From Candidatus Poribacteria bacterium (GTDB taxonomy: Bacteria; Poribacteria; WGA-4E; WGA-3G): DNA of 64,000 nt. Position numbers and translations under genes: made by a program. Within the stretch, counting starts at the first letter, position 1. The number at the start of each line of letters is the position of its first letter. The stretch spans positions 77,246 through 141,245 of the forward strand of contig CBDAUH010000002.1 in assembly GCA_965200395.1 (NCBI GenBank), given 5' to 3'. A model generated the notes under the pieces. That model saw only the letters and a program-made list of their open reading frames with translations, had not been told where the DNA came from and did no database searches. Of this stretch, positions 1 to 64,000 are shown piece after piece.

Positions 1-5
1 TTGAT

Positions 6-866
6 ATGTCTGTTCCAGGCATTCCGCGAGAGGTACGTGATACTACACTCCTCTGTCCTCCAAATGATATCGATACCGTTGAAAAGTTGTTGGAAACAGA
101 CAAGGACATCGCCTGTGTTATTCTTGAACCGACAGGAGCATCCTTCGGAATTGTTCCAACTGACGGTATATTTTTGCAGCAACTTCGTGAAATTACGCAG
201 AAACACGGTGTTCTTCTCATTTTCGACGAGGTAATAACAGGCTTTCGCGTTGCCCCAGGGGGTGCTCAGGCACATTACAATGTCATCCCTGATTTGACAA
301 CACTGGCAAAGATAGTAGCAGGTGGGTTACCCGGTGGCGCACTCGTTGGAAAAAAAGAAATTCTTGAGCTAATATCATTGCAGGCTGAGGAAGATGGACT
401 AAAAATGCCACATCCTGGTACATTTAATGCTAATCCTCTCTCTGCATCTGCTGGTATTGCAATGCTCAACATTGTCAAGACAAGAGAACCGAATGAACAC
501 GCAAACCGCATTGCACAAAAACTTCGCGATGAACTCAACCGTGTTATTGATACATACCGATTAGATTGGGCGATATATGGTGAGTTTTCTGGTATCAGAC
601 TCCTCATCGGACACGGTGAAAAGGATATGCATGCTGCCGATTTCGACCCGTACGCCTGGGATTATAAAAAACTCAAGGGAGGTAATGATGATGAACTCCT
701 TATGCATCTTCGATGTGGTTTGTTGCTCAATGGTGTAGATCTCGCGACTAATGGGGGTATGACCACAGCTGCACATACAGAAGAAGACGTTACAAAAACA
801 GTCGATGCGTTTGCACAGACAATAGAGTGGATGAAGGCAGATAGGTTAATCCTCAAGACAAATTAG
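6..866 (+). CDS. Class III PLP-dependent aminotransferase (glutamate-1-semialdehyde aminomutase-like), 5' end outside window
   Basis: Motifs ACVILEP, LLIFDEVITGFR, PDLTTLAKIVAGGLP (PLP lysine), HPGTFNANPLS; only the C-terminal ~290 aa are visible. Confidence 0.85.
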   Translation: MSVPGIPREVRDTTLLCPPNDIDTVEKLLETDKDIACVILEPTGASFGIVPTDGIFLQQLREITQKHGVLLIFDEVITGFRVAPGGAQAHYNVIPDLTTLAKIVAGGLPGGALVGKKEILELISLQAEEDGLKMPHPGTFNANPLSASAGIAMLNIVKTREPNEHANRIAQKLRDELNRVIDTYRLDWAIYGEFSGIRLLIGHGEKDMHAADFDPYAWDYKKLKGGNDDELLMHLRCGLLLNGVDLATNGGMTTAAHTEEDVTKTVDAFAQTIEWMKADRLILKTN

Positions 867-880
867 ATAACTTCAAATAT

Positions 881-2121
881 ATGGATTACTATATCAGTCC
901 ATTTGGTAAGGATTCTAACTCAGGTATATCCCAGAAACATTCTTGGTACAGCATTGACCGGGTAAACGCGATGCAATTACTACCGGGTGATTCGGTGTGG
1001 TTTCAGGCTAATCAGACTTTCAAGGGAAACCTTACATTGTCTGTCGCAGATATAGATACCATAGATAAACCCATATCGTTTGGTTCTTATGGTGACGGAA
1101 CTGCAACTGTTAATGCTGGTATAGGTGCCGGTTTATACGCGAAAAACATGGGTTGTGTGCGGATAGTTGGTCTCAACTTCGTTGGTGCAGGAACAGAACG
1201 GAATACCAGTTCTGGAATCTTGTTCGTAAATACGTTACCAGAACACAAAAAGCTAAAACATCTACACATAGAGAATGTTAACATAAGCGGATTTAAATAT
1301 GCTGGGATAAGCATTGCAGCACAACCAGTTGATGGTGGGTGGTGTGGGTTTAGCGATGTAAAAATTGTACATGCAGATGTCCATGATAACGGAGACGTAG
1401 GGATAAACTGCATAGGCAATTGGAATCCTGAAGAGACAAGATATTCTCATTCTGATATCTATGTTGGAAAGTGTCGGGCCTTTAGAAACTTAGGTATTCC
1501 AGGCAAGGGAAGTCATTCAGGAAACGGAGTAGTCCTTGCACAGGTTGATGGGGCCATAATTGAACATTGTGAGGTATATGAAAACGGTGCTTTGAATGAT
1601 TGTAATGTCGGTGGTCCCGTTGGAATATGGACATGGGATTCAAATCGTGTGCTAATTCAGATGAACGAATCACATCATAACCGAACAAACAGCAGCAAAG
1701 ACGGTGGTGGGTTTGATCTTGATGGGGGTGTGCGGAGTTCAATTGTGCAGTATAACTATTCACACCACAATGATGGCGCGGGATATCTATTAGCACAATT
1801 TGATGGAGCAAAGGCATTCCATAGTAACATAATCCGCTATAATCTCAGTGAAAACGATGGTCGACGAAACACTTATGGCGGTGTTCACCTATGGTCAACA
1901 GGTTCAAACGGTGGTATCAGAAATACGACTATTTATCAGAATACAATCATATCCTCTAAATCTGTTACCGGAAATCCCTCCGCTGTTGACTGCAGGACTG
2001 ATGGAATTCACAACATTCGTTTCTACATAACATATTTAAAACAGATGGTGAAACAGATATAATTCGTGGTGAAGATAATTCTGAAGTGATTTTTAAAGGT
2101 AACACTTGCTTCACTGCATAA
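881..2121 (+). CDS. Right-handed parallel beta-helix (pectin lyase-like) protein, with an apparent 1-bp frameshift near the 3' end
   Basis: N-terminal YYISPFGKDSNSG...LLPGDSVWF, DGGGFDLDGG, Asn-ladder repeats; the ORF stops at 2062 but the -1 frame from 2029 continues NIFKTDGETD...FTA* to 2121. Confidence 0.75.
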
Positions 2122-2215
2122 TATACAGGTGCTTTCAGATGCAATTTAGGTAAGTCCTGATATAGTCAGCTATAATTCTATTGATGATAATTCGCTTCCA
2201 CGATGAGGATAAAGA

Positions 2216-3811
2216 ATGAAACGTTTTGGAACACAAGGGCGCGTATACCCTGATAGACACTATGTAGTACCTCGCACTAAAGAAATAGGTGACTTCAACA
2301 TGCGTGTCAAGGAAGGACGTTATATCGTTCTGTTTGCACCCCGCCAAACAGGTAAAACTACTTTCTTCAGGATGGCACTTGATTCCCTTGCTACAGATGA
2401 CCCCACCTATTTCCCGATTCAGTTGGATTTCCAAGTGATGCAAAATTGTTCCGCGCCCACTTTTTACGACAGGCTGTCCCAATTGATACGGAGACATATT
2501 CTGTATGTCCTTCAAAAATACGAAGTGGAAGAGTCTAAAGAATTAACAAGATTTTTGCATGAAATGCAATTGTGCGACCATTTTTCTTTTTTAACCTTTT
2601 TGGAAGAATTAGGCATATTACTAAAAAATAAGAAGGTTGTGCTACTCATAGACGAATTCGATGGTATCCCTCAAGATGTTGTTAGTGAATTTCTATATAC
2701 ACTTCGCCACATTTATCTTTCTGATGAGCTCCAATGTCCGCACAGTGTTGGCATCGTTGGGGTTAAAAGCATTAGCCAGCTCAATTATGACCGATCCGTT
2801 TCACCGTTTAATGTTCAAGATGAGTTCAAGTTACCAAACTTTACATTAGAACATGTGCAAGAACTTTTTTCCCAATATACAGACGAAGTCGGGCAATCCT
2901 TCACACCAGAGGTAATAACGTCTGTCCATAAGCAGACTGCAGGGCAACCTGTACTTGTAAATCGCTTTGCACAGATACTCACTGAAGAGATGGATATTCC
3001 TAAAACTGACACTATTACACTATTACACTTTTCAGATGCACATACACAGATCCTGCGCGAACGAAACGTTAATATACAGCATCTAACAATGAATGTTCGT
3101 AGAGATCCACGTTTTGAAAGGACGTTGATGAAAATCATGGCTCGTGAGGAGGGAGTAGACTTCAATTTAGATGACGACATTATCAGTGAACTGGCAACTT
3201 ATGGTGTTATTCAGGAATCTACGGATAAAATGTGTGAGATTGCTAATCCGATATATCTTTATCGTATTATGAGAACATTCAAACCAATGGTAAATGGGTT
3301 GGAGCATGAATATTTCTCTGAAGAACGTGATGAATGTTCTTTAGATTACCTAACTTCCGTTGGACAGATTGATATGCCACGCCTACTTGATAATTTCGGA
3401 GATTTTATCGCACGCGCAGGTTTTCGTGTCTTGCAAGTACCCAAAAAACCAAAGGAGTATATCGGACAACACTTACTTTATGCATACCTTGATCAGTTTG
3501 TCCGTAGTGTAGGTGGAAATATGTACATGGAAGTGCAAACAGGACGTGGTAGAATGGATATTCTTCTTATTCACAATCAACGAAAATATATTGTTGAAAC
3601 AAAGATTTGGGAAGGTAAAAGCCGTTACGCTGCAGGTAAAAAACAACTCGCGAGGTATATGGAATTAGAACAGGTCAAGGAAGGTTACTATGTCGTGTTT
3701 GATCACAGAAATAATCCTGAACCGCGAGTGGAAACAGAGACTGTGGACGGGATGTCAATACGAAGTTATGTTATTCCTATAATACAAGAACGTCCTTCAT
3801 CAGAAAGGTGA
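2216..3811 (+). CDS. AAA-like P-loop ATPase with C-terminal PD-(D/E)XK nuclease-like domain
   Basis: Walker A APRQTGKTT, Walker B LLIDEFD; C-terminal EVQTGRGRMDILL...YIVETK...QL..Y. Confidence 0.75.
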   Translation: MKRFGTQGRVYPDRHYVVPRTKEIGDFNMRVKEGRYIVLFAPRQTGKTTFFRMALDSLATDDPTYFPIQLDFQVMQNCSAPTFYDRLSQLIRRHILYVLQKYEVEESKELTRFLHEMQLCDHFSFLTFLEELGILLKNKKVVLLIDEFDGIPQDVVSEFLYTLRHIYLSDELQCPHSVGIVGVKSISQLNYDRSVSPFNVQDEFKLPNFTLEHVQELFSQYTDEVGQSFTPEVITSVHKQTAGQPVLVNRFAQILTEEMDIPKTDTITLLHFSDAHTQILRERNVNIQHLTMNVRRDPRFERTLMKIMAREEGVDFNLDDDIISELATYGVIQESTDKMCEIANPIYLYRIMRTFKPMVNGLEHEYFSEERDECSLDYLTSVGQIDMPRLLDNFGDFIARAGFRVLQVPKKPKEYIGQHLLYAYLDQFVRSVGGNMYMEVQTGRGRMDILLIHNQRKYIVETKIWEGKSRYAAGKKQLARYMELEQVKEGYYVVFDHRNNPEPRVETETVDGMSIRSYVIPIIQERPSSER

Positions 3812-3879
3812 ATTGACAAGGGGCAAAAAATACAGATACACATGGTTAAAAATATAGATGCTGAAAGGAACAGACGAAT

Positions 3880-4863
3880 ATGAAAACAATTACCTATCGT
3901 GATGCTTTAAAGGAAGCACTGATAGAGGAGATGGAACGAGACGACGCTGTCTTTCTCATGGGGGAAGATATTGCGGAATACGGCGGAGCATATAAGGTTA
4001 CGGATGGACTATACAAGCAGTTTGGAAAAGATCGTATCCGAAACACACCGATTTCTGAAGCTGCTATCATCGGCACGGCATTGGGGGCTGCTGTAACAGG
4101 GCTGCGTCCTGTCGCGGAACTGATGTACATTGACTTTACTGCTGTCGGTATGGACCAGATAGTTAATCAAGTTGCGAAAATACGATATATGGTTGGTGGG
4201 CAATTAGATGTGCCACTTGTTATCCGCACACAAGGTGGTGCTGGCCGTTCCTCTGCCGCACAGCATGCACAGAGTCTTGAGTCATGGTTTGTACATATTC
4301 CTGGGCTCCTTGTTGTGATGCCCGCTACGCCTTATGATGCCAAAGGATTGCTGAAAACTGCTATCCGAAACGACAATCCTATTATGTTCATTGAACACAA
4401 ACTACTTTATACGGAGGAGGGCGAGATTCCCGAAGAAGAATACACAATTCCATTAGGAAAAGCCGACATTAAACGGGAAGGTGAGGATATAACGATTTTA
4501 GCAACATCACGTATGGTCCTTAAAGCACTCGCTGCTGCAGATGAACTTGCTGAAGCAGGCATATCTGCAGAAATTGTCGACCCAAGGACGTTGATGCCCC
4601 TTGACAAAGATACTATATATGAATCAGTTAAGAAAACGAATCGCTTATTAATTGCGCATGAAGCCGTGGGTAGGGCAGGATTTGGTGCGGAGATCGCTGC
4701 CTTAGTTGTTCGTGAAGTGTTTGACTACCTGGATGCACCGATTGAACGTGTTACCGCTGCACCTGTCCCTGTACCGTTTGCACCTGTGATGGAAAACTTT
4801 GTTATTCCTGATATAGAACAGATTGTTGATGCTGCACAGAAGCTAGTCAGATACGAAATTTAA
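3880..4863 (+). CDS. pdhB: 2-oxoacid/acetoin dehydrogenase E1 beta subunit (PdhB/AcoB family)
   Basis: VFLMGEDIAEYGG, NTPISEAAIIG, GLRPVAELM, AAQHAQSLE, FDYLDAPIERV; RBS AAAGGA upstream. Confidence 0.9.
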   Translation: MKTITYRDALKEALIEEMERDDAVFLMGEDIAEYGGAYKVTDGLYKQFGKDRIRNTPISEAAIIGTALGAAVTGLRPVAELMYIDFTAVGMDQIVNQVAKIRYMVGGQLDVPLVIRTQGGAGRSSAAQHAQSLESWFVHIPGLLVVMPATPYDAKGLLKTAIRNDNPIMFIEHKLLYTEEGEIPEEEYTIPLGKADIKREGEDITILATSRMVLKALAAADELAEAGISAEIVDPRTLMPLDKDTIYESVKKTNRLLIAHEAVGRAGFGAEIAALVVREVFDYLDAPIERVTAAPVPVPFAPVMENFVIPDIEQIVDAAQKLVRYEI

Positions 4864-4894
4864 AATAACTTATGATCACATAAAGGAGAATAAA

Positions 4895-5842
4895 ATGGAT
4901 CTATCCGATTTTTTAGCTCTAATTAACCCGAAACGTATTCTGTTTATCATACTCGGATTACTAATCTTGTTATGTTTAGCTACCAGTTTTTATACCGTTG
5001 AAGCAGATGAAATTGCTGTCGTGCTTTTGTTCGGTAAATCTGTTCGACAAGCTGAACCCGGCCTCCATTTCAAGCTACCGCTTGGTATTGAAATGGCAAT
5101 AAACGTCCCTGTCAGAAAGGTTTTTAAGGAAGAATTTGGTTTTCGCACTCTCAAAGCAGGAGTACGCACACAGTACGATACACGAGAATACTCAGAAGAA
5201 TCCTTGCTACTGACAGGAGACCTCAATATCGCTGACGTAGAATGGGTGGTCCAATATAAAATCAAAGACCCAACAGCGTATCTGTTTTCTGTACGAAACC
5301 CACAACGCGCTTTGCGTGACCTTTCAGAATCTGTGATGAGCCGTGTAATAGGTGACAGAATTGTCACGGAAGTTCTAACGGTTGGTCGTATTGAAATCGC
5401 CGCAGAAGTCGAACAACATCTGCAGCAGCTACTTGATCTATATGAAACGGGTTTGGATGTCGCAAATGTGACACTGCAGGACGTGAATCCACCAGAAAAG
5501 GTGAAATCCGCTTTTAATGCAGTGAATGAGGCAAAGCAAGAAAAAGAACGACTCATCAACGAAGCCTGGAGAGATTACAACCAATCTGTGCCAAAATCCA
5601 AAGGTTTGGCCGCACAACAGATTTCTGAAGCACAAGGATACGCGCTGAAGCGAGTCAATCAAGCACAAGGAGACGCAGACCGATTCAACGCGATTCGCTC
5701 CGAATACCAAAAAGCAAAAGAGGTAACCAGACAAAGACTATATCTAGAAACAATGCAGGAGGTCCTGCCACAAGTTAAGGAGATATATGTCATTGACGAT
5801 AAAACCAACACACCAATTCCAATCCTTCAACTAACAGAATAG
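4895..5842 (+). CDS. hflK: FtsH protease modulator HflK (SPFH domain)
   Basis: N-terminal TM, PGLHFKLP, LLTGDLNIADVEWVVQYKI, VTRQRLYLETMQEVL; RBS AAGGAG; followed by hflC. Confidence 0.92.
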   Translation: MDLSDFLALINPKRILFIILGLLILLCLATSFYTVEADEIAVVLLFGKSVRQAEPGLHFKLPLGIEMAINVPVRKVFKEEFGFRTLKAGVRTQYDTREYSEESLLLTGDLNIADVEWVVQYKIKDPTAYLFSVRNPQRALRDLSESVMSRVIGDRIVTEVLTVGRIEIAAEVEQHLQQLLDLYETGLDVANVTLQDVNPPEKVKSAFNAVNEAKQEKERLINEAWRDYNQSVPKSKGLAAQQISEAQGYALKRVNQAQGDADRFNAIRSEYQKAKEVTRQRLYLETMQEVLPQVKEIYVIDDKTNTPIPILQLTE

Positions 5843-5852
5843 GAGTTACCTG

Positions 5853-6812
5853 ATGAAGTTAAAAATACTCATACCAATAATCGTCCTCATAATTTTATTT
5901 ATTCCAATCGCCTTTAGTATGTTCTATGTTGTAAATGAAGCAGAACAAGTCGTCATAACAGAATTCGGTCGTCCTGTTGGGGAACCGGTCGTTAGTGCTG
6001 GATTAAAAATCAAAACACCGTTTATTCAACAGATCCATCGCTTTGAGAAACGGGTTCTTGAATGGGACGGTTCGCCTAACCAAATTCCAACCAAAGATAA
6101 GAAGTTTATCTGGCTCGATACAACCGCACGATGGAGAATTAAAGACGCTCTTAAATTCTATCAAGCCCTTGGAACAGAAACACTTGCACAATCCCGCTTA
6201 GATGATATTATAGATTCTGCAGCTCGAGATTTGGTCACAGCACAACTGTTGATCGAAGTTGTCCGAGATTCCAACCGTGTTCTCAACCTCGATATAGAGA
6301 CACTTGAAGAAGATATAGGACAATTAGGTGAGCCGTTAGAAGAAATACAGATAGGTAGAGAAAAGATTACGCAGATGATACGTGAAAAAGTGCAGGAAAC
6401 TGTACCACAATTTGGCATTGAACTCGTTGATGTCCAAGTTAAACGTATCAACTATGTTGACGAAGTCCGAGAGAAAGTCTTTACCCGTATGATTTCAGAA
6501 CGACAACGTATCTCTGAAAAATACAAATCAGAAGGGGAAGGGGAAGCCGCGAAGATCATGGGTGAGAAGCAGAAAGAACTAGAACGCATCCAATCCGAAG
6601 CATACAAGGAAACAGAACAGATTAAAGGGGACGCTGACGCACAAGCCATCCAGATTTACGCGCAAGCGCACGGCAAAGACCCCGAATTTTTCGCTTTCCT
6701 CCAAACCTTACAGACCTATCGCAAGTCCACAAATCCAAGCACCAAACTTATCCTGACAACCGATAGCGAACTTTATAAATATCTCAAAGATAGTCAGTCG
6801 TTTAGGCGTTAA
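5853..6812 (+). CDS. hflC: FtsH protease modulator HflC
   Basis: N-terminal TM, GLKIKTPFIQ, FGIELVDVQVKRINY, RMISER, KDPEFFAF. Confidence 0.92.
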   Translation: MKLKILIPIIVLIILFIPIAFSMFYVVNEAEQVVITEFGRPVGEPVVSAGLKIKTPFIQQIHRFEKRVLEWDGSPNQIPTKDKKFIWLDTTARWRIKDALKFYQALGTETLAQSRLDDIIDSAARDLVTAQLLIEVVRDSNRVLNLDIETLEEDIGQLGEPLEEIQIGREKITQMIREKVQETVPQFGIELVDVQVKRINYVDEVREKVFTRMISERQRISEKYKSEGEGEAAKIMGEKQKELERIQSEAYKETEQIKGDADAQAIQIYAQAHGKDPEFFAFLQTLQTYRKSTNPSTKLILTTDSELYKYLKDSQSFRR

Positions 6813-6929
6813 TTATTGCACTACGACACTTTTTATGATATAGTAATACTTGAGTGAACGCATTGAGATACACTATTTGCTCTCATACAATTGCTATTAT
6901 CAATACTTTGAATAGATTTGTAAGGATTT

Positions 6930-7316
6930 ATGATGTTTGGGATTATGATGGCGGAAAGACTCTGGAGAGAAAGAAAAGAGAGAATCCATAAGGAAAAACT
7001 AGCTGCGACCTTGTCACCACTTGCGTGGCGTGTCGCAGTGAGCTTCATGGATAAGTGTGATACTGAGCTTGTAAACAAATCAGATTCCGATCTGTTAGAA
7101 ATGGTAAAAACGTTTGGTGCTAGTAAAGCACTTGACATTGCAGCAGAACAGGCTGGTAAAGACATTTTGGAATTTATCAACAGTATTGAACATGATGTAG
7201 ATGCTAACCGAATAGCCATTAAAATTTCTGACTTGCTGGTTCGTGATGATTTTGCAAATCAAGTGGTATCTTTAGTAAGAGAAAACCAATATCTGCATAT
7301 TGAGTGGAATCGCTGA
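6930..7316 (+). CDS. Hypothetical helical protein
   Basis: 128-aa ORF with AAGGA RBS; no recognised motif. Confidence 0.5.
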   Translation: MMFGIMMAERLWRERKERIHKEKLAATLSPLAWRVAVSFMDKCDTELVNKSDSDLLEMVKTFGASKALDIAAEQAGKDILEFINSIEHDVDANRIAIKISDLLVRDDFANQVVSLVRENQYLHIEWNR

Positions 7317-7376
7317 AATATGCACTCTGTGCAGAGATGTTAAACCTGTGCAGCTAATACAAAGGAGAATTAAACG

Positions 7377-7718
7377 ATGGCAAAAATAGGACCTTGGAAC
7401 GTCTTTGTGGACAATAAAACATATCAATTTGTAACCTATGATGTGATAGGACCATTTCCGAATTCTGCTGGGGTTTATATGCTATTGAAAGGTACGCCTA
7501 CCGCACAAAACAGAATTAATCATGAGATATTATATATAGGCGAGACAGATTCTTTACAAACACGGCTAAGAAAGGGACATCATGATTGGGATGAAGCATC
7601 CGGACTTGGAATGAACTATATATCAATTTATGAGGTTAAGCCTTGGGAGAATCAGATAGGTATTCAAAACAGTCTGATTCAAAATTTTAAACCTCTTCTT
7701 AACAACAAAGTAGGTTGA
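7377..7718 (+). CDS. Stand-alone GIY-YIG-like nuclease domain protein
   Basis: P.SAGVYML...ILYIGETDSLQTRL..HH, C-terminal F.PLLN; strong RBS AAAGGAG. Confidence 0.65.
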   Translation: MAKIGPWNVFVDNKTYQFVTYDVIGPFPNSAGVYMLLKGTPTAQNRINHEILYIGETDSLQTRLRKGHHDWDEASGLGMNYISIYEVKPWENQIGIQNSLIQNFKPLLNNKVG

Positions 7719-8254
7719 TGAATGAACTTTATTGACAATAATCTTGTAATATGTGTGGAAACGATAAATCCGCGTATCGATAAAGGAAGGAAAAATGAAA
7801 CAATTATTAGCACTGTCTATTTGATATTTCTCAAAAGCACCTGGAAGTCAGTATCTATCAAGGGTCTTTCAATATGCGGTCATGAAAATGCTAAAAAATG
7901 CTAATGGATATGTCCCATTATGTGAAAAATATACCTTATTTTTATTACAAAATAGAATAAAATCGTCCATTAGATCGGTTTTTCACAGGTATTTGGTATT
8001 GATATTATCAGGTTTATAGGAATTAGAAAACTTTCACTTGTGTAAAATGTGTGCGTTTGTTTTCGCGAAGTGAATGGTCATGTGAGTAAAAAGTTGCATT
8101 TTCACTTATTTTTTACATGAGCTGAACAATTGTGAAAAATGTCAGAGAATATATTAATAAATTCAACTTTGACACATTCTATTGCTATTGCAACATTCAT
8201 AACTCATACATCAACGACTTGTCAAAGTATTTAAAGAGGTGTAAAAATAGTCAG

Positions 8255-8665
8255 ATGTCATTGTTAGGCAAACTATTCGGCAAGATTGGTATGCTTGGTA
8301 TGTGTAGTCAATGTAAAACTGCTATAAAAGTCAGTTATCTTGTGGCTCCACCGGTAACTTATGATACATTGGTATTACAACTAAGATCAACTGGTGTTTT
8401 ATGCCATAGGGCATGTGCAGCTGCAGGTACACTACCTCCCTTTACTGGTGTGAATATACCAGGGAACGTGTATTCTAATAGACTACTACAATCAGGCGTT
8501 ATCTGTAAGAAATGTCAAACAGCTTTTGAAACAGGCTTTTCTTTGTTAAACCTTAATCCTGATGTGCCTTTGACGCGTGATGGTTTGGTACATCTACTCC
8601 GCAGGGAGAATTTAATTTGCTATACTTGTTATCAGTCTTTCATTTCGACCCAAGAGAGAAATTAA
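8255..8665 (+). CDS. Small Cys-rich, probably zinc-binding protein (two internal repeats)
   Basis: CSQC, CHRAC, CKKC, CYTC; start reassigned to ATG 8255 downstream of AAGAGGT. Confidence 0.55.
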   Translation: MSLLGKLFGKIGMLGMCSQCKTAIKVSYLVAPPVTYDTLVLQLRSTGVLCHRACAAAGTLPPFTGVNIPGNVYSNRLLQSGVICKKCQTAFETGFSLLNLNPDVPLTRDGLVHLLRRENLICYTCYQSFISTQERN

Positions 8666-8829
8666 ATGGAAAGTTTTACACAACTAATGATATGACGCAT
8701 TTCTTCTGATCAAGAACTCAATCCATCAGTGGATTCTTGTTTCAACAATTATGACGAAAAACATTATTAACGATTAACGTAAAACTTTCTAAGAAAATTC
8801 CTCTACTTGAGAATAGGTAAAGAAACTTT

Positions 8830-10362
8830 ATGCAAAAACAATCTTCTATAACAAATAATTTTATAGATTCATTTCTCCTTGCCACTAACACCAATCTCCG
8901 AACCTACCGCTTACTTCTTGTATGCGCTGGTATTTTCACACTGCCTCTAAACACAGCTGCACCAGAAACACTGCAAGTTCCCGCATTCCCGGGCGCAGAA
9001 GGTTACGGCGCAATCACTCGCGGCGGCAGAGATGGAAAAGTCATCCTCGTGACGAATCTGGACGACTCCGGGCCAGGCAGCTTGCGAGAAGCGGTGGATA
9101 CTGAAGGACCGCGAATAGTCATATTCACAGTTTCAGGTACTATCACGCTCGAGAGTAGATTGAGAATCTCCCATCCCTATATCACTATTGCAGGGCAAAC
9201 AGCCCCGGGAGACGGTATTTGCATCAGGAAATATCCAATCGGAATTTATGCCAGCGAAGTTATTATCAGGTATATAAGAGTGAGATTGGGAGATGAAGCC
9301 AGTTATGATGCAGATGCCATTTCAGGCAGGTATCAGAAGAATATTATCCTCGATCATGTGTCGGCAAGTTGGAGCATTGACGAAACAGTTTCTATCTATC
9401 ATTGTGAAAATGTAACCATTCAATGGTGCCTCATCTCCGAAAGTCTGTATGATGCCGGTCACGCTAAAGGTGTGCATGGATTTGGCGGAATATGGGGGTC
9501 AAACCGTAGCACGTACCATCATAACCTACTGGCACACCACAGCAGCCGCAATCCGCGTTTTGCATCGGGTTGCGGTTATAACGACTTTAGAAACAATGTG
9601 ATATACAACTGGGGTTATAACAGTGCCTACGGTGGAGAGAAACAAGAGGAAGACGATGAACGGTTCAACTTTGCCGTTATCAACATGGTCGCAAACTACT
9701 ACAAGCCAGGCCCCGCAACTCGTCCTGGTAATTGGATGTTCCGTATTATTAATCCATCATCGGGTAACTCGAAAGATAACTTTGGTAAATGGTATGTAGC
9801 AGACAATTATGTCTATGGCAATCCTGAAGTTACTGCAAATAACTGGAACGGTGGTGTACAGCCTCAGGGTGGCGATGCACATATCGCAATATTAAAACTT
9901 GATAAACCATTTGAGGTTATGCCTATCAACCAGCGAACTGCTGAAGAGGCGTACATTGCTGTGCTCCAAAAGGTCGGTGCATTATTGCCCAAACGCGATG
10001 CAATTGATGCACGCATCGTTGATGAAACCCGTAATGGCTATGCCGCTTATGAGGGAATAACCTATAAAAGGAATAGACGCGTGTCTGATGAATCTAAAAA
10101 GTGTGGTATCATCGACTCACAGAGAGATGTCGGTGGATGGCCGGAACTCAAGAGTCTGCCTGCACCACTTGACAGCGACAGGGACGGCATGCCAGACGAA
10201 TGGGAAAAGAGATACAATCTTGAACCAAATGACGTTTCCGATACATCAAAAGACAAGGATAAAGATGGATACACAAACATTGAAGAGTACCTCAACAGAA
10301 CTGACCCTACAGAGTTTGTAGACTATACCAAACCTGAGAACAACGTGAACACGTTGAAGTAA
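8830..10362 (+). CDS. Pectate lyase (PL1-like) with C-terminal Asp-rich calcium-binding motifs
   Basis: PAFPGAEGYGA.TRGGR.GKV..VTNL.DSGPGSLREA, ITIAGQTAPGDGI, DHVSASWSIDE, SRNPRF, DSDRDGMPDEWE, DKDGYTNIEEYLN. Confidence 0.88.
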   Translation: MQKQSSITNNFIDSFLLATNTNLRTYRLLLVCAGIFTLPLNTAAPETLQVPAFPGAEGYGAITRGGRDGKVILVTNLDDSGPGSLREAVDTEGPRIVIFTVSGTITLESRLRISHPYITIAGQTAPGDGICIRKYPIGIYASEVIIRYIRVRLGDEASYDADAISGRYQKNIILDHVSASWSIDETVSIYHCENVTIQWCLISESLYDAGHAKGVHGFGGIWGSNRSTYHHNLLAHHSSRNPRFASGCGYNDFRNNVIYNWGYNSAYGGEKQEEDDERFNFAVINMVANYYKPGPATRPGNWMFRIINPSSGNSKDNFGKWYVADNYVYGNPEVTANNWNGGVQPQGGDAHIAILKLDKPFEVMPINQRTAEEAYIAVLQKVGALLPKRDAIDARIVDETRNGYAAYEGITYKRNRRVSDESKKCGIIDSQRDVGGWPELKSLPAPLDSDRDGMPDEWEKRYNLEPNDVSDTSKDKDKDGYTNIEEYLNRTDPTEFVDYTKPENNVNTLK

Positions 10363-10368
10363 ATCTTT

Positions 10369-11040
10369 CTAAAACTGCCACCGCAACAATGTTACACGAT
10401 TGTGCCAAACAAGTACCCCCATAGTAGTGCCTATAACCGCCCCCACTAACACATCAGAAGTATAGTGCCGTCCCAAATAGACACGCGAAAAACCTACCAA
10501 CCCCGCGCCGATGTACAACGGTATTCTCCACTTGGGATAGCGATACCCCAGAATCGTAGCTGCACTAAACGCAATAGACGCATGTCCTGATGGCATAGCT
10601 GGATTGCCCAGCATATCATCAAGGGGTCGCTTCCTACGAACTAACTGCTTTATTCCATAAGTTACTACGCCGGTGCTTAAGTATGCTGAGGACAACAACC
10701 TTCCCGTGTTTCGGTGTGCTTCATCTCCGTAAGCCATGAGTAAAATAGATAGTCCCATAATGGAACGGTAATGTCCAAATTCTGTGGTTACCTCCATTCC
10801 TGTCCACATCGGTTCGTTATGTGGTGGTGCATCATAGATACGATCAAATAGTTGCTGATCCCACCGTGCTAAGATATTATCACCGTATGCATCTAAACCG
10901 ACAGTAAAACATAAAATAGACAAAGCATAGAGCAGCAGTGTCTGTCTAAATCGGAACTGAAAAAATTGTGTTATTTGAAAAGATGGTACTGACTGAACAT
11001 ACCTCAATTTAAATTCGTCCTTCACACTGTTGCCTACCAA
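10369..11040 (-). CDS. PAP2-family membrane phosphatase
   Basis: K...RRKRP, PSGH, SRVYLGRHY.SDV motifs; start uncertain (overlaps sulfatase stop). Confidence 0.88.
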   Translation of the reverse strand: MVGNSVKDEFKLRYVQSVPSFQITQFFQFRFRQTLLLYALSILCFTVGLDAYGDNILARWDQQLFDRIYDAPPHNEPMWTGMEVTTEFGHYRSIMGLSILLMAYGDEAHRNTGRLLSSAYLSTGVVTYGIKQLVRRKRPLDDMLGNPAMPSGHASIAFSAATILGYRYPKWRIPLYIGAGLVGFSRVYLGRHYTSDVLVGAVIGTTMGVLVWHNRVTLLRWQF

Positions 11041-11966
11041 GGTGCTTGACGTTCAGGTAGCGGATCAACTGTCCATGCCATACGATGGATAAGTCGTTCT
11101 TGCATTTCCAGCTTTATATCTATGTAGTCTGAATTATGCCAGAGATTGTATGTTTCTTGTGGATCATCAACCAGGTCATAGAGTTCACCGCCACCCGCCC
11201 CATGTGCAACAACTAATTTATAACGTTCACTCCGTACCATCGTTGCGTTTGCAGCAGGTTCACTGTGCCATGGCATTGCGTTGTAATACTCACAATAGAC
11301 ATCGTCCCGATGCGAATCCAGACTTTTTTCACCTGTTAACATCGGTAGAAGACTTTGCCCTTGGATGCCGGGGTAATGCTCCAATCCGCTTGCTTCCAGA
11401 AGAGTCGGTGCTATATCTACCAATTCAACAAGGGAATCTGAACGCGCTCCATTGTTCAATAAACCTGGGCCTGAGATAATCAATGGTATCCGAATAGCAG
11501 GTTCATAGAAATAAGGACCTTTCAGATAAATACCGTGGTCACCAAGCATCTCTCCATGGTCTGATGTAAAAATAACGATTGTGTTTTCTCGTTGTCCGAT
11601 TTCCTCTAAAAAATCAAGAAGTCGTCCGACTTGCGCGTCTATAACGTCAATCATTGCCCAATATGCAGCGGTCACCCAACGGTGGTCTGAATTGCTCATT
11701 TCTTTGTAGGGATACCCCGATTTCCCACCATAAGCCCCGCCGTGATCAATCTGTTGCCATATCGGTTTATTGTCAAGCTCTCCTTCAACATAATTCGGTA
11801 AAGGGATTTCATCTAATATATCTCTGTACCTTTCTAACGCCGCAACGGGTGGGTCAAAGGCATGGTGCGGATCGAACATATTCAATGAGAATAACCAAGG
11901 TTGCTTAAATCGTGATGAACTGCTGATAAATGTCATTGCACGTTCAACACTCCAAGCCGTTTGACT

Positions 11967-12658
11967 AGGGTTATTTAGTTTTAGAATTGTTTATTTATCA
12001 AGTTAACTGTGAGTAAAGGTTTTGAGGCATATTCCTTTGATATCGGTATTTCATTAGTTTTATCGCTAACACCTCGCTGCGTGAGGGTGATCCCTAACTC
12101 ATGAGAGACGACGGAGAGTAAATGGCTGATCATCGCACCACTTTTTTTAGACGCACGCAGGGTTTTGCCATCTATAGCGACTGCGTCAAAACAGCCCTGC
12201 AAATCGAGACGCTCTGCTAATGCAGCGTTTACCCATTTTGACAGGATGTCTTCTAATACCTCAGCGTCTAACTTTTTCAACAGATTATGTATGGTTGCAG
12301 CACAAGGCGTTTTTTGATGTGTGAACCCGAGTGCTTTTGCAAGTGCGGTCTGTGAGCGTGCCCAAGTAGCGATGGATGTATACCCTTTATGCCCGCACAT
12401 CAATCCAACGACTAAAAGTGCGAGGAGTGCGTTCAAGGGGTGTCGTTTCCCTTTTTCCTTGCGCGGGTCTGTAAGTTTTGCTAACATGTCCATCAAGTGG
12501 CAGGATTTTCCTTTTGCCATTCTTCACCTCAAAAGATCGTAAATTTTTAAGGTGAAGTATAGCAGATATACCATGAAAAATCATGGTATATCCGCATATT
12601 CCAAAATATTAACGATTGTGATAAAAAACGACCAAAATCCATAAAACTAAATAACCCT
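11967..12658 (-). mobile_element. ISAs1-family IS, internally deleted (692 bp)
   Basis: Perfect 17-bp terminal IR AGGGTTATTTAGTTTTA; direct repeat GCCGTTTGACT at 11956-11966 and 12659-12669. Confidence 0.9.
11981..12520 (-). pseudogene. Truncated ISAs1-family transposase
   Basis: LTDPR...GKRHPL, AVAIDGKTLR, KTNEIP, then ends at 179 aa. Confidence 0.85.
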
Positions 12659-13177
12659 GCCGTTTGACTATGTTCCTCTGATGGAATCACCCTAACGTAT
12701 TTTGAATCAGTAAACGGTGCACTATCTCTGCGTAATCCTTTATCTGATAACCACTGCATGTAATCGTGTGTTGCCCAAGCATCTGCTGGATCGTGCGACC
12801 AGAAAAACTGGTCATAACCATCGTCAATACGTTGTTCTGTTCCTTTACAAACGCGTGGATTACAAGGCGCAAGATGAAGTTTGCCTGCCAATCCACATAC
12901 ATAACCAGCATTCTGAAGCAGTTTCGTTACCAGAACTTCATCTGATGGGATTGCTTGTCCATTTTGTCTGCAACGCGTTGTACGTGGGTATCGTCCGGTT
13001 AAAAAACTTGCCCTGCTCGGTGTGCAAACAGGACTTTGTGAATAAGCATGTTCAAATAGCACGCCATCACGTACTAAATTGTCTAAATTCGGTGTTTGGA
13101 CATAAGGATTTCCATAGCAACCAAGGGTATCAAAACGTTGTTGATCGCTGCATATCCATAGGATATTGGGAGGATTT

Positions 13178-14833
13178 TCACGCATCTGTTTCCGCCTCAG
13201 CTTCTATATGCACCAATTTTCTATACCGGAAAAACGTCCATATACCAGACGCGATGACAATAATCAATATACATACTATACCAATATTGATAACATTTCG
13301 CCAAGGATTCATCTGCCACAAACGCTGTCCTGCTAGTTTCGCCGCAGGTGTCCCTTTCTCTGCTTTTAAGACAACCTGTTTCCAATACTTCCTTGCTGCT
13401 TCTGGTTGTTGGTATGCTTCTGCCAACTTCGCTGTTACGACAATATAATTGATGTCCTGTACCTGTTCATGCTCAATAGCATGAGCAAAAGAAGTATACA
13501 GCAGAAATGTTAATTCTTTGGACATCTGTGGGAGGTCTGTCGTCGTTTCAATACCGTTTTGAAACGCCTCTATCGCTTTTTGATCGGCACCTCGACTAAA
13601 TTCAAACTCAGCAATTTCAAACCATGTTTTTTTAATCAATTCAATCGGTTGCTCGATCGCCTCATAACCGTCAAATGTGAAAATTGCAGAACCGTGATAG
13701 AAATCTCCCTGCTTTGCGTATAACGTATAATCTGTTCCGGGGGTTAGCATAGCAGCAGCATCCCAGTTTTGAAATGAATATTTGCCATCTTCTCCAACTG
13801 TTTCAACATAAGCAGTGCCATCAATTGATACCTGTGTTCCTGAAACAGCGACATCAGGAGAACCTGCAACTGTGCCGTAAACAGAAATCGGTTTGAGAAC
13901 TGATATAAAATTGATAACTTCACCTTGTGTTAGCTTGAGTTCCGCGGTTTGAAGTTCAGGACTAAGATACCCTGCTTTTCTTAAAGAAACAGTGTAAGTT
14001 CCTTGTTTTAAATCGTCTGTGAATAGTTTAGGTGTTGTACCATTTTCTTTGTCGTTTAGCACGATCTGTGCACCCTCCGGAAATGATGTAACTTTAATGG
14101 CAGGACTAAGTTTCATTATCGTCTCTTCTACATCTCCCGTCGGAGCAAAAATAGCGTTCTCAAAAGAATGTTCGTTCTGCAATTGCTGATATACCTCAAT
14201 TACACTGATATGCCTATTATCATCTACGTCAATCGTTTCTGTGGATAAGGTCTCAATTAATGCCTGAAGAAAGGAATTCTTACCTGCTGGTTCTTTTGTT
14301 TCTGCGGGATGAATAACATTTAGTGCAGCGGTACCAAGAGTTACTCTGTTGGCATAATAGACAGTAAGTCTCTCATCGTAGGCATAACCATCAATAATGA
14401 CAAGGATACGCCCTATTCCTGTTGTTTTTAACCATTGATTCAATGCTGCATCTTGGACAGTGTCTTCCGATAGTGTTGAGAAGTGCATTGCGTTTCCGCG
14501 AGGTTGTTTGGACACTACCCCATGATATAGAAAAACCAAGGTTTTTATTTTTTCAGATTTGTCCGCTATGTTAATGAGGGAATTCTCAATTTCATCTCTT
14601 GTTGCTTTGTTACCATTAAGACGTTGTATATTTTCCTGAGAAACTTTTCCTATCTCTGTTAATAGTTTGTTAATAGATTTAAACAGTTTGTTTGCATCAG
14701 TATTGGGAGAGGTATCAACCATCAGCCAATATGTTTCTGAATCGACAGGTTCAGCAGAAACATCATGAGCCGCTAAAACTAAAAAACAGATAAAAAGCAT
14801 AAATATAACGATTTTTTGTGTAGACATCTTCAT
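13178..14833 (-). CDS. Exported protein: caspase-like domain + PEGA + beta-sandwich + TPR-like helices + C-terminal TM anchor
   Basis: Signal peptide; LVFLYHG and ILVIIDGY (caspase-like), DVDDNRHISVIEVY; VTSFPEGAQIVLN...GTTP...GTYTVSLRKAGY (PEGA); C-terminal hydrophobic helix followed by RYRK. Confidence 0.65.
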   Translation of the reverse strand: MKMSTQKIVIFMLFICFLVLAAHDVSAEPVDSETYWLMVDTSPNTDANKLFKSINKLLTEIGKVSQENIQRLNGNKATRDEIENSLINIADKSEKIKTLVFLYHGVVSKQPRGNAMHFSTLSEDTVQDAALNQWLKTTGIGRILVIIDGYAYDERLTVYYANRVTLGTAALNVIHPAETKEPAGKNSFLQALIETLSTETIDVDDNRHISVIEVYQQLQNEHSFENAIFAPTGDVEETIMKLSPAIKVTSFPEGAQIVLNDKENGTTPKLFTDDLKQGTYTVSLRKAGYLSPELQTAELKLTQGEVINFISVLKPISVYGTVAGSPDVAVSGTQVSIDGTAYVETVGEDGKYSFQNWDAAAMLTPGTDYTLYAKQGDFYHGSAIFTFDGYEAIEQPIELIKKTWFEIAEFEFSRGADQKAIEAFQNGIETTTDLPQMSKELTFLLYTSFAHAIEHEQVQDINYIVVTAKLAEAYQQPEAARKYWKQVVLKAEKGTPAAKLAGQRLWQMNPWRNVINIGIVCILIIVIASGIWTFFRYRKLVHIEAEAETDA

Positions 14834-15033
14834 TACCCAAAATGTGGATTTGATAGAAATTATGTTCATTTTCGCTTATTGTACTGAAAACATAGGAAAT
14901 TTGCAAGAAAATTTAATGTTGAACGGAATACCTTAAAACTAAACTTCCTAATGTCTTCCTTTCAAGAAACACTAAACTTTAATCTATTGAATTGCGTCAA
15001 AATTTGCAATGTATCATATCATACCAAATCTAT

Positions 15034-15062
15034 TTGACTATTCTTCATAACTGTGTTATTAT
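15034..15062 (+). promoter_or_regulatory. Sigma70-type promoter of the IS630 transposase
   Basis: TTGACT-17bp-TATTAT with extended TG, upstream of AAGGAG RBS. Confidence 0.55.
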
Positions 15063-15094
15063 GGTCCCCATTCTTTTAAAGGAGTGAAACATCC

Positions 15095-16147
15095 ATGAAT
15101 AAAAAAGTGCCAGAGATTACAGAAAGTGTAGAGGTCTTGAAAGACCTCTTACGAAAAGCGAAAAAGAAGCATGAAATCCTGCGCCTGAATATGCTCTATC
15201 TCTTGAAAAGTGGCGAGGCGAAAAATCGTGTCCAAGTCGCCCGCCTCCTCGGCGTTGATCGCACAAGTGTCGGCACCTGGCTACATGCTTATGAAACCGG
15301 CGGACTTGAGAAAATGCTGCAACGCGGATACGCCCCCGGACGCGAACCCATCCTCACTGAAGAACAGCAAACCCTCTTACTTGAAGAACTTCGGAAACCT
15401 GAGGGTTTTACGAGTTATGTGGAAATCCAAAAGTATATCGCTGACACCTTTGGCATCAAAATGAACTATAAAACTGTTTACGCAATGGTTCATGATAAAT
15501 GGGGAGCCAAACTCAAAGTGCCTCGTAAGAGCCATGTAAAAAAAAACGCAGTAGCGACTGAAACATTCCGCTCCGAGTTTAGCAAACATGTCGCTGATGC
15601 GGTTGCTGAAAAAGGTGCGGATTTTCAAAGCGTTCGTGTTTTCAGTCAAGATGAGACGCGATATGGTCTTTTGCCTACTACAGAACGGCGTATCACGCAA
15701 CGCGGTGTCAAACCTGTCGCGAAGATAGATTACCAATATACATCGGTTTATCTCTATGGTGCGGTTGAACCTTTGACAGGTGAGCGATTTTTCTTAGAAC
15801 TTTCCCACTTGACTTCAGATTGTTTTCAGTGTTTCATTGATGCTGTATCGGTTGCCTACGCGGAGAGCCTCAACTTATTAGTGCTTGATAAGGGTCGTTT
15901 TCATCATGCTAAATCGTTAGTGGTTCCTGCTAATGTTGTTTTACTTTTCTTACCGCCGTATAGTCCGGAGTTGAACCCAATTGAGCGTTTCTGGCAAGAC
16001 TTGAAAGCGAAGTTGTTTACCGAGTTCTATGAGACGCTTGAGGCTATGCAAGCGAAAGTGACGGAGATACTTCAAAGTTATTCCGATGCTGCTATCGCTA
16101 AACTCACTGGGTTCTCACATTTCATAAAGGCTGCTAATGCAGTATAA
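15095..16147 (+). CDS. IS630-family transposase (HTH + DDE)
   Basis: HTH, KVPRKSH, FSQDETRYGL, LVLDKGRFH, LPPYSPELNPIERFW. Confidence 0.93.
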   Translation: MNKKVPEITESVEVLKDLLRKAKKKHEILRLNMLYLLKSGEAKNRVQVARLLGVDRTSVGTWLHAYETGGLEKMLQRGYAPGREPILTEEQQTLLLEELRKPEGFTSYVEIQKYIADTFGIKMNYKTVYAMVHDKWGAKLKVPRKSHVKKNAVATETFRSEFSKHVADAVAEKGADFQSVRVFSQDETRYGLLPTTERRITQRGVKPVAKIDYQYTSVYLYGAVEPLTGERFFLELSHLTSDCFQCFIDAVSVAYAESLNLLVLDKGRFHHAKSLVVPANVVLLFLPPYSPELNPIERFWQDLKAKLFTEFYETLEAMQAKVTEILQSYSDAAIAKLTGFSHFIKAANAV

Positions 16148-16282
16148 ACTCTTAGAAATGGTATCATAATACATCTTTCTGATGAACTTTTAAAATTAGT
16201 TCTTGTCAAAACTTATGTAAGACTAAATATTTTTTTATGATCACACTCTTCAGCAGGAAAAGGTTTATGTTGTTGTAAGGAG

Positions 16283-17632
16283 ATGCTAATGCTTCGATGG
16301 AATATTAGGTTAACATTAATTTTGGTTATTATTCAATGTGCAGTGCTGCTGTGTGTGGACGCACAAGAACCGCAGGAACCGCAGGAAATTGACGTTTCTC
16401 AACCATTAACCCTTGAGCAGTGTATTCAATTGGGGTTAGAAAGGTCAACCAGTATGCGTAATGCGCGACTGAGTCTTGCTATTCAGGAACTCCGTCTCAA
16501 AAATGCTCGGGCAGATTATTTTCCAATTATCACTTCATCTGGAAACTACAACTTTAGTGACCGGCTTGACTTCGGTTTTGAACCCCAAAACTACGATTTA
16601 GGGTTGACAGGCAGGTATACACTCTGGGATAATGGACAACGGGAAGTGGGTTTCGCACAAGCAAAAGAAGGGTTAAAAGCAACAACCAATAGGAATGAAG
16701 GGATAAAACAGAGCGTAATTCTGCAAATTACACAAGCATATTACAATGTACTTAAAGATATCGAACTCGTCAAGGTGAGTGAAGATGTATTGGCGCGTTC
16801 AATAGAGGACACCGAACAAACTATCGCTTTGAAAGACGCAGGAGTACTTATTCCGGCTGATGTTGCAACTGCAAGAGTTCGCCAAGCAAATAACGAACTG
16901 TCATTGGTGAACAATCGAAATGCCCTACAAATCTCACAAGCTACTTTGCCGAGGCTCATGGGATTAGACCCAGGATTGCTTATTACCGTGGCAGTTGACG
17001 AATCCTTTCAGCTCTATTTAGATAGAGGAACTATTGAGAAAATACAGATTTCTGTTGAGGAAGCGATACAAACAGCATTTGATAATCGCCCAGAATTTAA
17101 GGAAACTGAAGCATCACTTAAACAACAAGAATGGAGCTTAACACTCTCAAAATTGCAGCGTTGGCCTCGATTGAGTGCAAATGCAAACTATAACGTGAAC
17201 CTTGATGATTACCTTCGTGAACGTCTAAATTTCTCAGACTTTCGAAGCTGGAGCGTCGGAGCATCACTAAACTTTACACTTTATGATGGTGGGGTATTAG
17301 GCAATATTGTTAAAGAACGGAGTATGCAGTTAGAACAGGCGCGAGAGAACGCAAGCGACTTAGAACGTTCTGTCGCACTTGATGTCCGACAAAGTTACCT
17401 AAATCTGAAACGTAGTGAAACCGTCGTAGAAATCTCTAATACACAAGTAGTAAACGCACAACTGAGCTTAGATGTCATTCAAGGACGGTATAGAGTGGGA
17501 AAAGCAATTCTGCTCGAAGTGCTCGATGCACAAACAAGTTATGCACAGGCGTTGACTAATCAAGTTAATGCATTTTACGATTACAAAATTGCCCTGGCAC
17601 GATTACAGGATGCAATGGGAGTCTTACAGTAG
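16283..17632 (+). CDS. TolC-family outer membrane efflux protein
   Basis: Signal peptide, PLTLEQCIQLGL, two OEP repeats (QAYYNVL; VRQSYLNL...RYRVG...LEVLDAQ). Confidence 0.88.
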   Translation: MLMLRWNIRLTLILVIIQCAVLLCVDAQEPQEPQEIDVSQPLTLEQCIQLGLERSTSMRNARLSLAIQELRLKNARADYFPIITSSGNYNFSDRLDFGFEPQNYDLGLTGRYTLWDNGQREVGFAQAKEGLKATTNRNEGIKQSVILQITQAYYNVLKDIELVKVSEDVLARSIEDTEQTIALKDAGVLIPADVATARVRQANNELSLVNNRNALQISQATLPRLMGLDPGLLITVAVDESFQLYLDRGTIEKIQISVEEAIQTAFDNRPEFKETEASLKQQEWSLTLSKLQRWPRLSANANYNVNLDDYLRERLNFSDFRSWSVGASLNFTLYDGGVLGNIVKERSMQLEQARENASDLERSVALDVRQSYLNLKRSETVVEISNTQVVNAQLSLDVIQGRYRVGKAILLEVLDAQTSYAQALTNQVNAFYDYKIALARLQDAMGVLQ

Positions 17633-17634
17633 TC

Positions 17635-19590
17635 ATGAAAATTGGTAAAAAGTGGTTTATATTCGGTTCCATCACAATAGTAGTGATTGTGATTGGAATG
17701 ATAGGTGCAACCCAAATTAAATTTGGGAATGATAATGACGATGAAGAAGACAAGCGAGAGGTGGTACGACGGGGTGAATTTCTTGTAAAAGTTCAAGAGT
17801 CCGGTAGACTTCGTTCTCTTGTTGAGGTAGATGTCCGTTCAAATGTAGAGGGTGAAATCCTTGAGATCTTCGTTGAAGAAGCGAACCTTGTTCAAGAAGG
17901 TGACCCACTCCTGAAAATTGACGATGAACAGATTTTAGAGGAAATGAATCAGGCAGAAGCCTATCGGGATGCGCGTAAAGCTGAATTAGATCAATCGGAA
18001 CTTCGTATACAGATAGCCGAAAAACGCGAAACAAGCGATCTCCTTCAAGCTCGAAATGCCGTCGCAAAATCTAAGGCATCTCTCGTCTCTTTTGCTGCAA
18101 ACAAACAACAACGCATCACAGAGGCGGAGACGCTTGTAGCTACAACACAAAATCTGCTCAACCGAGATAAAATCTCACTAAAACAGGATGAAATCTCCCT
18201 AACACAGGCGGAACTAACGCTTGATCGCGCTAATGTAAATGTACAATCCGCAAAAGTTACCCTCGAAACGACCCAAGCAGAACACAAACGCAATGAAGAG
18301 TTATATAAAAAAGAATTAATATCAAAGCAAGCGTTAGAGCAATCACAGAGGCAACTCGTATTGAATACATCGCAATACGAAACTGCACAGAAAGAGGTTG
18401 AGTCTCAAAAGGAAACGATTAAATCTCGGAAAGAAAATATAAAAGCAATGCAGGAGGCAATTCAGAGTAGAGAGGCAACCCTTTCCCTTAATAAAAAGAA
18501 CGTCCAAACAGTAAAAGAATCGCAAGATGCACAGGAAAAACAATTAAAAGCAGATTTAGAAAATGCACAGACCCGACTAAAACAGACTGAAGAAACAACT
18601 GAGGAGGAAAAAGCACTAACAAAACATTCCAAAGTAAGCGCAGCAGCTAACCTGCTTCAAGCTGAAAGTCGGTTGAAATCTCAGCAGGAAAGATATGCTT
18701 GGACAACAGTTAAAGCACCTATGTCAGGGACAATCACCCGCATATCTGTGGAAGAGGGTGAAATTATCACCTCTGGACGTTCGGCATTCTCACGCGGTGA
18801 AGCTATCATGCGCATCGCCGACCTTACAAAAATGATAGTCATAACCCAAATTAATCAGGTAGAAATCGGAAAAATAAAAGAGGGACAACGCGTAGAAATC
18901 CGTGTTGATAGCTACCGCAACAAGGTGTTTAATGGAAGAGTGAGTGAAATATCCCCAAGTTCCACACAACGCCCACAAGGCGGAAATGCTGTGATTACTT
19001 TCCAAATAGAAATTGAGGTAGATATACCGGAGGAAGAATTCCAACTATTACCCGGCATGTCTGCCGACGTAGATATTATTGTGTTCGAAAAACATGACAT
19101 ACTTCAAATACCAATAGCAGCCGTCTTAAGCCCAGAGGTATTTACCGTCAAGGCAACAGTAAATCCGGATGTGATCGGACAGTTCCAACAAGGGCAACGG
19201 CTAAAAGTCCAAAATCTTATTGGCAATCAGTTCGATGGTCAAGTCAGCCGGATTGAACCATCCGAAAGCCGAGGTAATCTTGAAATCTTGTTTGATGAAC
19301 CACCAAAAGGTATGCGTCCAGGACCGACAGAAATTATAATCGTAATATCTGAAAACAACCGACTGTCAAATATTGAAGCAGAAATTAGGAGTGAACGTCA
19401 ACATTTTGTTAAACTCGATACTGGCGAACCCGCAAAGAAGAACGGCGAAAAGGGTGTCAAAACACACATTAAAGTCGGTAGACGTAATAAAACACACTTC
19501 GAAATCGTACACGGACTAAAAGAAGGTGACCGTGTTTTTGTACCTTCTATGATGGAATTGACAAAGGACGAAAAAAATAAAGATAGATAG
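17635..19590 (+). CDS. Periplasmic adaptor (MacA/HlyD-like MFP) with very long coiled coil
   Basis: N-terminal TM, lipoyl half-motifs VEGEILEIFVEE...EGDPL and TVKAPMSGTI...VEEGE, LLPGMSADVDI, GLKEGDRV. Confidence 0.85.
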   Translation: MKIGKKWFIFGSITIVVIVIGMIGATQIKFGNDNDDEEDKREVVRRGEFLVKVQESGRLRSLVEVDVRSNVEGEILEIFVEEANLVQEGDPLLKIDDEQILEEMNQAEAYRDARKAELDQSELRIQIAEKRETSDLLQARNAVAKSKASLVSFAANKQQRITEAETLVATTQNLLNRDKISLKQDEISLTQAELTLDRANVNVQSAKVTLETTQAEHKRNEELYKKELISKQALEQSQRQLVLNTSQYETAQKEVESQKETIKSRKENIKAMQEAIQSREATLSLNKKNVQTVKESQDAQEKQLKADLENAQTRLKQTEETTEEEKALTKHSKVSAAANLLQAESRLKSQQERYAWTTVKAPMSGTITRISVEEGEIITSGRSAFSRGEAIMRIADLTKMIVITQINQVEIGKIKEGQRVEIRVDSYRNKVFNGRVSEISPSSTQRPQGGNAVITFQIEIEVDIPEEEFQLLPGMSADVDIIVFEKHDILQIPIAAVLSPEVFTVKATVNPDVIGQFQQGQRLKVQNLIGNQFDGQVSRIEPSESRGNLEILFDEPPKGMRPGPTEIIIVISENNRLSNIEAEIRSERQHFVKLDTGEPAKKNGEKGVKTHIKVGRRNKTHFEIVHGLKEGDRVFVPSMMELTKDEKNKDR

Positions 19591-19595
19591 TTACA

Positions 19596-21155
19596 CTATA
19601 GTTTGGACAGTTTTTGTTTTTTTTATGGACATAAAGCAGGAAAGCGGGTATCCTTTTAGGAAACACAAATTTGAAAGGATATTTCAAATGACCCCACTTT
19701 CCTACTTGGACAACATGTTATCAGATTTTTGACCTTTGTTCAAGTATAATAACTTTCACCACTTTCAGACTTTCGTAAAAGGTCTGATAAATACGCCCTA
19801 CCGAGGCACAATGACACAAATCTATCTTGCGACAGCCCAAGCAGGTCGGTATTGGTCTCTGCCAAAGTTTCTCTCGCGTGGCATCTGGTGTGTGGATCAA
19901 GTCGCTACTACGCTAAGCCATCAAGTGCTATCCGCTTACCCCACGGGCGTCTATGTCTATGATGAAACACATGCCCTAAGTAGCGGTTCAAAACAAGCGG
20001 GTTTGCATTTCCGCAGGAACCCTGCGTATCAAGCACGTAACAAGAACCAATCCAAGTTTCATCACGGACACGAGTTTGGTGCGATTGGGTGGCTGGCAGA
20101 AACGCCCGAAGGCACGCGCCTGTTTCCATTAGCCACACGGATGATGGAACCGAAAAGCGAGGACGCGAATAGCCTCGCCGTGCTGAAGCATTTATGCGAT
20201 CTTGTGCCACCGGGTCTTATCATTTTTGATAGAGGTTTCAATAGACGCAAAGTGTTCACGGAGATACTCTCACAAGGACATCATTTACTTTGTCGTGCGA
20301 AGTCAAACGCGGCGTTTTTTGATATACCGAAACGCCCTAAGCGTCTCAAGAGAGGCAGACCCCGTCGGTATGGTAGCCGTGTGTCTATTCCACACCTGCA
20401 GTATACAGATATCGTTGTTGAGGATCAGACACTTTCTGTCGCTGATAAAGTCGTGCGAACAAAGATGTGTCCTGTAGATGTCCGTATCGTTGTGATACGC
20501 AAACGCTTGAAAAAGTCTAAACCCTATCGGTATTTTTGTGTATTTACTTCAGATTTACGACTGCCCGTAGAAACAGTTATCCGACACTATAGAAACCGAT
20601 GGCAGATTGAAACTGCCTTTCGGGACGCTAAAGAGAACTTCGGATTTGACACCTATCAACTCCGAGACAGGAAAAGTTTGGATCGGTTCGCTCAACTCAG
20701 TTTCACCGCAGCAACGCTGACACAACTCGCTTTCAGTCCGTCGCCATTGCCTAAGACACCCGCAGACACAGACACAGACGAGGCACCGCTTGATTTAGAA
20801 ACTGTGCTATCCACACTCAATATACACTGGTATAAACCGAAACATCTCACACGCGGCTTGATGACCGCTTACTTGCAGCGATGTTTACAACAAAACTATT
20901 TTTATACGAGTTACGACCCGGGGAAAAACGCACAGAAAAAACTGAAAATCCCGAAGATACTATGTGAAAATGGTTCAGCAGCAACTATTTTCACGATTAT
21001 TGGAAAAATGATGGCTAAAAAACAGTGATTTCTAACAGAATTTAGACAGAAAAGGGGCGTTAGCAGCAGTTCTAACACCTGTTCAGAAGTGCTAACGGGG
21101 AAGTGCTGCCAACTATTCATAATCTATAACAAGAGCAAAACTGTCCAAACTATAG
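19596..21155 (+). mobile_element. IS4/IS701-like insertion sequence (1560 bp) between adaptor and ABC ATPase genes
   Basis: 19-bp IR CTATAGTTTGGACAGTTTT; 8-bp TSD TAGTTACA at 19588-19595 and 21156-21163. Confidence 0.9.
19688..21028 (+). pseudogene. DDE transposase (IS4/IS701-like) with in-frame TGA at codon 15
   Basis: ATG 19688 after AAAGGA, TGA at 19730 in frame with ORF 19736-21028; YVYDET, IIFDRGF, YRNRWQIETAFRDAK. Confidence 0.75.
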
Positions 21156-21197
21156 TAGTTACATGACATATCGGTAAAAGCAGAGGAATAACGCAAA

Positions 21198-21878
21198 ATG
21201 TTAATTGATGTCAAAGACATAACAAAAGTTTATGAGATGGGTGATGTGCAGGTACATGCATTACGAGGTGTGACCTTCACCGTAGAATCCGGTGAATTTA
21301 TTGCAATTATGGGACCCTCAGGTTCTGGTAAATCTACTATGATGGATATCTTGGGATGCCTTGCAACCCCAACAGCAGGTGAATATTTCCTCGAAGGTGA
21401 AGAGGTGGGGAAACTCTCTGATAACAGATTAGCTGACATACGCAATAAGAAGATAGGATTTGTATTTCAATCTTTTAATCTTCTCCCACGAACGAGCGCG
21501 CTCCACAACGTTGAATTACCGCTTATCTATTCAGGTTTAGGTAGAAAAGAACGCAAACGTAGAGCCTTTGAGTCATTAGAGGCAGTTGGATTAGCTGATC
21601 GTGTTGACCACAAATCTACTGAACTTTCAGGCGGGCAGGTACAACGCGTAGCAATTGCGCGTGCCCTTGTAAACAAACCATCAATGATTTTTGCAGATGA
21701 ACCGACAGGGAACTTGGATACACGTTCTGGTGCTGAAATCCTTGCAATTTTTGACCGCCTAAACGAAGAAGGAAATACGATCATCATGGTTACGCATGAA
21801 CCAGAAGTGGCAGAACATGCACGCCGTGTCCTCCACATTCGAGACGGACTCATTGAGCAAGATGAAAGGCGAGACTAA
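21198..21878 (+). CDS. ABC transporter ATP-binding protein (MacB/LolD-like)
   Basis: [49 protein letters not shown]. Confidence 0.93.
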
Positions 21879-22857
21879 AACCGCAATCAAAGAAGTCAGA
21901 ATTACCACGCCAGCCAGACTGCACTTCTCGTTGATAGACTTGAACGGCAAACTCGGACGAATTGATGGAGGATTCGGGTTAGCCATCAATGAACCGAACT
22001 TCCAAATTGTTGCCGAACCATCAACAGAAATCCATGTTGAGGCTAACACATACACAGAACGTGCAAGTGAAATCCTTACACGACTACAAGAATCCTACCA
22101 GTTCCCAGGTATCAAGCTAAGACTAATCTCTGAAATACCAACACATAGTGGTTTCGGTTCTGGTACACAACTCTCGCTCGGCATTGCCAATGCTGTAAAT
22201 ATTCTTTACAATCTAAAGTTAAATGTATCGCAATTAGCCAATGCTGTAGGGCGTGGTGGCACTTCCGGCATCGGTATCGCTGCATTTGATAAAGGCGGAT
22301 TCATTGTAGATGGGGGACATCGCTTCCCTGAACAGAAATCCACTTTTCTCCCATCCGCTGCCGCAGATAATATCTCACCACCTCCAATTCTACTCAGACA
22401 TACTTTCCCGAATTGGAAGCTCCTCATTGTGCTACCCAATTGTTCTCGTATCTATGGCGAGGAAGAATTAAACCTATTTCGGACACTATGTCCGCAACCG
22501 CCATCAGTTGCACCGAGATTATCACACCTACTACTGCTTAAAATTCTCCCCGCTATTCTTGAAAATGATATGGAAAGCTTTGGGAAGGCATTGAACGAAA
22601 TTCAGATGTTCGGATGGAAAAAGGTAGAAATTGACGCACAAGGGTCAGAACTGCAGCAAACACTGGATTTTCTGCAGACGAACGGTGCCTATGGTGCTGG
22701 TGTAAGTAGTTGGGGGCCGGCGATCTGTGCTGTTAGTGAAGATATTGAGGGATTGAAACAGAAAACAGAAGAATTCTTGAGAAGGTTACCGAGTGGCGGT
22801 ACGTGCTTTGTTACATCAGCGAATAACACAGGGCACAAATTAAAAAAAGTTGGCTAA
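21862..22857 (+). CDS. Beta-ribofuranosylaminobenzene 5'-phosphate (beta-RFAP) synthase-like GHMP-family protein
   Basis: [44 protein letters not shown]...[19 protein letters not shown]; start reassigned to ATG 21862. Confidence 0.82.
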
Positions 22858-22927
22858 AGCATCAATACCACAGCCAACCGTATTAGTTATTATCTATTAG
22901 ACATTATAGCGATTTAAAGACTCGCGC

Positions 22928-23521
22928 TCATGTCAAGAGTTTGTGCTTTGAACGAGTTTTGATATAAATATTGCAAGAGACCACTTTCACCCCAACAATA
23001 GACAGACGATCATTCGCATAAGTGCCGTGTCCCCGACGCTTATTACCACGCCGACGCGGCGGATCCGAAATGTCATCATGCTTATCGCCTTTCTCACCAG
23101 CGTTCTGAAACATCTCGTCCGTTTCCACTTCAGCATCCGGTAAAGCGTCTTCAGGTTACCCCTGTTCCGCTGAAGCCTGAAGTTCACGACGGATAGAAAG
23201 CACTGTTTGACGGGTGAGACCCAACTCCCGCCCCAGTTGAGCACTCGAAACGCCTTGACAGATACCCCGCAGCAACAGCACAACCTGTGAGGGGCGAAAC
23301 TGCGTGCCAGCAAAGACTGTCCCTGTATAAAGGTTATAGGCACTCCCACACTGTTTGCAGCGATAGACTTGCAGACCACTTATTTTAGTCTGACGGAAAA
23401 TGCGTGCCTCCGACACGGTCGCTTGGCAGTTAGGGCAAGCCAAACCTTGAGGGTGGAAATGATCCAACACCCACGCTTCAGCCTTTTCTTCATCCATAAG
23501 AGATTCTATTGGAAAGTCCAT
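22928..23521 (-). pseudogene. IS1595-family transposase remnant
   Basis: Zn ribbon CPNC...YRCKQC, TGTVF, HTH; in-frame TAA at 23156-23158, then EVETDEMFQNAGEKG...RRGHGT, truncated after IVGV. Confidence 0.8.
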
Positions 23522-23571
23522 AACTCATATCCTAACATAACTTCAAAAAATAGCGCGGACTTTTTACATGA
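22928..23571 (-). mobile_element. Degenerate, internally deleted IS1595-family element
   Basis: Imperfect ~20-bp IR (TCATGTCAAGAGTTTGTGCT vs TCATGTAAAAAGTCCGCGCT); no TSD seen. Confidence 0.7.
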
Positions 23572-23572
23572 T

Positions 23573-25255
23573 CTAAGTTTGTATCTGTATAGCGATTTCA
23601 GGATCATCTTTGATGATACGACTCAGGCCTTCTTCGTAGCCGTAACGTTTGATAAGTTCATTCGCTCGCACAATCCGTTGCGGACTAAACTGCGCGGTTT
23701 TCCCGGTGAGATGGGCTGCCATCTCTTGGGCGAGAAAGTTTGTAGTCTGGGCTTCGGCTTCCTCCTCACGCGTCAGTTGTTCTGCCCACTGTATAAACGC
23801 GTCTATCTCCTGCTGCGACATCTGCCGCATTATTTCTATCTCTTCACGTCTAGCTGCTTCTGCTTCGGCACGCGCTTGTGCTTTGGCACTTTCATAAGCG
23901 GTTTCCTCATCAGATAAATCTGTATCCAACAGCAAAGGCACCTCGTCTTCAGAGGGAGGCACGTCCAAAGCAAAATCGGTGTCAGAAGGGAATGAGGGTT
24001 GATGGGATGCCTCTTCAGGAATATCTAACTTCTCAATGGGTAAAGGTTCTACAAGCGGCGCACCTGCCTCAATCGCATTCAGATGTTTTGCTACAGCAAA
24101 CTGCTGGTGACCTTCACAAACCTGCAACGCTTTCTTCAGATACACCCACGCTGTCTTGTAGTCCCCCAGCTGCTGATAGGCTTGACCCGCACTAAAATGT
24201 CCGTGCCGAGCACCCAGCTCGTGTCCCTTTTGAAAATACGCAACTGCTTGGAAAGGTCTATCTAAATTCATAAGCACATTCGCAGCTTCTATTAACGCAT
24301 GCGGAGAGTCCGGATAGTCTGAAAGGATCGAGTCATATTGCTCTAATGCAGACTTAAGATCACCTGGTCCCCTTGAGGATGTGTCTGCCAAGTAAAGCAG
24401 GGCTTTCAGATGATCGGGGTCGGATGCAACAACACGTTCCGCATACATACGCACCGAACCGTCTGGAACACCCGAACCATTCGGAGATGAAATACTGTAT
24501 AAATAGTCAAATGCCCTTTCATCACTGAGTCGTGAGAGCAGCAACGTATTATAGCGACCATGTTGTTCTAAAAACTGAGCTGCTTCTTCAATATCACGAT
24601 CCCCAACAAGTCTGAGAAGTTCTTCCTCAGCGTATTCCGATTCGGTGAACGGAGGAAGTGGATCCCCTCTTTTGTCAAGTAAGATGGACATCGGATCGGG
24701 GATATTACGCTGTCTGCCGACCATTTCTACGCGATTTAAACCGAGTACTGGGTGTCTATCATTTAAGTCTATCTCCTCACCTTGCAACGATTTTCGTGCA
24801 TTCTGTTCCCTTTCCAACAACCGAACTTTGTATGCTATCTCCTCTGGGAGTAGGTCATAATGACGCTTACCGGGGGAACGCGATCTGCCACTAGTGTGTC
24901 CATATTTCCACGTAATCCATCCGAGACTACTTTTGTTGGCAGTATTTTGGCGCGGCGCACGCCGTGTTGTGGATCCCCTTTTCGGGACAGAACGATTACT
25001 ATTTCCTAATACCGTTTGCGGTGTTTCTGCGTGGAAGGTGCCATCTGCATGAAAATGTCCGACAGATGTGGAGTGCTTTGTGCTCAGGCGGGGGACAGGG
25101 ATTTCAACATCTGTCTCAGATGGAGAAACTTGTAGTGCCTCTTTGGCATTGCGTTGATTATGAATGAAACCCCTGATGCCGAAGATTACAATCAGAACTA
25201 CTACACAGATTAGACTGTATAGTAGATACTTTATTGTATATTTTATTACTGACAT
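23573..25255 (-). CDS. Membrane-anchored TPR-containing protein
   Basis: N-terminal TM, GHFHADGTFHAE motif, TPR-like GQAYQQLGDYKTAWVYLKKAL; RBS AAAGGAG before ATG 25255. Confidence 0.65.
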   Translation of the reverse strand: MSVIKYTIKYLLYSLICVVVLIVIFGIRGFIHNQRNAKEALQVSPSETDVEIPVPRLSTKHSTSVGHFHADGTFHAETPQTVLGNSNRSVPKRGSTTRRAPRQNTANKSSLGWITWKYGHTSGRSRSPGKRHYDLLPEEIAYKVRLLEREQNARKSLQGEEIDLNDRHPVLGLNRVEMVGRQRNIPDPMSILLDKRGDPLPPFTESEYAEEELLRLVGDRDIEEAAQFLEQHGRYNTLLLSRLSDERAFDYLYSISSPNGSGVPDGSVRMYAERVVASDPDHLKALLYLADTSSRGPGDLKSALEQYDSILSDYPDSPHALIEAANVLMNLDRPFQAVAYFQKGHELGARHGHFSAGQAYQQLGDYKTAWVYLKKALQVCEGHQQFAVAKHLNAIEAGAPLVEPLPIEKLDIPEEASHQPSFPSDTDFALDVPPSEDEVPLLLDTDLSDEETAYESAKAQARAEAEAARREEIEIMRQMSQQEIDAFIQWAEQLTREEEAEAQTTNFLAQEMAAHLTGKTAQFSPQRIVRANELIKRYGYEEGLSRIIKDDPEIAIQIQT

Positions 25256-25296
25256 GCCGATGTCTCCTTTTGCTTTATGCAAAATTAGAGGTTTAT

Positions 25297-25525
25297 TCTA
25301 CTGCAGCAACCTGTTCAGATGGTAGTAAATACGAGAATCCGAGACCTTAAAACGATATGAGGACCTTAAAACGATATGAGAAAAAGTTAGTAAGAGAGCA
25401 ACAGCAAACTGAAAACAAAAGCAGAGCTGCGCGGCATTCCCGTCACCGAAGCATCCCAATTCTTTGCATCCAGCAAAACCTGTAGCAACTGCGGACATAA
25501 GAAAGATACTTTGTCATTGTCAGAT
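25297..25525 (+). pseudogene. tnpB: Decayed TnpB (IS200/IS605 OrfB) relic
   Basis: Translates to STAATCSDGSKYENPRP/LKRYEKKLVREQQ, then KAELRGIPVTEASQFFASSKTCSNCGHKKDTLSLSD; frameshifted, with a 19-bp tandem duplication. Confidence 0.75.
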
Positions 25526-26139
25526 TACCCATGTCCAGAAGCATAATAAGGATTAGTTCCCGATGCATGGTCGGTTGTGTCAATGACTTGCTTAATCTCT
25601 GGAAATACTTCCTGAATCATCGCTTCTATACCATGTTTGAGCGTTGCATTTGCCATGCCGCAGCCCTGGCAACCACCACCCATGTGAATATAGATGGCAT
25701 CATCTTCAACGTTCAGTAATTCAATTTGTCCACCGTGTGCCGCGACAGCAGGATTAATTCGCTCATCAATCAACTCTTGAATCTTCTGTGCTTTTGGATT
25801 GTCCCAGGTCGGCTTGTTCGGATTATCTATCTTAAAGCCACTGGAATTAAGGTCCTCAACATAGTCAATGACTGCACCTTTAAGGTCTGGTGCGCTTTTT
25901 GAATCCACCAAGACCTTAAAAGCATCCATTTCAATGACAATATCGTCCTCCTCGGCATCCGTTGCCAAACCGAGGCTATATTGGAAATCGGAAGCACTGC
26001 GCCCTTCAATACTGATCCGCAGTCCCGCCACCTCCACATCTTCAGCATCAATTACATCTTGAATCTTATCTTGCGCGGTTTTTGTCACCGTCAATAAAGG
26101 AGTTTCGGACCCAGCGAGTTTTTTAAATAGATTCTTCAT
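25525..26139 (-). CDS. nfuA: Fe-S cluster biogenesis protein NfuA (degenerate A-type domain + NifU-C)
   Basis: GAVIDYVE....GFKIDNPN, INPAVAAHGG, MGGGCQGCGMA, IDTTDHASGTNPYY. Confidence 0.9.
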   Translation of the reverse strand: MKNLFKKLAGSETPLLTVTKTAQDKIQDVIDAEDVEVAGLRISIEGRSASDFQYSLGLATDAEEDDIVIEMDAFKVLVDSKSAPDLKGAVIDYVEDLNSSGFKIDNPNKPTWDNPKAQKIQELIDERINPAVAAHGGQIELLNVEDDAIYIHMGGGCQGCGMANATLKHGIEAMIQEVFPEIKQVIDTTDHASGTNPYYASGHG

Positions 26140-26161
26140 AAGTTCCCCTTAGATATCCAAC

Positions 26162-27130
26162 TCAAGCTGCTGTTTTATCAGCATTATAATCTGTTCGGAA
26201 TTCACCCATTTCGTTGTAAAGGCTGCTTAATTGCGAAATTGCATAAATTTCTAACTGCCGAATACGTTCTCGTGTAACATCAAGGGCATCGCCGATTTCG
26301 CGTAGTGTTTTACGTTCCCCATCTTCAAGTCCAAATCGCATCTTAAGAACCTGCTGCTCACGCTCAGAAAGTTTGCTCAGGAACTGTTGTACCAAATCAT
26401 GTGTGATCAATTGCGCAATCGCGCCGTCTTCGGAAGTCGTTGCAGGGTCTTCAATCAAATCTCCCAATGTAGCAGAATTCCGGGATGAGCGTTCATCACC
26501 CAATGGTAAATCCATCGAAATAGTATCAGCATTGAATGTAAGAATTTCCTCTACTTGCTGAACAGATAAGTCAAGTGCCTCAGCGATCTCAGCACGTGTC
26601 GGCTCACGTTGAAGTTCTTGACATAGTGCAGCATAGGTTGCATCAAACTTATTCATCTTAGCAACAATATACGCAGGCAACCGAATAGACCGTGCAAAGT
26701 TATCAAGTGTCCGCATAATCGATTGCTTAATCCACCAGATTGCATACGTACTAAACTTAAAGCCTTTTCGATAATCAAACTTACTCACAGCTTTAATTAA
26801 TCCAATATTTCCTTCTTGAATTAAATCCTCGAGTGGGACTTTATTGCCTTGATACTTAACCGCAATAGAAATGACAAGACGCAGGTTAGCCTGAACAAGC
26901 TCATCGCGCGCCGCCGTATCTCCTGCCTCAATTCGCTTTGCTAATTCAACCTCTTCTTCGCGAGTTAACAATCGATGCCCCGCGACACTTCGTAACCAGC
27001 TCGTTAGAGCACTCCTATCACTACCTTTGTAGTCATTTGCATATTCTGTTTCTTCCGAAGGATACACCTCATCCATTAATGTGTCAACACCTTCAATATC
27101 TTCCGTTTCACCGAAGAACTCGGTTTCCAT
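26162..27130 (-). CDS. RNA polymerase sigma70-family factor lacking region 1.1 (group 2 / RpoS-like)
   Basis: [55 protein letters not shown]...TLREIG...[10 protein letters not shown]; start ATG 27130 after AAGGAGAGGAG. Confidence 0.9.
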
Positions 27131-27183
27131 TCTTCTCCTCTCCTTAGTATAAAACTTCAATAAAAAATCTGCCAAATACATAT

Positions 27184-27211
27184 ATTACAATACACTATAA
27201 CGTATTGTCAA
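27184..27211 (-). promoter_or_regulatory. Putative sigma70 promoter for the sigma factor gene
   Basis: Minus strand TTGACA-16bp-TGTAAT about 55 bp upstream of the start. Confidence 0.4.
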
Positions 27212-27368
27212 GCAAATTGTTTAAAAAAAATGGATAAAATTGTGAAATTATTACTGAAAACCTTGAAAATACCATTTTTCACCACTTTTTTCTCAAATTA
27301 CGAACATAAACAAGGTTCTTTAGTCTAAACAATAAATTGCCATGTAAATTTTGCTCAAACTTAGATAG

Positions 27369-27461
27369 CGTGAGTTCGATGTCCGAAATATGAAGACCAT
27401 TTTGTAGCATAACCTTTCCAGGTTGTGCATCCTACAAAAAATGTCTTATTCCAAACTCACG
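27369..27461. repeat. GTAG-type REP enclosed in short terminal IRs (MITE-like unit)
   Basis: CGTGAGTT...GTAGCATAACCTTTCCAGGTTGTGC...AACTCACG. Confidence 0.75.
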
Positions 27462-27754
27462 TTAAGTGTAGTATTTTGTGGGGAGACATTAAACTATTTT
27501 ACATGCCATATCGTCTTAAATAGATAAATTCAAGATAGAACATATACAGATGTCCATTCCGAAACTTGATTAATAAAGTTTCATAAATCCCACACAATAT
27601 TACTTTTCTTAGGCATAAACCACACCCGTGGTAATATAGAAATCTGGTTAAACCAAAAACTATGTATAGTGTGTACTGCTGATTTTAAACTAATTTAGCT
27701 TTCTTACGTCAAAAAAACTCTGATTATCAGCAAACCAATGAGGAACTATAAATT

Positions 27755-29644
27755 ATGTACGGCACCCCTGTTAAGAAATCCCTCGTAGAAGTACTACGCG
27801 AAGCAGACTTGATCTCAGATCAGGATTATCATGAAATTCATGAAAAAATACTTGAAGGTTGGGTGAATAAACCGATCCAATCGGACGGTGATGCAGATGT
27901 TAGTGACGATCAGGCGGGTTTGCAGAGCTACCACCAAATCCTTAATGAAATAGAAAAAGCAGGCGAATCTGAGGAGTCAATCATATCAGAGTACGTGTCA
28001 CCGAGAATCCTTGAACTTGCCAAAAAAGGACGTGAATACGGAACACCTATAACACACTTAGATGATATCAATCCAGAAAAGGAAGCACTTGACAAGGTAC
28101 AACCAAGTTTCGCTAACCGCAATAAGGTTTTTCCAATACAGCTTGAAGACAATATCCTCACTATAGCAGTATCGGACATTCAAGATGTAATGTTGATTGA
28201 CCAAATACGTTATTTCACAGAGTGTGAATTGAATCTTCTTCTTGCCGATGAAGATGAGATTACAGAGGCTATCGTTCGGTTTTACGGTAGGGATGCCGCA
28301 TCAATCCTGAGTGCAGGTATCAAAGGCCCAGTCGGTGCTGCTGCCACAATTGAGCGCGCAAGTATTGAAGACTTCGGTATTGATGAAAAAGACCTCAGCG
28401 AAGACCCGACAGTCGTCGATGCAGTTTATCAGATGATCATTGACGCTGTACGGGCAGGTGCAAGTGATATCCATATTGAACCCTATCCGAGTGAACTAAA
28501 GATTCGTTATCGTGTTGATGGTGTATTAGAAGATCAACCACAACCGCCCGCGTATCTCCAGTCCGCGATTACCTCACGTATCAAAATTCTCGCGGAGATG
28601 GATGTAGCAGAACGCCGCCGTCCACAGGATGGCAAAATTAATATGGAGATCGGCAGCCTCGGTGGTCGTCAAATAGACCTTCGTGTTTCTACAGTACCTA
28701 CTGTCGCTACGCAGCATAGTGAAAGTGTTGTACTCCGTATTCTTGACCGTCAATCTATCGAATTTGGATTAACAGAACTCGGTCTTACACACGATAATTT
28801 TGATCTTTTCCAACGGATGATACATAAACCACACGGAATTATTCTGGCAACAGGTCCCACGGGTAGTGGAAAAACCACATCACTTTATGCATGCTTGAAA
28901 GAGATTAACACGCCGCACGTCAAAATTATTACACTCGAAGACCCTGTTGAATATGAATTAGAAGGGATCAATCAAGTTCAAGTTAATCCTGAAATCGGTT
29001 TCTCATTCGCAAATGGGCTACGCCATATTTTACGGCAAGACCCTGATAAGGTGTTAGTCGGTGAAATTCGTGATGAGGAAACTGCGGAGATGGCAATTCA
29101 TACCTCACTTACAGGACATCTTGTATTTAGTACGCTCCACACAAACGACGCACCTGGTGCTATCACACGTCTGATTGACATGGGTGTCGAACCGTATTTA
29201 GTCGCTTCGACATTGGAAGGGATCATTGCACAGCGTCTAGCAAGGCGTGTCTGCCGCTCATGTTGTGAGATGTATCGACCAAGTAAAGAGGATATTGCCG
29301 GGCTCTTTAGCAACAATGGTGTCAGTGTATCAACTGATCTTGAAATTCCACGCGCTAACGATGATGGCTGCAAAGAGTGCCGGGGTAGAGGTTATAAAGG
29401 TAGAATCGGTATTTTTGAAGTTATTTATATGTCTGAAGAATTGCGTTCACTTTCACTTGAACGCCCCTCAACCAGTGAACTACGTCAACTTGCAATGAAA
29501 ATGGGCATGCGGAGTCTACGCGAGGATGGATGGCAAAAGATAACTGCTGGACAAACAACTATTGCAGAAGTGACTCGACTTACACAAGAAGACGTTTACG
29601 ATTTTAACGAGGATGATACACTCAGCTCTGAATCAGAGTTGTAA
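27755..29644 (+). CDS. gspE: Type II secretion/pilus assembly ATPase (GspE/PilB family)
   Basis: ASDIHIEP, RRPQDG, TGPTGSGKTT, TLEDPVEY, LRQDPD...GEIRD, TGHLVFSTLHTN, tetra-Cys motif. Confidence 0.92.
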   Translation: MYGTPVKKSLVEVLREADLISDQDYHEIHEKILEGWVNKPIQSDGDADVSDDQAGLQSYHQILNEIEKAGESEESIISEYVSPRILELAKKGREYGTPITHLDDINPEKEALDKVQPSFANRNKVFPIQLEDNILTIAVSDIQDVMLIDQIRYFTECELNLLLADEDEITEAIVRFYGRDAASILSAGIKGPVGAAATIERASIEDFGIDEKDLSEDPTVVDAVYQMIIDAVRAGASDIHIEPYPSELKIRYRVDGVLEDQPQPPAYLQSAITSRIKILAEMDVAERRRPQDGKINMEIGSLGGRQIDLRVSTVPTVATQHSESVVLRILDRQSIEFGLTELGLTHDNFDLFQRMIHKPHGIILATGPTGSGKTTSLYACLKEINTPHVKIITLEDPVEYELEGINQVQVNPEIGFSFANGLRHILRQDPDKVLVGEIRDEETAEMAIHTSLTGHLVFSTLHTNDAPGAITRLIDMGVEPYLVASTLEGIIAQRLARRVCRSCCEMYRPSKEDIAGLFSNNGVSVSTDLEIPRANDDGCKECRGRGYKGRIGIFEVIYMSEELRSLSLERPSTSELRQLAMKMGMRSLREDGWQKITAGQTTIAEVTRLTQEDVYDFNEDDTLSSESEL

Positions 29645-29704
29645 GGACTAACTTGTAATTCCTCTTAAACAACTTATAAAATTGCTTTCAATGAGAGATT
29701 AACA

Positions 29705-30931
29705 ATGCCAAGATTTCAATATGAAGCCATCACCAATGCCGGACAAACTGTCAGCAGTACCTTAGAAGCTGATTCCAGAGGAGAACTTATATCCCAATTG
29801 ACGCAGATGGGATACTGGCCAACGAAAGTTGTAGAAGAGGGTGAAATCCTTGAAACCAAAGCTAAACGTTTAATTGGCATCGGAACGCGGAAGATCAAAC
29901 CGGCTGAAGTAGAATTTTTTACGTATCAGTTGGCAGCATTGGTGAACGCACACGTCGCCCTCCCGCGCGCGATAGAAGTCACATTAGAACAGATTTCGAA
30001 TCCAGAGTTGAACCGAGTCATCTCGCAAGTCAAATATGACGTTGAACACGGAGCAACATTTAACGATGCCTTGAAAGAGCATCCAAAGGTTTTTTCTGAA
30101 CTTTATGTTAACATGGTCAAAGCGGGAGAAGCTGGGGGCGTATTAGGTGAGGTATTAGAACGTTTAGCTGAATTTGCTGAACGTCAACGCCTCCTAAAAA
30201 ACCAAGTTGTCTCTGCCTTGTTCTATCCAGCTATCCTCTTCGGACTAATGATGTTATCCGTTGCTGTTTTGATGATCTTCGTTATTCCGAAGTTCACGGA
30301 AATGTTTGCGGATCTTGGAGGTGAATTACCATTTCCCACACTCGTCCTTATCGGTATTTCAGATACGCTGGCGAGTTATTGGTGGATAGGGATATTAGTC
30401 GCTGCTCCTATCTTTATATTACTCAGAAATTACCTGCAGACAGATACCGGCAAAATGCAGTTTGATAAATTAAAAACGAAGTTACCGCTTGTAGGAGAAA
30501 TATTTAGCACATTTGCCGTTGTTCGCTTTACACGTACGTTAGCAACCCTATTGGAAAACGGTGTCCGTATGTTGCCTGCTTTACAAGTCGTAAAAGATAC
30601 CATCGGCAACAAGTTTTATAGCAATATCATTGCCGAAACAGAAATAGAAGTGGAACAAGGATCAACACTATCCCGAGAACTTGAAAGGCGTAAAGACTTT
30701 CCTACGCTCGTCACCCACATGATCGCTGTAGGTGAAGAATCTGGAGAACCTGTTACGATGTTAACAAAGTTATCTGAATACTACGATATGGAAATTAAGA
30801 AAAGTCTTGAAAGGGTAACAGGTTCAATAGGACCTATAGTTATCCTGATAATGGGGCTGCTCATCGGATTTATCGCTGTAGCAATGATTTTGCCAATATT
30901 CGAAGTGAACACTTTGATCGACCAAGGGTAA
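29705..30931 (+). CDS. gspF: Type II secretion inner membrane platform protein (GspF/PilC)
   Basis: MPRFQYEA, YVNMVKAGEAGG, SALFYP, VIPKF..MF...G.ELP..T, MIAVGEESG, ILPIF. Confidence 0.92.
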   Translation: MPRFQYEAITNAGQTVSSTLEADSRGELISQLTQMGYWPTKVVEEGEILETKAKRLIGIGTRKIKPAEVEFFTYQLAALVNAHVALPRAIEVTLEQISNPELNRVISQVKYDVEHGATFNDALKEHPKVFSELYVNMVKAGEAGGVLGEVLERLAEFAERQRLLKNQVVSALFYPAILFGLMMLSVAVLMIFVIPKFTEMFADLGGELPFPTLVLIGISDTLASYWWIGILVAAPIFILLRNYLQTDTGKMQFDKLKTKLPLVGEIFSTFAVVRFTRTLATLLENGVRMLPALQVVKDTIGNKFYSNIIAETEIEVEQGSTLSRELERRKDFPTLVTHMIAVGEESGEPVTMLTKLSEYYDMEIKKSLERVTGSIGPIVILIMGLLIGFIAVAMILPIFEVNTLIDQG

Positions 30932-31039
30932 CAGGTTCAATCTCAAATATTCTAAACTATCACGAAACATATATGTCTAAACATAGAGAAATAGAACACA
31001 AAAACGTGTGTATTACACAAACATAAGGAGTAAGTTACA

Positions 31040-31501
31040 ATGTTTAAACAGATTAAAACAGACGAATCAGGACTAACACTGATTGAGTTGACGATCGTCA
31101 TCGCGATTTTAGGTATTCTGGCTGCATTTATCGCCCCTCGCGTGATAAATGCTATTGACGATGCCAATGTTGGGAAAGCACAGACAGAGATCGCTAATCT
31201 TCGAGTATCATTATCAAAATTTTCGATAGATGTTGGCAGATATCCATCATCGGAAGAGGGGTTGGATGCGTTATGGCGTTCTCCAAGCCAGGAACTTACA
31301 AACTGGCGAGGGCCTTACGTAGAGGACCCAATTTCCGTAGATCCCTGGGGCAATGATTATGTCTATCGCTACCCCGGAACACACTATGGATATGATTACG
31401 ATCTGATGTCTTACGGTAAAGATGGAAAGCTTGGCGGTGAAGATTTTAACAAAGATATCACCAATTGGGTTGACGAACAAGAATCTGCCAGCACTCGGTA
31501 A
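31040..31501 (+). CDS. gspG: Major pseudopilin GspG
   Basis: Prepilin motif G/LTLIEL, DVGRYPSSEEGLDAL, NWRGPY, DPWGNDYVYRYPG, SYGKDGKLGGE. Confidence 0.93.
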   Translation: MFKQIKTDESGLTLIELTIVIAILGILAAFIAPRVINAIDDANVGKAQTEIANLRVSLSKFSIDVGRYPSSEEGLDALWRSPSQELTNWRGPYVEDPISVDPWGNDYVYRYPGTHYGYDYDLMSYGKDGKLGGEDFNKDITNWVDEQESASTR

Positions 31502-31535
31502 AACCAAATTGTTAGAAAAAATTAAACCCCGCAGA

Positions 31536-32168
31536 ATGCAAGCTTACCAAAGACCAACTACCGCTAAGGCAAATGCAGAAGACGGTTTTAGTCTTATGGA
31601 AATAATGGTCGTCCTGGCGATTATTGCCGTTTTGTCCTCCGTATCTATGCCCGCGTTGCGCGGTTTCGCCGCAACGCGGCGGTTAAAAACTTCCGCGAAG
31701 ACAATCGTTGATACACTTGCATTCGCCCGGGACATGGCAATTACTGAAAAAAATACGCACCTTGTAGTCTTTGATATGGATGCAAATAGATATTGGTTAG
31801 CATCAAGTGAAACATTTGATATACAAAACCCAGCAGCTTCCGCAGGAAGAACTATAGAAACTGCTCAAGTAAATGGCCGACAAGTGATGGTTTCCCGAAC
31901 TGATGGAGTCATGGGAATCCCACAGCCACTAAATAGAGGCGTTTCGATTGCATCCTTAGTTACAACACAAAACGGAGCGAACCAACAAATTATTGCTGGC
32001 GTAGATTACGTATATTTTTCTCCAACTGCAACATCGGTAGATACTGTTGTATATCTACGAAACCTTAATGATGATGTCATTGCAATTAATGTGGAAGCAG
32101 CGACTGGGCGATCCAGTCTTCAACAGTTGTCACCTCAACAAATTCAGACCTTAGGCTTACGGAACTAA
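31536..32168 (+). CDS. gspH: Minor pseudopilin (GspH/FimT-like)
   Basis: G/FSLMEIMVVLAII, LAFARDMAI; position in operon; start reassigned to ATG 31536. Confidence 0.75.
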   Translation: MQAYQRPTTAKANAEDGFSLMEIMVVLAIIAVLSSVSMPALRGFAATRRLKTSAKTIVDTLAFARDMAITEKNTHLVVFDMDANRYWLASSETFDIQNPAASAGRTIETAQVNGRQVMVSRTDGVMGIPQPLNRGVSIASLVTTQNGANQQIIAGVDYVYFSPTATSVDTVVYLRNLNDDVIAINVEAATGRSSLQQLSPQQIQTLGLRN

Positions 32169-32173
32169 AGTGT

Positions 32174-32587
32174 ATGATAGGCAAACGAACTTTTTTCTCT
32201 TGTGAAGATGGATATACACTTGCAGAGATACTTGTGACTATAGCAATTATGGCTGCAATATTACCCGCGTTGCTAAAGGTATTTAGTGACACCTCAAGCA
32301 ACATCGGTAAAACTGATCATCGTATCACCGCACTCTATTTACTCCAATCTAAAATGGCGGAGATTGAAGCAAACGGCTTTCCAGAAACTGGACAAGAAAG
32401 CGATGTGTTCGGCGGAAACTCCATCTTTGAGTGGCAAACTATAGTAACAGACATAGAAACTGAGGAAATGTTAGCACTCCGAAAGGTCGAATTAACCGTC
32501 TCTTGGGAACATTTGGACAAGATCCATTCGACAAGCATGTATAGATACATAGCAGATAGAACAATTCAACAACAACAAGGACAATAA
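32174..32587 (+). CDS. gspI: Minor pseudopilin (GspI-like)
   Basis: G/YTLAEILVTIAI, LRKVELTVSW; size and position. Confidence 0.75.
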   Translation: MIGKRTFFSCEDGYTLAEILVTIAIMAAILPALLKVFSDTSSNIGKTDHRITALYLLQSKMAEIEANGFPETGQESDVFGGNSIFEWQTIVTDIETEEMLALRKVELTVSWEHLDKIHSTSMYRYIADRTIQQQQGQ

Positions 32588-32633
32588 ATTGTTTTATCCG
32601 CGCAAAACAGTTGCTGTCGTATAAAAACTAACT

Positions 32634-33515
32634 ATGAGAAATCTGATGAAGAAGTGCCAAAGTGGACTTACACTTGTTGAGATGCTAACGGCTGTGAGTG
32701 TCATAATAATTTTGGGTGGAGCCTCATACGCTGTCTTTAATACTGCTATAGATACATATCATCTTGCAGAATCCAAATTAATTCAAGCACAACGGGTACG
32801 CTTCGCTTTAGACCATTTAAGCACAGACCTGAGTCACATACAAGCAGACACATCAGATGAATTGTTGACTCTCTTCTCACAAGATTCACCTACTGCTGCA
32901 GGTGATACGGATATACTTAGTTTTGTGACATTGGTTAGAACGGATCCAGAATTGTTTGCGGAACAGGTGCGAGTAAGGAAAAGTATAGGGCAAACAACGC
33001 AGACACTACCCCTAAGCGATGTCCGTCGTGTAGTGTATTATGTGGGGCAAAAAATACCTATAGAGATGAGACGAAACGAGAACTATATTCCACCCCCTTA
33101 CACTGCTTCACAGGTACCAGGACAAAACACCTCTGAGGAGGAAGACCTAGCACTTTACCGAATTGTAACTACAGCATTGGACCCAGAATTGGTTATTGAC
33201 GCATTTATGAACTCTGGAACGATTCCACAAGTAGATGAAAGTGGTGCACCAATTGACTTTAAGGTTACGCCATTAATTGATGCCGGGGTCGTCAACTTCG
33301 ATCTTAAGTATTACGATGCAGAAGCACCTTATGACTCATGGACACAGACAAATGCAATTCCACTTGTCGTTCAAATATTGATTAGTGTAATAGATGAAGA
33401 AGCGAGACAAACCCCACAGACACAAAATTTTGTTCAGACTCCCGGTGCAGTACCACCAGGCGCATTAACCCAATCAGTTATGGTGAATCTGCCGCCAAGC
33501 GCAAATGCTGAGTAA
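32634..33515 (+). CDS. gspJ: Minor pseudopilin (GspJ-like)
   Basis: G/LTLVEMLTAV, VVYY, LYR, FDLKYYD...DSW....IPLVVQI. Confidence 0.75.
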   Translation: MRNLMKKCQSGLTLVEMLTAVSVIIILGGASYAVFNTAIDTYHLAESKLIQAQRVRFALDHLSTDLSHIQADTSDELLTLFSQDSPTAAGDTDILSFVTLVRTDPELFAEQVRVRKSIGQTTQTLPLSDVRRVVYYVGQKIPIEMRRNENYIPPPYTASQVPGQNTSEEEDLALYRIVTTALDPELVIDAFMNSGTIPQVDESGAPIDFKVTPLIDAGVVNFDLKYYDAEAPYDSWTQTNAIPLVVQILISVIDEEARQTPQTQNFVQTPGAVPPGALTQSVMVNLPPSANAE

Positions 33516-33523
33516 AAAATAAA

Positions 33524-35182
33524 ATGCATACATCAACGACCAAACCACAGATTGAAAAATACATATTTAGCATGTCCTGCCTCCGCGATTCCAGTGGATT
33601 ATCGCTTATTTCAACGCTTTGGATTTTGACCGTCCTCTCTGTTTTGGCAATGCAGATGTTGTACTCTTATAATCTCGAAAGTAAAGCACAGCGGAACTTC
33701 TTTGATAGAGTTAAACACCGTTACGCAGCAAAGTCAGGGTTCGAGTTAGGCGTTGCAAAATTAGCTGTTGATCAAACCAATTTTGACTCACTCGGAGAAT
33801 CATGGGCAGCACCAATTCAACAGCAGATTGAAGATGGTATACGGCTCGGAGAATTCATTAACTATCAGGTGACTATCACAGATGAAGCAACGAAAATCGA
33901 CATCAACGCGGCAGCAGAAGATCAAATACGCAATCTGCTCTCGTTTTTAGGAGCACAACCCGAAATCAATGAATTGGGTGATCTTGCAACTCGAATTGTT
34001 GAGGGGCGCCCCTATCGCACTGTACGAGATGTGGCACGCGTACAAGGAATGACAGATGAACTACTCTACGGATTACAGCAACAAGCTGCAGTGCAAGAAG
34101 CAACAAGCGGCTCCGAACCCCTAACAGATACGCCAGAAACTGTACTGCCACCGACGCTAACGATGACAAGTGTCGGCGGTCTCGTTAATGTCGCAACCAT
34201 CTATTCTGTTGACACGAACACAGATTCAAATGGACAGCAACGAGTCAATATCAATTCCGCAAACGCCCAACAGATACGACAAATTCAATCTAATAACAAT
34301 CAGAACATCTTTTCGCAAGGTGAGGCGAATGCAATTGTTCAGAGTCGTGATCACAGCGGTATTTCTGCTTTGTTAGATGTTCAAGTTGTATCTGATAACG
34401 TGTTTAATAGCATTCAAAACCAAATTTCTGTTGAAGATACTGCAAGTAGTAATGATAGTGGTTTTAGCACCGGGAATGACGGCGGTTTCGGCGGAGAAGA
34501 TGATTTTGGTTTTGGTAATGGAGATGATGGTGGTTTCGACGGCGGAAGAAATAATAATAACAACTTTAATAACTTTAATAACAACAATAATAACTTTGAA
34601 GAAGATACAGGTAATTCAAGAATCAACATCAATACAGCAAGTTCACAAGAACTTCAAGAACTTAATGGCATTGATAGCGGTATCGCTGATAGGATTATCG
34701 CCCATAGAAACTCCCAAGGGCAATTCCAAAACATTGACGCAATTAAACAGGTAAAATTATTAACTGTTCGTGAACTTGCAAATATCGCTGATAAAGTAAC
34801 AACAAAAGATGGAAATACTGTAAACGGGTTAATCAATATAAATACCGCACCCGTCGAAATATTGCAGCTATTACCCGGAATGGATCAGACCAAGGCACAA
34901 GCAATTGTAACTCGACGTGAAGAAGAAAATCCAAACGCACAAAACCAATCAGAAGACGCAATTAAAGGAAACCCGTTCACTGATATCGCACAACTATTGG
35001 ATATTGAAGAAATCGATGATCAAACCTTCCGAGAAGTTGTAGATTGGGTTACATACCGTTCGCACGGATATCGCGTTGAAGCATCCGGCATTGACGCTGG
35101 TGGGAAGGTCGTGGCAACGTGTGTGGGAATCGTCGTTCGAAATGGAAACCAATTAACCATTCCATATTGGCGACAAGATTAA
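33524..35182 (+). CDS. gspK: GspK-like tip pseudopilin with extra ComEA-like helix-hairpin-helix domains
   Basis: G/LSLISTLW (no E+5, typical of GspK), DSLGESWA, ITDEATKIDIN; four xININ-initiated HhH/SAM-like units. Confidence 0.8.
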   Translation: MHTSTTKPQIEKYIFSMSCLRDSSGLSLISTLWILTVLSVLAMQMLYSYNLESKAQRNFFDRVKHRYAAKSGFELGVAKLAVDQTNFDSLGESWAAPIQQQIEDGIRLGEFINYQVTITDEATKIDINAAAEDQIRNLLSFLGAQPEINELGDLATRIVEGRPYRTVRDVARVQGMTDELLYGLQQQAAVQEATSGSEPLTDTPETVLPPTLTMTSVGGLVNVATIYSVDTNTDSNGQQRVNINSANAQQIRQIQSNNNQNIFSQGEANAIVQSRDHSGISALLDVQVVSDNVFNSIQNQISVEDTASSNDSGFSTGNDGGFGGEDDFGFGNGDDGGFDGGRNNNNNFNNFNNNNNNFEEDTGNSRININTASSQELQELNGIDSGIADRIIAHRNSQGQFQNIDAIKQVKLLTVRELANIADKVTTKDGNTVNGLININTAPVEILQLLPGMDQTKAQAIVTRREEENPNAQNQSEDAIKGNPFTDIAQLLDIEEIDDQTFREVVDWVTYRSHGYRVEASGIDAGGKVVATCVGIVVRNGNQLTIPYWRQD

Positions 35183-35223
35183 CAACCAGTATCTATCATC
35201 GTTCAAATTAGAGGTTATCATAA

Positions 35224-36993
35224 ATGGCAAAAAATCAGGTCGTAGCTATAGATATAGGAAATACAAACGTAAAAATACTCTATATTGAAAAAACAATCGA
35301 AGGTTTACATTTGACCGACGCAAGGGTAGCACCCATCACGAACCCTGATGACATAGAACAAACTACCGCTACCCTCAAAGAATTATGGAATCGCCTTAGC
35401 ATTAAACAAAACGTATTCAATAAACATAAAATGGAAGTCGCCATTGCTCTACCCCGAGGTTCTGTAGTTACGAAACGTTTGTCCAATTTACCTCCATCAA
35501 CAACAGATGCCCAATTGCCTTCATTGGTGGAAATGGCTGCTGAAACTGAACTTCCGTTTCAAGTAGATGAATCTGTCTTTACATATCACAATGTTCAACG
35601 GACATCAGATGGAGTTTCTATCGAATTGGTTTCAACTCGACGAGACACCGTTACAAGGTATACCGAAACAATCGCAGGAACCGGAAACACGCCATCAGCG
35701 ATAATACCGTCCATGTTAGCGATAGAGACAATCGCCCGTGATACATTAACAGATCCTGAAACACGAACAATCATCGTAGATGTCGGAGCAGGACATACAG
35801 ATTTCTGTTTAATGCAAGGCAATAAACTACTATTCTCACGCGGTTTCTCTGTGAGTGGTAACCAATTGACACGAGGCTTAATGTCAGAATTGCAGATTGA
35901 TGCAGAAACTGCTGAACAGGAAAAACAACATATTCCCGCTAATCAACTACCTACACGAAATTGGACAAGAAATTTCATCGCAGAAATAGAACGTTCCATC
36001 GCCGCCGCTGAACGCGAAAATAATAACAGTGAATTTAAAGAAATCGATGAAGTATGGTTATGTGGCGGTGGTGCAAGAGTACCAGAATTAGCTGAAACTT
36101 GCCAAGAACAACTCCAGATACCTACGAAACTATGGAATCCACTCCAAGCAGGTGTTTTAAATACAAATAGTGTAGACCCATCAATACTTGAAAACTACGG
36201 TGACACACTCACAGTTCCCTTGGGAGTTGGACTATATGTGTTAGAAACTGAAAAACCTGTTTCGCTGTTACCAACAGAGGTAGGTGTAAAACGCGCAGAA
36301 TCCACCCGTAAACATCAACAACTCATCGCCGCAAGTATTACCGGTTTTGTTATTCTCGTGCTAGTCCTTAGCGGAATTACATTTAGCAGATCGCAAAGAT
36401 CCAAAGAAGACTTTTTAGATAGACAGATAGCCAAATATACTATGCTCCAAAATGATGCAAACAAGCAACTTGCGCGTGAACTCATTTTGGTAGACAAATT
36501 AACACACCAAATTTCGCCTTTAGATGTCCTATATGCGCTCAGTACACTCTTTAATGATAGAACTAAAGTTGCATGGAAAACTTTCGAGGCAAACAACCTA
36601 GATGACCTACAAAAAGCACGGATATCATTTAGTCTACAGGCAAATTCACATGATGCAATTAACTCTATACCAGAAATGCTAAATCAGACAGATCTGTTTA
36701 GTAAAATCGAAACAGGTGAAGTTACAACAACGGGAGACGAAAGAAGGCCGACCTTTGAAGTCAAAATTACCTGCCGTTTGACCAACGAAGCAGTCCAATT
36801 GTTTGCACAAAAACGGCATCCTAAACCTGTTATTGAATTCAATGAGATAATTCCAGAAGACATTGATGTTCCACCTCCTTCAAATGATATTCAAACAGAA
36901 GACATTGATGTTCCACCTCCTTCAGATGATATTCAACCAACAGATGAGGATCCTGAACTAAACAACACAGAAGACCAAAAAGACACAGAATAA
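35224..36993 (+). CDS. PilM/GspL-like actin-fold protein fused to TM + PilN-like periplasmic domain
   Basis: VAIDIG...VK, IIVDVGAGHT, VWLCGGGARVPEL, WNPL, then VSLLP, TM and periplasmic domain. Confidence 0.75.
   Translation: MAKNQVVAIDIGNTNVKILYIEKTIEGLHLTDARVAPITNPDDIEQTTATLKELWNRLSIKQNVFNKHKMEVAIALPRGSVVTKRLSNLPPSTTDAQLPSLVEMAAETELPFQVDESVFTYHNVQRTSDGVSIELVSTRRDTVTRYTETIAGTGNTPSAIIPSMLAIETIARDTLTDPETRTIIVDVGAGHTDFCLMQGNKLLFSRGFSVSGNQLTRGLMSELQIDAETAEQEKQHIPANQLPTRNWTRNFIAEIERSIAAAERENNNSEFKEIDEVWLCGGGARVPELAETCQEQLQIPTKLWNPLQAGVLNTNSVDPSILENYGDTLTVPLGVGLYVLETEKPVSLLPTEVGVKRAESTRKHQQLIAASITGFVILVLVLSGITFSRSQRSKEDFLDRQIAKYTMLQNDANKQLARELILVDKLTHQISPLDVLYALSTLFNDRTKVAWKTFEANNLDDLQKARISFSLQANSHDAINSIPEMLNQTDLFSKIETGEVTTTGDERRPTFEVKITCRLTNEAVQLFAQKRHPKPVIEFNEIIPEDIDVPPPSNDIQTEDIDVPPPSDDIQPTDEDPELNNTEDQKDTE
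36856..36939 (+). repeat. 42-bp intragenic tandem repeat (2 copies)
   Basis: EDIDVPPPSNDIQT / EDIDVPPPSDDIQP. Confidence 0.85.
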
Positions 36994-36995
36994 AA

Positions 36996-37079
36996 AACGT
37001 GAGTTCGGGATATTTGAATTGTAGCATAACCTTTCCAGGTTGTGCATCGGACAAAAAATGTCTCATTCGAACTTAAGTT
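36996..37079. repeat. GTAG-type REP enclosed in short terminal IRs (MITE-like unit)
   Basis: AACGTGAGTTCG...GTAGCATAACCTTTCCAGGTTGTGC...CGAACTTAAGTT; homologous to 27369-27461. Confidence 0.75.
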
Positions 37080-37144
37080 AAAATAAAAAACAAATTTGCA
37101 CCTCGTTGCACATACCAACCTACAGAGTAGGTGAGGATATAACT

Positions 37145-38503
37145 GTGAAATTAGATTTTGAACTTACAAACCAAACAAAAATATTGCTCGGAATCCTTGT
37201 AGTCGCACTGATAGCAGCAATCGTAACACAATGGGGACCCGGACTCTATAAAATCATCTCAAATCCTGCCATGGAAACTAAGAGAGAAACTTTAAAAACA
37301 TCTAAAGATTTAGTGGATGCATCCAAAATATTGAAACCTAATGAGACAGGACTATACCGAAAAACTGGACTTACAGGCGAGGACAAAACCACCACAATAT
37401 TTGATGGAAATTATCCAGCTTCGGTTGTGCGTAAAAAAATAGATGGCATTGTAAAAGAAGCTGGAATACCTCAAGCTTACCAGATAAATTACGAAGCTGT
37501 TCCCGATAAAAAATCTGAAAGAATATCTCCACAGGCACGACGAAATCTCGCTATGTTCGCCTATCAGGAAAAATTAATTGCTGAAAAGAACGCACTTAAT
37601 GCTGAATTGGAAGCCGAATCTCAACCACAACCTGAAGTTGATATCGAAGCTGACGCCATGGATATGTTTCTCGATGCCTGGTTAGATGAAGCAGATGCAG
37701 AATCCGATAACCAGAAAGAAAAATCCGAAAATAATGTTTATAACGGAGAAGAGGGAACCACTGAAGAACAAAAACAAGAAACACCAGAAAAATCAGCTGA
37801 TACCGAAAATGGTAAGGAAGAATCTTCAGAACCCTCCGAAGAATCAGAAGAAAAACCAGCTGATACCGAAAATGATAAGGAAGAATCTTCAGAATCCTCC
37901 GAAGAATCAGAAAATAATCAAACTGACACTGATGATACTGATGATACTATTGAGTGGGAGTTTGCATCATTACCCGATTCCATACCGAATTCAATTAGGA
38001 TTGAACTTATTGAACTCATCATACCGATGGTAGAACAGCATCTCATTGGGGCTGAGAAAACGCTTTTTGAAAACCATTACTTCAAAACTCAAACGAAAGC
38101 AACCTCTGGATTCTTCGGAATCGGTGCTAAAGAATCTGCGAATGAAATCAGCTTTCGTCCAAATAGTCAAGTGCTCGCTAAACTCACAAATCTCGTTGAC
38201 ACTTATGGGGAAGAGTTAAACAAACAAAAAATTAGGATAGATTTCCTTGAATACATGGATAGGATTCAATCGCAAATTGACGAACTCACGTTAAAATTAC
38301 AATTGGCCCCCACTGTCTATACGCCAGAAAGTTATATCGTAAAAATGAAGTTTAAAGCAGAAATCGATAAACTCGTTAACCTAAACAAGATAATAGAAAC
38401 CACAAGTAAATGGTTGATGGTCCGAGACCTACAAACCTCCGTTGACCGAAAAGATAATAAGATTAATGTAGATGTTTTAATGATTGCGAGGGTTTACCAG
38501 TAA
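37145..38503 (+). CDS. Bitopic membrane protein, probable PilO/GspM-like component with large acidic insertion
   Basis: GTG start after GAGGA; N-terminal TM; C-terminal VKMKFKAEIDKLVNL...WLMVRDLQ resembles the PilO ferredoxin-like fold; TAATG coupling to the secretin. Confidence 0.55.
   Translation: MKLDFELTNQTKILLGILVVALIAAIVTQWGPGLYKIISNPAMETKRETLKTSKDLVDASKILKPNETGLYRKTGLTGEDKTTTIFDGNYPASVVRKKIDGIVKEAGIPQAYQINYEAVPDKKSERISPQARRNLAMFAYQEKLIAEKNALNAELEAESQPQPEVDIEADAMDMFLDAWLDEADAESDNQKEKSENNVYNGEEGTTEEQKQETPEKSADTENGKEESSEPSEESEEKPADTENDKEESSESSEESENNQTDTDDTDDTIEWEFASLPDSIPNSIRIELIELIIPMVEQHLIGAEKTLFENHYFKTQTKATSGFFGIGAKESANEISFRPNSQVLAKLTNLVDTYGEELNKQKIRIDFLEYMDRIQSQIDELTLKLQLAPTVYTPESYIVKMKFKAEIDKLVNLNKIIETTSKWLMVRDLQTSVDRKDNKINVDVLMIARVYQ
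37786..37911 (+). repeat. 63-bp intragenic tandem repeat (2 copies)
   Basis: EKSADTENGKEESSEPSEESE / EKPADTENDKEESSESSEESE. Confidence 0.85.
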
Positions 38504-41500
38504 TGAAAATGTGCAGTAATGATGTTTGTCCAATGTGGGTACGTAAACTTAATTCTTTCTTGATTGTCCTGGTGTGTCTCGGCTTATTCACCCTTACTCC
38601 AGGAGACCTGTTCGCGCAACGGGGTCAGGGTACGATGGAAGTCACTGAACGGGATGAGGAAACCGGTGAACCACTACGCTTCACCTTCAACTTTACCAGT
38701 GATGAAATCAAAAACGTCTTCGAATGGCTCTCACAACAAACCGACCTCACTATCATCGCAAGTGAAAACGATATACAAGGCAAAAGATTTTCACTCATAA
38801 ACCTCAATAATGTTACACTCGATGAGATTATTGAAAAAATCAAAACTGTCCTCGCTCAGCAGAATCTAACCTTCGTTAGGGTTGATAGCACTCTCCTTGT
38901 GACTACCTTTGATAAAGCACTGACTATGAATGTGCCTGTTAAGATAATAGAGGCAAACCCTGAACTGGTTGAAATGACTGATGAGATACAGACATATATT
39001 ATACAGTTGGTAAATGCGTCTGCATCGGAGCAAGTCAACACACTAAAACCTTTATTGAATAGACAGGCGAATATCTTTGCGGACTCGATGACGAATGCTC
39101 TTGTGATCACAGATGTGTCCTCTAATGTGCGTAGGATCGTCTCTATTCTGCAATTTGCGGATGAGGGTGATCCGTCGCCATTAAAGATCGCTTTAGTTCC
39201 GCTCACTTATGCGGATGCGCAGTCTCTGAAACAAACATTTGATGGTGTATTTGATGATAGCAATCAAGAAGATAACAAACCGCCAGGAACACAGGTTGCT
39301 ATGAGTCCTGAGGAGATCAGGCAAGCTATTGAACAAGGTTTGGGAGTGCCATTGGTTGAGGGGATGGTTAAAGTGGAGGCAGATACTAACTCAAATACGT
39401 TGATCATCAAAGCCTCCGAAGATAATATAACGCTCCTTAAAGAAATTGTTCTTCATCTGGACAAAGCCCCATCACTCTCAACAGATATTCGCACATATCG
39501 CCTCGAGTATGCAATAGCCGAAGATGTCGCAACTACCCTCGAAGAAATCATCACTGGAGAAAATATCCAAGGGGGCGGCAGAAGAAGTTTCGACAGAGAA
39601 GATATCTTAGAAATGATGACATACCGCCGGAACCGAGGTGACTCGAGCGACATTTTTCAAGGTATCGTCGGCTTAGTAAACATTTCACATGATGATCGGT
39701 TGAACATCGTCATTATCTCCTCGGATCCACGCAATTTCACTATCATTGAGAAGATCATCGAAGTCCTTGACCAAAAGCAAACAGAAAATGAATTCAAAAT
39801 GTATCTACTCGAATTTGCAAATGCAGCAACACTTAAGGAAAATCTAACCCAACTGTTCGAGGGTGAGGATACAGGCGGGGATAGCTACTATTGGTGGGAC
39901 CGAAATAGGAGCTCAAACCAGGATACCGGTTTCGGTGTCCAAGGAACCGTCCATATTGTTGAAGATATTAGACTTAATGCTTTGCTCATTTCTACCTCTG
40001 CTAATAATTTTTCAATGATCGATGACCTGATTAAAAAACTCGATGTCAACTTGCCTGACCAGGAGTGGGCTTCGAGAATCTTTTATCTCAAATATGCCGA
40101 TGCTGAAAATATAGCAAATCTGATTAACACACATTATCAAGGAAACCAAGACGACTTTAGCGGAGGAGATAGCTACTATTATTATCGCTACTATCTGCCC
40201 CAACGCCAATCAACGCCACAAGCACAAGGTTCTCTAGCAGGGAATGTCGCAGCACAACCTTTAGCAAGCCATAACGCCCTAATCGTATCAACAGGGACAA
40301 AACGTAACTTTGAAATGATAGAAGACTTCATCAAACAACTCGACATACCGACACCTGAACCAATGGCGGAAGTCACCGAAATAATCCGACTCGAATATGC
40401 AACGGCAGCGTCTATTGCTCAGGTACTCGAACAAGTATGGCAAGAGGTACAATCAGAAGATGAAGGATTCGGTTTTCGTAGATTTTTCAGCTCAAGATTC
40501 AGTGAAGAAGAACCCACTGACATCAATTCACTCTTCGGTAAAGTCACTATCTATGCTGACCCAGATACAAATTCACTCATTGTCACCACCCGTCGACGCT
40601 ATCTTGACCAGGTGAGAGCACTCATAAACAGACTCGATTTCGTGCGGGGACAGGTGCGGATCGATATTAAAATACTTGAAGTTACACTGGATGAAACAAC
40701 AAAACTCGGTATTGAAATGGCTGCCAATGAAAAGAAACTCGGTGGACTCGAACTCAGTCCAATTAACCCGCTAGTCGGGGAAACAAACGCAGAACTCGGT
40801 CTCGCCCAAGAAATCTCAGGTTTCAATTATAGCTTGGTTACCAAAGAGTATATGGCACTCCTTCATACTCTCATCCGTGAAAATAAAGTCAAAACGCTCT
40901 CTACACCGACTATCACGACACGGGATAGTCGTCCTGCAACATGGAGCAGTGGACGTAGAATTCCATATCTACAAAGCGTAGATACCAACAGTATCCTCGG
41001 AGATACCGCAACACAACCACTTTTCAACTACGATTTTATAGACCCACCGGTCGGTATAAACATCTCGCTCACACCTTATATCGCAAGATCACAAGCGGAT
41101 GAAGATGGCAAACGAACAATCGGATTAGATATAACCAATATCAGTGCCAGCAACTTCATCGAATTCACCGATTTTAACGCACCCATAACAGACGACAACT
41201 CCCTCAGTGTCTATATCGACGTTGAAGATGGACAACAACTGATTGTCGGTGGGATCATTCGCAAGAAACAGAAACAAGTAGAAAACAAAGTACCTATACT
41301 CGGAGATATTCCTTTACTCGGAAGACTCTTCAAGAGCACAGAAACCGAAATTCAAGACACCGAAATTGTGTTCATTATAACTCCTCACATCATAGATATA
41401 AAGAACCCAGAGGATTTGGAAAAACTGAAGCAGAGAGAAGAAGATTGGCGAAAAAATGGGCAGATCGATTTAGATAAATCAACCAAATCTGACAAAAAGG

Positions 41501-41517
41501 GCGCAAACGAAAAGTAG
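38503..41517 (+). CDS. gspD: Secretin (GspD-like), copy 1, N0 + six NolW-like repeats
   Basis: Signal peptide; repeated L.YA.A...D...N.LI motifs; QVRIDIKILEV, LSTPTITT, LIVGGII, KVPILGDIPLLGRLFKS, VFIITPHII. Confidence 0.9.
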   Translation: MKMCSNDVCPMWVRKLNSFLIVLVCLGLFTLTPGDLFAQRGQGTMEVTERDEETGEPLRFTFNFTSDEIKNVFEWLSQQTDLTIIASENDIQGKRFSLINLNNVTLDEIIEKIKTVLAQQNLTFVRVDSTLLVTTFDKALTMNVPVKIIEANPELVEMTDEIQTYIIQLVNASASEQVNTLKPLLNRQANIFADSMTNALVITDVSSNVRRIVSILQFADEGDPSPLKIALVPLTYADAQSLKQTFDGVFDDSNQEDNKPPGTQVAMSPEEIRQAIEQGLGVPLVEGMVKVEADTNSNTLIIKASEDNITLLKEIVLHLDKAPSLSTDIRTYRLEYAIAEDVATTLEEIITGENIQGGGRRSFDREDILEMMTYRRNRGDSSDIFQGIVGLVNISHDDRLNIVIISSDPRNFTIIEKIIEVLDQKQTENEFKMYLLEFANAATLKENLTQLFEGEDTGGDSYYWWDRNRSSNQDTGFGVQGTVHIVEDIRLNALLISTSANNFSMIDDLIKKLDVNLPDQEWASRIFYLKYADAENIANLINTHYQGNQDDFSGGDSYYYYRYYLPQRQSTPQAQGSLAGNVAAQPLASHNALIVSTGTKRNFEMIEDFIKQLDIPTPEPMAEVTEIIRLEYATAASIAQVLEQVWQEVQSEDEGFGFRRFFSSRFSEEEPTDINSLFGKVTIYADPDTNSLIVTTRRRYLDQVRALINRLDFVRGQVRIDIKILEVTLDETTKLGIEMAANEKKLGGLELSPINPLVGETNAELGLAQEISGFNYSLVTKEYMALLHTLIRENKVKTLSTPTITTRDSRPATWSSGRRIPYLQSVDTNSILGDTATQPLFNYDFIDPPVGINISLTPYIARSQADEDGKRTIGLDITNISASNFIEFTDFNAPITDDNSLSVYIDVEDGQQLIVGGIIRKKQKQVENKVPILGDIPLLGRLFKSTETEIQDTEIVFIITPHIIDIKNPEDLEKLKQREEDWRKNGQIDLDKSTKSDKKGANEK

Positions 41518-41534
41518 TCCCTACAAGAAAAGAT

Positions 41535-41634
41535 AATTCCGCGTAATCTGGTGAATGCCCAAAAGGCATTTATATGGTTGATTTGGTGAAAATCCGAGAT
41601 TCTGAAAAAATACTTACATCGAACCTACGTTAAC
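41535..41634. repeat. Degenerate copy of the CGCGGATT/AATCCGCG repeat family plus a MITE-like end
   Basis: AATTCCGCGTAATC...AAATCCGAGATTCTGA and CGAACCTACGTTAA between the two secretins. Confidence 0.45.
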
Positions 41635-41667
41635 TGCTAAATTCGAATAATCACAAGGGAATGCTCA

Positions 41668-44661
41668 ATGACTTTAGAACATAACAATTTGTTGAATGCA
41701 CTATCATGGAAATACTGCAAATTATGCATTTTTTCTCTCGCCTGTTTCTTATTATTCGCACTTATGCAGGGGGATCTATTGGCACAACGGGGTCAGGGTA
41801 CGATGGAAGTCACTGAACGGGATGAGGAAACCGGTGAACCACTACGCTTCACCTTCAACTTTACCAGTGATGAAATCAAAAACGTCTTCGAATGGCTCTC
41901 ACAACAAACCGACCTCACTATCATCGCAAGTGAAAACGATATACAAGGCAAAAGATTTTCACTCATAAACCTCAATAATGTCACACTCGATGAGATTATT
42001 GAAAAAATCAAAACTGTCCTCGCTCAGCAGAATCTAACCTTCGTTAGGGTTGATAGCACTCTCCTTGTGACTACCTTTGATAAAGCCTTGACTATGAATG
42101 TGCCTGTTAAGATAATAGAGGCAAATCCTGAACTGGTTGAAATGACTGATGAGATACAGACATATATTATACAGTTGGTAAATGCGTCTGCATCGGAGCA
42201 AGTCAACACACTAAAACCTTTATTGAATAGACAGGCGAATATCTTTGCGGACTCGATGACGAATGCTCTTGTGATCACAGATGTGTCCTCTAATGTGCGT
42301 AGGATCGTCTCTATTCTGCAATTTGCGGATGAGGGTGATCCGTCGCCATTAAAGATCGCTTTAGTTCCGCTCACTTATGCGGATGCGCAATCTCTAAAAC
42401 AAACATTTGATAGTGTGTTCGATGATAGCAATCAAGAAGATAACAAGCCGCCGGGAACACAGGTTGCTATGAGTCCTGAGGAGATCAGGCAAGCTATTGA
42501 ACAAGGTTTGGGAGTGCCATTGGTTGAGGGAATGGTTAAAGTAGAGGCAGATACCAACTCAAATACGTTGATCATCAAAGCCTCCGAAGATAATATAACG
42601 CTCCTTAAAGAAATTATTCTCCACTTAGATAAAGCCCCGTCCCTCTCAACAGATATCCGCACATATCGCCTCCAATATGGCATTGCCGAAGATGTCGCAA
42701 CAAACCTTGAAGAAATTATTACGGGCGGCGCAAGCCAAAGTAGAGGATTTGGCAGATGGGAAGCCGAAAAAATGCGTGCTACCCGACGCGAACGCGGCGA
42801 ATCAGGAAATATCTACCAAGGTATCGTCGGAACAGTAAACATCTCACATGATGATCGACTGAACATCGTTATCGTCTCCTCGGATCCACGCAATTTCACT
42901 ATCATTGAGAAAATCATTGAAGTCCTTGACCAAAAACAGACAGAAAATGAATTCAAGATGTATCTACTCGAATTCGCAGATGCAGCAACGCTCAAAGAAC
43001 AATTAACCGAGTTGTTCGAAGGCGGAGATGCAGGCGGGGATAGCAACCGGTACTGGTGGGATTGGGACAGTAGATCATCGTCAAATCAAGACACCGGTTT
43101 CGGTGTCCAAGGAACTGTTCACATCGTTGAGGATATTAGACTTAATGCCCTGCTCATTTCTACCTCCGCCAGCAATTTTCCAATGATTGACGATCTGATT
43201 AAAAAACTTGATGTCAACTTGCCAGACCAAGAGTGGGGTTCAAGAATCTTTTATCTCAAATATGCTGACGCTCAAAATATAGCAAATCTGATTAATACAC
43301 ATTACCAAGGCAACCAAGACGATTTTAGAGGCGGTAGCAGCTACTCTTACTACAGATATTATCTGCCGCAACGGCAATCAACCCCGCAAGCACAAGGATC
43401 CCTGTCCGGGAACGTCGCCGCTCAACCTTTGGCAAGTCATAACGCACTCATCGTATCAACAGGCACAAAACGAAACTTTGAAATGATAGAAAGTTTCATC
43501 AAACAACTCGATATACCTACACCTGAAGAACAAGCAGAAGTCACAGATATAATCCGACTCGAATATGCAACCGCAACTTCCATTGCTCAAGTACTTTCGC
43601 AAGTCTGGCAAGACCAACCAGGTGAGGATGACGGATTCGGTTTCTTTGTGTTTTTTGACGATGACAGACGATCTCAGGAAGAATCAACAGACATCAATTC
43701 ACTCTACGGTAAAGTCACTGTCTATGCCGACCCAGATACGAACTCGCTTGTAGTTACTACGCGCAAACGGTATCTTGAGCAGGTAAGATCCCTCATCAAA
43801 CAACTCGATTTCGTGCGAGGACAAGTGCGGATTGATATTAAAATACTTGAAGTGACGCTTGACGAAACAACAAAACTCGGTATTGAAGCAGCTGCCAATG
43901 AGAAAAGACTTGGCGGTCTTGAACTTAGTCCTATCAACCCACTTACCGGGGAAACAAACGCAGAACTCGGTCTTGCACAAGAAATCTCAGGCTTCAATTT
44001 TAGTTTGGCAACAAAAGAATATTTGGCTCTACTTCACACACTTATTCGTGAAAATAAAGTCAAAACGCTCTCTACACCAACCATCACAACCCGAGATAGC
44101 CATCCTGCAACATGGAGCAGTGGCCGCAGAATTCCATATCTACAAAGCGTAGATACCAATAGCATCCTCGGAGATACCGCAACACAACCACTTTTCAACT
44201 ACGATTTTATAGACCCGCCGGTCGGTATTAATATTGCACTCACACCTTATATCGCCAAATCGCTTGCAGGGGAAGATGGCAAGCGAACAATCGGATTAGA
44301 TATAACCAATATCAGTGCCAGCAACTTCATAGAATTCACCGATTTTAACGCACCCATAACAGATGATAACACGCTCAGTGCTTATGTCGATGTTGAAGAT
44401 GGACAACAACTGATCGTCGGCGGAATCATTCGCAAAAAACAGAAACAGGTAGAAAACAAAGTACCTATCCTTGGTGATATTCCTCTACTCGGAAGGCCAT
44501 TCAAAAGTACTGCAACCGAAGTTCAAGATACTGAAATCGTATTCATTATAACTCCTCACATCATAGATATAAAGAACCCAGAGGACATTAAAAAATTGAA
44601 ACAGAAAGAAGACGATTGGAAGAAAAACGGGATGAACGAATTCGAGAATTCCGAAAAGTAA
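41668..44661 (+). CDS. gspD: Secretin (GspD-like), copy 2
   Basis: Same architecture as copy 1; 41785-42615 nearly identical to 38617-39447. Confidence 0.9.
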   Translation: MTLEHNNLLNALSWKYCKLCIFSLACFLLFALMQGDLLAQRGQGTMEVTERDEETGEPLRFTFNFTSDEIKNVFEWLSQQTDLTIIASENDIQGKRFSLINLNNVTLDEIIEKIKTVLAQQNLTFVRVDSTLLVTTFDKALTMNVPVKIIEANPELVEMTDEIQTYIIQLVNASASEQVNTLKPLLNRQANIFADSMTNALVITDVSSNVRRIVSILQFADEGDPSPLKIALVPLTYADAQSLKQTFDSVFDDSNQEDNKPPGTQVAMSPEEIRQAIEQGLGVPLVEGMVKVEADTNSNTLIIKASEDNITLLKEIILHLDKAPSLSTDIRTYRLQYGIAEDVATNLEEIITGGASQSRGFGRWEAEKMRATRRERGESGNIYQGIVGTVNISHDDRLNIVIVSSDPRNFTIIEKIIEVLDQKQTENEFKMYLLEFADAATLKEQLTELFEGGDAGGDSNRYWWDWDSRSSSNQDTGFGVQGTVHIVEDIRLNALLISTSASNFPMIDDLIKKLDVNLPDQEWGSRIFYLKYADAQNIANLINTHYQGNQDDFRGGSSYSYYRYYLPQRQSTPQAQGSLSGNVAAQPLASHNALIVSTGTKRNFEMIESFIKQLDIPTPEEQAEVTDIIRLEYATATSIAQVLSQVWQDQPGEDDGFGFFVFFDDDRRSQEESTDINSLYGKVTVYADPDTNSLVVTTRKRYLEQVRSLIKQLDFVRGQVRIDIKILEVTLDETTKLGIEAAANEKRLGGLELSPINPLTGETNAELGLAQEISGFNFSLATKEYLALLHTLIRENKVKTLSTPTITTRDSHPATWSSGRRIPYLQSVDTNSILGDTATQPLFNYDFIDPPVGINIALTPYIAKSLAGEDGKRTIGLDITNISASNFIEFTDFNAPITDDNTLSAYVDVEDGQQLIVGGIIRKKQKQVENKVPILGDIPLLGRPFKSTATEVQDTEIVFIITPHIIDIKNPEDIKKLKQKEDDWKKNGMNEFENSEK

Positions 44662-44667
44662 TATGAC

Positions 44668-44810
44668 ACATGAGTTCGTAGGTCGGGTAGAGCTTGCGAA
44701 ACCCGAACAGCACAGAGTTGTGCCTCTTTGTAGCATACTCTTTCTAGGTTGTGCTCTTTGTAGCACAAACTGTTAGTTTGTCTCTTTGTAACATAACCTT
44801 TTAGCTCGAG
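44668..44810. repeat. Cluster of GTAG-type REPs (two classes)
   Basis: ACATGAGTTCG end, GTAGGTCGGGTAGAGC..GCGAAACCCGA, then three degenerate GTAGCA(T/C)A... units. Confidence 0.7.
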
Positions 44811-44824
44811 CAGGAACACACATT

Positions 44825-47800
44825 ATGTCAGAAACAACACAAAACAACCTCTTCGGCCCAACCGAATACACAAACCCCGGATTCAAAGCAACACTCGACT
44901 ACATCCGAGAAACAGCCAAAACACAATACAAAAAAGGCGAACTCTTCGAACGATTGATGCTTAAATACTTCACTGAAGACCCCGACTATAAAGAACAATT
45001 CTCTGATGTATGGCTATGGAAACAGTGGACACAACTCCGAACAGATTTCGACGGACGCGACATAGGCATAGACCTCGTCGCAAAAAAACATGACGGCGGA
45101 TTTTGTGCTATCCAATGCAAATGCTACGAAGAAACCACACGGATCACAAAACCACACATAGACTCTTTCATCTCCGCATCCGCAAGCGACATCTTCACAT
45201 TACGAATCCTTGTGAATACCGGGGGCGAGTTAGGTCCCAATGCACTCGGCACCATAATCCCACTCGGAGACAAGTTCCGCATAATTCGCTTCAACGATCT
45301 GGAAAATAGCCCGTATGACTGGCCCGACCTCAGCATCCAAGAACCTGAAACGCTCACCTATAAACAGCGAAAGTTCAGCCTAAAATCTCACCAAAGAGAA
45401 GCGTTTGATGCCGTTATCAATGGCTTCAAAGCACACGACCGCGGCAAAATGATAATGGCGTGTGGCACAGGCAAAACATTCACCGCACTCCGTATCGCAG
45501 AAGAAGTCGCAGGCACTGAAGGCAAAGTGTTATACCTCGTGCCATCCATCGGCTTACTTTCACAAGCGATGCGTGAATGGTCAGACCAACGCAGCATAGA
45601 CCACAGCTACATCGGTATCTGCTCCGACAAAAGCGCAGGAGACAAAACCGAAGATGCCTCCATTCAAGAACTCAAAATCCCCGTCACCACAGACCCAGCA
45701 TCCATCACACAAGCATTACAGAAAACCGATACCAACAAAATGACTGTCGTCTTCTGCACTTATCAATCGCTCCCGCTGATAGAGAAAGCACAAGCTGAAG
45801 GCGCACCCCAATTTGATATTGTCCTGTGTGACGAAGCACACAGAACCACCGGCATTGATAAGCCTGGTGACAGAACCTCACCCTTTATCCTCGTCCACGA
45901 CACAGAACGAATTCGCGCCAGCAAACGGCTCTATATGACAGCCACCCCGAAACTCTACACCGAAACCGCAAGAGCACAAGCCGCACAATATAACGTCGAT
46001 GTGTTCTCTATGGACGACGAAGAGAAATACGGACCAGAGTTTCACAGACTCCGCTTCTCCCAAGCAGTTGAAATCAGCGAACTCTCCGACTACAGAGTAG
46101 TCATACTCGGTATATCTGAGCATGAAGTCAACGCGGTGCTTGAGGGCGATACTGGAAAATACGGCGATGAAATCAACATAAACGATGCAACCCGGATCAT
46201 CGGATGCTGGCGTGCACTGCAAAATCCCGAAAACAAAGAAAAAGATGACCAATCCCTCAAACCCCTCAGGCGCGTCATCGCATTCACAAACAGAATAGAC
46301 GAGTCAAAAGCACTTGCACGCTATTGGAACGATATTGTAGAAGATGCGATAGAAAACCTATCGGAAGATGAAATCCCTACTGACTTTGAATGTGAGACGA
46401 AACACGTTGATGGCACAGTCCACGCCCTAAACCGCAAAGCAAACATCGATTGGCTCAAAGGCGATGCTGATGGTGTCTGCCGTATCCTCTCCAATGCGAA
46501 ATGTCTCTCCGAAGGCATTGATGTGCCTGCCCTGGATGCGGTTATTTTTTACAAACCGCGAAAATCCCATATAGATGTTGTCCAAGCAGTCGGTCGCGTG
46601 ATGCGGAAAGCCCCCGGCAAACAGTTCGGTTATGTCATCCTACCCGTTGCTATCCCCGATGCAAACGACCCCGCAGCCGCGCTCAATGACAACGAAAGGT
46701 TCTCTAATGTCTGGAGCGTTCTCAACGCCCTCCGTTCACACGATGACAGGCTCGATGCAGAAATTAACAGCATCGACCTCAATAACGAACTGCCGAACTC
46801 TATTATCGTTGGTCCTGACAGCGAAAGCTGGACAGCACAGCAGCTATCCCTCTTGCCGATTAATATTCCCGTTGACGCAATAATTCCAAAGATCGTAGAC
46901 AAATGTGGTGATCAGAAATATTGGGAAAACTGGGCAAAAGATGTCGCCGAAATCTTTGACAGACTCATCGTCCGCATCAACAATCTATTGGAAAATCCTG
47001 ATAACGCCGCACTAAACGAAAAGTTCGAAAACTTCCACCTTGAGCTCCAAAACACAATTAACGACGCTATTACACGAACCAACGCTATTGATATGATGGC
47101 ACAACACATCCTAACACGCCCCGTATTTGATGCCCTCTTCCAAAATTATGACTTCTCATTGGGCAATCCAGTCGCAATTGGATTGAACAGTCTACAAGAA
47201 GACTTTGCAGAATTTGGACTTGAAAGCGAGACACGGGATCTGAAAGGGTTCTACGAAAGCGTTCAAAAACGTGCCAGTGGAATCAAGAGAACCGAAGGGA
47301 AACAAATGGTGCTGATGGATCTCTATGAGCAGTTCTTCAAAAAGGCGTTAAAAAAAGAAGCGGATCGGCTCGGCATCGCATACACCCCCATTGAACTTGC
47401 AGACTTCATTTTACACAGCGTCAACGACATATTGAAAAGTGAATTTGGAAAGAGTTTATCTGATAAAGACGTTCACATCCTCGATCCATTCACTGGCACT
47501 GGTACATTTCTTGTGCAGCTGCTGAAGTCTGGGCTCATCAAGCCTGAAGACCTTGAACGGAAGTACCACCATGAACTCCATGCAAACGAAATTCTCCTCC
47601 TTGCCTACTACATTGCATCTGTGAATATTGAAGAAACATATAGAGGACAGCGCGGTGGCGATAGCAATTATGAACCATTTGACGGCATTATCCTAACAGA
47701 CACCTTTAACCTGAACAAATACAAAGACGAAGAAGATAGACAAATTCCCCTTCTTCCTGAAGAACAACAACGGATGGCAGAAAACAACAAGCGGGTAGAA

Positions 47801-49661
47801 CATCAACAAGACCTCCCAATTGAAGTCATCATCGGCAATCCACCTTGGTCCGCAGGTCAGAAAAATGCGACAGAAGATAATCCAAATGTGGAATATCCAA
47901 AACTTTCAGAGAGAATAAAAGTCACCTATGCTGCTAGAACTAAGGTCACAAACAAAAGACATTTATACGATACTTATAAAATGGCGATTCGATGGGCATC
48001 TGATAGAATAAAAAAACAAGGGATCATCGCATTTGTCACACCAGGAACTTGGATTGATGGAAACGTAGAATCAGGAATAAGAGCCTGTTTAGCAGAAGAA
48101 TTCAGTTCAATTTATGTACTAAATTTGTTAGGTGATGCCAGAGCACGGGGTGAGCGAGGTCGCTATGAGGGAGAAGGAGTTTTTGGGAGTGCTACACAAT
48201 CTCCCGTTGCTATTACAATTCTGTGCAAGAACAAAATGTCTGAGTCTGACAACTGTCGTATCTACTACCAAGATATAGGCAGTGAACTCAAATGCAAGCA
48301 GAAATTAGAAAAACTACAAAAGGCTGTATCAACAACCGGTATCAGAGATTGGGAGCAAATTACTCCTAATAAGCATGATGATTGGATAAAGCAGCGCAAT
48401 GATGCTTTTACGGAATTTTATCCGCTCGGTACGAAAGAAGCGAAAGCTGGTAAAACAGACAATGCAATATTTACATTGTATTCATTGGGATTGGCAACAG
48501 GAAGAGATCCATACATATACAATTTCTCACGTGATGTTTGTTTAAATCATGCTGAGCGAATGACGCAAGAATATCTTAGTGCTGTTTCCGAATATGAGGA
48601 AAATCCAGAACTGGCATTAGATGAGGTAATTCACCGGCATAATTCATTTGTAAAATGGAATCGTGAACTTGAGAACAACCTGAAACGAAAGAAAAAGACC
48701 GAATTTAATATAAACTATCTCCGGAAAACTTCATATCGTCCATTTGTTCCATCAAACTGCTATGCAGATTATACATTTTCACAAATGAAGTATCAAGTAG
48801 ATAAAATATTCCCTGACAGTTCAAGTGAAAATCGTATAATTTGCGTAACCGGCATTGGCTCAAAAATTCCTTTTTCCACTCTTATGTCCGATAGAATGGT
48901 AGATCTTGAATTGATTAACAAAGGACAAGGTTTCCCACGATGGCGATATCCCAAGCAAACCGACGCTTCTCAGATGAATGTAAGTAATACAGAGGGGGGG
49001 GGTACGTTATGTTAATAATATTTTAAGCGAAGCGGAAGATGTACATCGTATTGACAACATTTCAGATACAGCACTCCGCGCCTTCCAAGAACATTACAAA
49101 GACAAATCCATCACAAAAGACGACATATTCGACTATGTCTACGGCATCCTCCACGCACCCACCTACCGAGAACAATTCGCCAACGACCTATCAAAAATGC
49201 TACCCCATATCCCGTATGCCCCGGACTTCCACGCCTTCGCAAAAGCAGGCAAAGAGTTGGCAGACCTCCACCTCAACTACGAAACCTGCGAACAATATCC
49301 CTTAACACTTGTGTTCCGACACCGAGGCGAACCGGAACCCCACCATTTCCGACTAAGTAAAACGGCAATGGAATTCGCCGATAAAACCACAAAAGATACT
49401 TTGATTGTCAACAAGCATGTCATGCTATCAGGCATCCCTAAAGAAGCGCATGGCTACGTCGTCAACGGCAGAACGCCATTGGGATGGTTTATCAATCGTT
49501 ACAAAATCACACAAGACAAAAACAGCGGTATCCTTAACGATGCCAACGGCTGGTTTGAAAACCCGCGCGACCTCATCACTGCAATAGAGCGTATCATCCA
49601 TGTCAGTGTCCACTCCACCCGCATCATCAAGGCCCTCCCCACCCAGATATTTGTAGCATAA
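44825..49661 (+). CDS. Type ISP restriction-modification enzyme (Mrr nuclease-SF2 helicase-N6 MTase-TRD; LlaGI/LlaBIII-like), frameshifted at a G9 tract
   Basis: GELFERL, DIGIDLVA...AIQCKCY, MACGTGKT, CDEAHRT, LDPFTGTGTF, IIGNPPW; the +1 frame from 49002 gives RIDNISD...ITKDDIFDYVYGILH...YVVNGRTPLGW; G8 restores 1611 aa. Confidence 0.9.
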
Positions 49662-49743
49662 CCTTTCCAGGTTGTGCATCTTTGTAGCATAACCTTTCCA
49701 GGTTGTGGCTCTTCGTAGCATAACCTTTCCAGGTTGTGCACTC
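49651..49743. repeat. Three tandem 31-bp GTAG-type REP units
   Basis: GTAGCATAACCTTTCCAGGTTGTG at 49653, 49684, 49715. Confidence 0.9.
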
Positions 49744-49765
49744 TTTGCGTGCTCAAATCGCTTGC

Positions 49766-50142
49766 TTGTCAGAATCGCGGATTACGCGGATTACGCGGAT
49801 GAACGCGGATTTTAAGAGTTTGTGCCTTCTTGCGTGCTTTTTTTCTGGATCGCGGATGGACGCGGATTTTTTGTTTGGTGTTCTAAGGTGCTTTTCGTAA
49901 GATTGGGATAAGCACAACAGCAGATAAATCTACGTAATTCTCTATAAGCTGCGATATGGCATGCATACCGTTGATTTGGCGAAATCTGCGCTTCAGACAA
50001 CCCGCAATCCGCGTTCATTCTAATCATAAGAAAAGCACCTTGAAGTAACGAACTCCTAATCCGCGTCCATCCGTGTAATCCGTGAAATCCGCGATTCTGA
50101 CAAACAACCCGCGATTCTGACGAACAAAAAATCCGCGATTCA
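49766..50142. repeat. 46-bp inverted repeat pair built from 9-mer CGCGGATTA-like subunits, plus partial copies
   Basis: 49766-49811 TTGTCAGAATCGCGGATTACGCGGATTACGCGGATGAACGCGGATT versus the reverse complement at 50058-50103. Confidence 0.8.
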
Positions 50143-50156
50143 TATCCTACACACAA

Positions 50157-51563
50157 CTAATAAGGCGTCTCATTCGTCGTCAACGCACACCATCTCGTTG
50201 AAAACAGATGATTCAACAAAACTTCCCTGGCTTTAGGTGTATCAATCTGTTTTAGTGCTAAAGCCGCATTAAACCGAACATATCTATTCTCATCTTCCAA
50301 TTGTTCTACCAAAGTCGGAATAGCAGGTTCAGAGACGGATCCCAGTTGCGCTAAGGATCGCGCCGCGTTATAACGAACCCAGTAAAGTTCATCGTTTAAT
50401 CCATCTGTTAACACTTGCACTGTCGGTCCTAAATCTATGTCGCCATTCACATATTGACCGATAATTCCCAAACCTTCCATCGAATGCCGACGTACCCACG
50501 GGGATTCATCTGATGCTGCCTCAGTTAACGCAGGTACTGCCTCCAATGCAGTTTTACCCATATCTGTCAAGGTATACGATGCACTTGTACGAATGGATTC
50601 CTCTGAGTTTGACAACGCATCAATCAACGTAGGAACAGCAGCCTCACCAATCAGGCTTAATGCAACACCGACATAACCACGAATCGTTTCGGATGCACTA
50701 TGAAACACCTGATGTAACCTCGGCACAGCAGAAGCCCCTATTCTTCCCAAACGATATGCTGCATTCAACCGCTGCTTCTCATCTTCATTTTCCAATGTTT
50801 CCAGCAAAATATCCATCTCGCCAGAAGAAACACCGTTAGCAGTGCCGTTTTGTTTGCCATAATTCCAATCCCACTGAGATTCCCACAGTTCGGGATGGTC
50901 CGACTCTATGCCATCAGCAACAGCCTGCCAATCAGCATTAAAGCTGTCCCAATCCGGAGATGACGGTTCATCGAGACGAGAGAACAGAAACTTCAACATA
51001 TAACGTTTCTTATCACTTCCATTCGGTGTAGCACGATGCCATAGATCGTAATGAACGATAGTCACCGTGCCCGCTTCGCCGCACAGTGAGATATCAGGTT
51101 GTTCATGTGCGCTTTCATGGGTTTCGTAATAATGGGAGCCCGGCAGCACTGCAGTCGGTCCCATATCATCGCTCACATCTTGCGGATAATAAAACGCCAT
51201 CGTCCAACGGCATCTGTGTCGCCGTATCTGCTCATCACCCTCATAACTATCCTTATGAAACCCTTGTCCACCACTGCCTGATGGATTGTAATGACAATAA
51301 CGGTGTGGATGCATCATATAGTTTTTGCCAAGCACGCCCTGCATCGCACCGTGTACAGTTGGATGCTCAAAAACATGTTGAATCTCTGGAATCAATGGCA
51401 GCACATTGTTACCCCAGTTACCTGTCTTTTCGAACATCGCTTCCAACTGTTGAAAAATATGTTCATGAAAACTTGCGGGAAAGTCTGTTTTCACCTTGAT
51501 ATATCCATTGATGATGAAATCCCGCATCTGTTCATCAGTAAGTTGTATCCCTTGAATGCCCAT
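50157..51563 (-). CDS. Phytanoyl-CoA dioxygenase (PhyH) family protein fused to HEAT/PBS-lyase repeats
   Basis: LTDEQMRDFIINGY, FHKDS (HxD), GPTAVLPGSH, GEAGTV....DLWHRA; C-terminal VR..AA..L HEAT repeats; start ATG 51563 after GAGGAGG. Confidence 0.85.
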   Translation of the reverse strand: MGIQGIQLTDEQMRDFIINGYIKVKTDFPASFHEHIFQQLEAMFEKTGNWGNNVLPLIPEIQHVFEHPTVHGAMQGVLGKNYMMHPHRYCHYNPSGSGGQGFHKDSYEGDEQIRRHRCRWTMAFYYPQDVSDDMGPTAVLPGSHYYETHESAHEQPDISLCGEAGTVTIVHYDLWHRATPNGSDKKRYMLKFLFSRLDEPSSPDWDSFNADWQAVADGIESDHPELWESQWDWNYGKQNGTANGVSSGEMDILLETLENEDEKQRLNAAYRLGRIGASAVPRLHQVFHSASETIRGYVGVALSLIGEAAVPTLIDALSNSEESIRTSASYTLTDMGKTALEAVPALTEAASDESPWVRRHSMEGLGIIGQYVNGDIDLGPTVQVLTDGLNDELYWVRYNAARSLAQLGSVSEPAIPTLVEQLEDENRYVRFNAALALKQIDTPKAREVLLNHLFSTRWCALTTNETPY

Positions 51564-51606
51564 ATTCTTAGCCTCCTCTGTTGTTATAAAACCATGACTT
51601 ACGCAC

Positions 51607-51665
51607 TGTAGCATAAACTTTCCAGTTTGTGCATCGTGGACGCAACCCAGAAAGGTTACGCTACA
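51607..51665. repeat. Inverted REP doublet (REPIN/BIME-like)
   Basis: GTAGCATAAACTTTCCAGTTTGTGC followed by the reverse complement of GTAGCGTAACCTTTCTGGGTTGCG. Confidence 0.75.
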
Positions 51666-51986
51666 AGGAGCACAAACTTTTTTAGAGCGGTTTGTAACCC
51701 TGACTTCAACCGAAATCGCGTAAGTCCTAAAAACCATAAATGCCAACAAGTATTAATCTTTCAAAGCAGTTGTAATTGCGCGTGACGAGGGAGAACCCCA
51801 TCCTTGTACCAACATGCTCCATCTTCCTGCTGGACCCCCTGCCACCATAAGTAACAGATCTCCTTCAGAATATTGACTCGTTGTTTTAGCGATGTATTCA
51901 CGGATGTCTGATTTACTGAACCCATCACCTGAAAGCGTCTTTGCATGTTCAATACCGATGACTAAGAGGGTTTCCCCCCTACTATT

Positions 51987-53325
51987 CTCACTTACCCCCA
52001 TTTTTGTATGCGGTATGTGTAGGCGTGTGTGTGTATAGAAATAAGTTGGAAAGTCTGATGGGTTATGGTAGAATACCTCCATATAAAATAATGTCGGTGA
52101 AAAACCGGCAGGGAGGTATTCTTATGAAATATACCCTTAGTTGGGTACATCCCAGAAAGATTATAACAGGTTTTCGTAAAGTTTTCAACGGGGTTTGTAT
52201 CAAAAAACCGACGCTCCGCAACTTTTATTTGATGCTACAGGCTGTGTGTGTAGCCCCAAGTTTTCGTATTCAATCGATTGCCTCACATCTACCTATCCGT
52301 GTGAAACACGACAAGTCTAAGCAAAAGCGTGTGTTGCGGTTTATTGACACCTATTTTCCGGTTGCAGCGGTGAAGGGTGCTTGGTTGTCACATATAGTTG
52401 TCAGTGTGTGTCGTTCTGTGGGGATGCAGCATCTGCTTGTGCTGATAGACGAGACAGATTTACCGGGCGGATGGAAGGCGATTGTTGCAGCCCTTCCGTT
52501 TCGCAATCGTGCGATCCCGCTCTATTGGGTTCTGTATAAAAATGAGATGCTCAAAGATGGCACCTATCAAGGACATAACGATTTAGTTCAGCAGTTCTGT
52601 TGTGATGTCCATAGTCGCGTTGTTAAAGTGTTAGGGGATAGTCGGGAGCCTGTGTTGGTTTTTGACAGAGGGTTCGCCCGAGCGAGAGCGATCCTCAAGT
52701 TTTTTGAGGGGCAAGGCATCTGCTACTTGATGCGTGTGCCACGCAATGTTGGTGTGCGTATAGCAGGCAACAAGCAGTGCCTTGAAGAAGTGGCAAATGG
52801 TTTTTACCCACAAGTGCTTTATCACTACACGGAGCAGGTGCCTGTGGCACTCTATGTTGGGGGACAGCACACCAAGAAAGACCCGTTATATCTTATCTCC
52901 AATCGGCTTCAGGGGAACCCCCTGCGAACTTGCTACAAGCGGCGGACACAGATTGAACACGGGTTCAGAGACTTGAAAACGAACTTCGGTTTCAAAGCAC
53001 TCGTTTTGAGAAAGAACGAACAGCCCCGGATGGAAGTTCTGTTTTTGTTGGCAGTCGTGGCTTATGGTTTGGCGTTCCTGTGTTATGAAAAAGCTGCGGA
53101 CAGATGGGCAAAAACTTTACACCCTACGCGGAAAGTTTACTCCGTGATCAGTGTCATCAACCGTATGATCCGCGAGGTGTGGACGCAGGAGGCGTTGCTC
53201 TTGTTCACCGAGAGGACTTGTTTGAGAGATATAAACTTTCTCACCGCAGAAGAACTGACATGACAACATTGGAAACCTATGAACACAACTACACACGCAT
53301 TCAAAAAAAAATGGGGGTAAGTGCG
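51987..53325 (+). mobile_element. IS4-family insertion sequence (1339 bp)
   Basis: IR CACTTACCCCCATTTTT / AAAAATGGGGGTAAGTG; 9-bp TSD CCTACTATT at 51978-51986 and 53326-53334. Confidence 0.9.
52124..53263 (+). CDS. IS4-family DDE transposase
   Basis: LIDETD, RAIPLYW, LVFDRGF, YKRRTQIEHGFRDLK; ATG 52124 after GGAGG. Confidence 0.88.
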   Translation: MKYTLSWVHPRKIITGFRKVFNGVCIKKPTLRNFYLMLQAVCVAPSFRIQSIASHLPIRVKHDKSKQKRVLRFIDTYFPVAAVKGAWLSHIVVSVCRSVGMQHLLVLIDETDLPGGWKAIVAALPFRNRAIPLYWVLYKNEMLKDGTYQGHNDLVQQFCCDVHSRVVKVLGDSREPVLVFDRGFARARAILKFFEGQGICYLMRVPRNVGVRIAGNKQCLEEVANGFYPQVLYHYTEQVPVALYVGGQHTKKDPLYLISNRLQGNPLRTCYKRRTQIEHGFRDLKTNFGFKALVLRKNEQPRMEVLFLLAVVAYGLAFLCYEKAADRWAKTLHPTRKVYSVISVINRMIREVWTQEALLLFTERTCLRDINFLTAEELT

Positions 53326-54067
53326 CCTACTATTGCCCGATGCTGCCATATTTTGACAGATTGTCGTGAGAATACCCTCTGCAGTATTGCTTCCGTGATC
53401 GTTGATACTCTGAGGACCTGCCCCAGCAAAAACGGTTACAGTGCTATCTTCAGGTTCAAAACCGCGTTCTACATGCAATGGTTCCCACGGGTTTTCCTCA
53501 CCTTCAATTTCAGCAATACAGCACGTATATTTACCAATATGTCCAAATGCAGCGCGGTCTAATTCCGCAGGCAATGCACCACCTATGTTTGTACAGATGA
53601 GTCTGACTGCTCTGCCAATAGTAGCATTTGCACGCCATCCTTGTCCAAATAAATTGAAACCGTCATTGATATCCAATGCTTTCCGGATCGGACCATTTAT
53701 CACAAGCATGGGTGCAACATGGGATGTCGTAACCTGTACCCCGTGTAGATTGAATCTTTCATCTACCATCGCCTCAACAGCAGCCAAAACAATTGGTAGA
53801 TATTCCGGGAGACAACCAGCCATCACAGCATTAATTGCTATCCGTTCAACAGTGGCTTTTCCCCATTTCGGTGGAAGCGGTGCGATCAATTCGTCAGGGG
53901 AACGTCTGGTACCGCTAAGCATCCTTTCAACGCGTTCAGGCGTTGGTGGGACGACTGGAAGTCCATCTGTCCATCCGTTCTGATAGCATGCTTCTATCGG
54001 GTCAACCGTCTCATCTATTGAAACTTGTTCAGTGTGCCATTGCTGTGCCATTTTTCCTCAATTATGG

Positions 54068-54158
54068 TTGTAGCACAAACTGTCTAGTTTGTGTCTCTTC
54101 GTAGCATAACCTTTCCAGGTTGTGCATATTCGTAGCATAACCTTTCCAGCACGTTAAG
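54068..54158. repeat. Three tandem 31-bp GTAG-type REP units (last one truncated) ending in CACGTTAAG
   Basis: GTAG at 54070, 54101, 54132. Confidence 0.85.
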
Positions 54159-54212
54159 TATAACATATACCACAAATCTGCTTAAACTTAATTTTGAACT
54201 ACCGTAAAGGTT

Positions 54213-56792
54213 TCATGAACGTCTCATATCAATACGCCTTAACATAATATCAATGAGCAATAGAATAATAACAGCGATAAGAAATGGTCGCCATAAGTGA
54301 ATCCGTAGCGTAACTGGGTTCTCAGGTGACCGAAATGCTTCCTCAGCAGCGATGTTGAATTTCCCACCAGAAACTGACGAGACCTGTCCCAGCAGTTCTT
54401 CATTTGCATTGTGAACCATATATTCTTCAGGATAGGAGACAACTGTGCCCGCAATTTGTGTGTTGACGATTTTTCCTGCCTGCTTTTGTGTGATGTTTAA
54501 AAAATAAGGACCTACTTCTGCCGTAGGAAATTCAAGTTCATACCGCCCCGGCGATGTCTGTGAGATTGAGAGTTCTCTCTTTTTTAGATCAGGACCAATG
54601 AGCGAAATTTGGCTGTCCAATTCATTCAAAAATTGTCCAGTTTCACTCAGTGCGTCAATTGCAAGATGTGCGACCCCTTTTTCTTTAGTGATCGCTGCTT
54701 GGAAATTACTGAGGGTTGTCTTTCGCATCGTGTCGCGAACAAGTTGCGTCCAGAACTTACTGTAACCCGCCCATTCTAACCAGTCTGTTGCCCATCGTGC
54801 TTTTGCATCGGAGGTGAATGCAACAGACCTCCCCAAACCGTATTGCCAACTTGCAAGAATCGGGTCTCCGCGGTCAGAGACAAGGAAAATCTCGGCGGTA
54901 GGACGTGGTTGGGTTGCAACATACCCCAGTAGAAACGGAGCAAGTTCAAGATCAATACCGCTTAGGACTTGTGTCGGTTTAATGCGTTGCGGAATGAAGG
55001 GGATGTCGATAATTGCAGATTGTGAAGCGGTGACAGTCTCCTTAGCGAAAATCTGCGGCACATTATACGGGTCTTGTGTAAAATACTCGCGCCCCCCACC
55101 CCACTGAGCAAGGTTACCCAACAAATTCATGTCTGCACCACTACCGATACCGACAGTGGATATGGTAATCCGTTCTGAATGCATAGAATTTGCAATGCCA
55201 TACCAATCGCCATCTTGTGAATGCCCATCACTGAGAACGATGACATGTTTTAGTTTTGCTGTTGTCTCAGTCAAAGCAAAATATGCTTGTTGGAGTGCAG
55301 GATAGAGATTTGTGCCCCCGCTTGCTGTAATTGAAGCGACCTGATTTGATACAAATTGTTTATCTGATGCGTCGTGCATCTCGGTAATCCAAAAGGGAGA
55401 ACCGTCAAAAGCGATGACACCGATCTTATCGCGCGGCCCCAGCAGTTCTACAGTCGCGCGAGCGGCTTCCTTAGCTAACTCTATCTTGATTCCACCCATA
55501 CTTCCAGATTTGTCAATCACCAGAACCATCGCTAACGATGGTGTCTCCTTCTTCTTTTTTGTATCGGTGCGGACAGGCAATATTTCCTCAATCGGCGTTT
55601 TGTAGTAGCCACCCAATCCATAACTATTCTCACTACCCAGCATCATAAAACCCCCGCCGAGGTCTTGCACATAAGTACGGATAAGTGCCATCTGTTTCTC
55701 GGTCAAACGGTTTGCTGGCACATCACTGAAGATAATCAGTTCATAGTTCTGTAGGTCAGCCAGCTCAGTGGGAACCCCCAATCCATTACGGACATCAACC
55801 CGTATCTTTGCTTCTTCAAGTGCTCGCACTAAATATCGGGTTTGCGATTCGTTCTCATCTATAAGTAATACCTTCGGTTGACCAGAGACAGATACGATAC
55901 CGAGTGCTTTGTTATTATCATAACGTGTATCCTGTGTTGTTCGAATAGTCGCATCATAAGTCAATGTTCCGCTATCTTCATGTGTTTCTGTGAATAAAAC
56001 TCGATTTTCACCTTCAACAAGACGCACCTCTTTTTTAGATGCCTCAAATTTGTTTTTATAGAGACGGATTTCTGCAATATCCTCATGGTTACTATGGACA
56101 ATCACTTCTAAACTGAATGGTGCCCCTTGTTTAACTTGAGCAGGCGCATCTATTCTTTGCACCATCACCTCTGGGGCATCACTCGGATATATGGGAACCG
56201 TGTCGATATGTATATCAAACGCTTTCCCACGCAGAGCGGTGTGAACAGCATCACCTTGTGTTTCTAAACCATCCGTTATCAGCACAATCCGTTTATTGGC
56301 ATTTGCAGGAAAGACACTCCAGGCAGTTTCAATCGCTTGTGCAATGTTTGTTGTGTCACCAGCATCCTCATCCTCTTCTAACCAACTATTCCTGATTTCA
56401 GAAAGATTGAATTCGTCATCCATTTCATTCCAATTGTTGCCTTCAAGAGACTTAAGTATCTCTGCCTTTTCCGTAAATGCTATAATTCCAGTTTGTTGAT
56501 TTCTATCGTTGTTATCTATTGCTTCTTTGACAAAATCAGTCGTAGTTTTCAAACCATCATCTGAAATGCTGTCAGATATATCTGTTAGGAACATCACAGC
56601 CAGTTTATCATCAGTTTTCAGATATTGCAGATCTGCCACACTTAATATCAACAGTAGAACAATAATTACTCGGACACATAAACTAATTATTCTTTCTGTC
56701 CGAGACATATCTACAAGACTGCGGCGAAATCCGTAGTATAGAACAGGCAGTAATAGTAAGAGTAAAAGTAAAACAGGACGTGTTATTTCCAT
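54213..56792 (-). CDS. Membrane-anchored double vWA + GATase1-like domain protein
   Basis: MIDAS DISDS and DKSGSM, VLITDG / IVLSDG, GGGFMMLG....GLGGY..TPIEEILPV, WQYGLGRSVAFTSD; N- and C-terminal TMs. Confidence 0.82.
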   Translation of the reverse strand: MEITRPVLLLLLLLLPVLYYGFRRSLVDMSRTERIISLCVRVIIVLLLILSVADLQYLKTDDKLAVMFLTDISDSISDDGLKTTTDFVKEAIDNNDRNQQTGIIAFTEKAEILKSLEGNNWNEMDDEFNLSEIRNSWLEEDEDAGDTTNIAQAIETAWSVFPANANKRIVLITDGLETQGDAVHTALRGKAFDIHIDTVPIYPSDAPEVMVQRIDAPAQVKQGAPFSLEVIVHSNHEDIAEIRLYKNKFEASKKEVRLVEGENRVLFTETHEDSGTLTYDATIRTTQDTRYDNNKALGIVSVSGQPKVLLIDENESQTRYLVRALEEAKIRVDVRNGLGVPTELADLQNYELIIFSDVPANRLTEKQMALIRTYVQDLGGGFMMLGSENSYGLGGYYKTPIEEILPVRTDTKKKKETPSLAMVLVIDKSGSMGGIKIELAKEAARATVELLGPRDKIGVIAFDGSPFWITEMHDASDKQFVSNQVASITASGGTNLYPALQQAYFALTETTAKLKHVIVLSDGHSQDGDWYGIANSMHSERITISTVGIGSGADMNLLGNLAQWGGGREYFTQDPYNVPQIFAKETVTASQSAIIDIPFIPQRIKPTQVLSGIDLELAPFLLGYVATQPRPTAEIFLVSDRGDPILASWQYGLGRSVAFTSDAKARWATDWLEWAGYSKFWTQLVRDTMRKTTLSNFQAAITKEKGVAHLAIDALSETGQFLNELDSQISLIGPDLKKRELSISQTSPGRYELEFPTAEVGPYFLNITQKQAGKIVNTQIAGTVVSYPEEYMVHNANEELLGQVSSVSGGKFNIAAEEAFRSPENPVTLRIHLWRPFLIAVIILLLIDIMLRRIDMRRS

Positions 56793-56886
56793 AGTTATGA
56801 CAACGTAACATATTTTCTGTAAAGACCAAATGTTCTATCCAGAATATCTCCAACATCCACCGGTTTGAGTTCAGGTGTTTCTAACA

Positions 56887-57636
56887 TTAATTCTCCATAA
56901 ACCGTTTTATAGAAAACCGTCTTGGTTTCATAACAAGAAAAACCATTACAATTGACAATAGACAGCAAACTACTATTGCACCCTCAACCCTTTTCATACT
57001 GTAGTCGAACCGTTCCACCCAAGTTAGTTGTATCATAGTCATAGATACTTCTACCTCAAACTTGCCTAGTTCATTGGTGAAAACTGATCTTACTGATTCC
57101 AGTGTTTCTGATATTTCTTCAAAGGAATCGTATAATCTACTGATTGATTGTGAAGGTATGGTTGATGTGGTAGCACTTTGCCCATCAGTATGTAAGGTTT
57201 GCAATTGAGATGTTACATCCTCCAAACCTAGTTTTAATTCAATCAGTTTTTCTTTCAGCTCGGTATCTGAATCAACCGATGGTTCATGGTGTGATGCATC
57301 TGCCTTAGGTAGTTTAATCGGATCTGCATCAAGTTTTATCGCTTGATTCAATTTTTCGATTGTCTTGTCTATTACCTCAGTCAGAGATGCAAAATCTACA
57401 GTCTCTTTTTGTTGGTATAAATCAACTTTATTGAAAGCAACACTTGATTCTGAGACCATATTAGTTGCTTCAAGGACTAATTTATGGTATTCGCTCTGTT
57501 TTTGATCGTGTTGTATCCGTTCCTTTACCGATTGTCCATTTATGTCCAATTGTGTTTGTGTTGATGAAATAATTACATACAAGACTATATATGAAAGTAT
57601 CACTACTCCAATAACTTTAAGCATTTGCCTATTCAT
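56887..57636 (-). CDS. Hypothetical two-TM protein with helical extracytoplasmic domain
   Basis: 249-aa ORF, hydrophobic segments at both termini. Confidence 0.55.
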   Translation of the reverse strand: MNRQMLKVIGVVILSYIVLYVIISSTQTQLDINGQSVKERIQHDQKQSEYHKLVLEATNMVSESSVAFNKVDLYQQKETVDFASLTEVIDKTIEKLNQAIKLDADPIKLPKADASHHEPSVDSDTELKEKLIELKLGLEDVTSQLQTLHTDGQSATTSTIPSQSISRLYDSFEEISETLESVRSVFTNELGKFEVEVSMTMIQLTWVERFDYSMKRVEGAIVVCCLLSIVMVFLVMKPRRFSIKRFMEN

Positions 57637-58413
57637 ACATATTCACCTATGATTTGTTAGTGATTTCTGCAATTAGTGTCTTCAAATTTACGAACTTAAC
57701 CGAGATACCGTTATATGCTTTCGTATAGGGTCTATCTACATCATGTGCCACCACAAAATTTGATCCTTCAGGATATTGCCTACGGAATGATAGGAGTTGA
57801 CGAGGTGAAAATCCGTCTGCAGCCCACTTACACTCGACAGTTATAGGCATCTCACGAGTGCGGGTGAGAACGAAATCTATCTCATGCCCTCTTTTGTCTC
57901 GCCAATATTGTATCTCACGCGACTGTGTTCGCGCCATAATTTCGTTTAGAACAAAATGCTCCCACAGCAGTCCAAGGTCATCTTGTCTTAGCTGCGTCCA
58001 TCCTCGATAATAGCAAACAAACCCAGTATCAAATCCATAGACTTTTGGTGCCGCAACAATTTCTGTTGAACGCCGTGAACTGAACGGCCTGATGATGTGA
58101 ACAACAAAAGTTGCCTCTAAAATAGAGAGATAGTTCGATATTGTCCCACGACTCACCTCACATGGTGCTGCAAATTTTGTTGCCTCAAAAATCCCACCAC
58201 TCTGTAACATGAGTAGTTCTGTAAATTTCTGAAACGAATATCGGCGCTCAAGCCTAAAGAGTTCTTGTATATCCCTCGCCCAATACGCATCTATCCATTC
58301 TTGATAATCGTTCTCTGGATATTCTGACTGTAATAGAAACGGAGGTAGGCCACCGTGTAATAAGCGACGCTGTATATTTAACTGATTGAAATCATGTAGG
58401 TCATCCGTTATTA

Positions 58414-59319
58414 TGGTAAAATATAAAGTTTTCTATACATATTTTTCTATTTGTGGTATAATACCCGGTATTATGGCATATTCAACAGACCTGCGAAAAC
58501 GCGTGCTTGATTTCATTGATAACGGCGGCAGCAAAGTAAAAGCTGCGAAACTTTTCAATATCTCACGCGATGTTATTTACAAATGGCTCAACGCACCAGA
58601 CCCACTCGCCCCGAAAAAATCAGGACCTAAAGGTCCCAGATGTATTGACTACAAGGCACTCACACAACAAGTAAAAGATTTCCCCGATCAAACTATACAG
58701 GAGCGCGCAGATCATTTCGGCGTTTCCTACTATTGTATTTGGTATGGACTGCGAAAACTCGGTATCTCGCGAAAAAAAGACACTCGGCTATAAGGAACGA
58801 TGTGATCACAAGCGAGAAACTTATCGTGAACAACTCGCTGCTGCAAAGGAAAACGGAAAATCCTTAGTTTTTATTGATGAGAGTGGTTTTCGGTCAGAAA
58901 GTTTCAGGCGTTTCGGGTATGCTCCGAAAGGTGAACCTGTTTTTGACCTTATATCCAGTCAAAGAAACCGCACCACAACTTTGTTAGCTGCACGTATAGA
59001 TGAGGCGTTTACAGCCCCTATACTATTTGAGGGGAGTTGTAATGCGGAGCGTTTCAACACTTGGCTTGAGCATGAGTTATGCCCGCGTTTAGATGAAAAC
59101 CATCTTGTTATCTTGGATAACGCACGCATCCATAAAACACACCGCACCCGGGATCTTATAGGGGCATCGGGTGCCTCCCTATTGTATTTGCCGCCTTATT
59201 CACCGGACTATAACCCAATTGAACATGATTTTGCGAACATCAAACGCTTACGAGAATATAATAAAGATAAAACACTTCAGGATATAATCAATATGTATAA
59301 ATAATTCAAAACTCTACCA
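58414..59319 (+). mobile_element. IS630-family insertion sequence (906 bp)
   Basis: Ends TGGTAAAAT / ACTCTACCA; TA duplication at 58412-58413 and 59320-59321. Confidence 0.88.
58473..59304 (+). CDS. IS630 transposase in two overlapping ORFs joined at an A7 tract (58772-58778)
   Basis: ORF A MAYSTDLRKRV...LGISRKK; ORF B KKTLGYKER, FIDESGF, ILDNARIH, LPPYSPDYNPIE. Confidence 0.85.
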
Positions 59320-59706
59320 TATAGGCGTTAGCCATAATTCCGCCTTGCGTCCAGCAAGTGTGTCCCGGAATTTTGCACTTGCACCGAGCGTTGAAGAACC
59401 TGTTGCTACTATCTTAATTTGTGGATAATGATCAGCCGATATCTTTAACAATTCCGACGGGTTCGGTAACCGATGAATTTCATCAAGCACAATCCTGCCA
59501 CTTCCAATACTGTCCAGAAATCCTTGCGGATCTTCCATCAACCGTCTTATACGGGGAAGCTCACAGTCAAAATACGCAATATCAGGCAATGTCTGGCACA
59601 AGCACGTTTTTCCAACGCGCCGCACTCCTGACAGCCACACGATCGACCGACGTTCCCACGCATTTTCTAATTGATTTAGCCAAAACTTTCTGTTTACCAT
59701 ACTGCT

Positions 59707-59757
59707 ATGGTATCAAATAGTGCTACTATATGTCAAGTCTACTTGCATATAGTAGCA
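59707..59757 (-). promoter_or_regulatory. Putative leaderless promoter overlapped by a 16-bp inverted repeat
   Basis: Minus strand TTGACA-18bp-TACCAT-6bp-ATG; IR TGCTACTATATG(T)CAAG-4bp-CTTGCATATAGTAGCA at 59721-59757. Confidence 0.55.
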
Positions 59758-59777
59758 GCTTATCATCAAAATATCGC

Positions 59778-61826
59778 TTATTCAATTCTTCTCCGTTGAT
59801 ATAAGAACCACTCCACAACGGTTAATACTACTGCCAACAGAACGAAATATATCCAAGGTGGATAACGGAAGAAAGAACCGCCGACCAATACTTCAGAATC
59901 CGTTAACAAATCTTCAACTTTATCGGTAAGACCGATATGTGATTCCGTTTCACTTGCTATGTTAACTGCCCACAACTGCTTCGGCTCCTCAAGCTCCGCT
60001 GTATCTGTATTTTGCTCATCAACATCGCCAATATTTGTGTCAATTACCTTGTAAAATCCAGCATGTTGTGTGTGTTCAAACAAGATGCTATCATTTTCAA
60101 TAGGTATGTCCCACGATTCCTCTCCTGGCCCCGTAATCGTCAAGGTTTGTTGCATATTTTCAGTAGGAGATTCTTCTACCTGTTCAGTCTCTGTGTTCGT
60201 TGGATACTCCGAGTCAATCTTATATCTTAACACTTCACCAGTCTGCAGGTGATATTCCGGTATGCCTTCGCTGTGTTGAAACCACTGGATCGTATTTGCA
60301 ATGATGACAGGGAATGCAATACGCAACGGCAAATCTGATTCCAAGATATTAATTGCAACAAAGACAACCTTTCTGTTTTGCGAAACATCAATGAACAGAA
60401 CAGGAGACTCAAACGAACGCGCCAAAATTTGTGCAGTAGAGGGTGGTGTAATCTGATATGCCTCTCCGATTAGCACATTCTCCAGATGGACGTGTTGCAG
60501 TATCGGATGTGTCCGTTCCCAATCCGTAATGATTGGCGTTTCAAGTGCTTCTCCGATGTCCCAAGTTAACGCAGAGTCTTGCACATCCGCCTCTGTTGTT
60601 TTCTCTGACTGGGGCGGATAGATAAACATATAATTGCCATCCCCTATACGCGTCGGACTGTATCTGTCAAAGATAACCACTTGTGCGGATTTTGGAGAGG
60701 ATTCATATTCCGATGGTTTTATAACGCTAAGGTTGAGTTTTTCATCAACGGAGAGCACTTTTTCTAAAAACGGATTCCCCTCCGTGACCAACAAAACAGA
60801 GATTTGCTCACGTTTCGGCAAGGTGGCATAAGCAACATTATCCGATGATAAAACATCAGTAGTGTCCAAAACCGCTTTCAATTCCCCACCTTCAAATGCA
60901 AAATTACTGAAGATTTCTGACTTCTTCTCACCTGGCGCAAGTGTGTAGGGCCGCACATCAAACAGACTGTCGTTGAAATACAATTCAACGCTGCATTTCT
61001 TCTCTTGATCAGATGCGTTAACAACAGTCAACAATATTTCGTAATCAAAGCTATTAACAATGCTTTTCCGCACGCGAAATTGTGTAATACCCACATTATC
61101 GTTATCTTCACCTATCCTAACCAGATGAAGTTTAGTTTTCTGCACACTTTCCTGTTCCGCATCAGCCTGCTGACCTTCTGATCGTGTGTTCTGAAATTGT
61201 GCGATTGTCTTCTCTGAAACTGCATGAAAGTCGCTCATTATTACGATTTCTGGGTTCAGTTTTGTTTCAGCGATTGTGGACGCTAAATCTACTGCCGGTT
61301 TCAGGTCCGTTCTAATATCAGTAGAATTAATTGACGCAATCGCTTCTCTCAACGTTTTCTGATGACTCTTAAAAGGTGTCCGAATTGTTGGCTGTTTATG
61401 ATTACTAATGACAGTCATCTCATCCATAAATCGTAGCCCTTGGACTAACTGCAATGACTGTTCCTTAGCGGAGTCCAACCGTGTTTCAGAAGCTGGATTA
61501 TCGGGATCAAGTTTCAGCACAGCATTCATACTTGCGGAGTTATCAATAATTAGAACTAACTGCCTTGCAGACTTCGTAACAAATGCGAACTGCGGTCTAG
61601 CAATAGCAAGCACCAATAGCGCGAGAAACAGTAGCTGTAACAATAACGACAACAGATGTTTTAGTCTTTGAAACAGAGATGTTGTTTGTCTCTCTTTGAA
61701 GAGTTGTTCCCAGAACATCAAGGTAGAGACAGGTTCGCGTCTCCGCCGTAGTTTAAGAATATACAGCGCGATGATCGGGATTGCAAGCGCAAATAGGAAT
61801 AGGGAGGTGGGTGACAAAAAATTCAT
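59778..61826 (-). CDS. BatA-domain / vWA membrane protein
   Basis: MNFLSP...PIIALYILKLRRR...VSTLMFW, LAIARP, IIDNSASM, DNVGI, C-terminal VVEWFLYQRR. Confidence 0.85.
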   Translation of the reverse strand: MNFLSPTSLFLFALAIPIIALYILKLRRRREPVSTLMFWEQLFKERQTTSLFQRLKHLLSLLLQLLFLALLVLAIARPQFAFVTKSARQLVLIIDNSASMNAVLKLDPDNPASETRLDSAKEQSLQLVQGLRFMDEMTVISNHKQPTIRTPFKSHQKTLREAIASINSTDIRTDLKPAVDLASTIAETKLNPEIVIMSDFHAVSEKTIAQFQNTRSEGQQADAEQESVQKTKLHLVRIGEDNDNVGITQFRVRKSIVNSFDYEILLTVVNASDQEKKCSVELYFNDSLFDVRPYTLAPGEKKSEIFSNFAFEGGELKAVLDTTDVLSSDNVAYATLPKREQISVLLVTEGNPFLEKVLSVDEKLNLSVIKPSEYESSPKSAQVVIFDRYSPTRIGDGNYMFIYPPQSEKTTEADVQDSALTWDIGEALETPIITDWERTHPILQHVHLENVLIGEAYQITPPSTAQILARSFESPVLFIDVSQNRKVVFVAINILESDLPLRIAFPVIIANTIQWFQHSEGIPEYHLQTGEVLRYKIDSEYPTNTETEQVEESPTENMQQTLTITGPGEESWDIPIENDSILFEHTQHAGFYKVIDTNIGDVDEQNTDTAELEEPKQLWAVNIASETESHIGLTDKVEDLLTDSEVLVGGSFFRYPPWIYFVLLAVVLTVVEWFLYQRRRIE

Positions 61827-61883
61827 CTATATTCATGGAAAATCTTATATCAAATAAAACTTATGCAAAATAAAATTGATTTG

Positions 61884-62774
61884 TTATGACACAAAGCCCC
61901 CCATACGAAATATTCTCAGGATAAGTTCTTCAAAAGGTGCTTTTGTCATCGTCCGCACAAGGCTAATCTCACGTTGCCTACAATACCGATCAAGGTCATC
62001 ACAGTATTTTTGGAAAAGAGCCTGGTAACGTTTAATGTGATTTTCGTTGATGGTGACAGGCCGGAGTTGATTAGTTTCAACGTCAACAAGATGATAGTCA
62101 CCGAGGAGACTCGGTTCAGCCTCCTTCTCATCAATAATATGTATGACGAAAAGGTCATGCTTCTGAAACTTTAGCATATTCAGACCAGCAGCGAACCCTT
62201 TCGGGTCAAATAGATCGGATATCAACACAACCAATCCACGTCGTTTTGTTTGATGTACAAAATTCTGGAATGCATGTTCCATATCCGTCTCTCCACTACC
62301 GTTGATCTGATCCAGGAAATTCAGGACAGTAAAGATTTTCGCCTTACCACGTTCTGTAGGCAACCGATTCATGTCGATTGTGTTAAATGCTGTGATCCCG
62401 ATACGATCAAGGTTTGAAAGACCGATATAAGCTAAGGCAGCAGCTACTCGCTTGGCATATATCAGTTTTGGTAATTCTCCGTAAGTCATGGATTGACTCA
62501 CATCTACGAGGAAGTAGATATGCAGGTCTTCACGTTCTTCATAGAGTTTTAACAAAAGTTCGTCTAACCTTGCAAACGCATTCCAATCTATATATCGAAA
62601 ATCGTCTCCAGCAGTGTAGTTTCGATAATCTGCAAACTCTACACTTACCCCACGGCGTGTACTACGTCGTTCTGCTTTAATTCGTCCAGCGAATATCTTT
62701 TTAGACACGATATAAAGATATTCCAACTTTTTCAGGAATTCGCTGTCAAATGCGGATTGTGTATCACTGTTCAT
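61884..62774 (-). CDS. DUF58 domain protein
   Basis: GVSVEFADYRNY.AGDDFRYIDWN, LVDVSQSM, VVLISDL, LVDVET. Confidence 0.92.
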   Translation of the reverse strand: MNSDTQSAFDSEFLKKLEYLYIVSKKIFAGRIKAERRSTRRGVSVEFADYRNYTAGDDFRYIDWNAFARLDELLLKLYEEREDLHIYFLVDVSQSMTYGELPKLIYAKRVAAALAYIGLSNLDRIGITAFNTIDMNRLPTERGKAKIFTVLNFLDQINGSGETDMEHAFQNFVHQTKRRGLVVLISDLFDPKGFAAGLNMLKFQKHDLFVIHIIDEKEAEPSLLGDYHLVDVETNQLRPVTINENHIKRYQALFQKYCDDLDRYCRQREISLVRTMTKAPFEELILRIFRMGGFVS

Positions 62775-62905
62775 AGCAAGACTCGGAGATTATCAATGAA
62801 AGATTATTTACGGTAGGTGGCTTTGCAAGCACGTTGACAGTTCAGACTTCTGTGGCGTGAAAATTGCGGTAGTTCTATTACTGAAAATATGAAAAAGACG
62901 CTACT

Positions 62906-63889
62906 TCAATCAATTACTTCTAAAAGATGTAGAATGATTTCGTCAGGGTCAATTCCTTCCGCTTCACCTTCAAAACTCAGTATGAGCCGATGACGTAAAC
63001 TCGGCAGTGCTACCGCTTGAATGTCTTCACGGGCAACGTTATAGCGACTGTCAAGAATTGCACGCACCTTACTTGCCAAAATCAGTGCTTGTGCGCCACG
63101 TGGACTTGAACCGTACCGAACATATTGTTTTGTCTTTTCCGGTGCATCATCAGTTTCGGGATGTGTTCCCAGAACAATCCGCAAGGCATATCTTCGTACA
63201 TCTTCTGCGACGAGAATGTCCCGCACAATCTGTTCCAACTCATTTATCTGCTTGCCATCACATACCTTATCCACAGCTGGCATTTCCCGTTTTGTAGTGC
63301 GTTCCATTACCATGTCCAACTCGTCAAGAGAGGGATATTGTACCTTCAACTTAAAAAAGAAGCGATCAAGTTGCGCTTCAGGCAGCGGATATGTGCCTTC
63401 CATTTCTAATGGGTTTTGGGTTGCCATCACAAAGAAAGGTAAATCAAGGGGGCGGGGTTGTCCTGCAACTGTAACTGACTTTTCCTGCATCGCCTCTAAC
63501 AAGGCAGACTGTGTTTTGGGAGTAGCACGGTTGATTTCGTCAGCAAGGACGAGATTAGCGAAGATCGGTCCAGGTTGGAATTCAAAAAACTTCTGTCTGT
63601 TCTCGTCTTCTGCAACAATAGTCGTTCCTATAATGTCTGCAGGCATTAAGTCAGGTGTGAACTGTATCCTTTGATATTCAAGTTCAAGTACTTCTTTGAG
63701 TGTACTGATGAGCAGCGTTTTTCCTAAACCGGGAACTCCTTCTAAGAGTGCATGTCCTCCCGTCATCAAGCATATCAGGACACCTTCTATTATCTCTTTT
63801 TGCCCCACGATCCGTTTTGAAATCTCTTCTTGTATTTTTAGAAATGTTTCACGAAATTCAACATGTCTTTGTTCTACTTGTTCGGACAT
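62906..63889 (-). CDS. moxR: MoxR-family AAA+ ATPase
   Basis: HALLEGVPGLGKT, RIQFTPDLMPADI, LADEINRATPKTQSALLEAMQE, ATQNPLEMEGTYPLPEAQLDRF, SPRG. Confidence 0.93.
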   Translation of the reverse strand: MSEQVEQRHVEFRETFLKIQEEISKRIVGQKEIIEGVLICLMTGGHALLEGVPGLGKTLLISTLKEVLELEYQRIQFTPDLMPADIIGTTIVAEDENRQKFFEFQPGPIFANLVLADEINRATPKTQSALLEAMQEKSVTVAGQPRPLDLPFFVMATQNPLEMEGTYPLPEAQLDRFFFKLKVQYPSLDELDMVMERTTKREMPAVDKVCDGKQINELEQIVRDILVAEDVRRYALRIVLGTHPETDDAPEKTKQYVRYGSSPRGAQALILASKVRAILDSRYNVAREDIQAVALPSLRHRLILSFEGEAEGIDPDEIILHLLEVID

Positions 63890-63920
63890 ATTTCACCTTA
63901 AGGTAATAGGCCATAGGCAT

Positions 63921-63959
63921 TAAATCACCGCAAAGATGGGACATCTCCGCGGTGATCTA
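63921..63959 (-). terminator. Stem-loop upstream of moxR (terminator or mRNA-stabilising hairpin)
   Basis: ATCACCGCAAAGATG-GGA-CATCTCCGCGGTGAT; weak U-tract only. Confidence 0.35.
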
Positions 63960-64000
63960 GCATGAATACTCAGCTTACTCTTCTGCAGGTTTAATTGATT

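Follow-up and report, generated by a model that had tools for sequence, protein, structure and literature searches.

What kind of machine is encoded by a long run of co-oriented gsp- and pil-like genes in the genome of a member of Candidatus Poribacteria, a sponge-associated phylum? The genes lie within the 64,000-nucleotide stretch of DNA that we analyzed (the window). A preliminary description had read them as a type II secretion system (T2SS) variant made of hybrid Gsp/Pil parts, serving either as an uptake pseudopilus or as a specialized exporter, possibly under its own sigma factor. We assigned families with Pfam and NCBIfam profiles and found every secretion gene of that description in place on the + strand. 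The reading that we favor, with some confidence, is that the cluster is a T2SS of Candidatus Poribacteria, with a single long operon that would start with gspE and extend through the secretin gene or genes.

The first gene of the run, gspE (27755..29644), encodes an assembly ATPase (T2SSE, E = 1.1e-128) with an MshEN-type N-terminal domain (E = 2.3e-17). Taken alone, the ATPase fits PilB models as well as GspE models, which counts against a T2SS: the NCBIfam PilB and GspE models scored 568 and 564 bits, both below their own cut-offs, and the best solved relatives were PilB 5tsg (439 bits, residues 92-613) and EpsE (384 bits, residues 214-613). The platform gene gspF (29705..30931) matched T2SSF in two stretches and scored 380 bits with the GspF model TIGR02120 (cut-off 424) versus 313 bits with the best PilC model. 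The major pseudopilin gene, gspG (31040..31501), carries the class III signal G↓LTLIE and passed the T2SS equivalog TIGR01710 with 136 bits (cut-off 88.85). Three minor pseudopilin genes follow: gspH (31536..32168; signal G↓FSLME; NCBIfam GspH the best model with 44.7 bits, cut-off 80), gspI (32174..32587; G↓YTLAE; TIGR01707 35.2 bits, cut-off 44.35) and gspJ (32634..33515; G↓LTLVE; TIGR01711 32.5 bits, cut-off 64.85). The listed gspH reading frame begins at 31422, overlapping gspG, and the N_methyl match falls at residues 54-74 of this long version; the later ATG at 31536 is the likelier start. Class III signals were present in five genes of the cluster, and the glutamate at +5 is missing from GspK only. 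The scores of GspH, GspI, GspJ and GspK were all below the NCBIfam cut-offs, a point against the T2SS assignment.

The PilB-type MshEN domain of the ATPase, its PilB relatives from Geobacter and Myxococcus, and a PilM-like GspL equivalent would also suit a surface type IV pilus for adhesion or motility, with no secretion system involved. We consider this quite improbable, since the major subunit passed the GspG equivalog but reached only 27.5 bits with the best pilin model, PilA (cut-off 400), and the secretin is of the GspD type; moreover, PilT/PilU, PilP, PilY1 and an AMIN-bearing PilQ were absent from the window and from up to 10 kb around the other loci described below.

The preliminary description had also reported two secretins of about 1000 residues, and these are indeed present, adjacent and on the + strand: copy 1 (38503..41517; 1004 aa) and its tandem paralogue copy 2 (41668..44661; 997 aa). 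They scored 391.8 and 376.4 bits, respectively, with the GspD equivalog TIGR02517 (cut-off 351.35), while the PilQ model stayed below its cut-off. The ten best solved relatives were all GspD (115-82 bits), with PilQ entries reaching at most 64 bits. These matches favor a T2SS, as do GspG and the preference of GspF for the GspF model. Copy 1 comprises an N0 domain (residues 63-134), six Secretin_N domains between residues 165 and 712, and a core at residues 790-965; the 650-residue GspD of E. coli K-12 has N0 and three such domains. The large size recurred in 89 of 90 secretin reading frames extracted from related loci (975-1020 aa), the remaining one being cut by a contig end.

A tandem pair was found in 19 of 59 loci, all in one clade, and both copies were intact (992-1002 aa) in the 20 loci from which they could be extracted whole. 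In the window the two proteins share 861 of 977 aligned residues (88%). At the DNA level, identity between the copies is mosaic, reaching 98-100% over nt 150-750, and only one column across the 20 pairs was diagnostic of the paralogue. This mosaic near-identity suggests that the pair, which would have arisen within the one Poribacteria clade, has been partly homogenized by gene conversion. A terminator-like hairpin after the last secretin (44749..44768, + strand) is a tentative candidate for the end of the operon; the overall count of terminator-like sites in the region did not exceed that of shuffled sequence.

Between gspK and the secretins lie two genes, whose products had been described as a PilM-PilN-like fusion and a PilO/GspM-like protein. 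The first (35224..36993) encodes a PilM actin-like domain (PilM_2, 113.7 bits, residues 9-336), a membrane span (hydrophobic stretch at approximately residues 368-388), a PilN/GspL-like periplasmic part and a Pro/Asp-rich tail. It scored 127.2 bits with TIGR01175 (cut-off 133), did not match the T2SSL model and was not similar to the E. coli GspL in a BLASTP comparison. Among 41 orthologues, PilM_2 was matched by all, PilN by 19 and T2SSL by 16. PilM plus PilN is a recognized GspL equivalent, as PilO is of GspM (PMC4471445), and look-alikes in which PilM is fused to a PilN, GspL_C or T2SSL part (510-580 aa; Atlas scores 0.95-0.96) occur in ESM Atlas clusters from six other phyla. The fusion is thus a widespread form of GspL, and the label "hybrid" does not hold.

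The second gene (37106..38503), in the GspM/PilO position, encodes a 465-residue bitopic protein that matched no Pfam or NCBIfam family; a homologue was present in 75 of 80 loci. It comprises a membrane helix (residues 22-42), a coiled coil, a small alpha/beta module and a C-terminal alpha-beta domain, and an acidic insert (residues 196-282) was modeled as disordered (AlphaFold2, mean pLDDT 71). This insert had been noticed earlier and stands, while the proposed likeness to PilO/GspM proved weak. A Foldseek search with the model returned nothing at E ≤ 1e-3; PilO 2rjz/5uvr aligned locally (probability 1.0, rmsd 2.3 Å, about 60 columns) at an E-value of about 0.05, and T2SSM_b was matched by three of 41 orthologues. 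Position, topology and these faint matches hint that the protein may act as GspM. Both proteins also recall the pilus-like cluster Amuc_1098-1102 of Akkermansia: the Amuc_1101 family model fits the GspL equivalent over its N-terminal 235 residues (E = 4.4e-34), Amuc_1100 is among the fold matches of the 465-residue protein (probability 0.95), and the Amuc_1098 family is matched by the tail of the secretin. However, scores with the Akkermansia families were far below the cut-offs (118 versus 650 and 77 versus 750), and the Foldseek E-values were approximately 0.03-0.06.

GspK (33524..35182; 552 aa) raises the question of DNA uptake most directly. It matched HHH_3 (113 bits in two stretches) and T2SSK (46.5 bits), and it exceeded the ComEA helix-hairpin-helix (HhH) model TIGR00426 (80.7 bits, cut-off 53.1). 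Four HhH modules begin at residues 125, 241, 367 and 437, the protein also has an acidic Gly/Asn-rich linker, and the residue at +5 after the cleavage glycine is a serine, S30, that is nearly invariant in the alignment. Among solved structures, ComEA 8dfk gave the best match to the GspK profile (E = 2.4e-11), and three homologues bear JGI names of the ComE(A)-like DNA-binding or HhH kind. One might therefore propose a competence pseudopilus with ComEA-like modules that bind DNA at its tip, but the details make this highly improbable. GspK is strongly acidic (net charge −32, pI 4.47); its modules range from −9 to +1 and never exceed +2 in 12 orthologues. The Poribacteria hairpins carry invariant G-I-D and G-M-D, plus a second hairpin that has no glycine, where the aligned ComEA hairpins read G-V-G and G-I-G, so that the second glycine of ComEA is missing. 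Neither comEC, dprA nor comF was seen in the window, and the secretin, again, is of the GspD type.

The HhH modules do not set this GspK apart either, as had been supposed. Distant long GspK-like proteins from other phyla (427-571 aa; 26-43% identical to that of the window) matched both HHH_3 and T2SSK in 40 of 40 cases tested, and the two models match the same residues, indicating that the HhH signal is inherent in the GspK fold. The top six Foldseek matches of our (poor) GspK model were XcpX/GspK chains, none of them at E 1e-3. What differs is the number of module starts, 3-4 in Poribacteria versus 1-3 in most of the distant proteins. The GspL and GspK proteins of these T2SS-like clusters (Myxococcota, Bdellovibrionota, Thermodesulfobacteriota, Planctomycetota, Armatimonadota, Sumerlaeota and the FCB group) were compared as single proteins.

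We then asked how far the arrangement is conserved. A search of species-representative genomes gave 122 GspK relatives, and 80 loci were kept (76 titled Poribacteria and four titled "uncultured bacterium"). The order gspE-F-G-H-I-J-K, PilM/PilN-type gspL, the gene for the 465-residue protein and a ~1000-residue secretin recurred throughout, with order and strand identical in 80 of 80 loci for the genes that each locus holds, so chance does not account for the cluster.

The large secretin also bears on whether the machine might export a non-protein polymer such as exopolysaccharide or slime, as proposed for GspD of Myxococcus xanthus and cyanobacterial PilQ. The M. xanthus GspD, a large secretin of the same type (mature form ~90 kDa), is essential and forms slime nozzles, and cells depleted of it secrete less slime (PMC12475490). 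Myxococcota hold PilM-type GspL clusters resembling the Poribacteria one, the Poribacteria secretin is large with six N-domains, and the tip pseudopilin bears extra modules of a polymer-binding fold. The two secretins are likened here by description rather than by sequence, however, and a slime role that is experimental in M. xanthus would be conjectural in Poribacteria; PMC12475490 itself leaves the nature of myxobacterial slime open. Genes for a glycosyltransferase, a polymerase or a Wza-type protein are not conserved beside the cluster, whose flanks differ between clades, and a full pseudopilin set with a GspG equivalog is typical of protein-secreting T2SSs. We regard polymer export as unlikely.

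The preliminary description had further proposed that a sigma factor gene divergent from gspE encodes an alternative sigma factor, possibly one dedicated to the cluster. The gene (26162..27181, − strand) is indeed divergent and has no profile match for region 1.1, although the spacer measures 573 bp (27182-27754) rather than ~620 bp. A dedicated regulator would fit the divergent arrangement, which was found in 32 of 68 loci. On a GspE+GspF tree, linkage occupies 30 of 30 scored members of one major clade plus branches that split off early in the other two (L031 and L071); it thus needs only two changes and may be ancestral. The remaining evidence makes a dedicated role very unlikely. The protein has regions 1.2, 2, 3 and 4, and the presence of regions 1.2 and 3 excludes the ECF type. 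Its best Pfam and NCBIfam models were those of RpoD, all below cut-off, and five homologues bear the JGI name "RNA polymerase primary sigma factor". Conservation is much stronger than in the secretion genes (89% versus 34-71% median best-HSP identity), with the best 120 homologues being 58-95% identical. In three loci (L044, L046 and L057), the 3.1-4.2 kb upstream of gspE contain no sigma gene, yet homologues (66-75% identical) appear to be present elsewhere in those genomes. A NifU gene was present in 32 of 32 linked loci and, in those checked, lay directly downstream of the sigma gene on the same strand; in the window, the sigma gene and a NifU-like gene (25525-26139) probably form one operon. 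Most likely this is a primary or housekeeping-type sigma factor, a neighbor rather than part of the secretion machine, and its adjacency to gspE would be old synteny with no functional tie.

The spacer itself points to a different mode of control. On the sigma side it holds a sigma-70-type promoter-like site, TTGACA-N18-TAATAT (27182..27211, − strand), within a block that is invariant in 15 aligned spacers. On the gspE side, the motif TAAAC-N17-CGTC (27490..27515, + strand; longer consensus TTAAAC(T/C)T...CGTCT(T/A)AA) is followed by a second copy, TAAAC-N16-CGTC (27686..27710, + strand), 45 nt before the gspE start. Each of the 74 loci carries TAAAC-N16-18-CGTC on the coding strand no farther than 800 nt upstream of gspE (twice in 20 of them), giving 94 matches; the other 2.78 Mb contained only six, a rate at which 0.13 would be expected. 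Both half-sites are conserved, but the sequence of the spacer between them varies by clade, and the motif is kept whether or not the sigma gene adjoins, a further point against a dedicated role for that gene. Another ECF-type promoter-like motif, CGAAC-N17-GTCTA (27301..27327, + strand), was present within the same distance in 31 of 74 loci versus 0.13 expected from the background rate. Singly, the motifs are not rarer in the window than in shuffled sequence. An AAC at −35 is typical of ECF promoters, and CGT at −10 is that of Bacillus subtilis sigma X, W and M (PMC5758882). Judged by pattern alone, the motifs are most likely putative ECF promoters from which transcription toward gspE would start. 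Neither the window nor the flanking DNA of the 80 loci showed an ECF sigma gene, and the cognate factor would be encoded outside the window.

Homology with T2SSs that have been studied suggests how the machine would work. Its GspE ATPase would dock on the GspL equivalent at the PilM-like domain in the cytoplasm and, with GspF, drive the assembly of GspG into a short pseudopilus, which GspH-I-J-K would prime and cap. The 465-residue protein, next to GspL's periplasmic part, may stand in for GspM/PilO. The growing pseudopilus would push folded periplasmic proteins out through the GspD-type secretin, whose six N-domains, compared with three in E. coli K-12, predict a longer periplasmic vestibule. 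The reported absence of gspC, prepilin peptidase and PilT from the cluster was upheld by our profile scan, in which 16 open reading frames of the window and then a further 34 matched none of these families. A prepilin peptidase would be encoded elsewhere in the genome, and with no GspC encoded, the link between inner-membrane platform and secretin must be made otherwise. The lack of gspC counts against our assignment, this gene being mandatory in the TXSScan T2SS model (PMC6668835).

Set beside the canonical gspC-O cluster of E. coli K-12, the Poribacteria cluster shares GspE through GspK, a GspL equivalent and an occupied GspM position in near-identical order, GspG and GspD proteins that pass the T2SS equivalogs, a GspK without Glu+5, and the lack of a retraction ATPase. 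It differs in placing the secretin gene last rather than second, in lacking GspC and GspO, in its PilM-like GspL and family-less GspM candidate, and in a GspK that has four HhH modules where the 327-residue E. coli protein has no HHH_3 match at E ≤ 0.1. Our literature search found no description of a Poribacteria T2SS variant, nor, in the literature searched, a described T2SS subtype with the same sum of features, although individual parts recur in other phyla. The idea of a lineage-specific variant is therefore sustained, with an architecture that is phylum-wide. Most of the parts that appeared atypical are ordinary outside Proteobacteria; those that seem specific to the phylum are the four HhH modules of GspK, the six N-domains of the secretin, the family-less 465-residue protein and the absence of GspC. 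We conclude that the cluster is a familiar machine in a lineage-specific form, not a novel kind of system, and that its cargo may be hydrolases, such as the sulfatases that are abundant in Poribacteria genomes.

ORF listing and family scans bore out the gene inventory of the preliminary description. On the forward strand, gspE (27755-29644), whose product combines a T2SSE domain with an MshEN-type N-domain, is followed by gspF (29705-30931), gspG (31040-31501), the minor pseudopilin genes gspH (31536-32168), gspI (32174-32587) and gspJ (32634-33515), and gspK (33524-35182; 552 aa). Downstream on the same strand lie the gene for a GspL equivalent (35224-36993; 589 aa), in which a single hydrophobic span joins a PilM actin-like domain to a periplasmic part, that for a 465-aa protein without any family match (37106-38503), and two tandem secretin genes, copy 1 (38503-41517; 1004 aa) and copy 2 (41668-44661; 997 aa). 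A sigma-70 family gene encoding regions 1.2, 2, 3 and 4 is located on the reverse strand (26162-27181), where a NifU-like gene comes after it; the spacer to gspE measured 573 bp rather than the ~620 bp first given. The absence of GspC, prepilin peptidase and PilT from the cluster was also upheld, with none among the 16 ORFs or among 34 other window ORFs scanned. The second secretin is followed by a type ISP restriction-modification gene (44825-49661, forward strand). This gene looks split: a 1396-aa ORF stops inside the specificity domain at its C-terminus, covering only positions 1-160 of the 342 in the profile, and a separate 154-aa ORF (49197-49661) matches positions 216-340 of the specificity-domain profile.

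We conclude that the cluster is a phylum-wide, lineage-specific build of a type II secretion system (T2SS). Both secretins exceeded the NCBIfam cut-off for GspD (TIGR02517; 391.8 and 376.4 bits, cut-off 351.35), while the score against PilQ (TIGR02515) was ~210 bits, below the cut-off of 284, and the ten best solved relatives of the secretin were GspD entries, with PilQ ranking behind. GspG scored 136 bits against TIGR01710 (cut-off 88.85) and matched Pfam T2SSG at E 2e-36. GspF had the GspF model as its top match (380 bits, below the cut-off of 424; best PilC model, 313 bits), and the top NCBIfam models for the minor pseudopilins were GspH (44.7 bits, cut-off 80), GspI (35.2, cut-off 44.35), GspJ (32.5, cut-off 64.85) and GspK (76.2, cut-off 130), all below cut-off. 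Class III signals were present in all five pilin-like genes, and the minor pseudopilin genes follow the expected order; position +5 is Glu in four of the products and Ser in GspK alone. Absence of Glu+5 is expected of the capping pseudopilin, GspK.

The ATPase scored 564.5 bits against the GspE model (cut-off 630.25) and 568.3 bits against the PilB model (cut-off 675.65), and among solved relatives PilB ranked first over the full length, with EpsE aligning to the ATPase part only. PilB leads the full-length relatives because the N-terminal domain is common to both. A tblastn search of plasmids with gspE gave 38-44% identity to generically named GspE-family ATPases and does not discriminate. 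We rejected membership in the type IVa pilus family, no parts of which (PilT retraction ATPase, PilP, PilQ-type secretin or PilA-type pilin) were found in the window, where the secretin scores as GspD and the major subunit as GspG; a surface pilus is a minor alternative. The GspC families had no match in the cluster proteins or in the rest of the 64-kb window. A prepilin peptidase (GspO/PilD), an enzyme that may be encoded apart from a T2SS cluster, was found neither in the window nor in the related loci's 10-kb flanks. The TXSScan T2SS model lists gspC as mandatory (PMC6668835).

The cluster is conserved across the phylum. A GspK search returned 496 proteins at E ≤ 0.001 among 7994 candidates scored, and all of the best 120 of these 496 carry HHH_3 plus T2SSK; the nine of them that have an organism name are all assigned to Candidatus Poribacteria. 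Scanning species-representative genomes with an alignment of 12 GspK proteins gave 122 relatives, from which we kept 80 loci (76 labeled Poribacteria and 4 'uncultured bacterium'). In tblastn searches with the window's proteins, gene order and strand were identical in 80/80 loci for the genes present, and genes missing from loci coincided with contig ends. Median best-HSP identity to the window was 69-71% for GspE and GspF, 44-51% for GspH-K and the GspL equivalent, and 34% for the 465-aa protein. Clustering of flanking ORFs in the other loci revealed no further conserved secretion gene up- or downstream; the neighbors there are solute symporter, DUF3352, HEAT-repeat, TPP-enzyme, HAD, halogenase, GT2, squalene-hopene cyclase and TPR genes. 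In 24 loci, the gene immediately preceding gspE in the same orientation encodes a HEAT-repeat protein (~396 aa), and in locus L031 (1608-3636) this gene stands between the sigma gene and gspE; in the window, a HEAT/PhyH gene is placed elsewhere (50157-51749, reverse strand).

The helix-hairpin-helix (HhH)-rich GspK, initially counted among the atypical parts, turned out to be shared more widely. When 1.84 billion representatives were searched exhaustively, 4311 matches reached E ≤ 0.001, of which 455 reached E ≤ 1e-10 and 18 reached E ≤ 1e-30. Ten distant matches were looked up; six have names, among them 'FCB group bacterium', 'Armatimonadota bacterium', 'PulK' and 'ComE-like DNA-binding protein'. 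HHH_3 plus T2SSK occurred in 40/40 distant matches scanned (427-571 aa), often over the same residues. E. coli K-12 GspK (327 aa) matches only two T2SSK models even at E ≤ 0.1, and by BLASTP its N-terminal helix alone aligns with the window's protein (E 5e-4). Using a strict pattern for module starts (h-N-h-N-[TSA]-A), we counted three to four starts in Poribacteria GspK proteins and none in E. coli GspK; among the 40 distant proteins there were no starts in 1, one in 13, two in 20 and three in 6. The phylum-specific trait is therefore the number of modules, not their presence. A literature search found no paper joining 'GspK' and 'helix-hairpin-helix'.

Nucleic-acid uptake was one of the functions proposed in the preliminary description. 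The best solved relative of the GspK profile was ComEA (8dfk, E 2.4e-11), followed by XcpX (8e-4), and GspK scored 80.7 bits against the ComEA HhH model TIGR00426 (cut-off 53.1), with the fold signature present. At the hairpins, the G-V-G and G-I-G of ComEA are replaced by invariant G-I-D and G-M-D (D384, D454) in 12 Poribacteria GspK proteins, and the second hairpin has no glycine in these 12 proteins. GspK has a net charge of -32 and a pI of 4.47; its four modules range from -9 to +1, and none exceeds +2 in any of 12 orthologues. ComEA, by comparison, is basic. We counted the altered hairpins and acidic charge against non-specific DNA binding by GspK, without regarding them as proof, and rejected a ComEA-type DNA-binding HhH on the hairpins and module charges; DNA uptake is a minor alternative for the function of the cluster. 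The AlphaFold2 model of GspK, built from 12 sequences, was poor (mean pLDDT 54), and its six best Foldseek matches were XcpX/GspK chains, with ComEA also present and none reaching E 1e-3.

A second feature, the 'hybrid Gsp/Pil parts', dissolved on comparison with other phyla. The PilM-PilN complex is described as the orthologue of GspL, with PilO corresponding to GspM and PilP to the HR domain of GspC (PMC4471445). The GspL equivalent fits the architecture of GspL (a cytoplasmic actin-like domain, a membrane span and a periplasmic ferredoxin-like domain). Its Poribacteria orthologues matched PilM_2 in 41/41 cases, PilN in 19/41 and T2SSL in 16/41 (E ≤ 0.1), while the window's own protein matched neither T2SSL nor GspL_C and showed no BLASTP similarity to E. 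coli GspL (best E 0.05). Look-alikes in the ESM Atlas (510-580 aa; scores 0.95-0.96) combine PilM_2 with PilN, GspL_C or T2SSL and come from six other phyla: Bdellovibrionota, Sumerlaeota, Thermodesulfobacteriota, Armatimonadota, Myxococcota and Planctomycetota. From the review, the look-alikes and the family matches of the orthologues, we conclude that the fusion is a common form of GspL rather than a hybrid, and it is probably the older form. The coding sequence for the tail of the window's GspL equivalent (36900-36993) contains a short tandem repeat in which EDIDVPPPS(N/D)DIQ is present twice.

The 465-aa protein has the position and topology of GspM, and on these grounds we infer that it is the GspM/PilO equivalent. 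The model built from 41 orthologues (mean pLDDT 71) predicts a membrane helix (residues 22-42) and a coiled coil, together with a small alpha/beta module, an acidic insert that is disordered (196-282), and an alpha-beta domain at the C-terminus. A Foldseek search of the PDB with this model gave nothing at E ≤ 1e-3; PilO (2rjz, 5uvr) matched locally over ~60 columns (probability 1.0, rmsd 2.3 A, E ~0.05), and Amuc_1100 matched with probability 0.95. T2SSM_b matched 3/41 orthologues (best E 0.011), and hhalign gave a probability of 0.2 for E. coli GspM and 0.7 for HofO. The profile run against PDB sequences yielded acid-rich chance matches only (best E 0.0086, ryanodine receptor), and comparison with shorter proteins returned only four fragments of the 465-aa protein itself. 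The Atlas returned only the protein's own cluster (0.91) and, at rank 23, a T2SSM cluster (0.88). The region encoding the acidic insert (37700-37950) contains a duplicated Glu/Ser-rich unit that gives rise to paired hairpin hits at 37823-37905.

The secretins differ from E. coli GspD, which has N0 plus three N-domains. In segment scans of copy 1 we found an N0-like domain at residues 63-134, below cut-offs, then six Secretin_N domains (165-217, 230-324, 330-426, 432-516, 524-618 and 625-712; 36.8-52.9 bits, cut-off 28.2) and the secretin core at 790-965. The plain reading of six N-domains is a longer periplasmic vestibule, which, we conjecture, might serve a wider periplasm. Since 89 of 90 extracted secretin ORFs were 975-1020 aa, the remaining one (542 aa) being cut by a contig end, the 'giant' secretin is the norm of the phylum.

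The twin secretin is confined to one major clade. Of the 59 loci that extend at least 6.3 kb beyond the 465-aa gene, 19 have two full copies and 40 a single one; in two further loci, a second copy begins but runs off the end of the locus. Both copies were intact (992-1002 aa) in the 20 loci that yielded both whole. A tree built from 91 secretins placed the two copies as sister groups within each subclade, not as two phylum-wide groups. The DNA identity between the window's copies is a mosaic, 84% overall: it reaches 98-100% across nt 150-750 and is 56% in the first 150 nt and ~60-72% around nt 1050-1200 and 1950-2100; 19 other pairs show similar mosaics (72-92% overall). Among 20 pairs, a single alignment column tells the two copies apart in 80% or more, and the differences concentrate in the signal peptide, the loops of the third and sixth N-domains and the C-terminal tail. 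An old tandem duplication, partly homogenized by gene conversion, explains the twin secretins best; repeated duplication is a less favored alternative. Separately, we rejected an assembly artifact, as the pair, with both copies intact, recurs in 20 other independent assemblies. In locus L039, a secretin-like tblastn match (79-597, reverse strand) on the opposite strand ~3.7 kb upstream of gspE suggests that this genome has another secretin gene close by.

The sigma gene next to gspE had been proposed to encode an alternative sigma factor that possibly controls the cluster. Of the 68 loci that reach at least 3 kb upstream of gspE, 32 have the sigma gene adjacent to it; NifU was also present in all 32 sigma-adjacent loci, just downstream of sigma on the same strand in those checked. 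The remaining loci carry genes for a solute symporter, DUF3352 and a HEAT-repeat protein (24 loci) or for a TPP enzyme together with a HAD hydrolase (9 loci). On a midpoint-rooted FastTree phylogeny of GspE+GspF, linkage characterized all 30 scored members of one clade, the window among them, as well as L031, basal in a second clade, and L071, near the base of a third. Two changes on the tree account for this pattern, so an ancestral linkage with two losses is possible, and there are indirect signs that the sigma gene lies elsewhere on the chromosome in three genomes without the linkage (L044, L046, L057). Conservation of the sigma protein greatly exceeds that of the secretion genes (identity to its 120 best homologues, 58-95%); JGI names five of these homologues 'RNA polymerase primary sigma factor', and NCBI names one 'sigma-70 family'. 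RpoD models were its best matches, below cut-off (291 vs. 555 bits), with no match to region 1.1 and regions 1.2-4 present, and its upstream region contains an invariant TTGACA-N18-TAATAT. Contrary to the earlier proposal, conservation, best models and names point to a putative housekeeping-type factor. The orthologues are ~313-339 aa in the window's clade and ~419-430 aa in more distant Poribacteria, so the former seems to have lost ~100 N-terminal residues.

Alignment of 15 spacers revealed bipartite blocks on the gspE strand. TAAAC-N16-18-CGTC occurred within 800 nt upstream of gspE in 74/74 loci (94 hits, 20 loci with two), against an expectation of 0.13 for these upstream regions, and six scattered hits were found in the remaining 2.78 Mb on both strands. 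The stricter AAAC-N16-18-CGTCT was present in 64/74 loci and CGAAC-N16-18-GTCTA in 31/74; the half-sites are fixed, and the spacer sequence varies by clade. The window has a CGAAC/GTCTA copy at 27301-27327 and TAAAC/CGTC copies at 27490-27515 and 27686-27710, all on the forward strand. Each pattern was no rarer in the window than in shuffled sequence, so we place weight on cross-genome conservation. Promoters of ECF sigma factors are described as having AAC at -35 and CGT at -10 (PMC5758882), and the conserved motif contains AAC in the -35 block and CGT in the -10 block, with N16-18 between them, against a spacer of ~16-17 expected of such promoters. It is therefore a predicted ECF-type promoter, apparently universal in these loci; the adjacent sigma factor, having regions 1.2 and 3, does not belong to the ECF group. 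Rfam gave nothing at gathering scores in the whole window and nothing at E ≤ 1 in 27150-27800, RNAalifold predicted 0 pairs on 16 gspE leaders, and a sigma-70 promoter/terminator scan within the cluster gave counts near those of shuffled sequence.

A third TAAAC-N17-CGTC copy (14973-14998) lies ahead of an IS630-type transposase (15095-16147), after which come, on the same forward strand, an outer-membrane efflux protein (16283-17632), an HlyD-type adaptor (17635-19590), a second transposase (19736-21028) and an ABC ATPase (21198-21878). The stretch 14973-21878 may be an export operon of the same regulon as gspE, interrupted by insertion sequences. The window is rich in such elements, including transposases at 52004-53263 (DDE_Tnp_1 type) and 58386-59304 (IS630 type, as two overlapping ORFs), both on the forward strand. 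A sulfatase gene (11034-13185, reverse strand) is in two pieces, N-terminal (12547-13185) and C-terminal plus SGSH_C (11034-11936), with a DDE_Tnp_1-associated ORF (11981-12520) between them. A BatA/VWA/DUF58/MoxR set (54213-63889, reverse strand), resembling the aerotolerance (Bat) operon, has an IS630 copy and AAA_14/DUF4143 ORFs inserted.

The earlier reading as a lineage-specific T2SS variant stands, but the parts that had looked unusual mostly reflect proteobacteria-centered naming. Specific to the phylum are a GspK with four modules, a secretin with six N-domains, the 465-aa protein at the position of GspM and the lack of GspC in the cluster, along with the clade-limited twin secretin with its concerted evolution and the ECF-type promoter motif. 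Titles and abstracts in the openly searchable literature contained no description of a Poribacteria secretion system, and the T2SS remarks in PMC5735121 concern sediment metagenomes.

Protein export is probably the function of the cluster and the likeliest of those considered. Polymer export is a minor alternative, modeled on the M. xanthus GspD, for which slime export has been proposed. In its specific form, which we consider improbable, the pseudopilus would be a piston moving a long non-protein polymer (exopolysaccharide, slime or nucleic acid): four tandem HhH modules at its tip would grip the polymer, the six-ring secretin vestibule would guide it, the twin secretins of one clade would provide two specialized or mixed channels on one inner-membrane platform, and an envelope-sensing ECF sigma factor would switch the system on.

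The cluster also bears on how the T2SS is understood outside Proteobacteria, where GspL keeps the PilM-PilN form and GspK keeps recognizable HhH modules; the textbook T2SS is a proteobacterial special case. In Poribacteria, GspC is absent from the cluster and the secretin is half as long again. Specialists may ask how a GspC-less platform contacts a six-N-domain secretin and why two intact, sequence-exchanging secretin genes are maintained in one clade, and the apparently universal ECF-type promoter would tie secretion to envelope signaling; none of these points overturns current understanding. Poribacteria are abundant uncultured sponge symbionts with large sets of sulfatases and glycoside hydrolases, whose exit route is not described in the literature we could search. 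Conserved across the phylum, the cluster is the obvious candidate route for export of these hydrolases.
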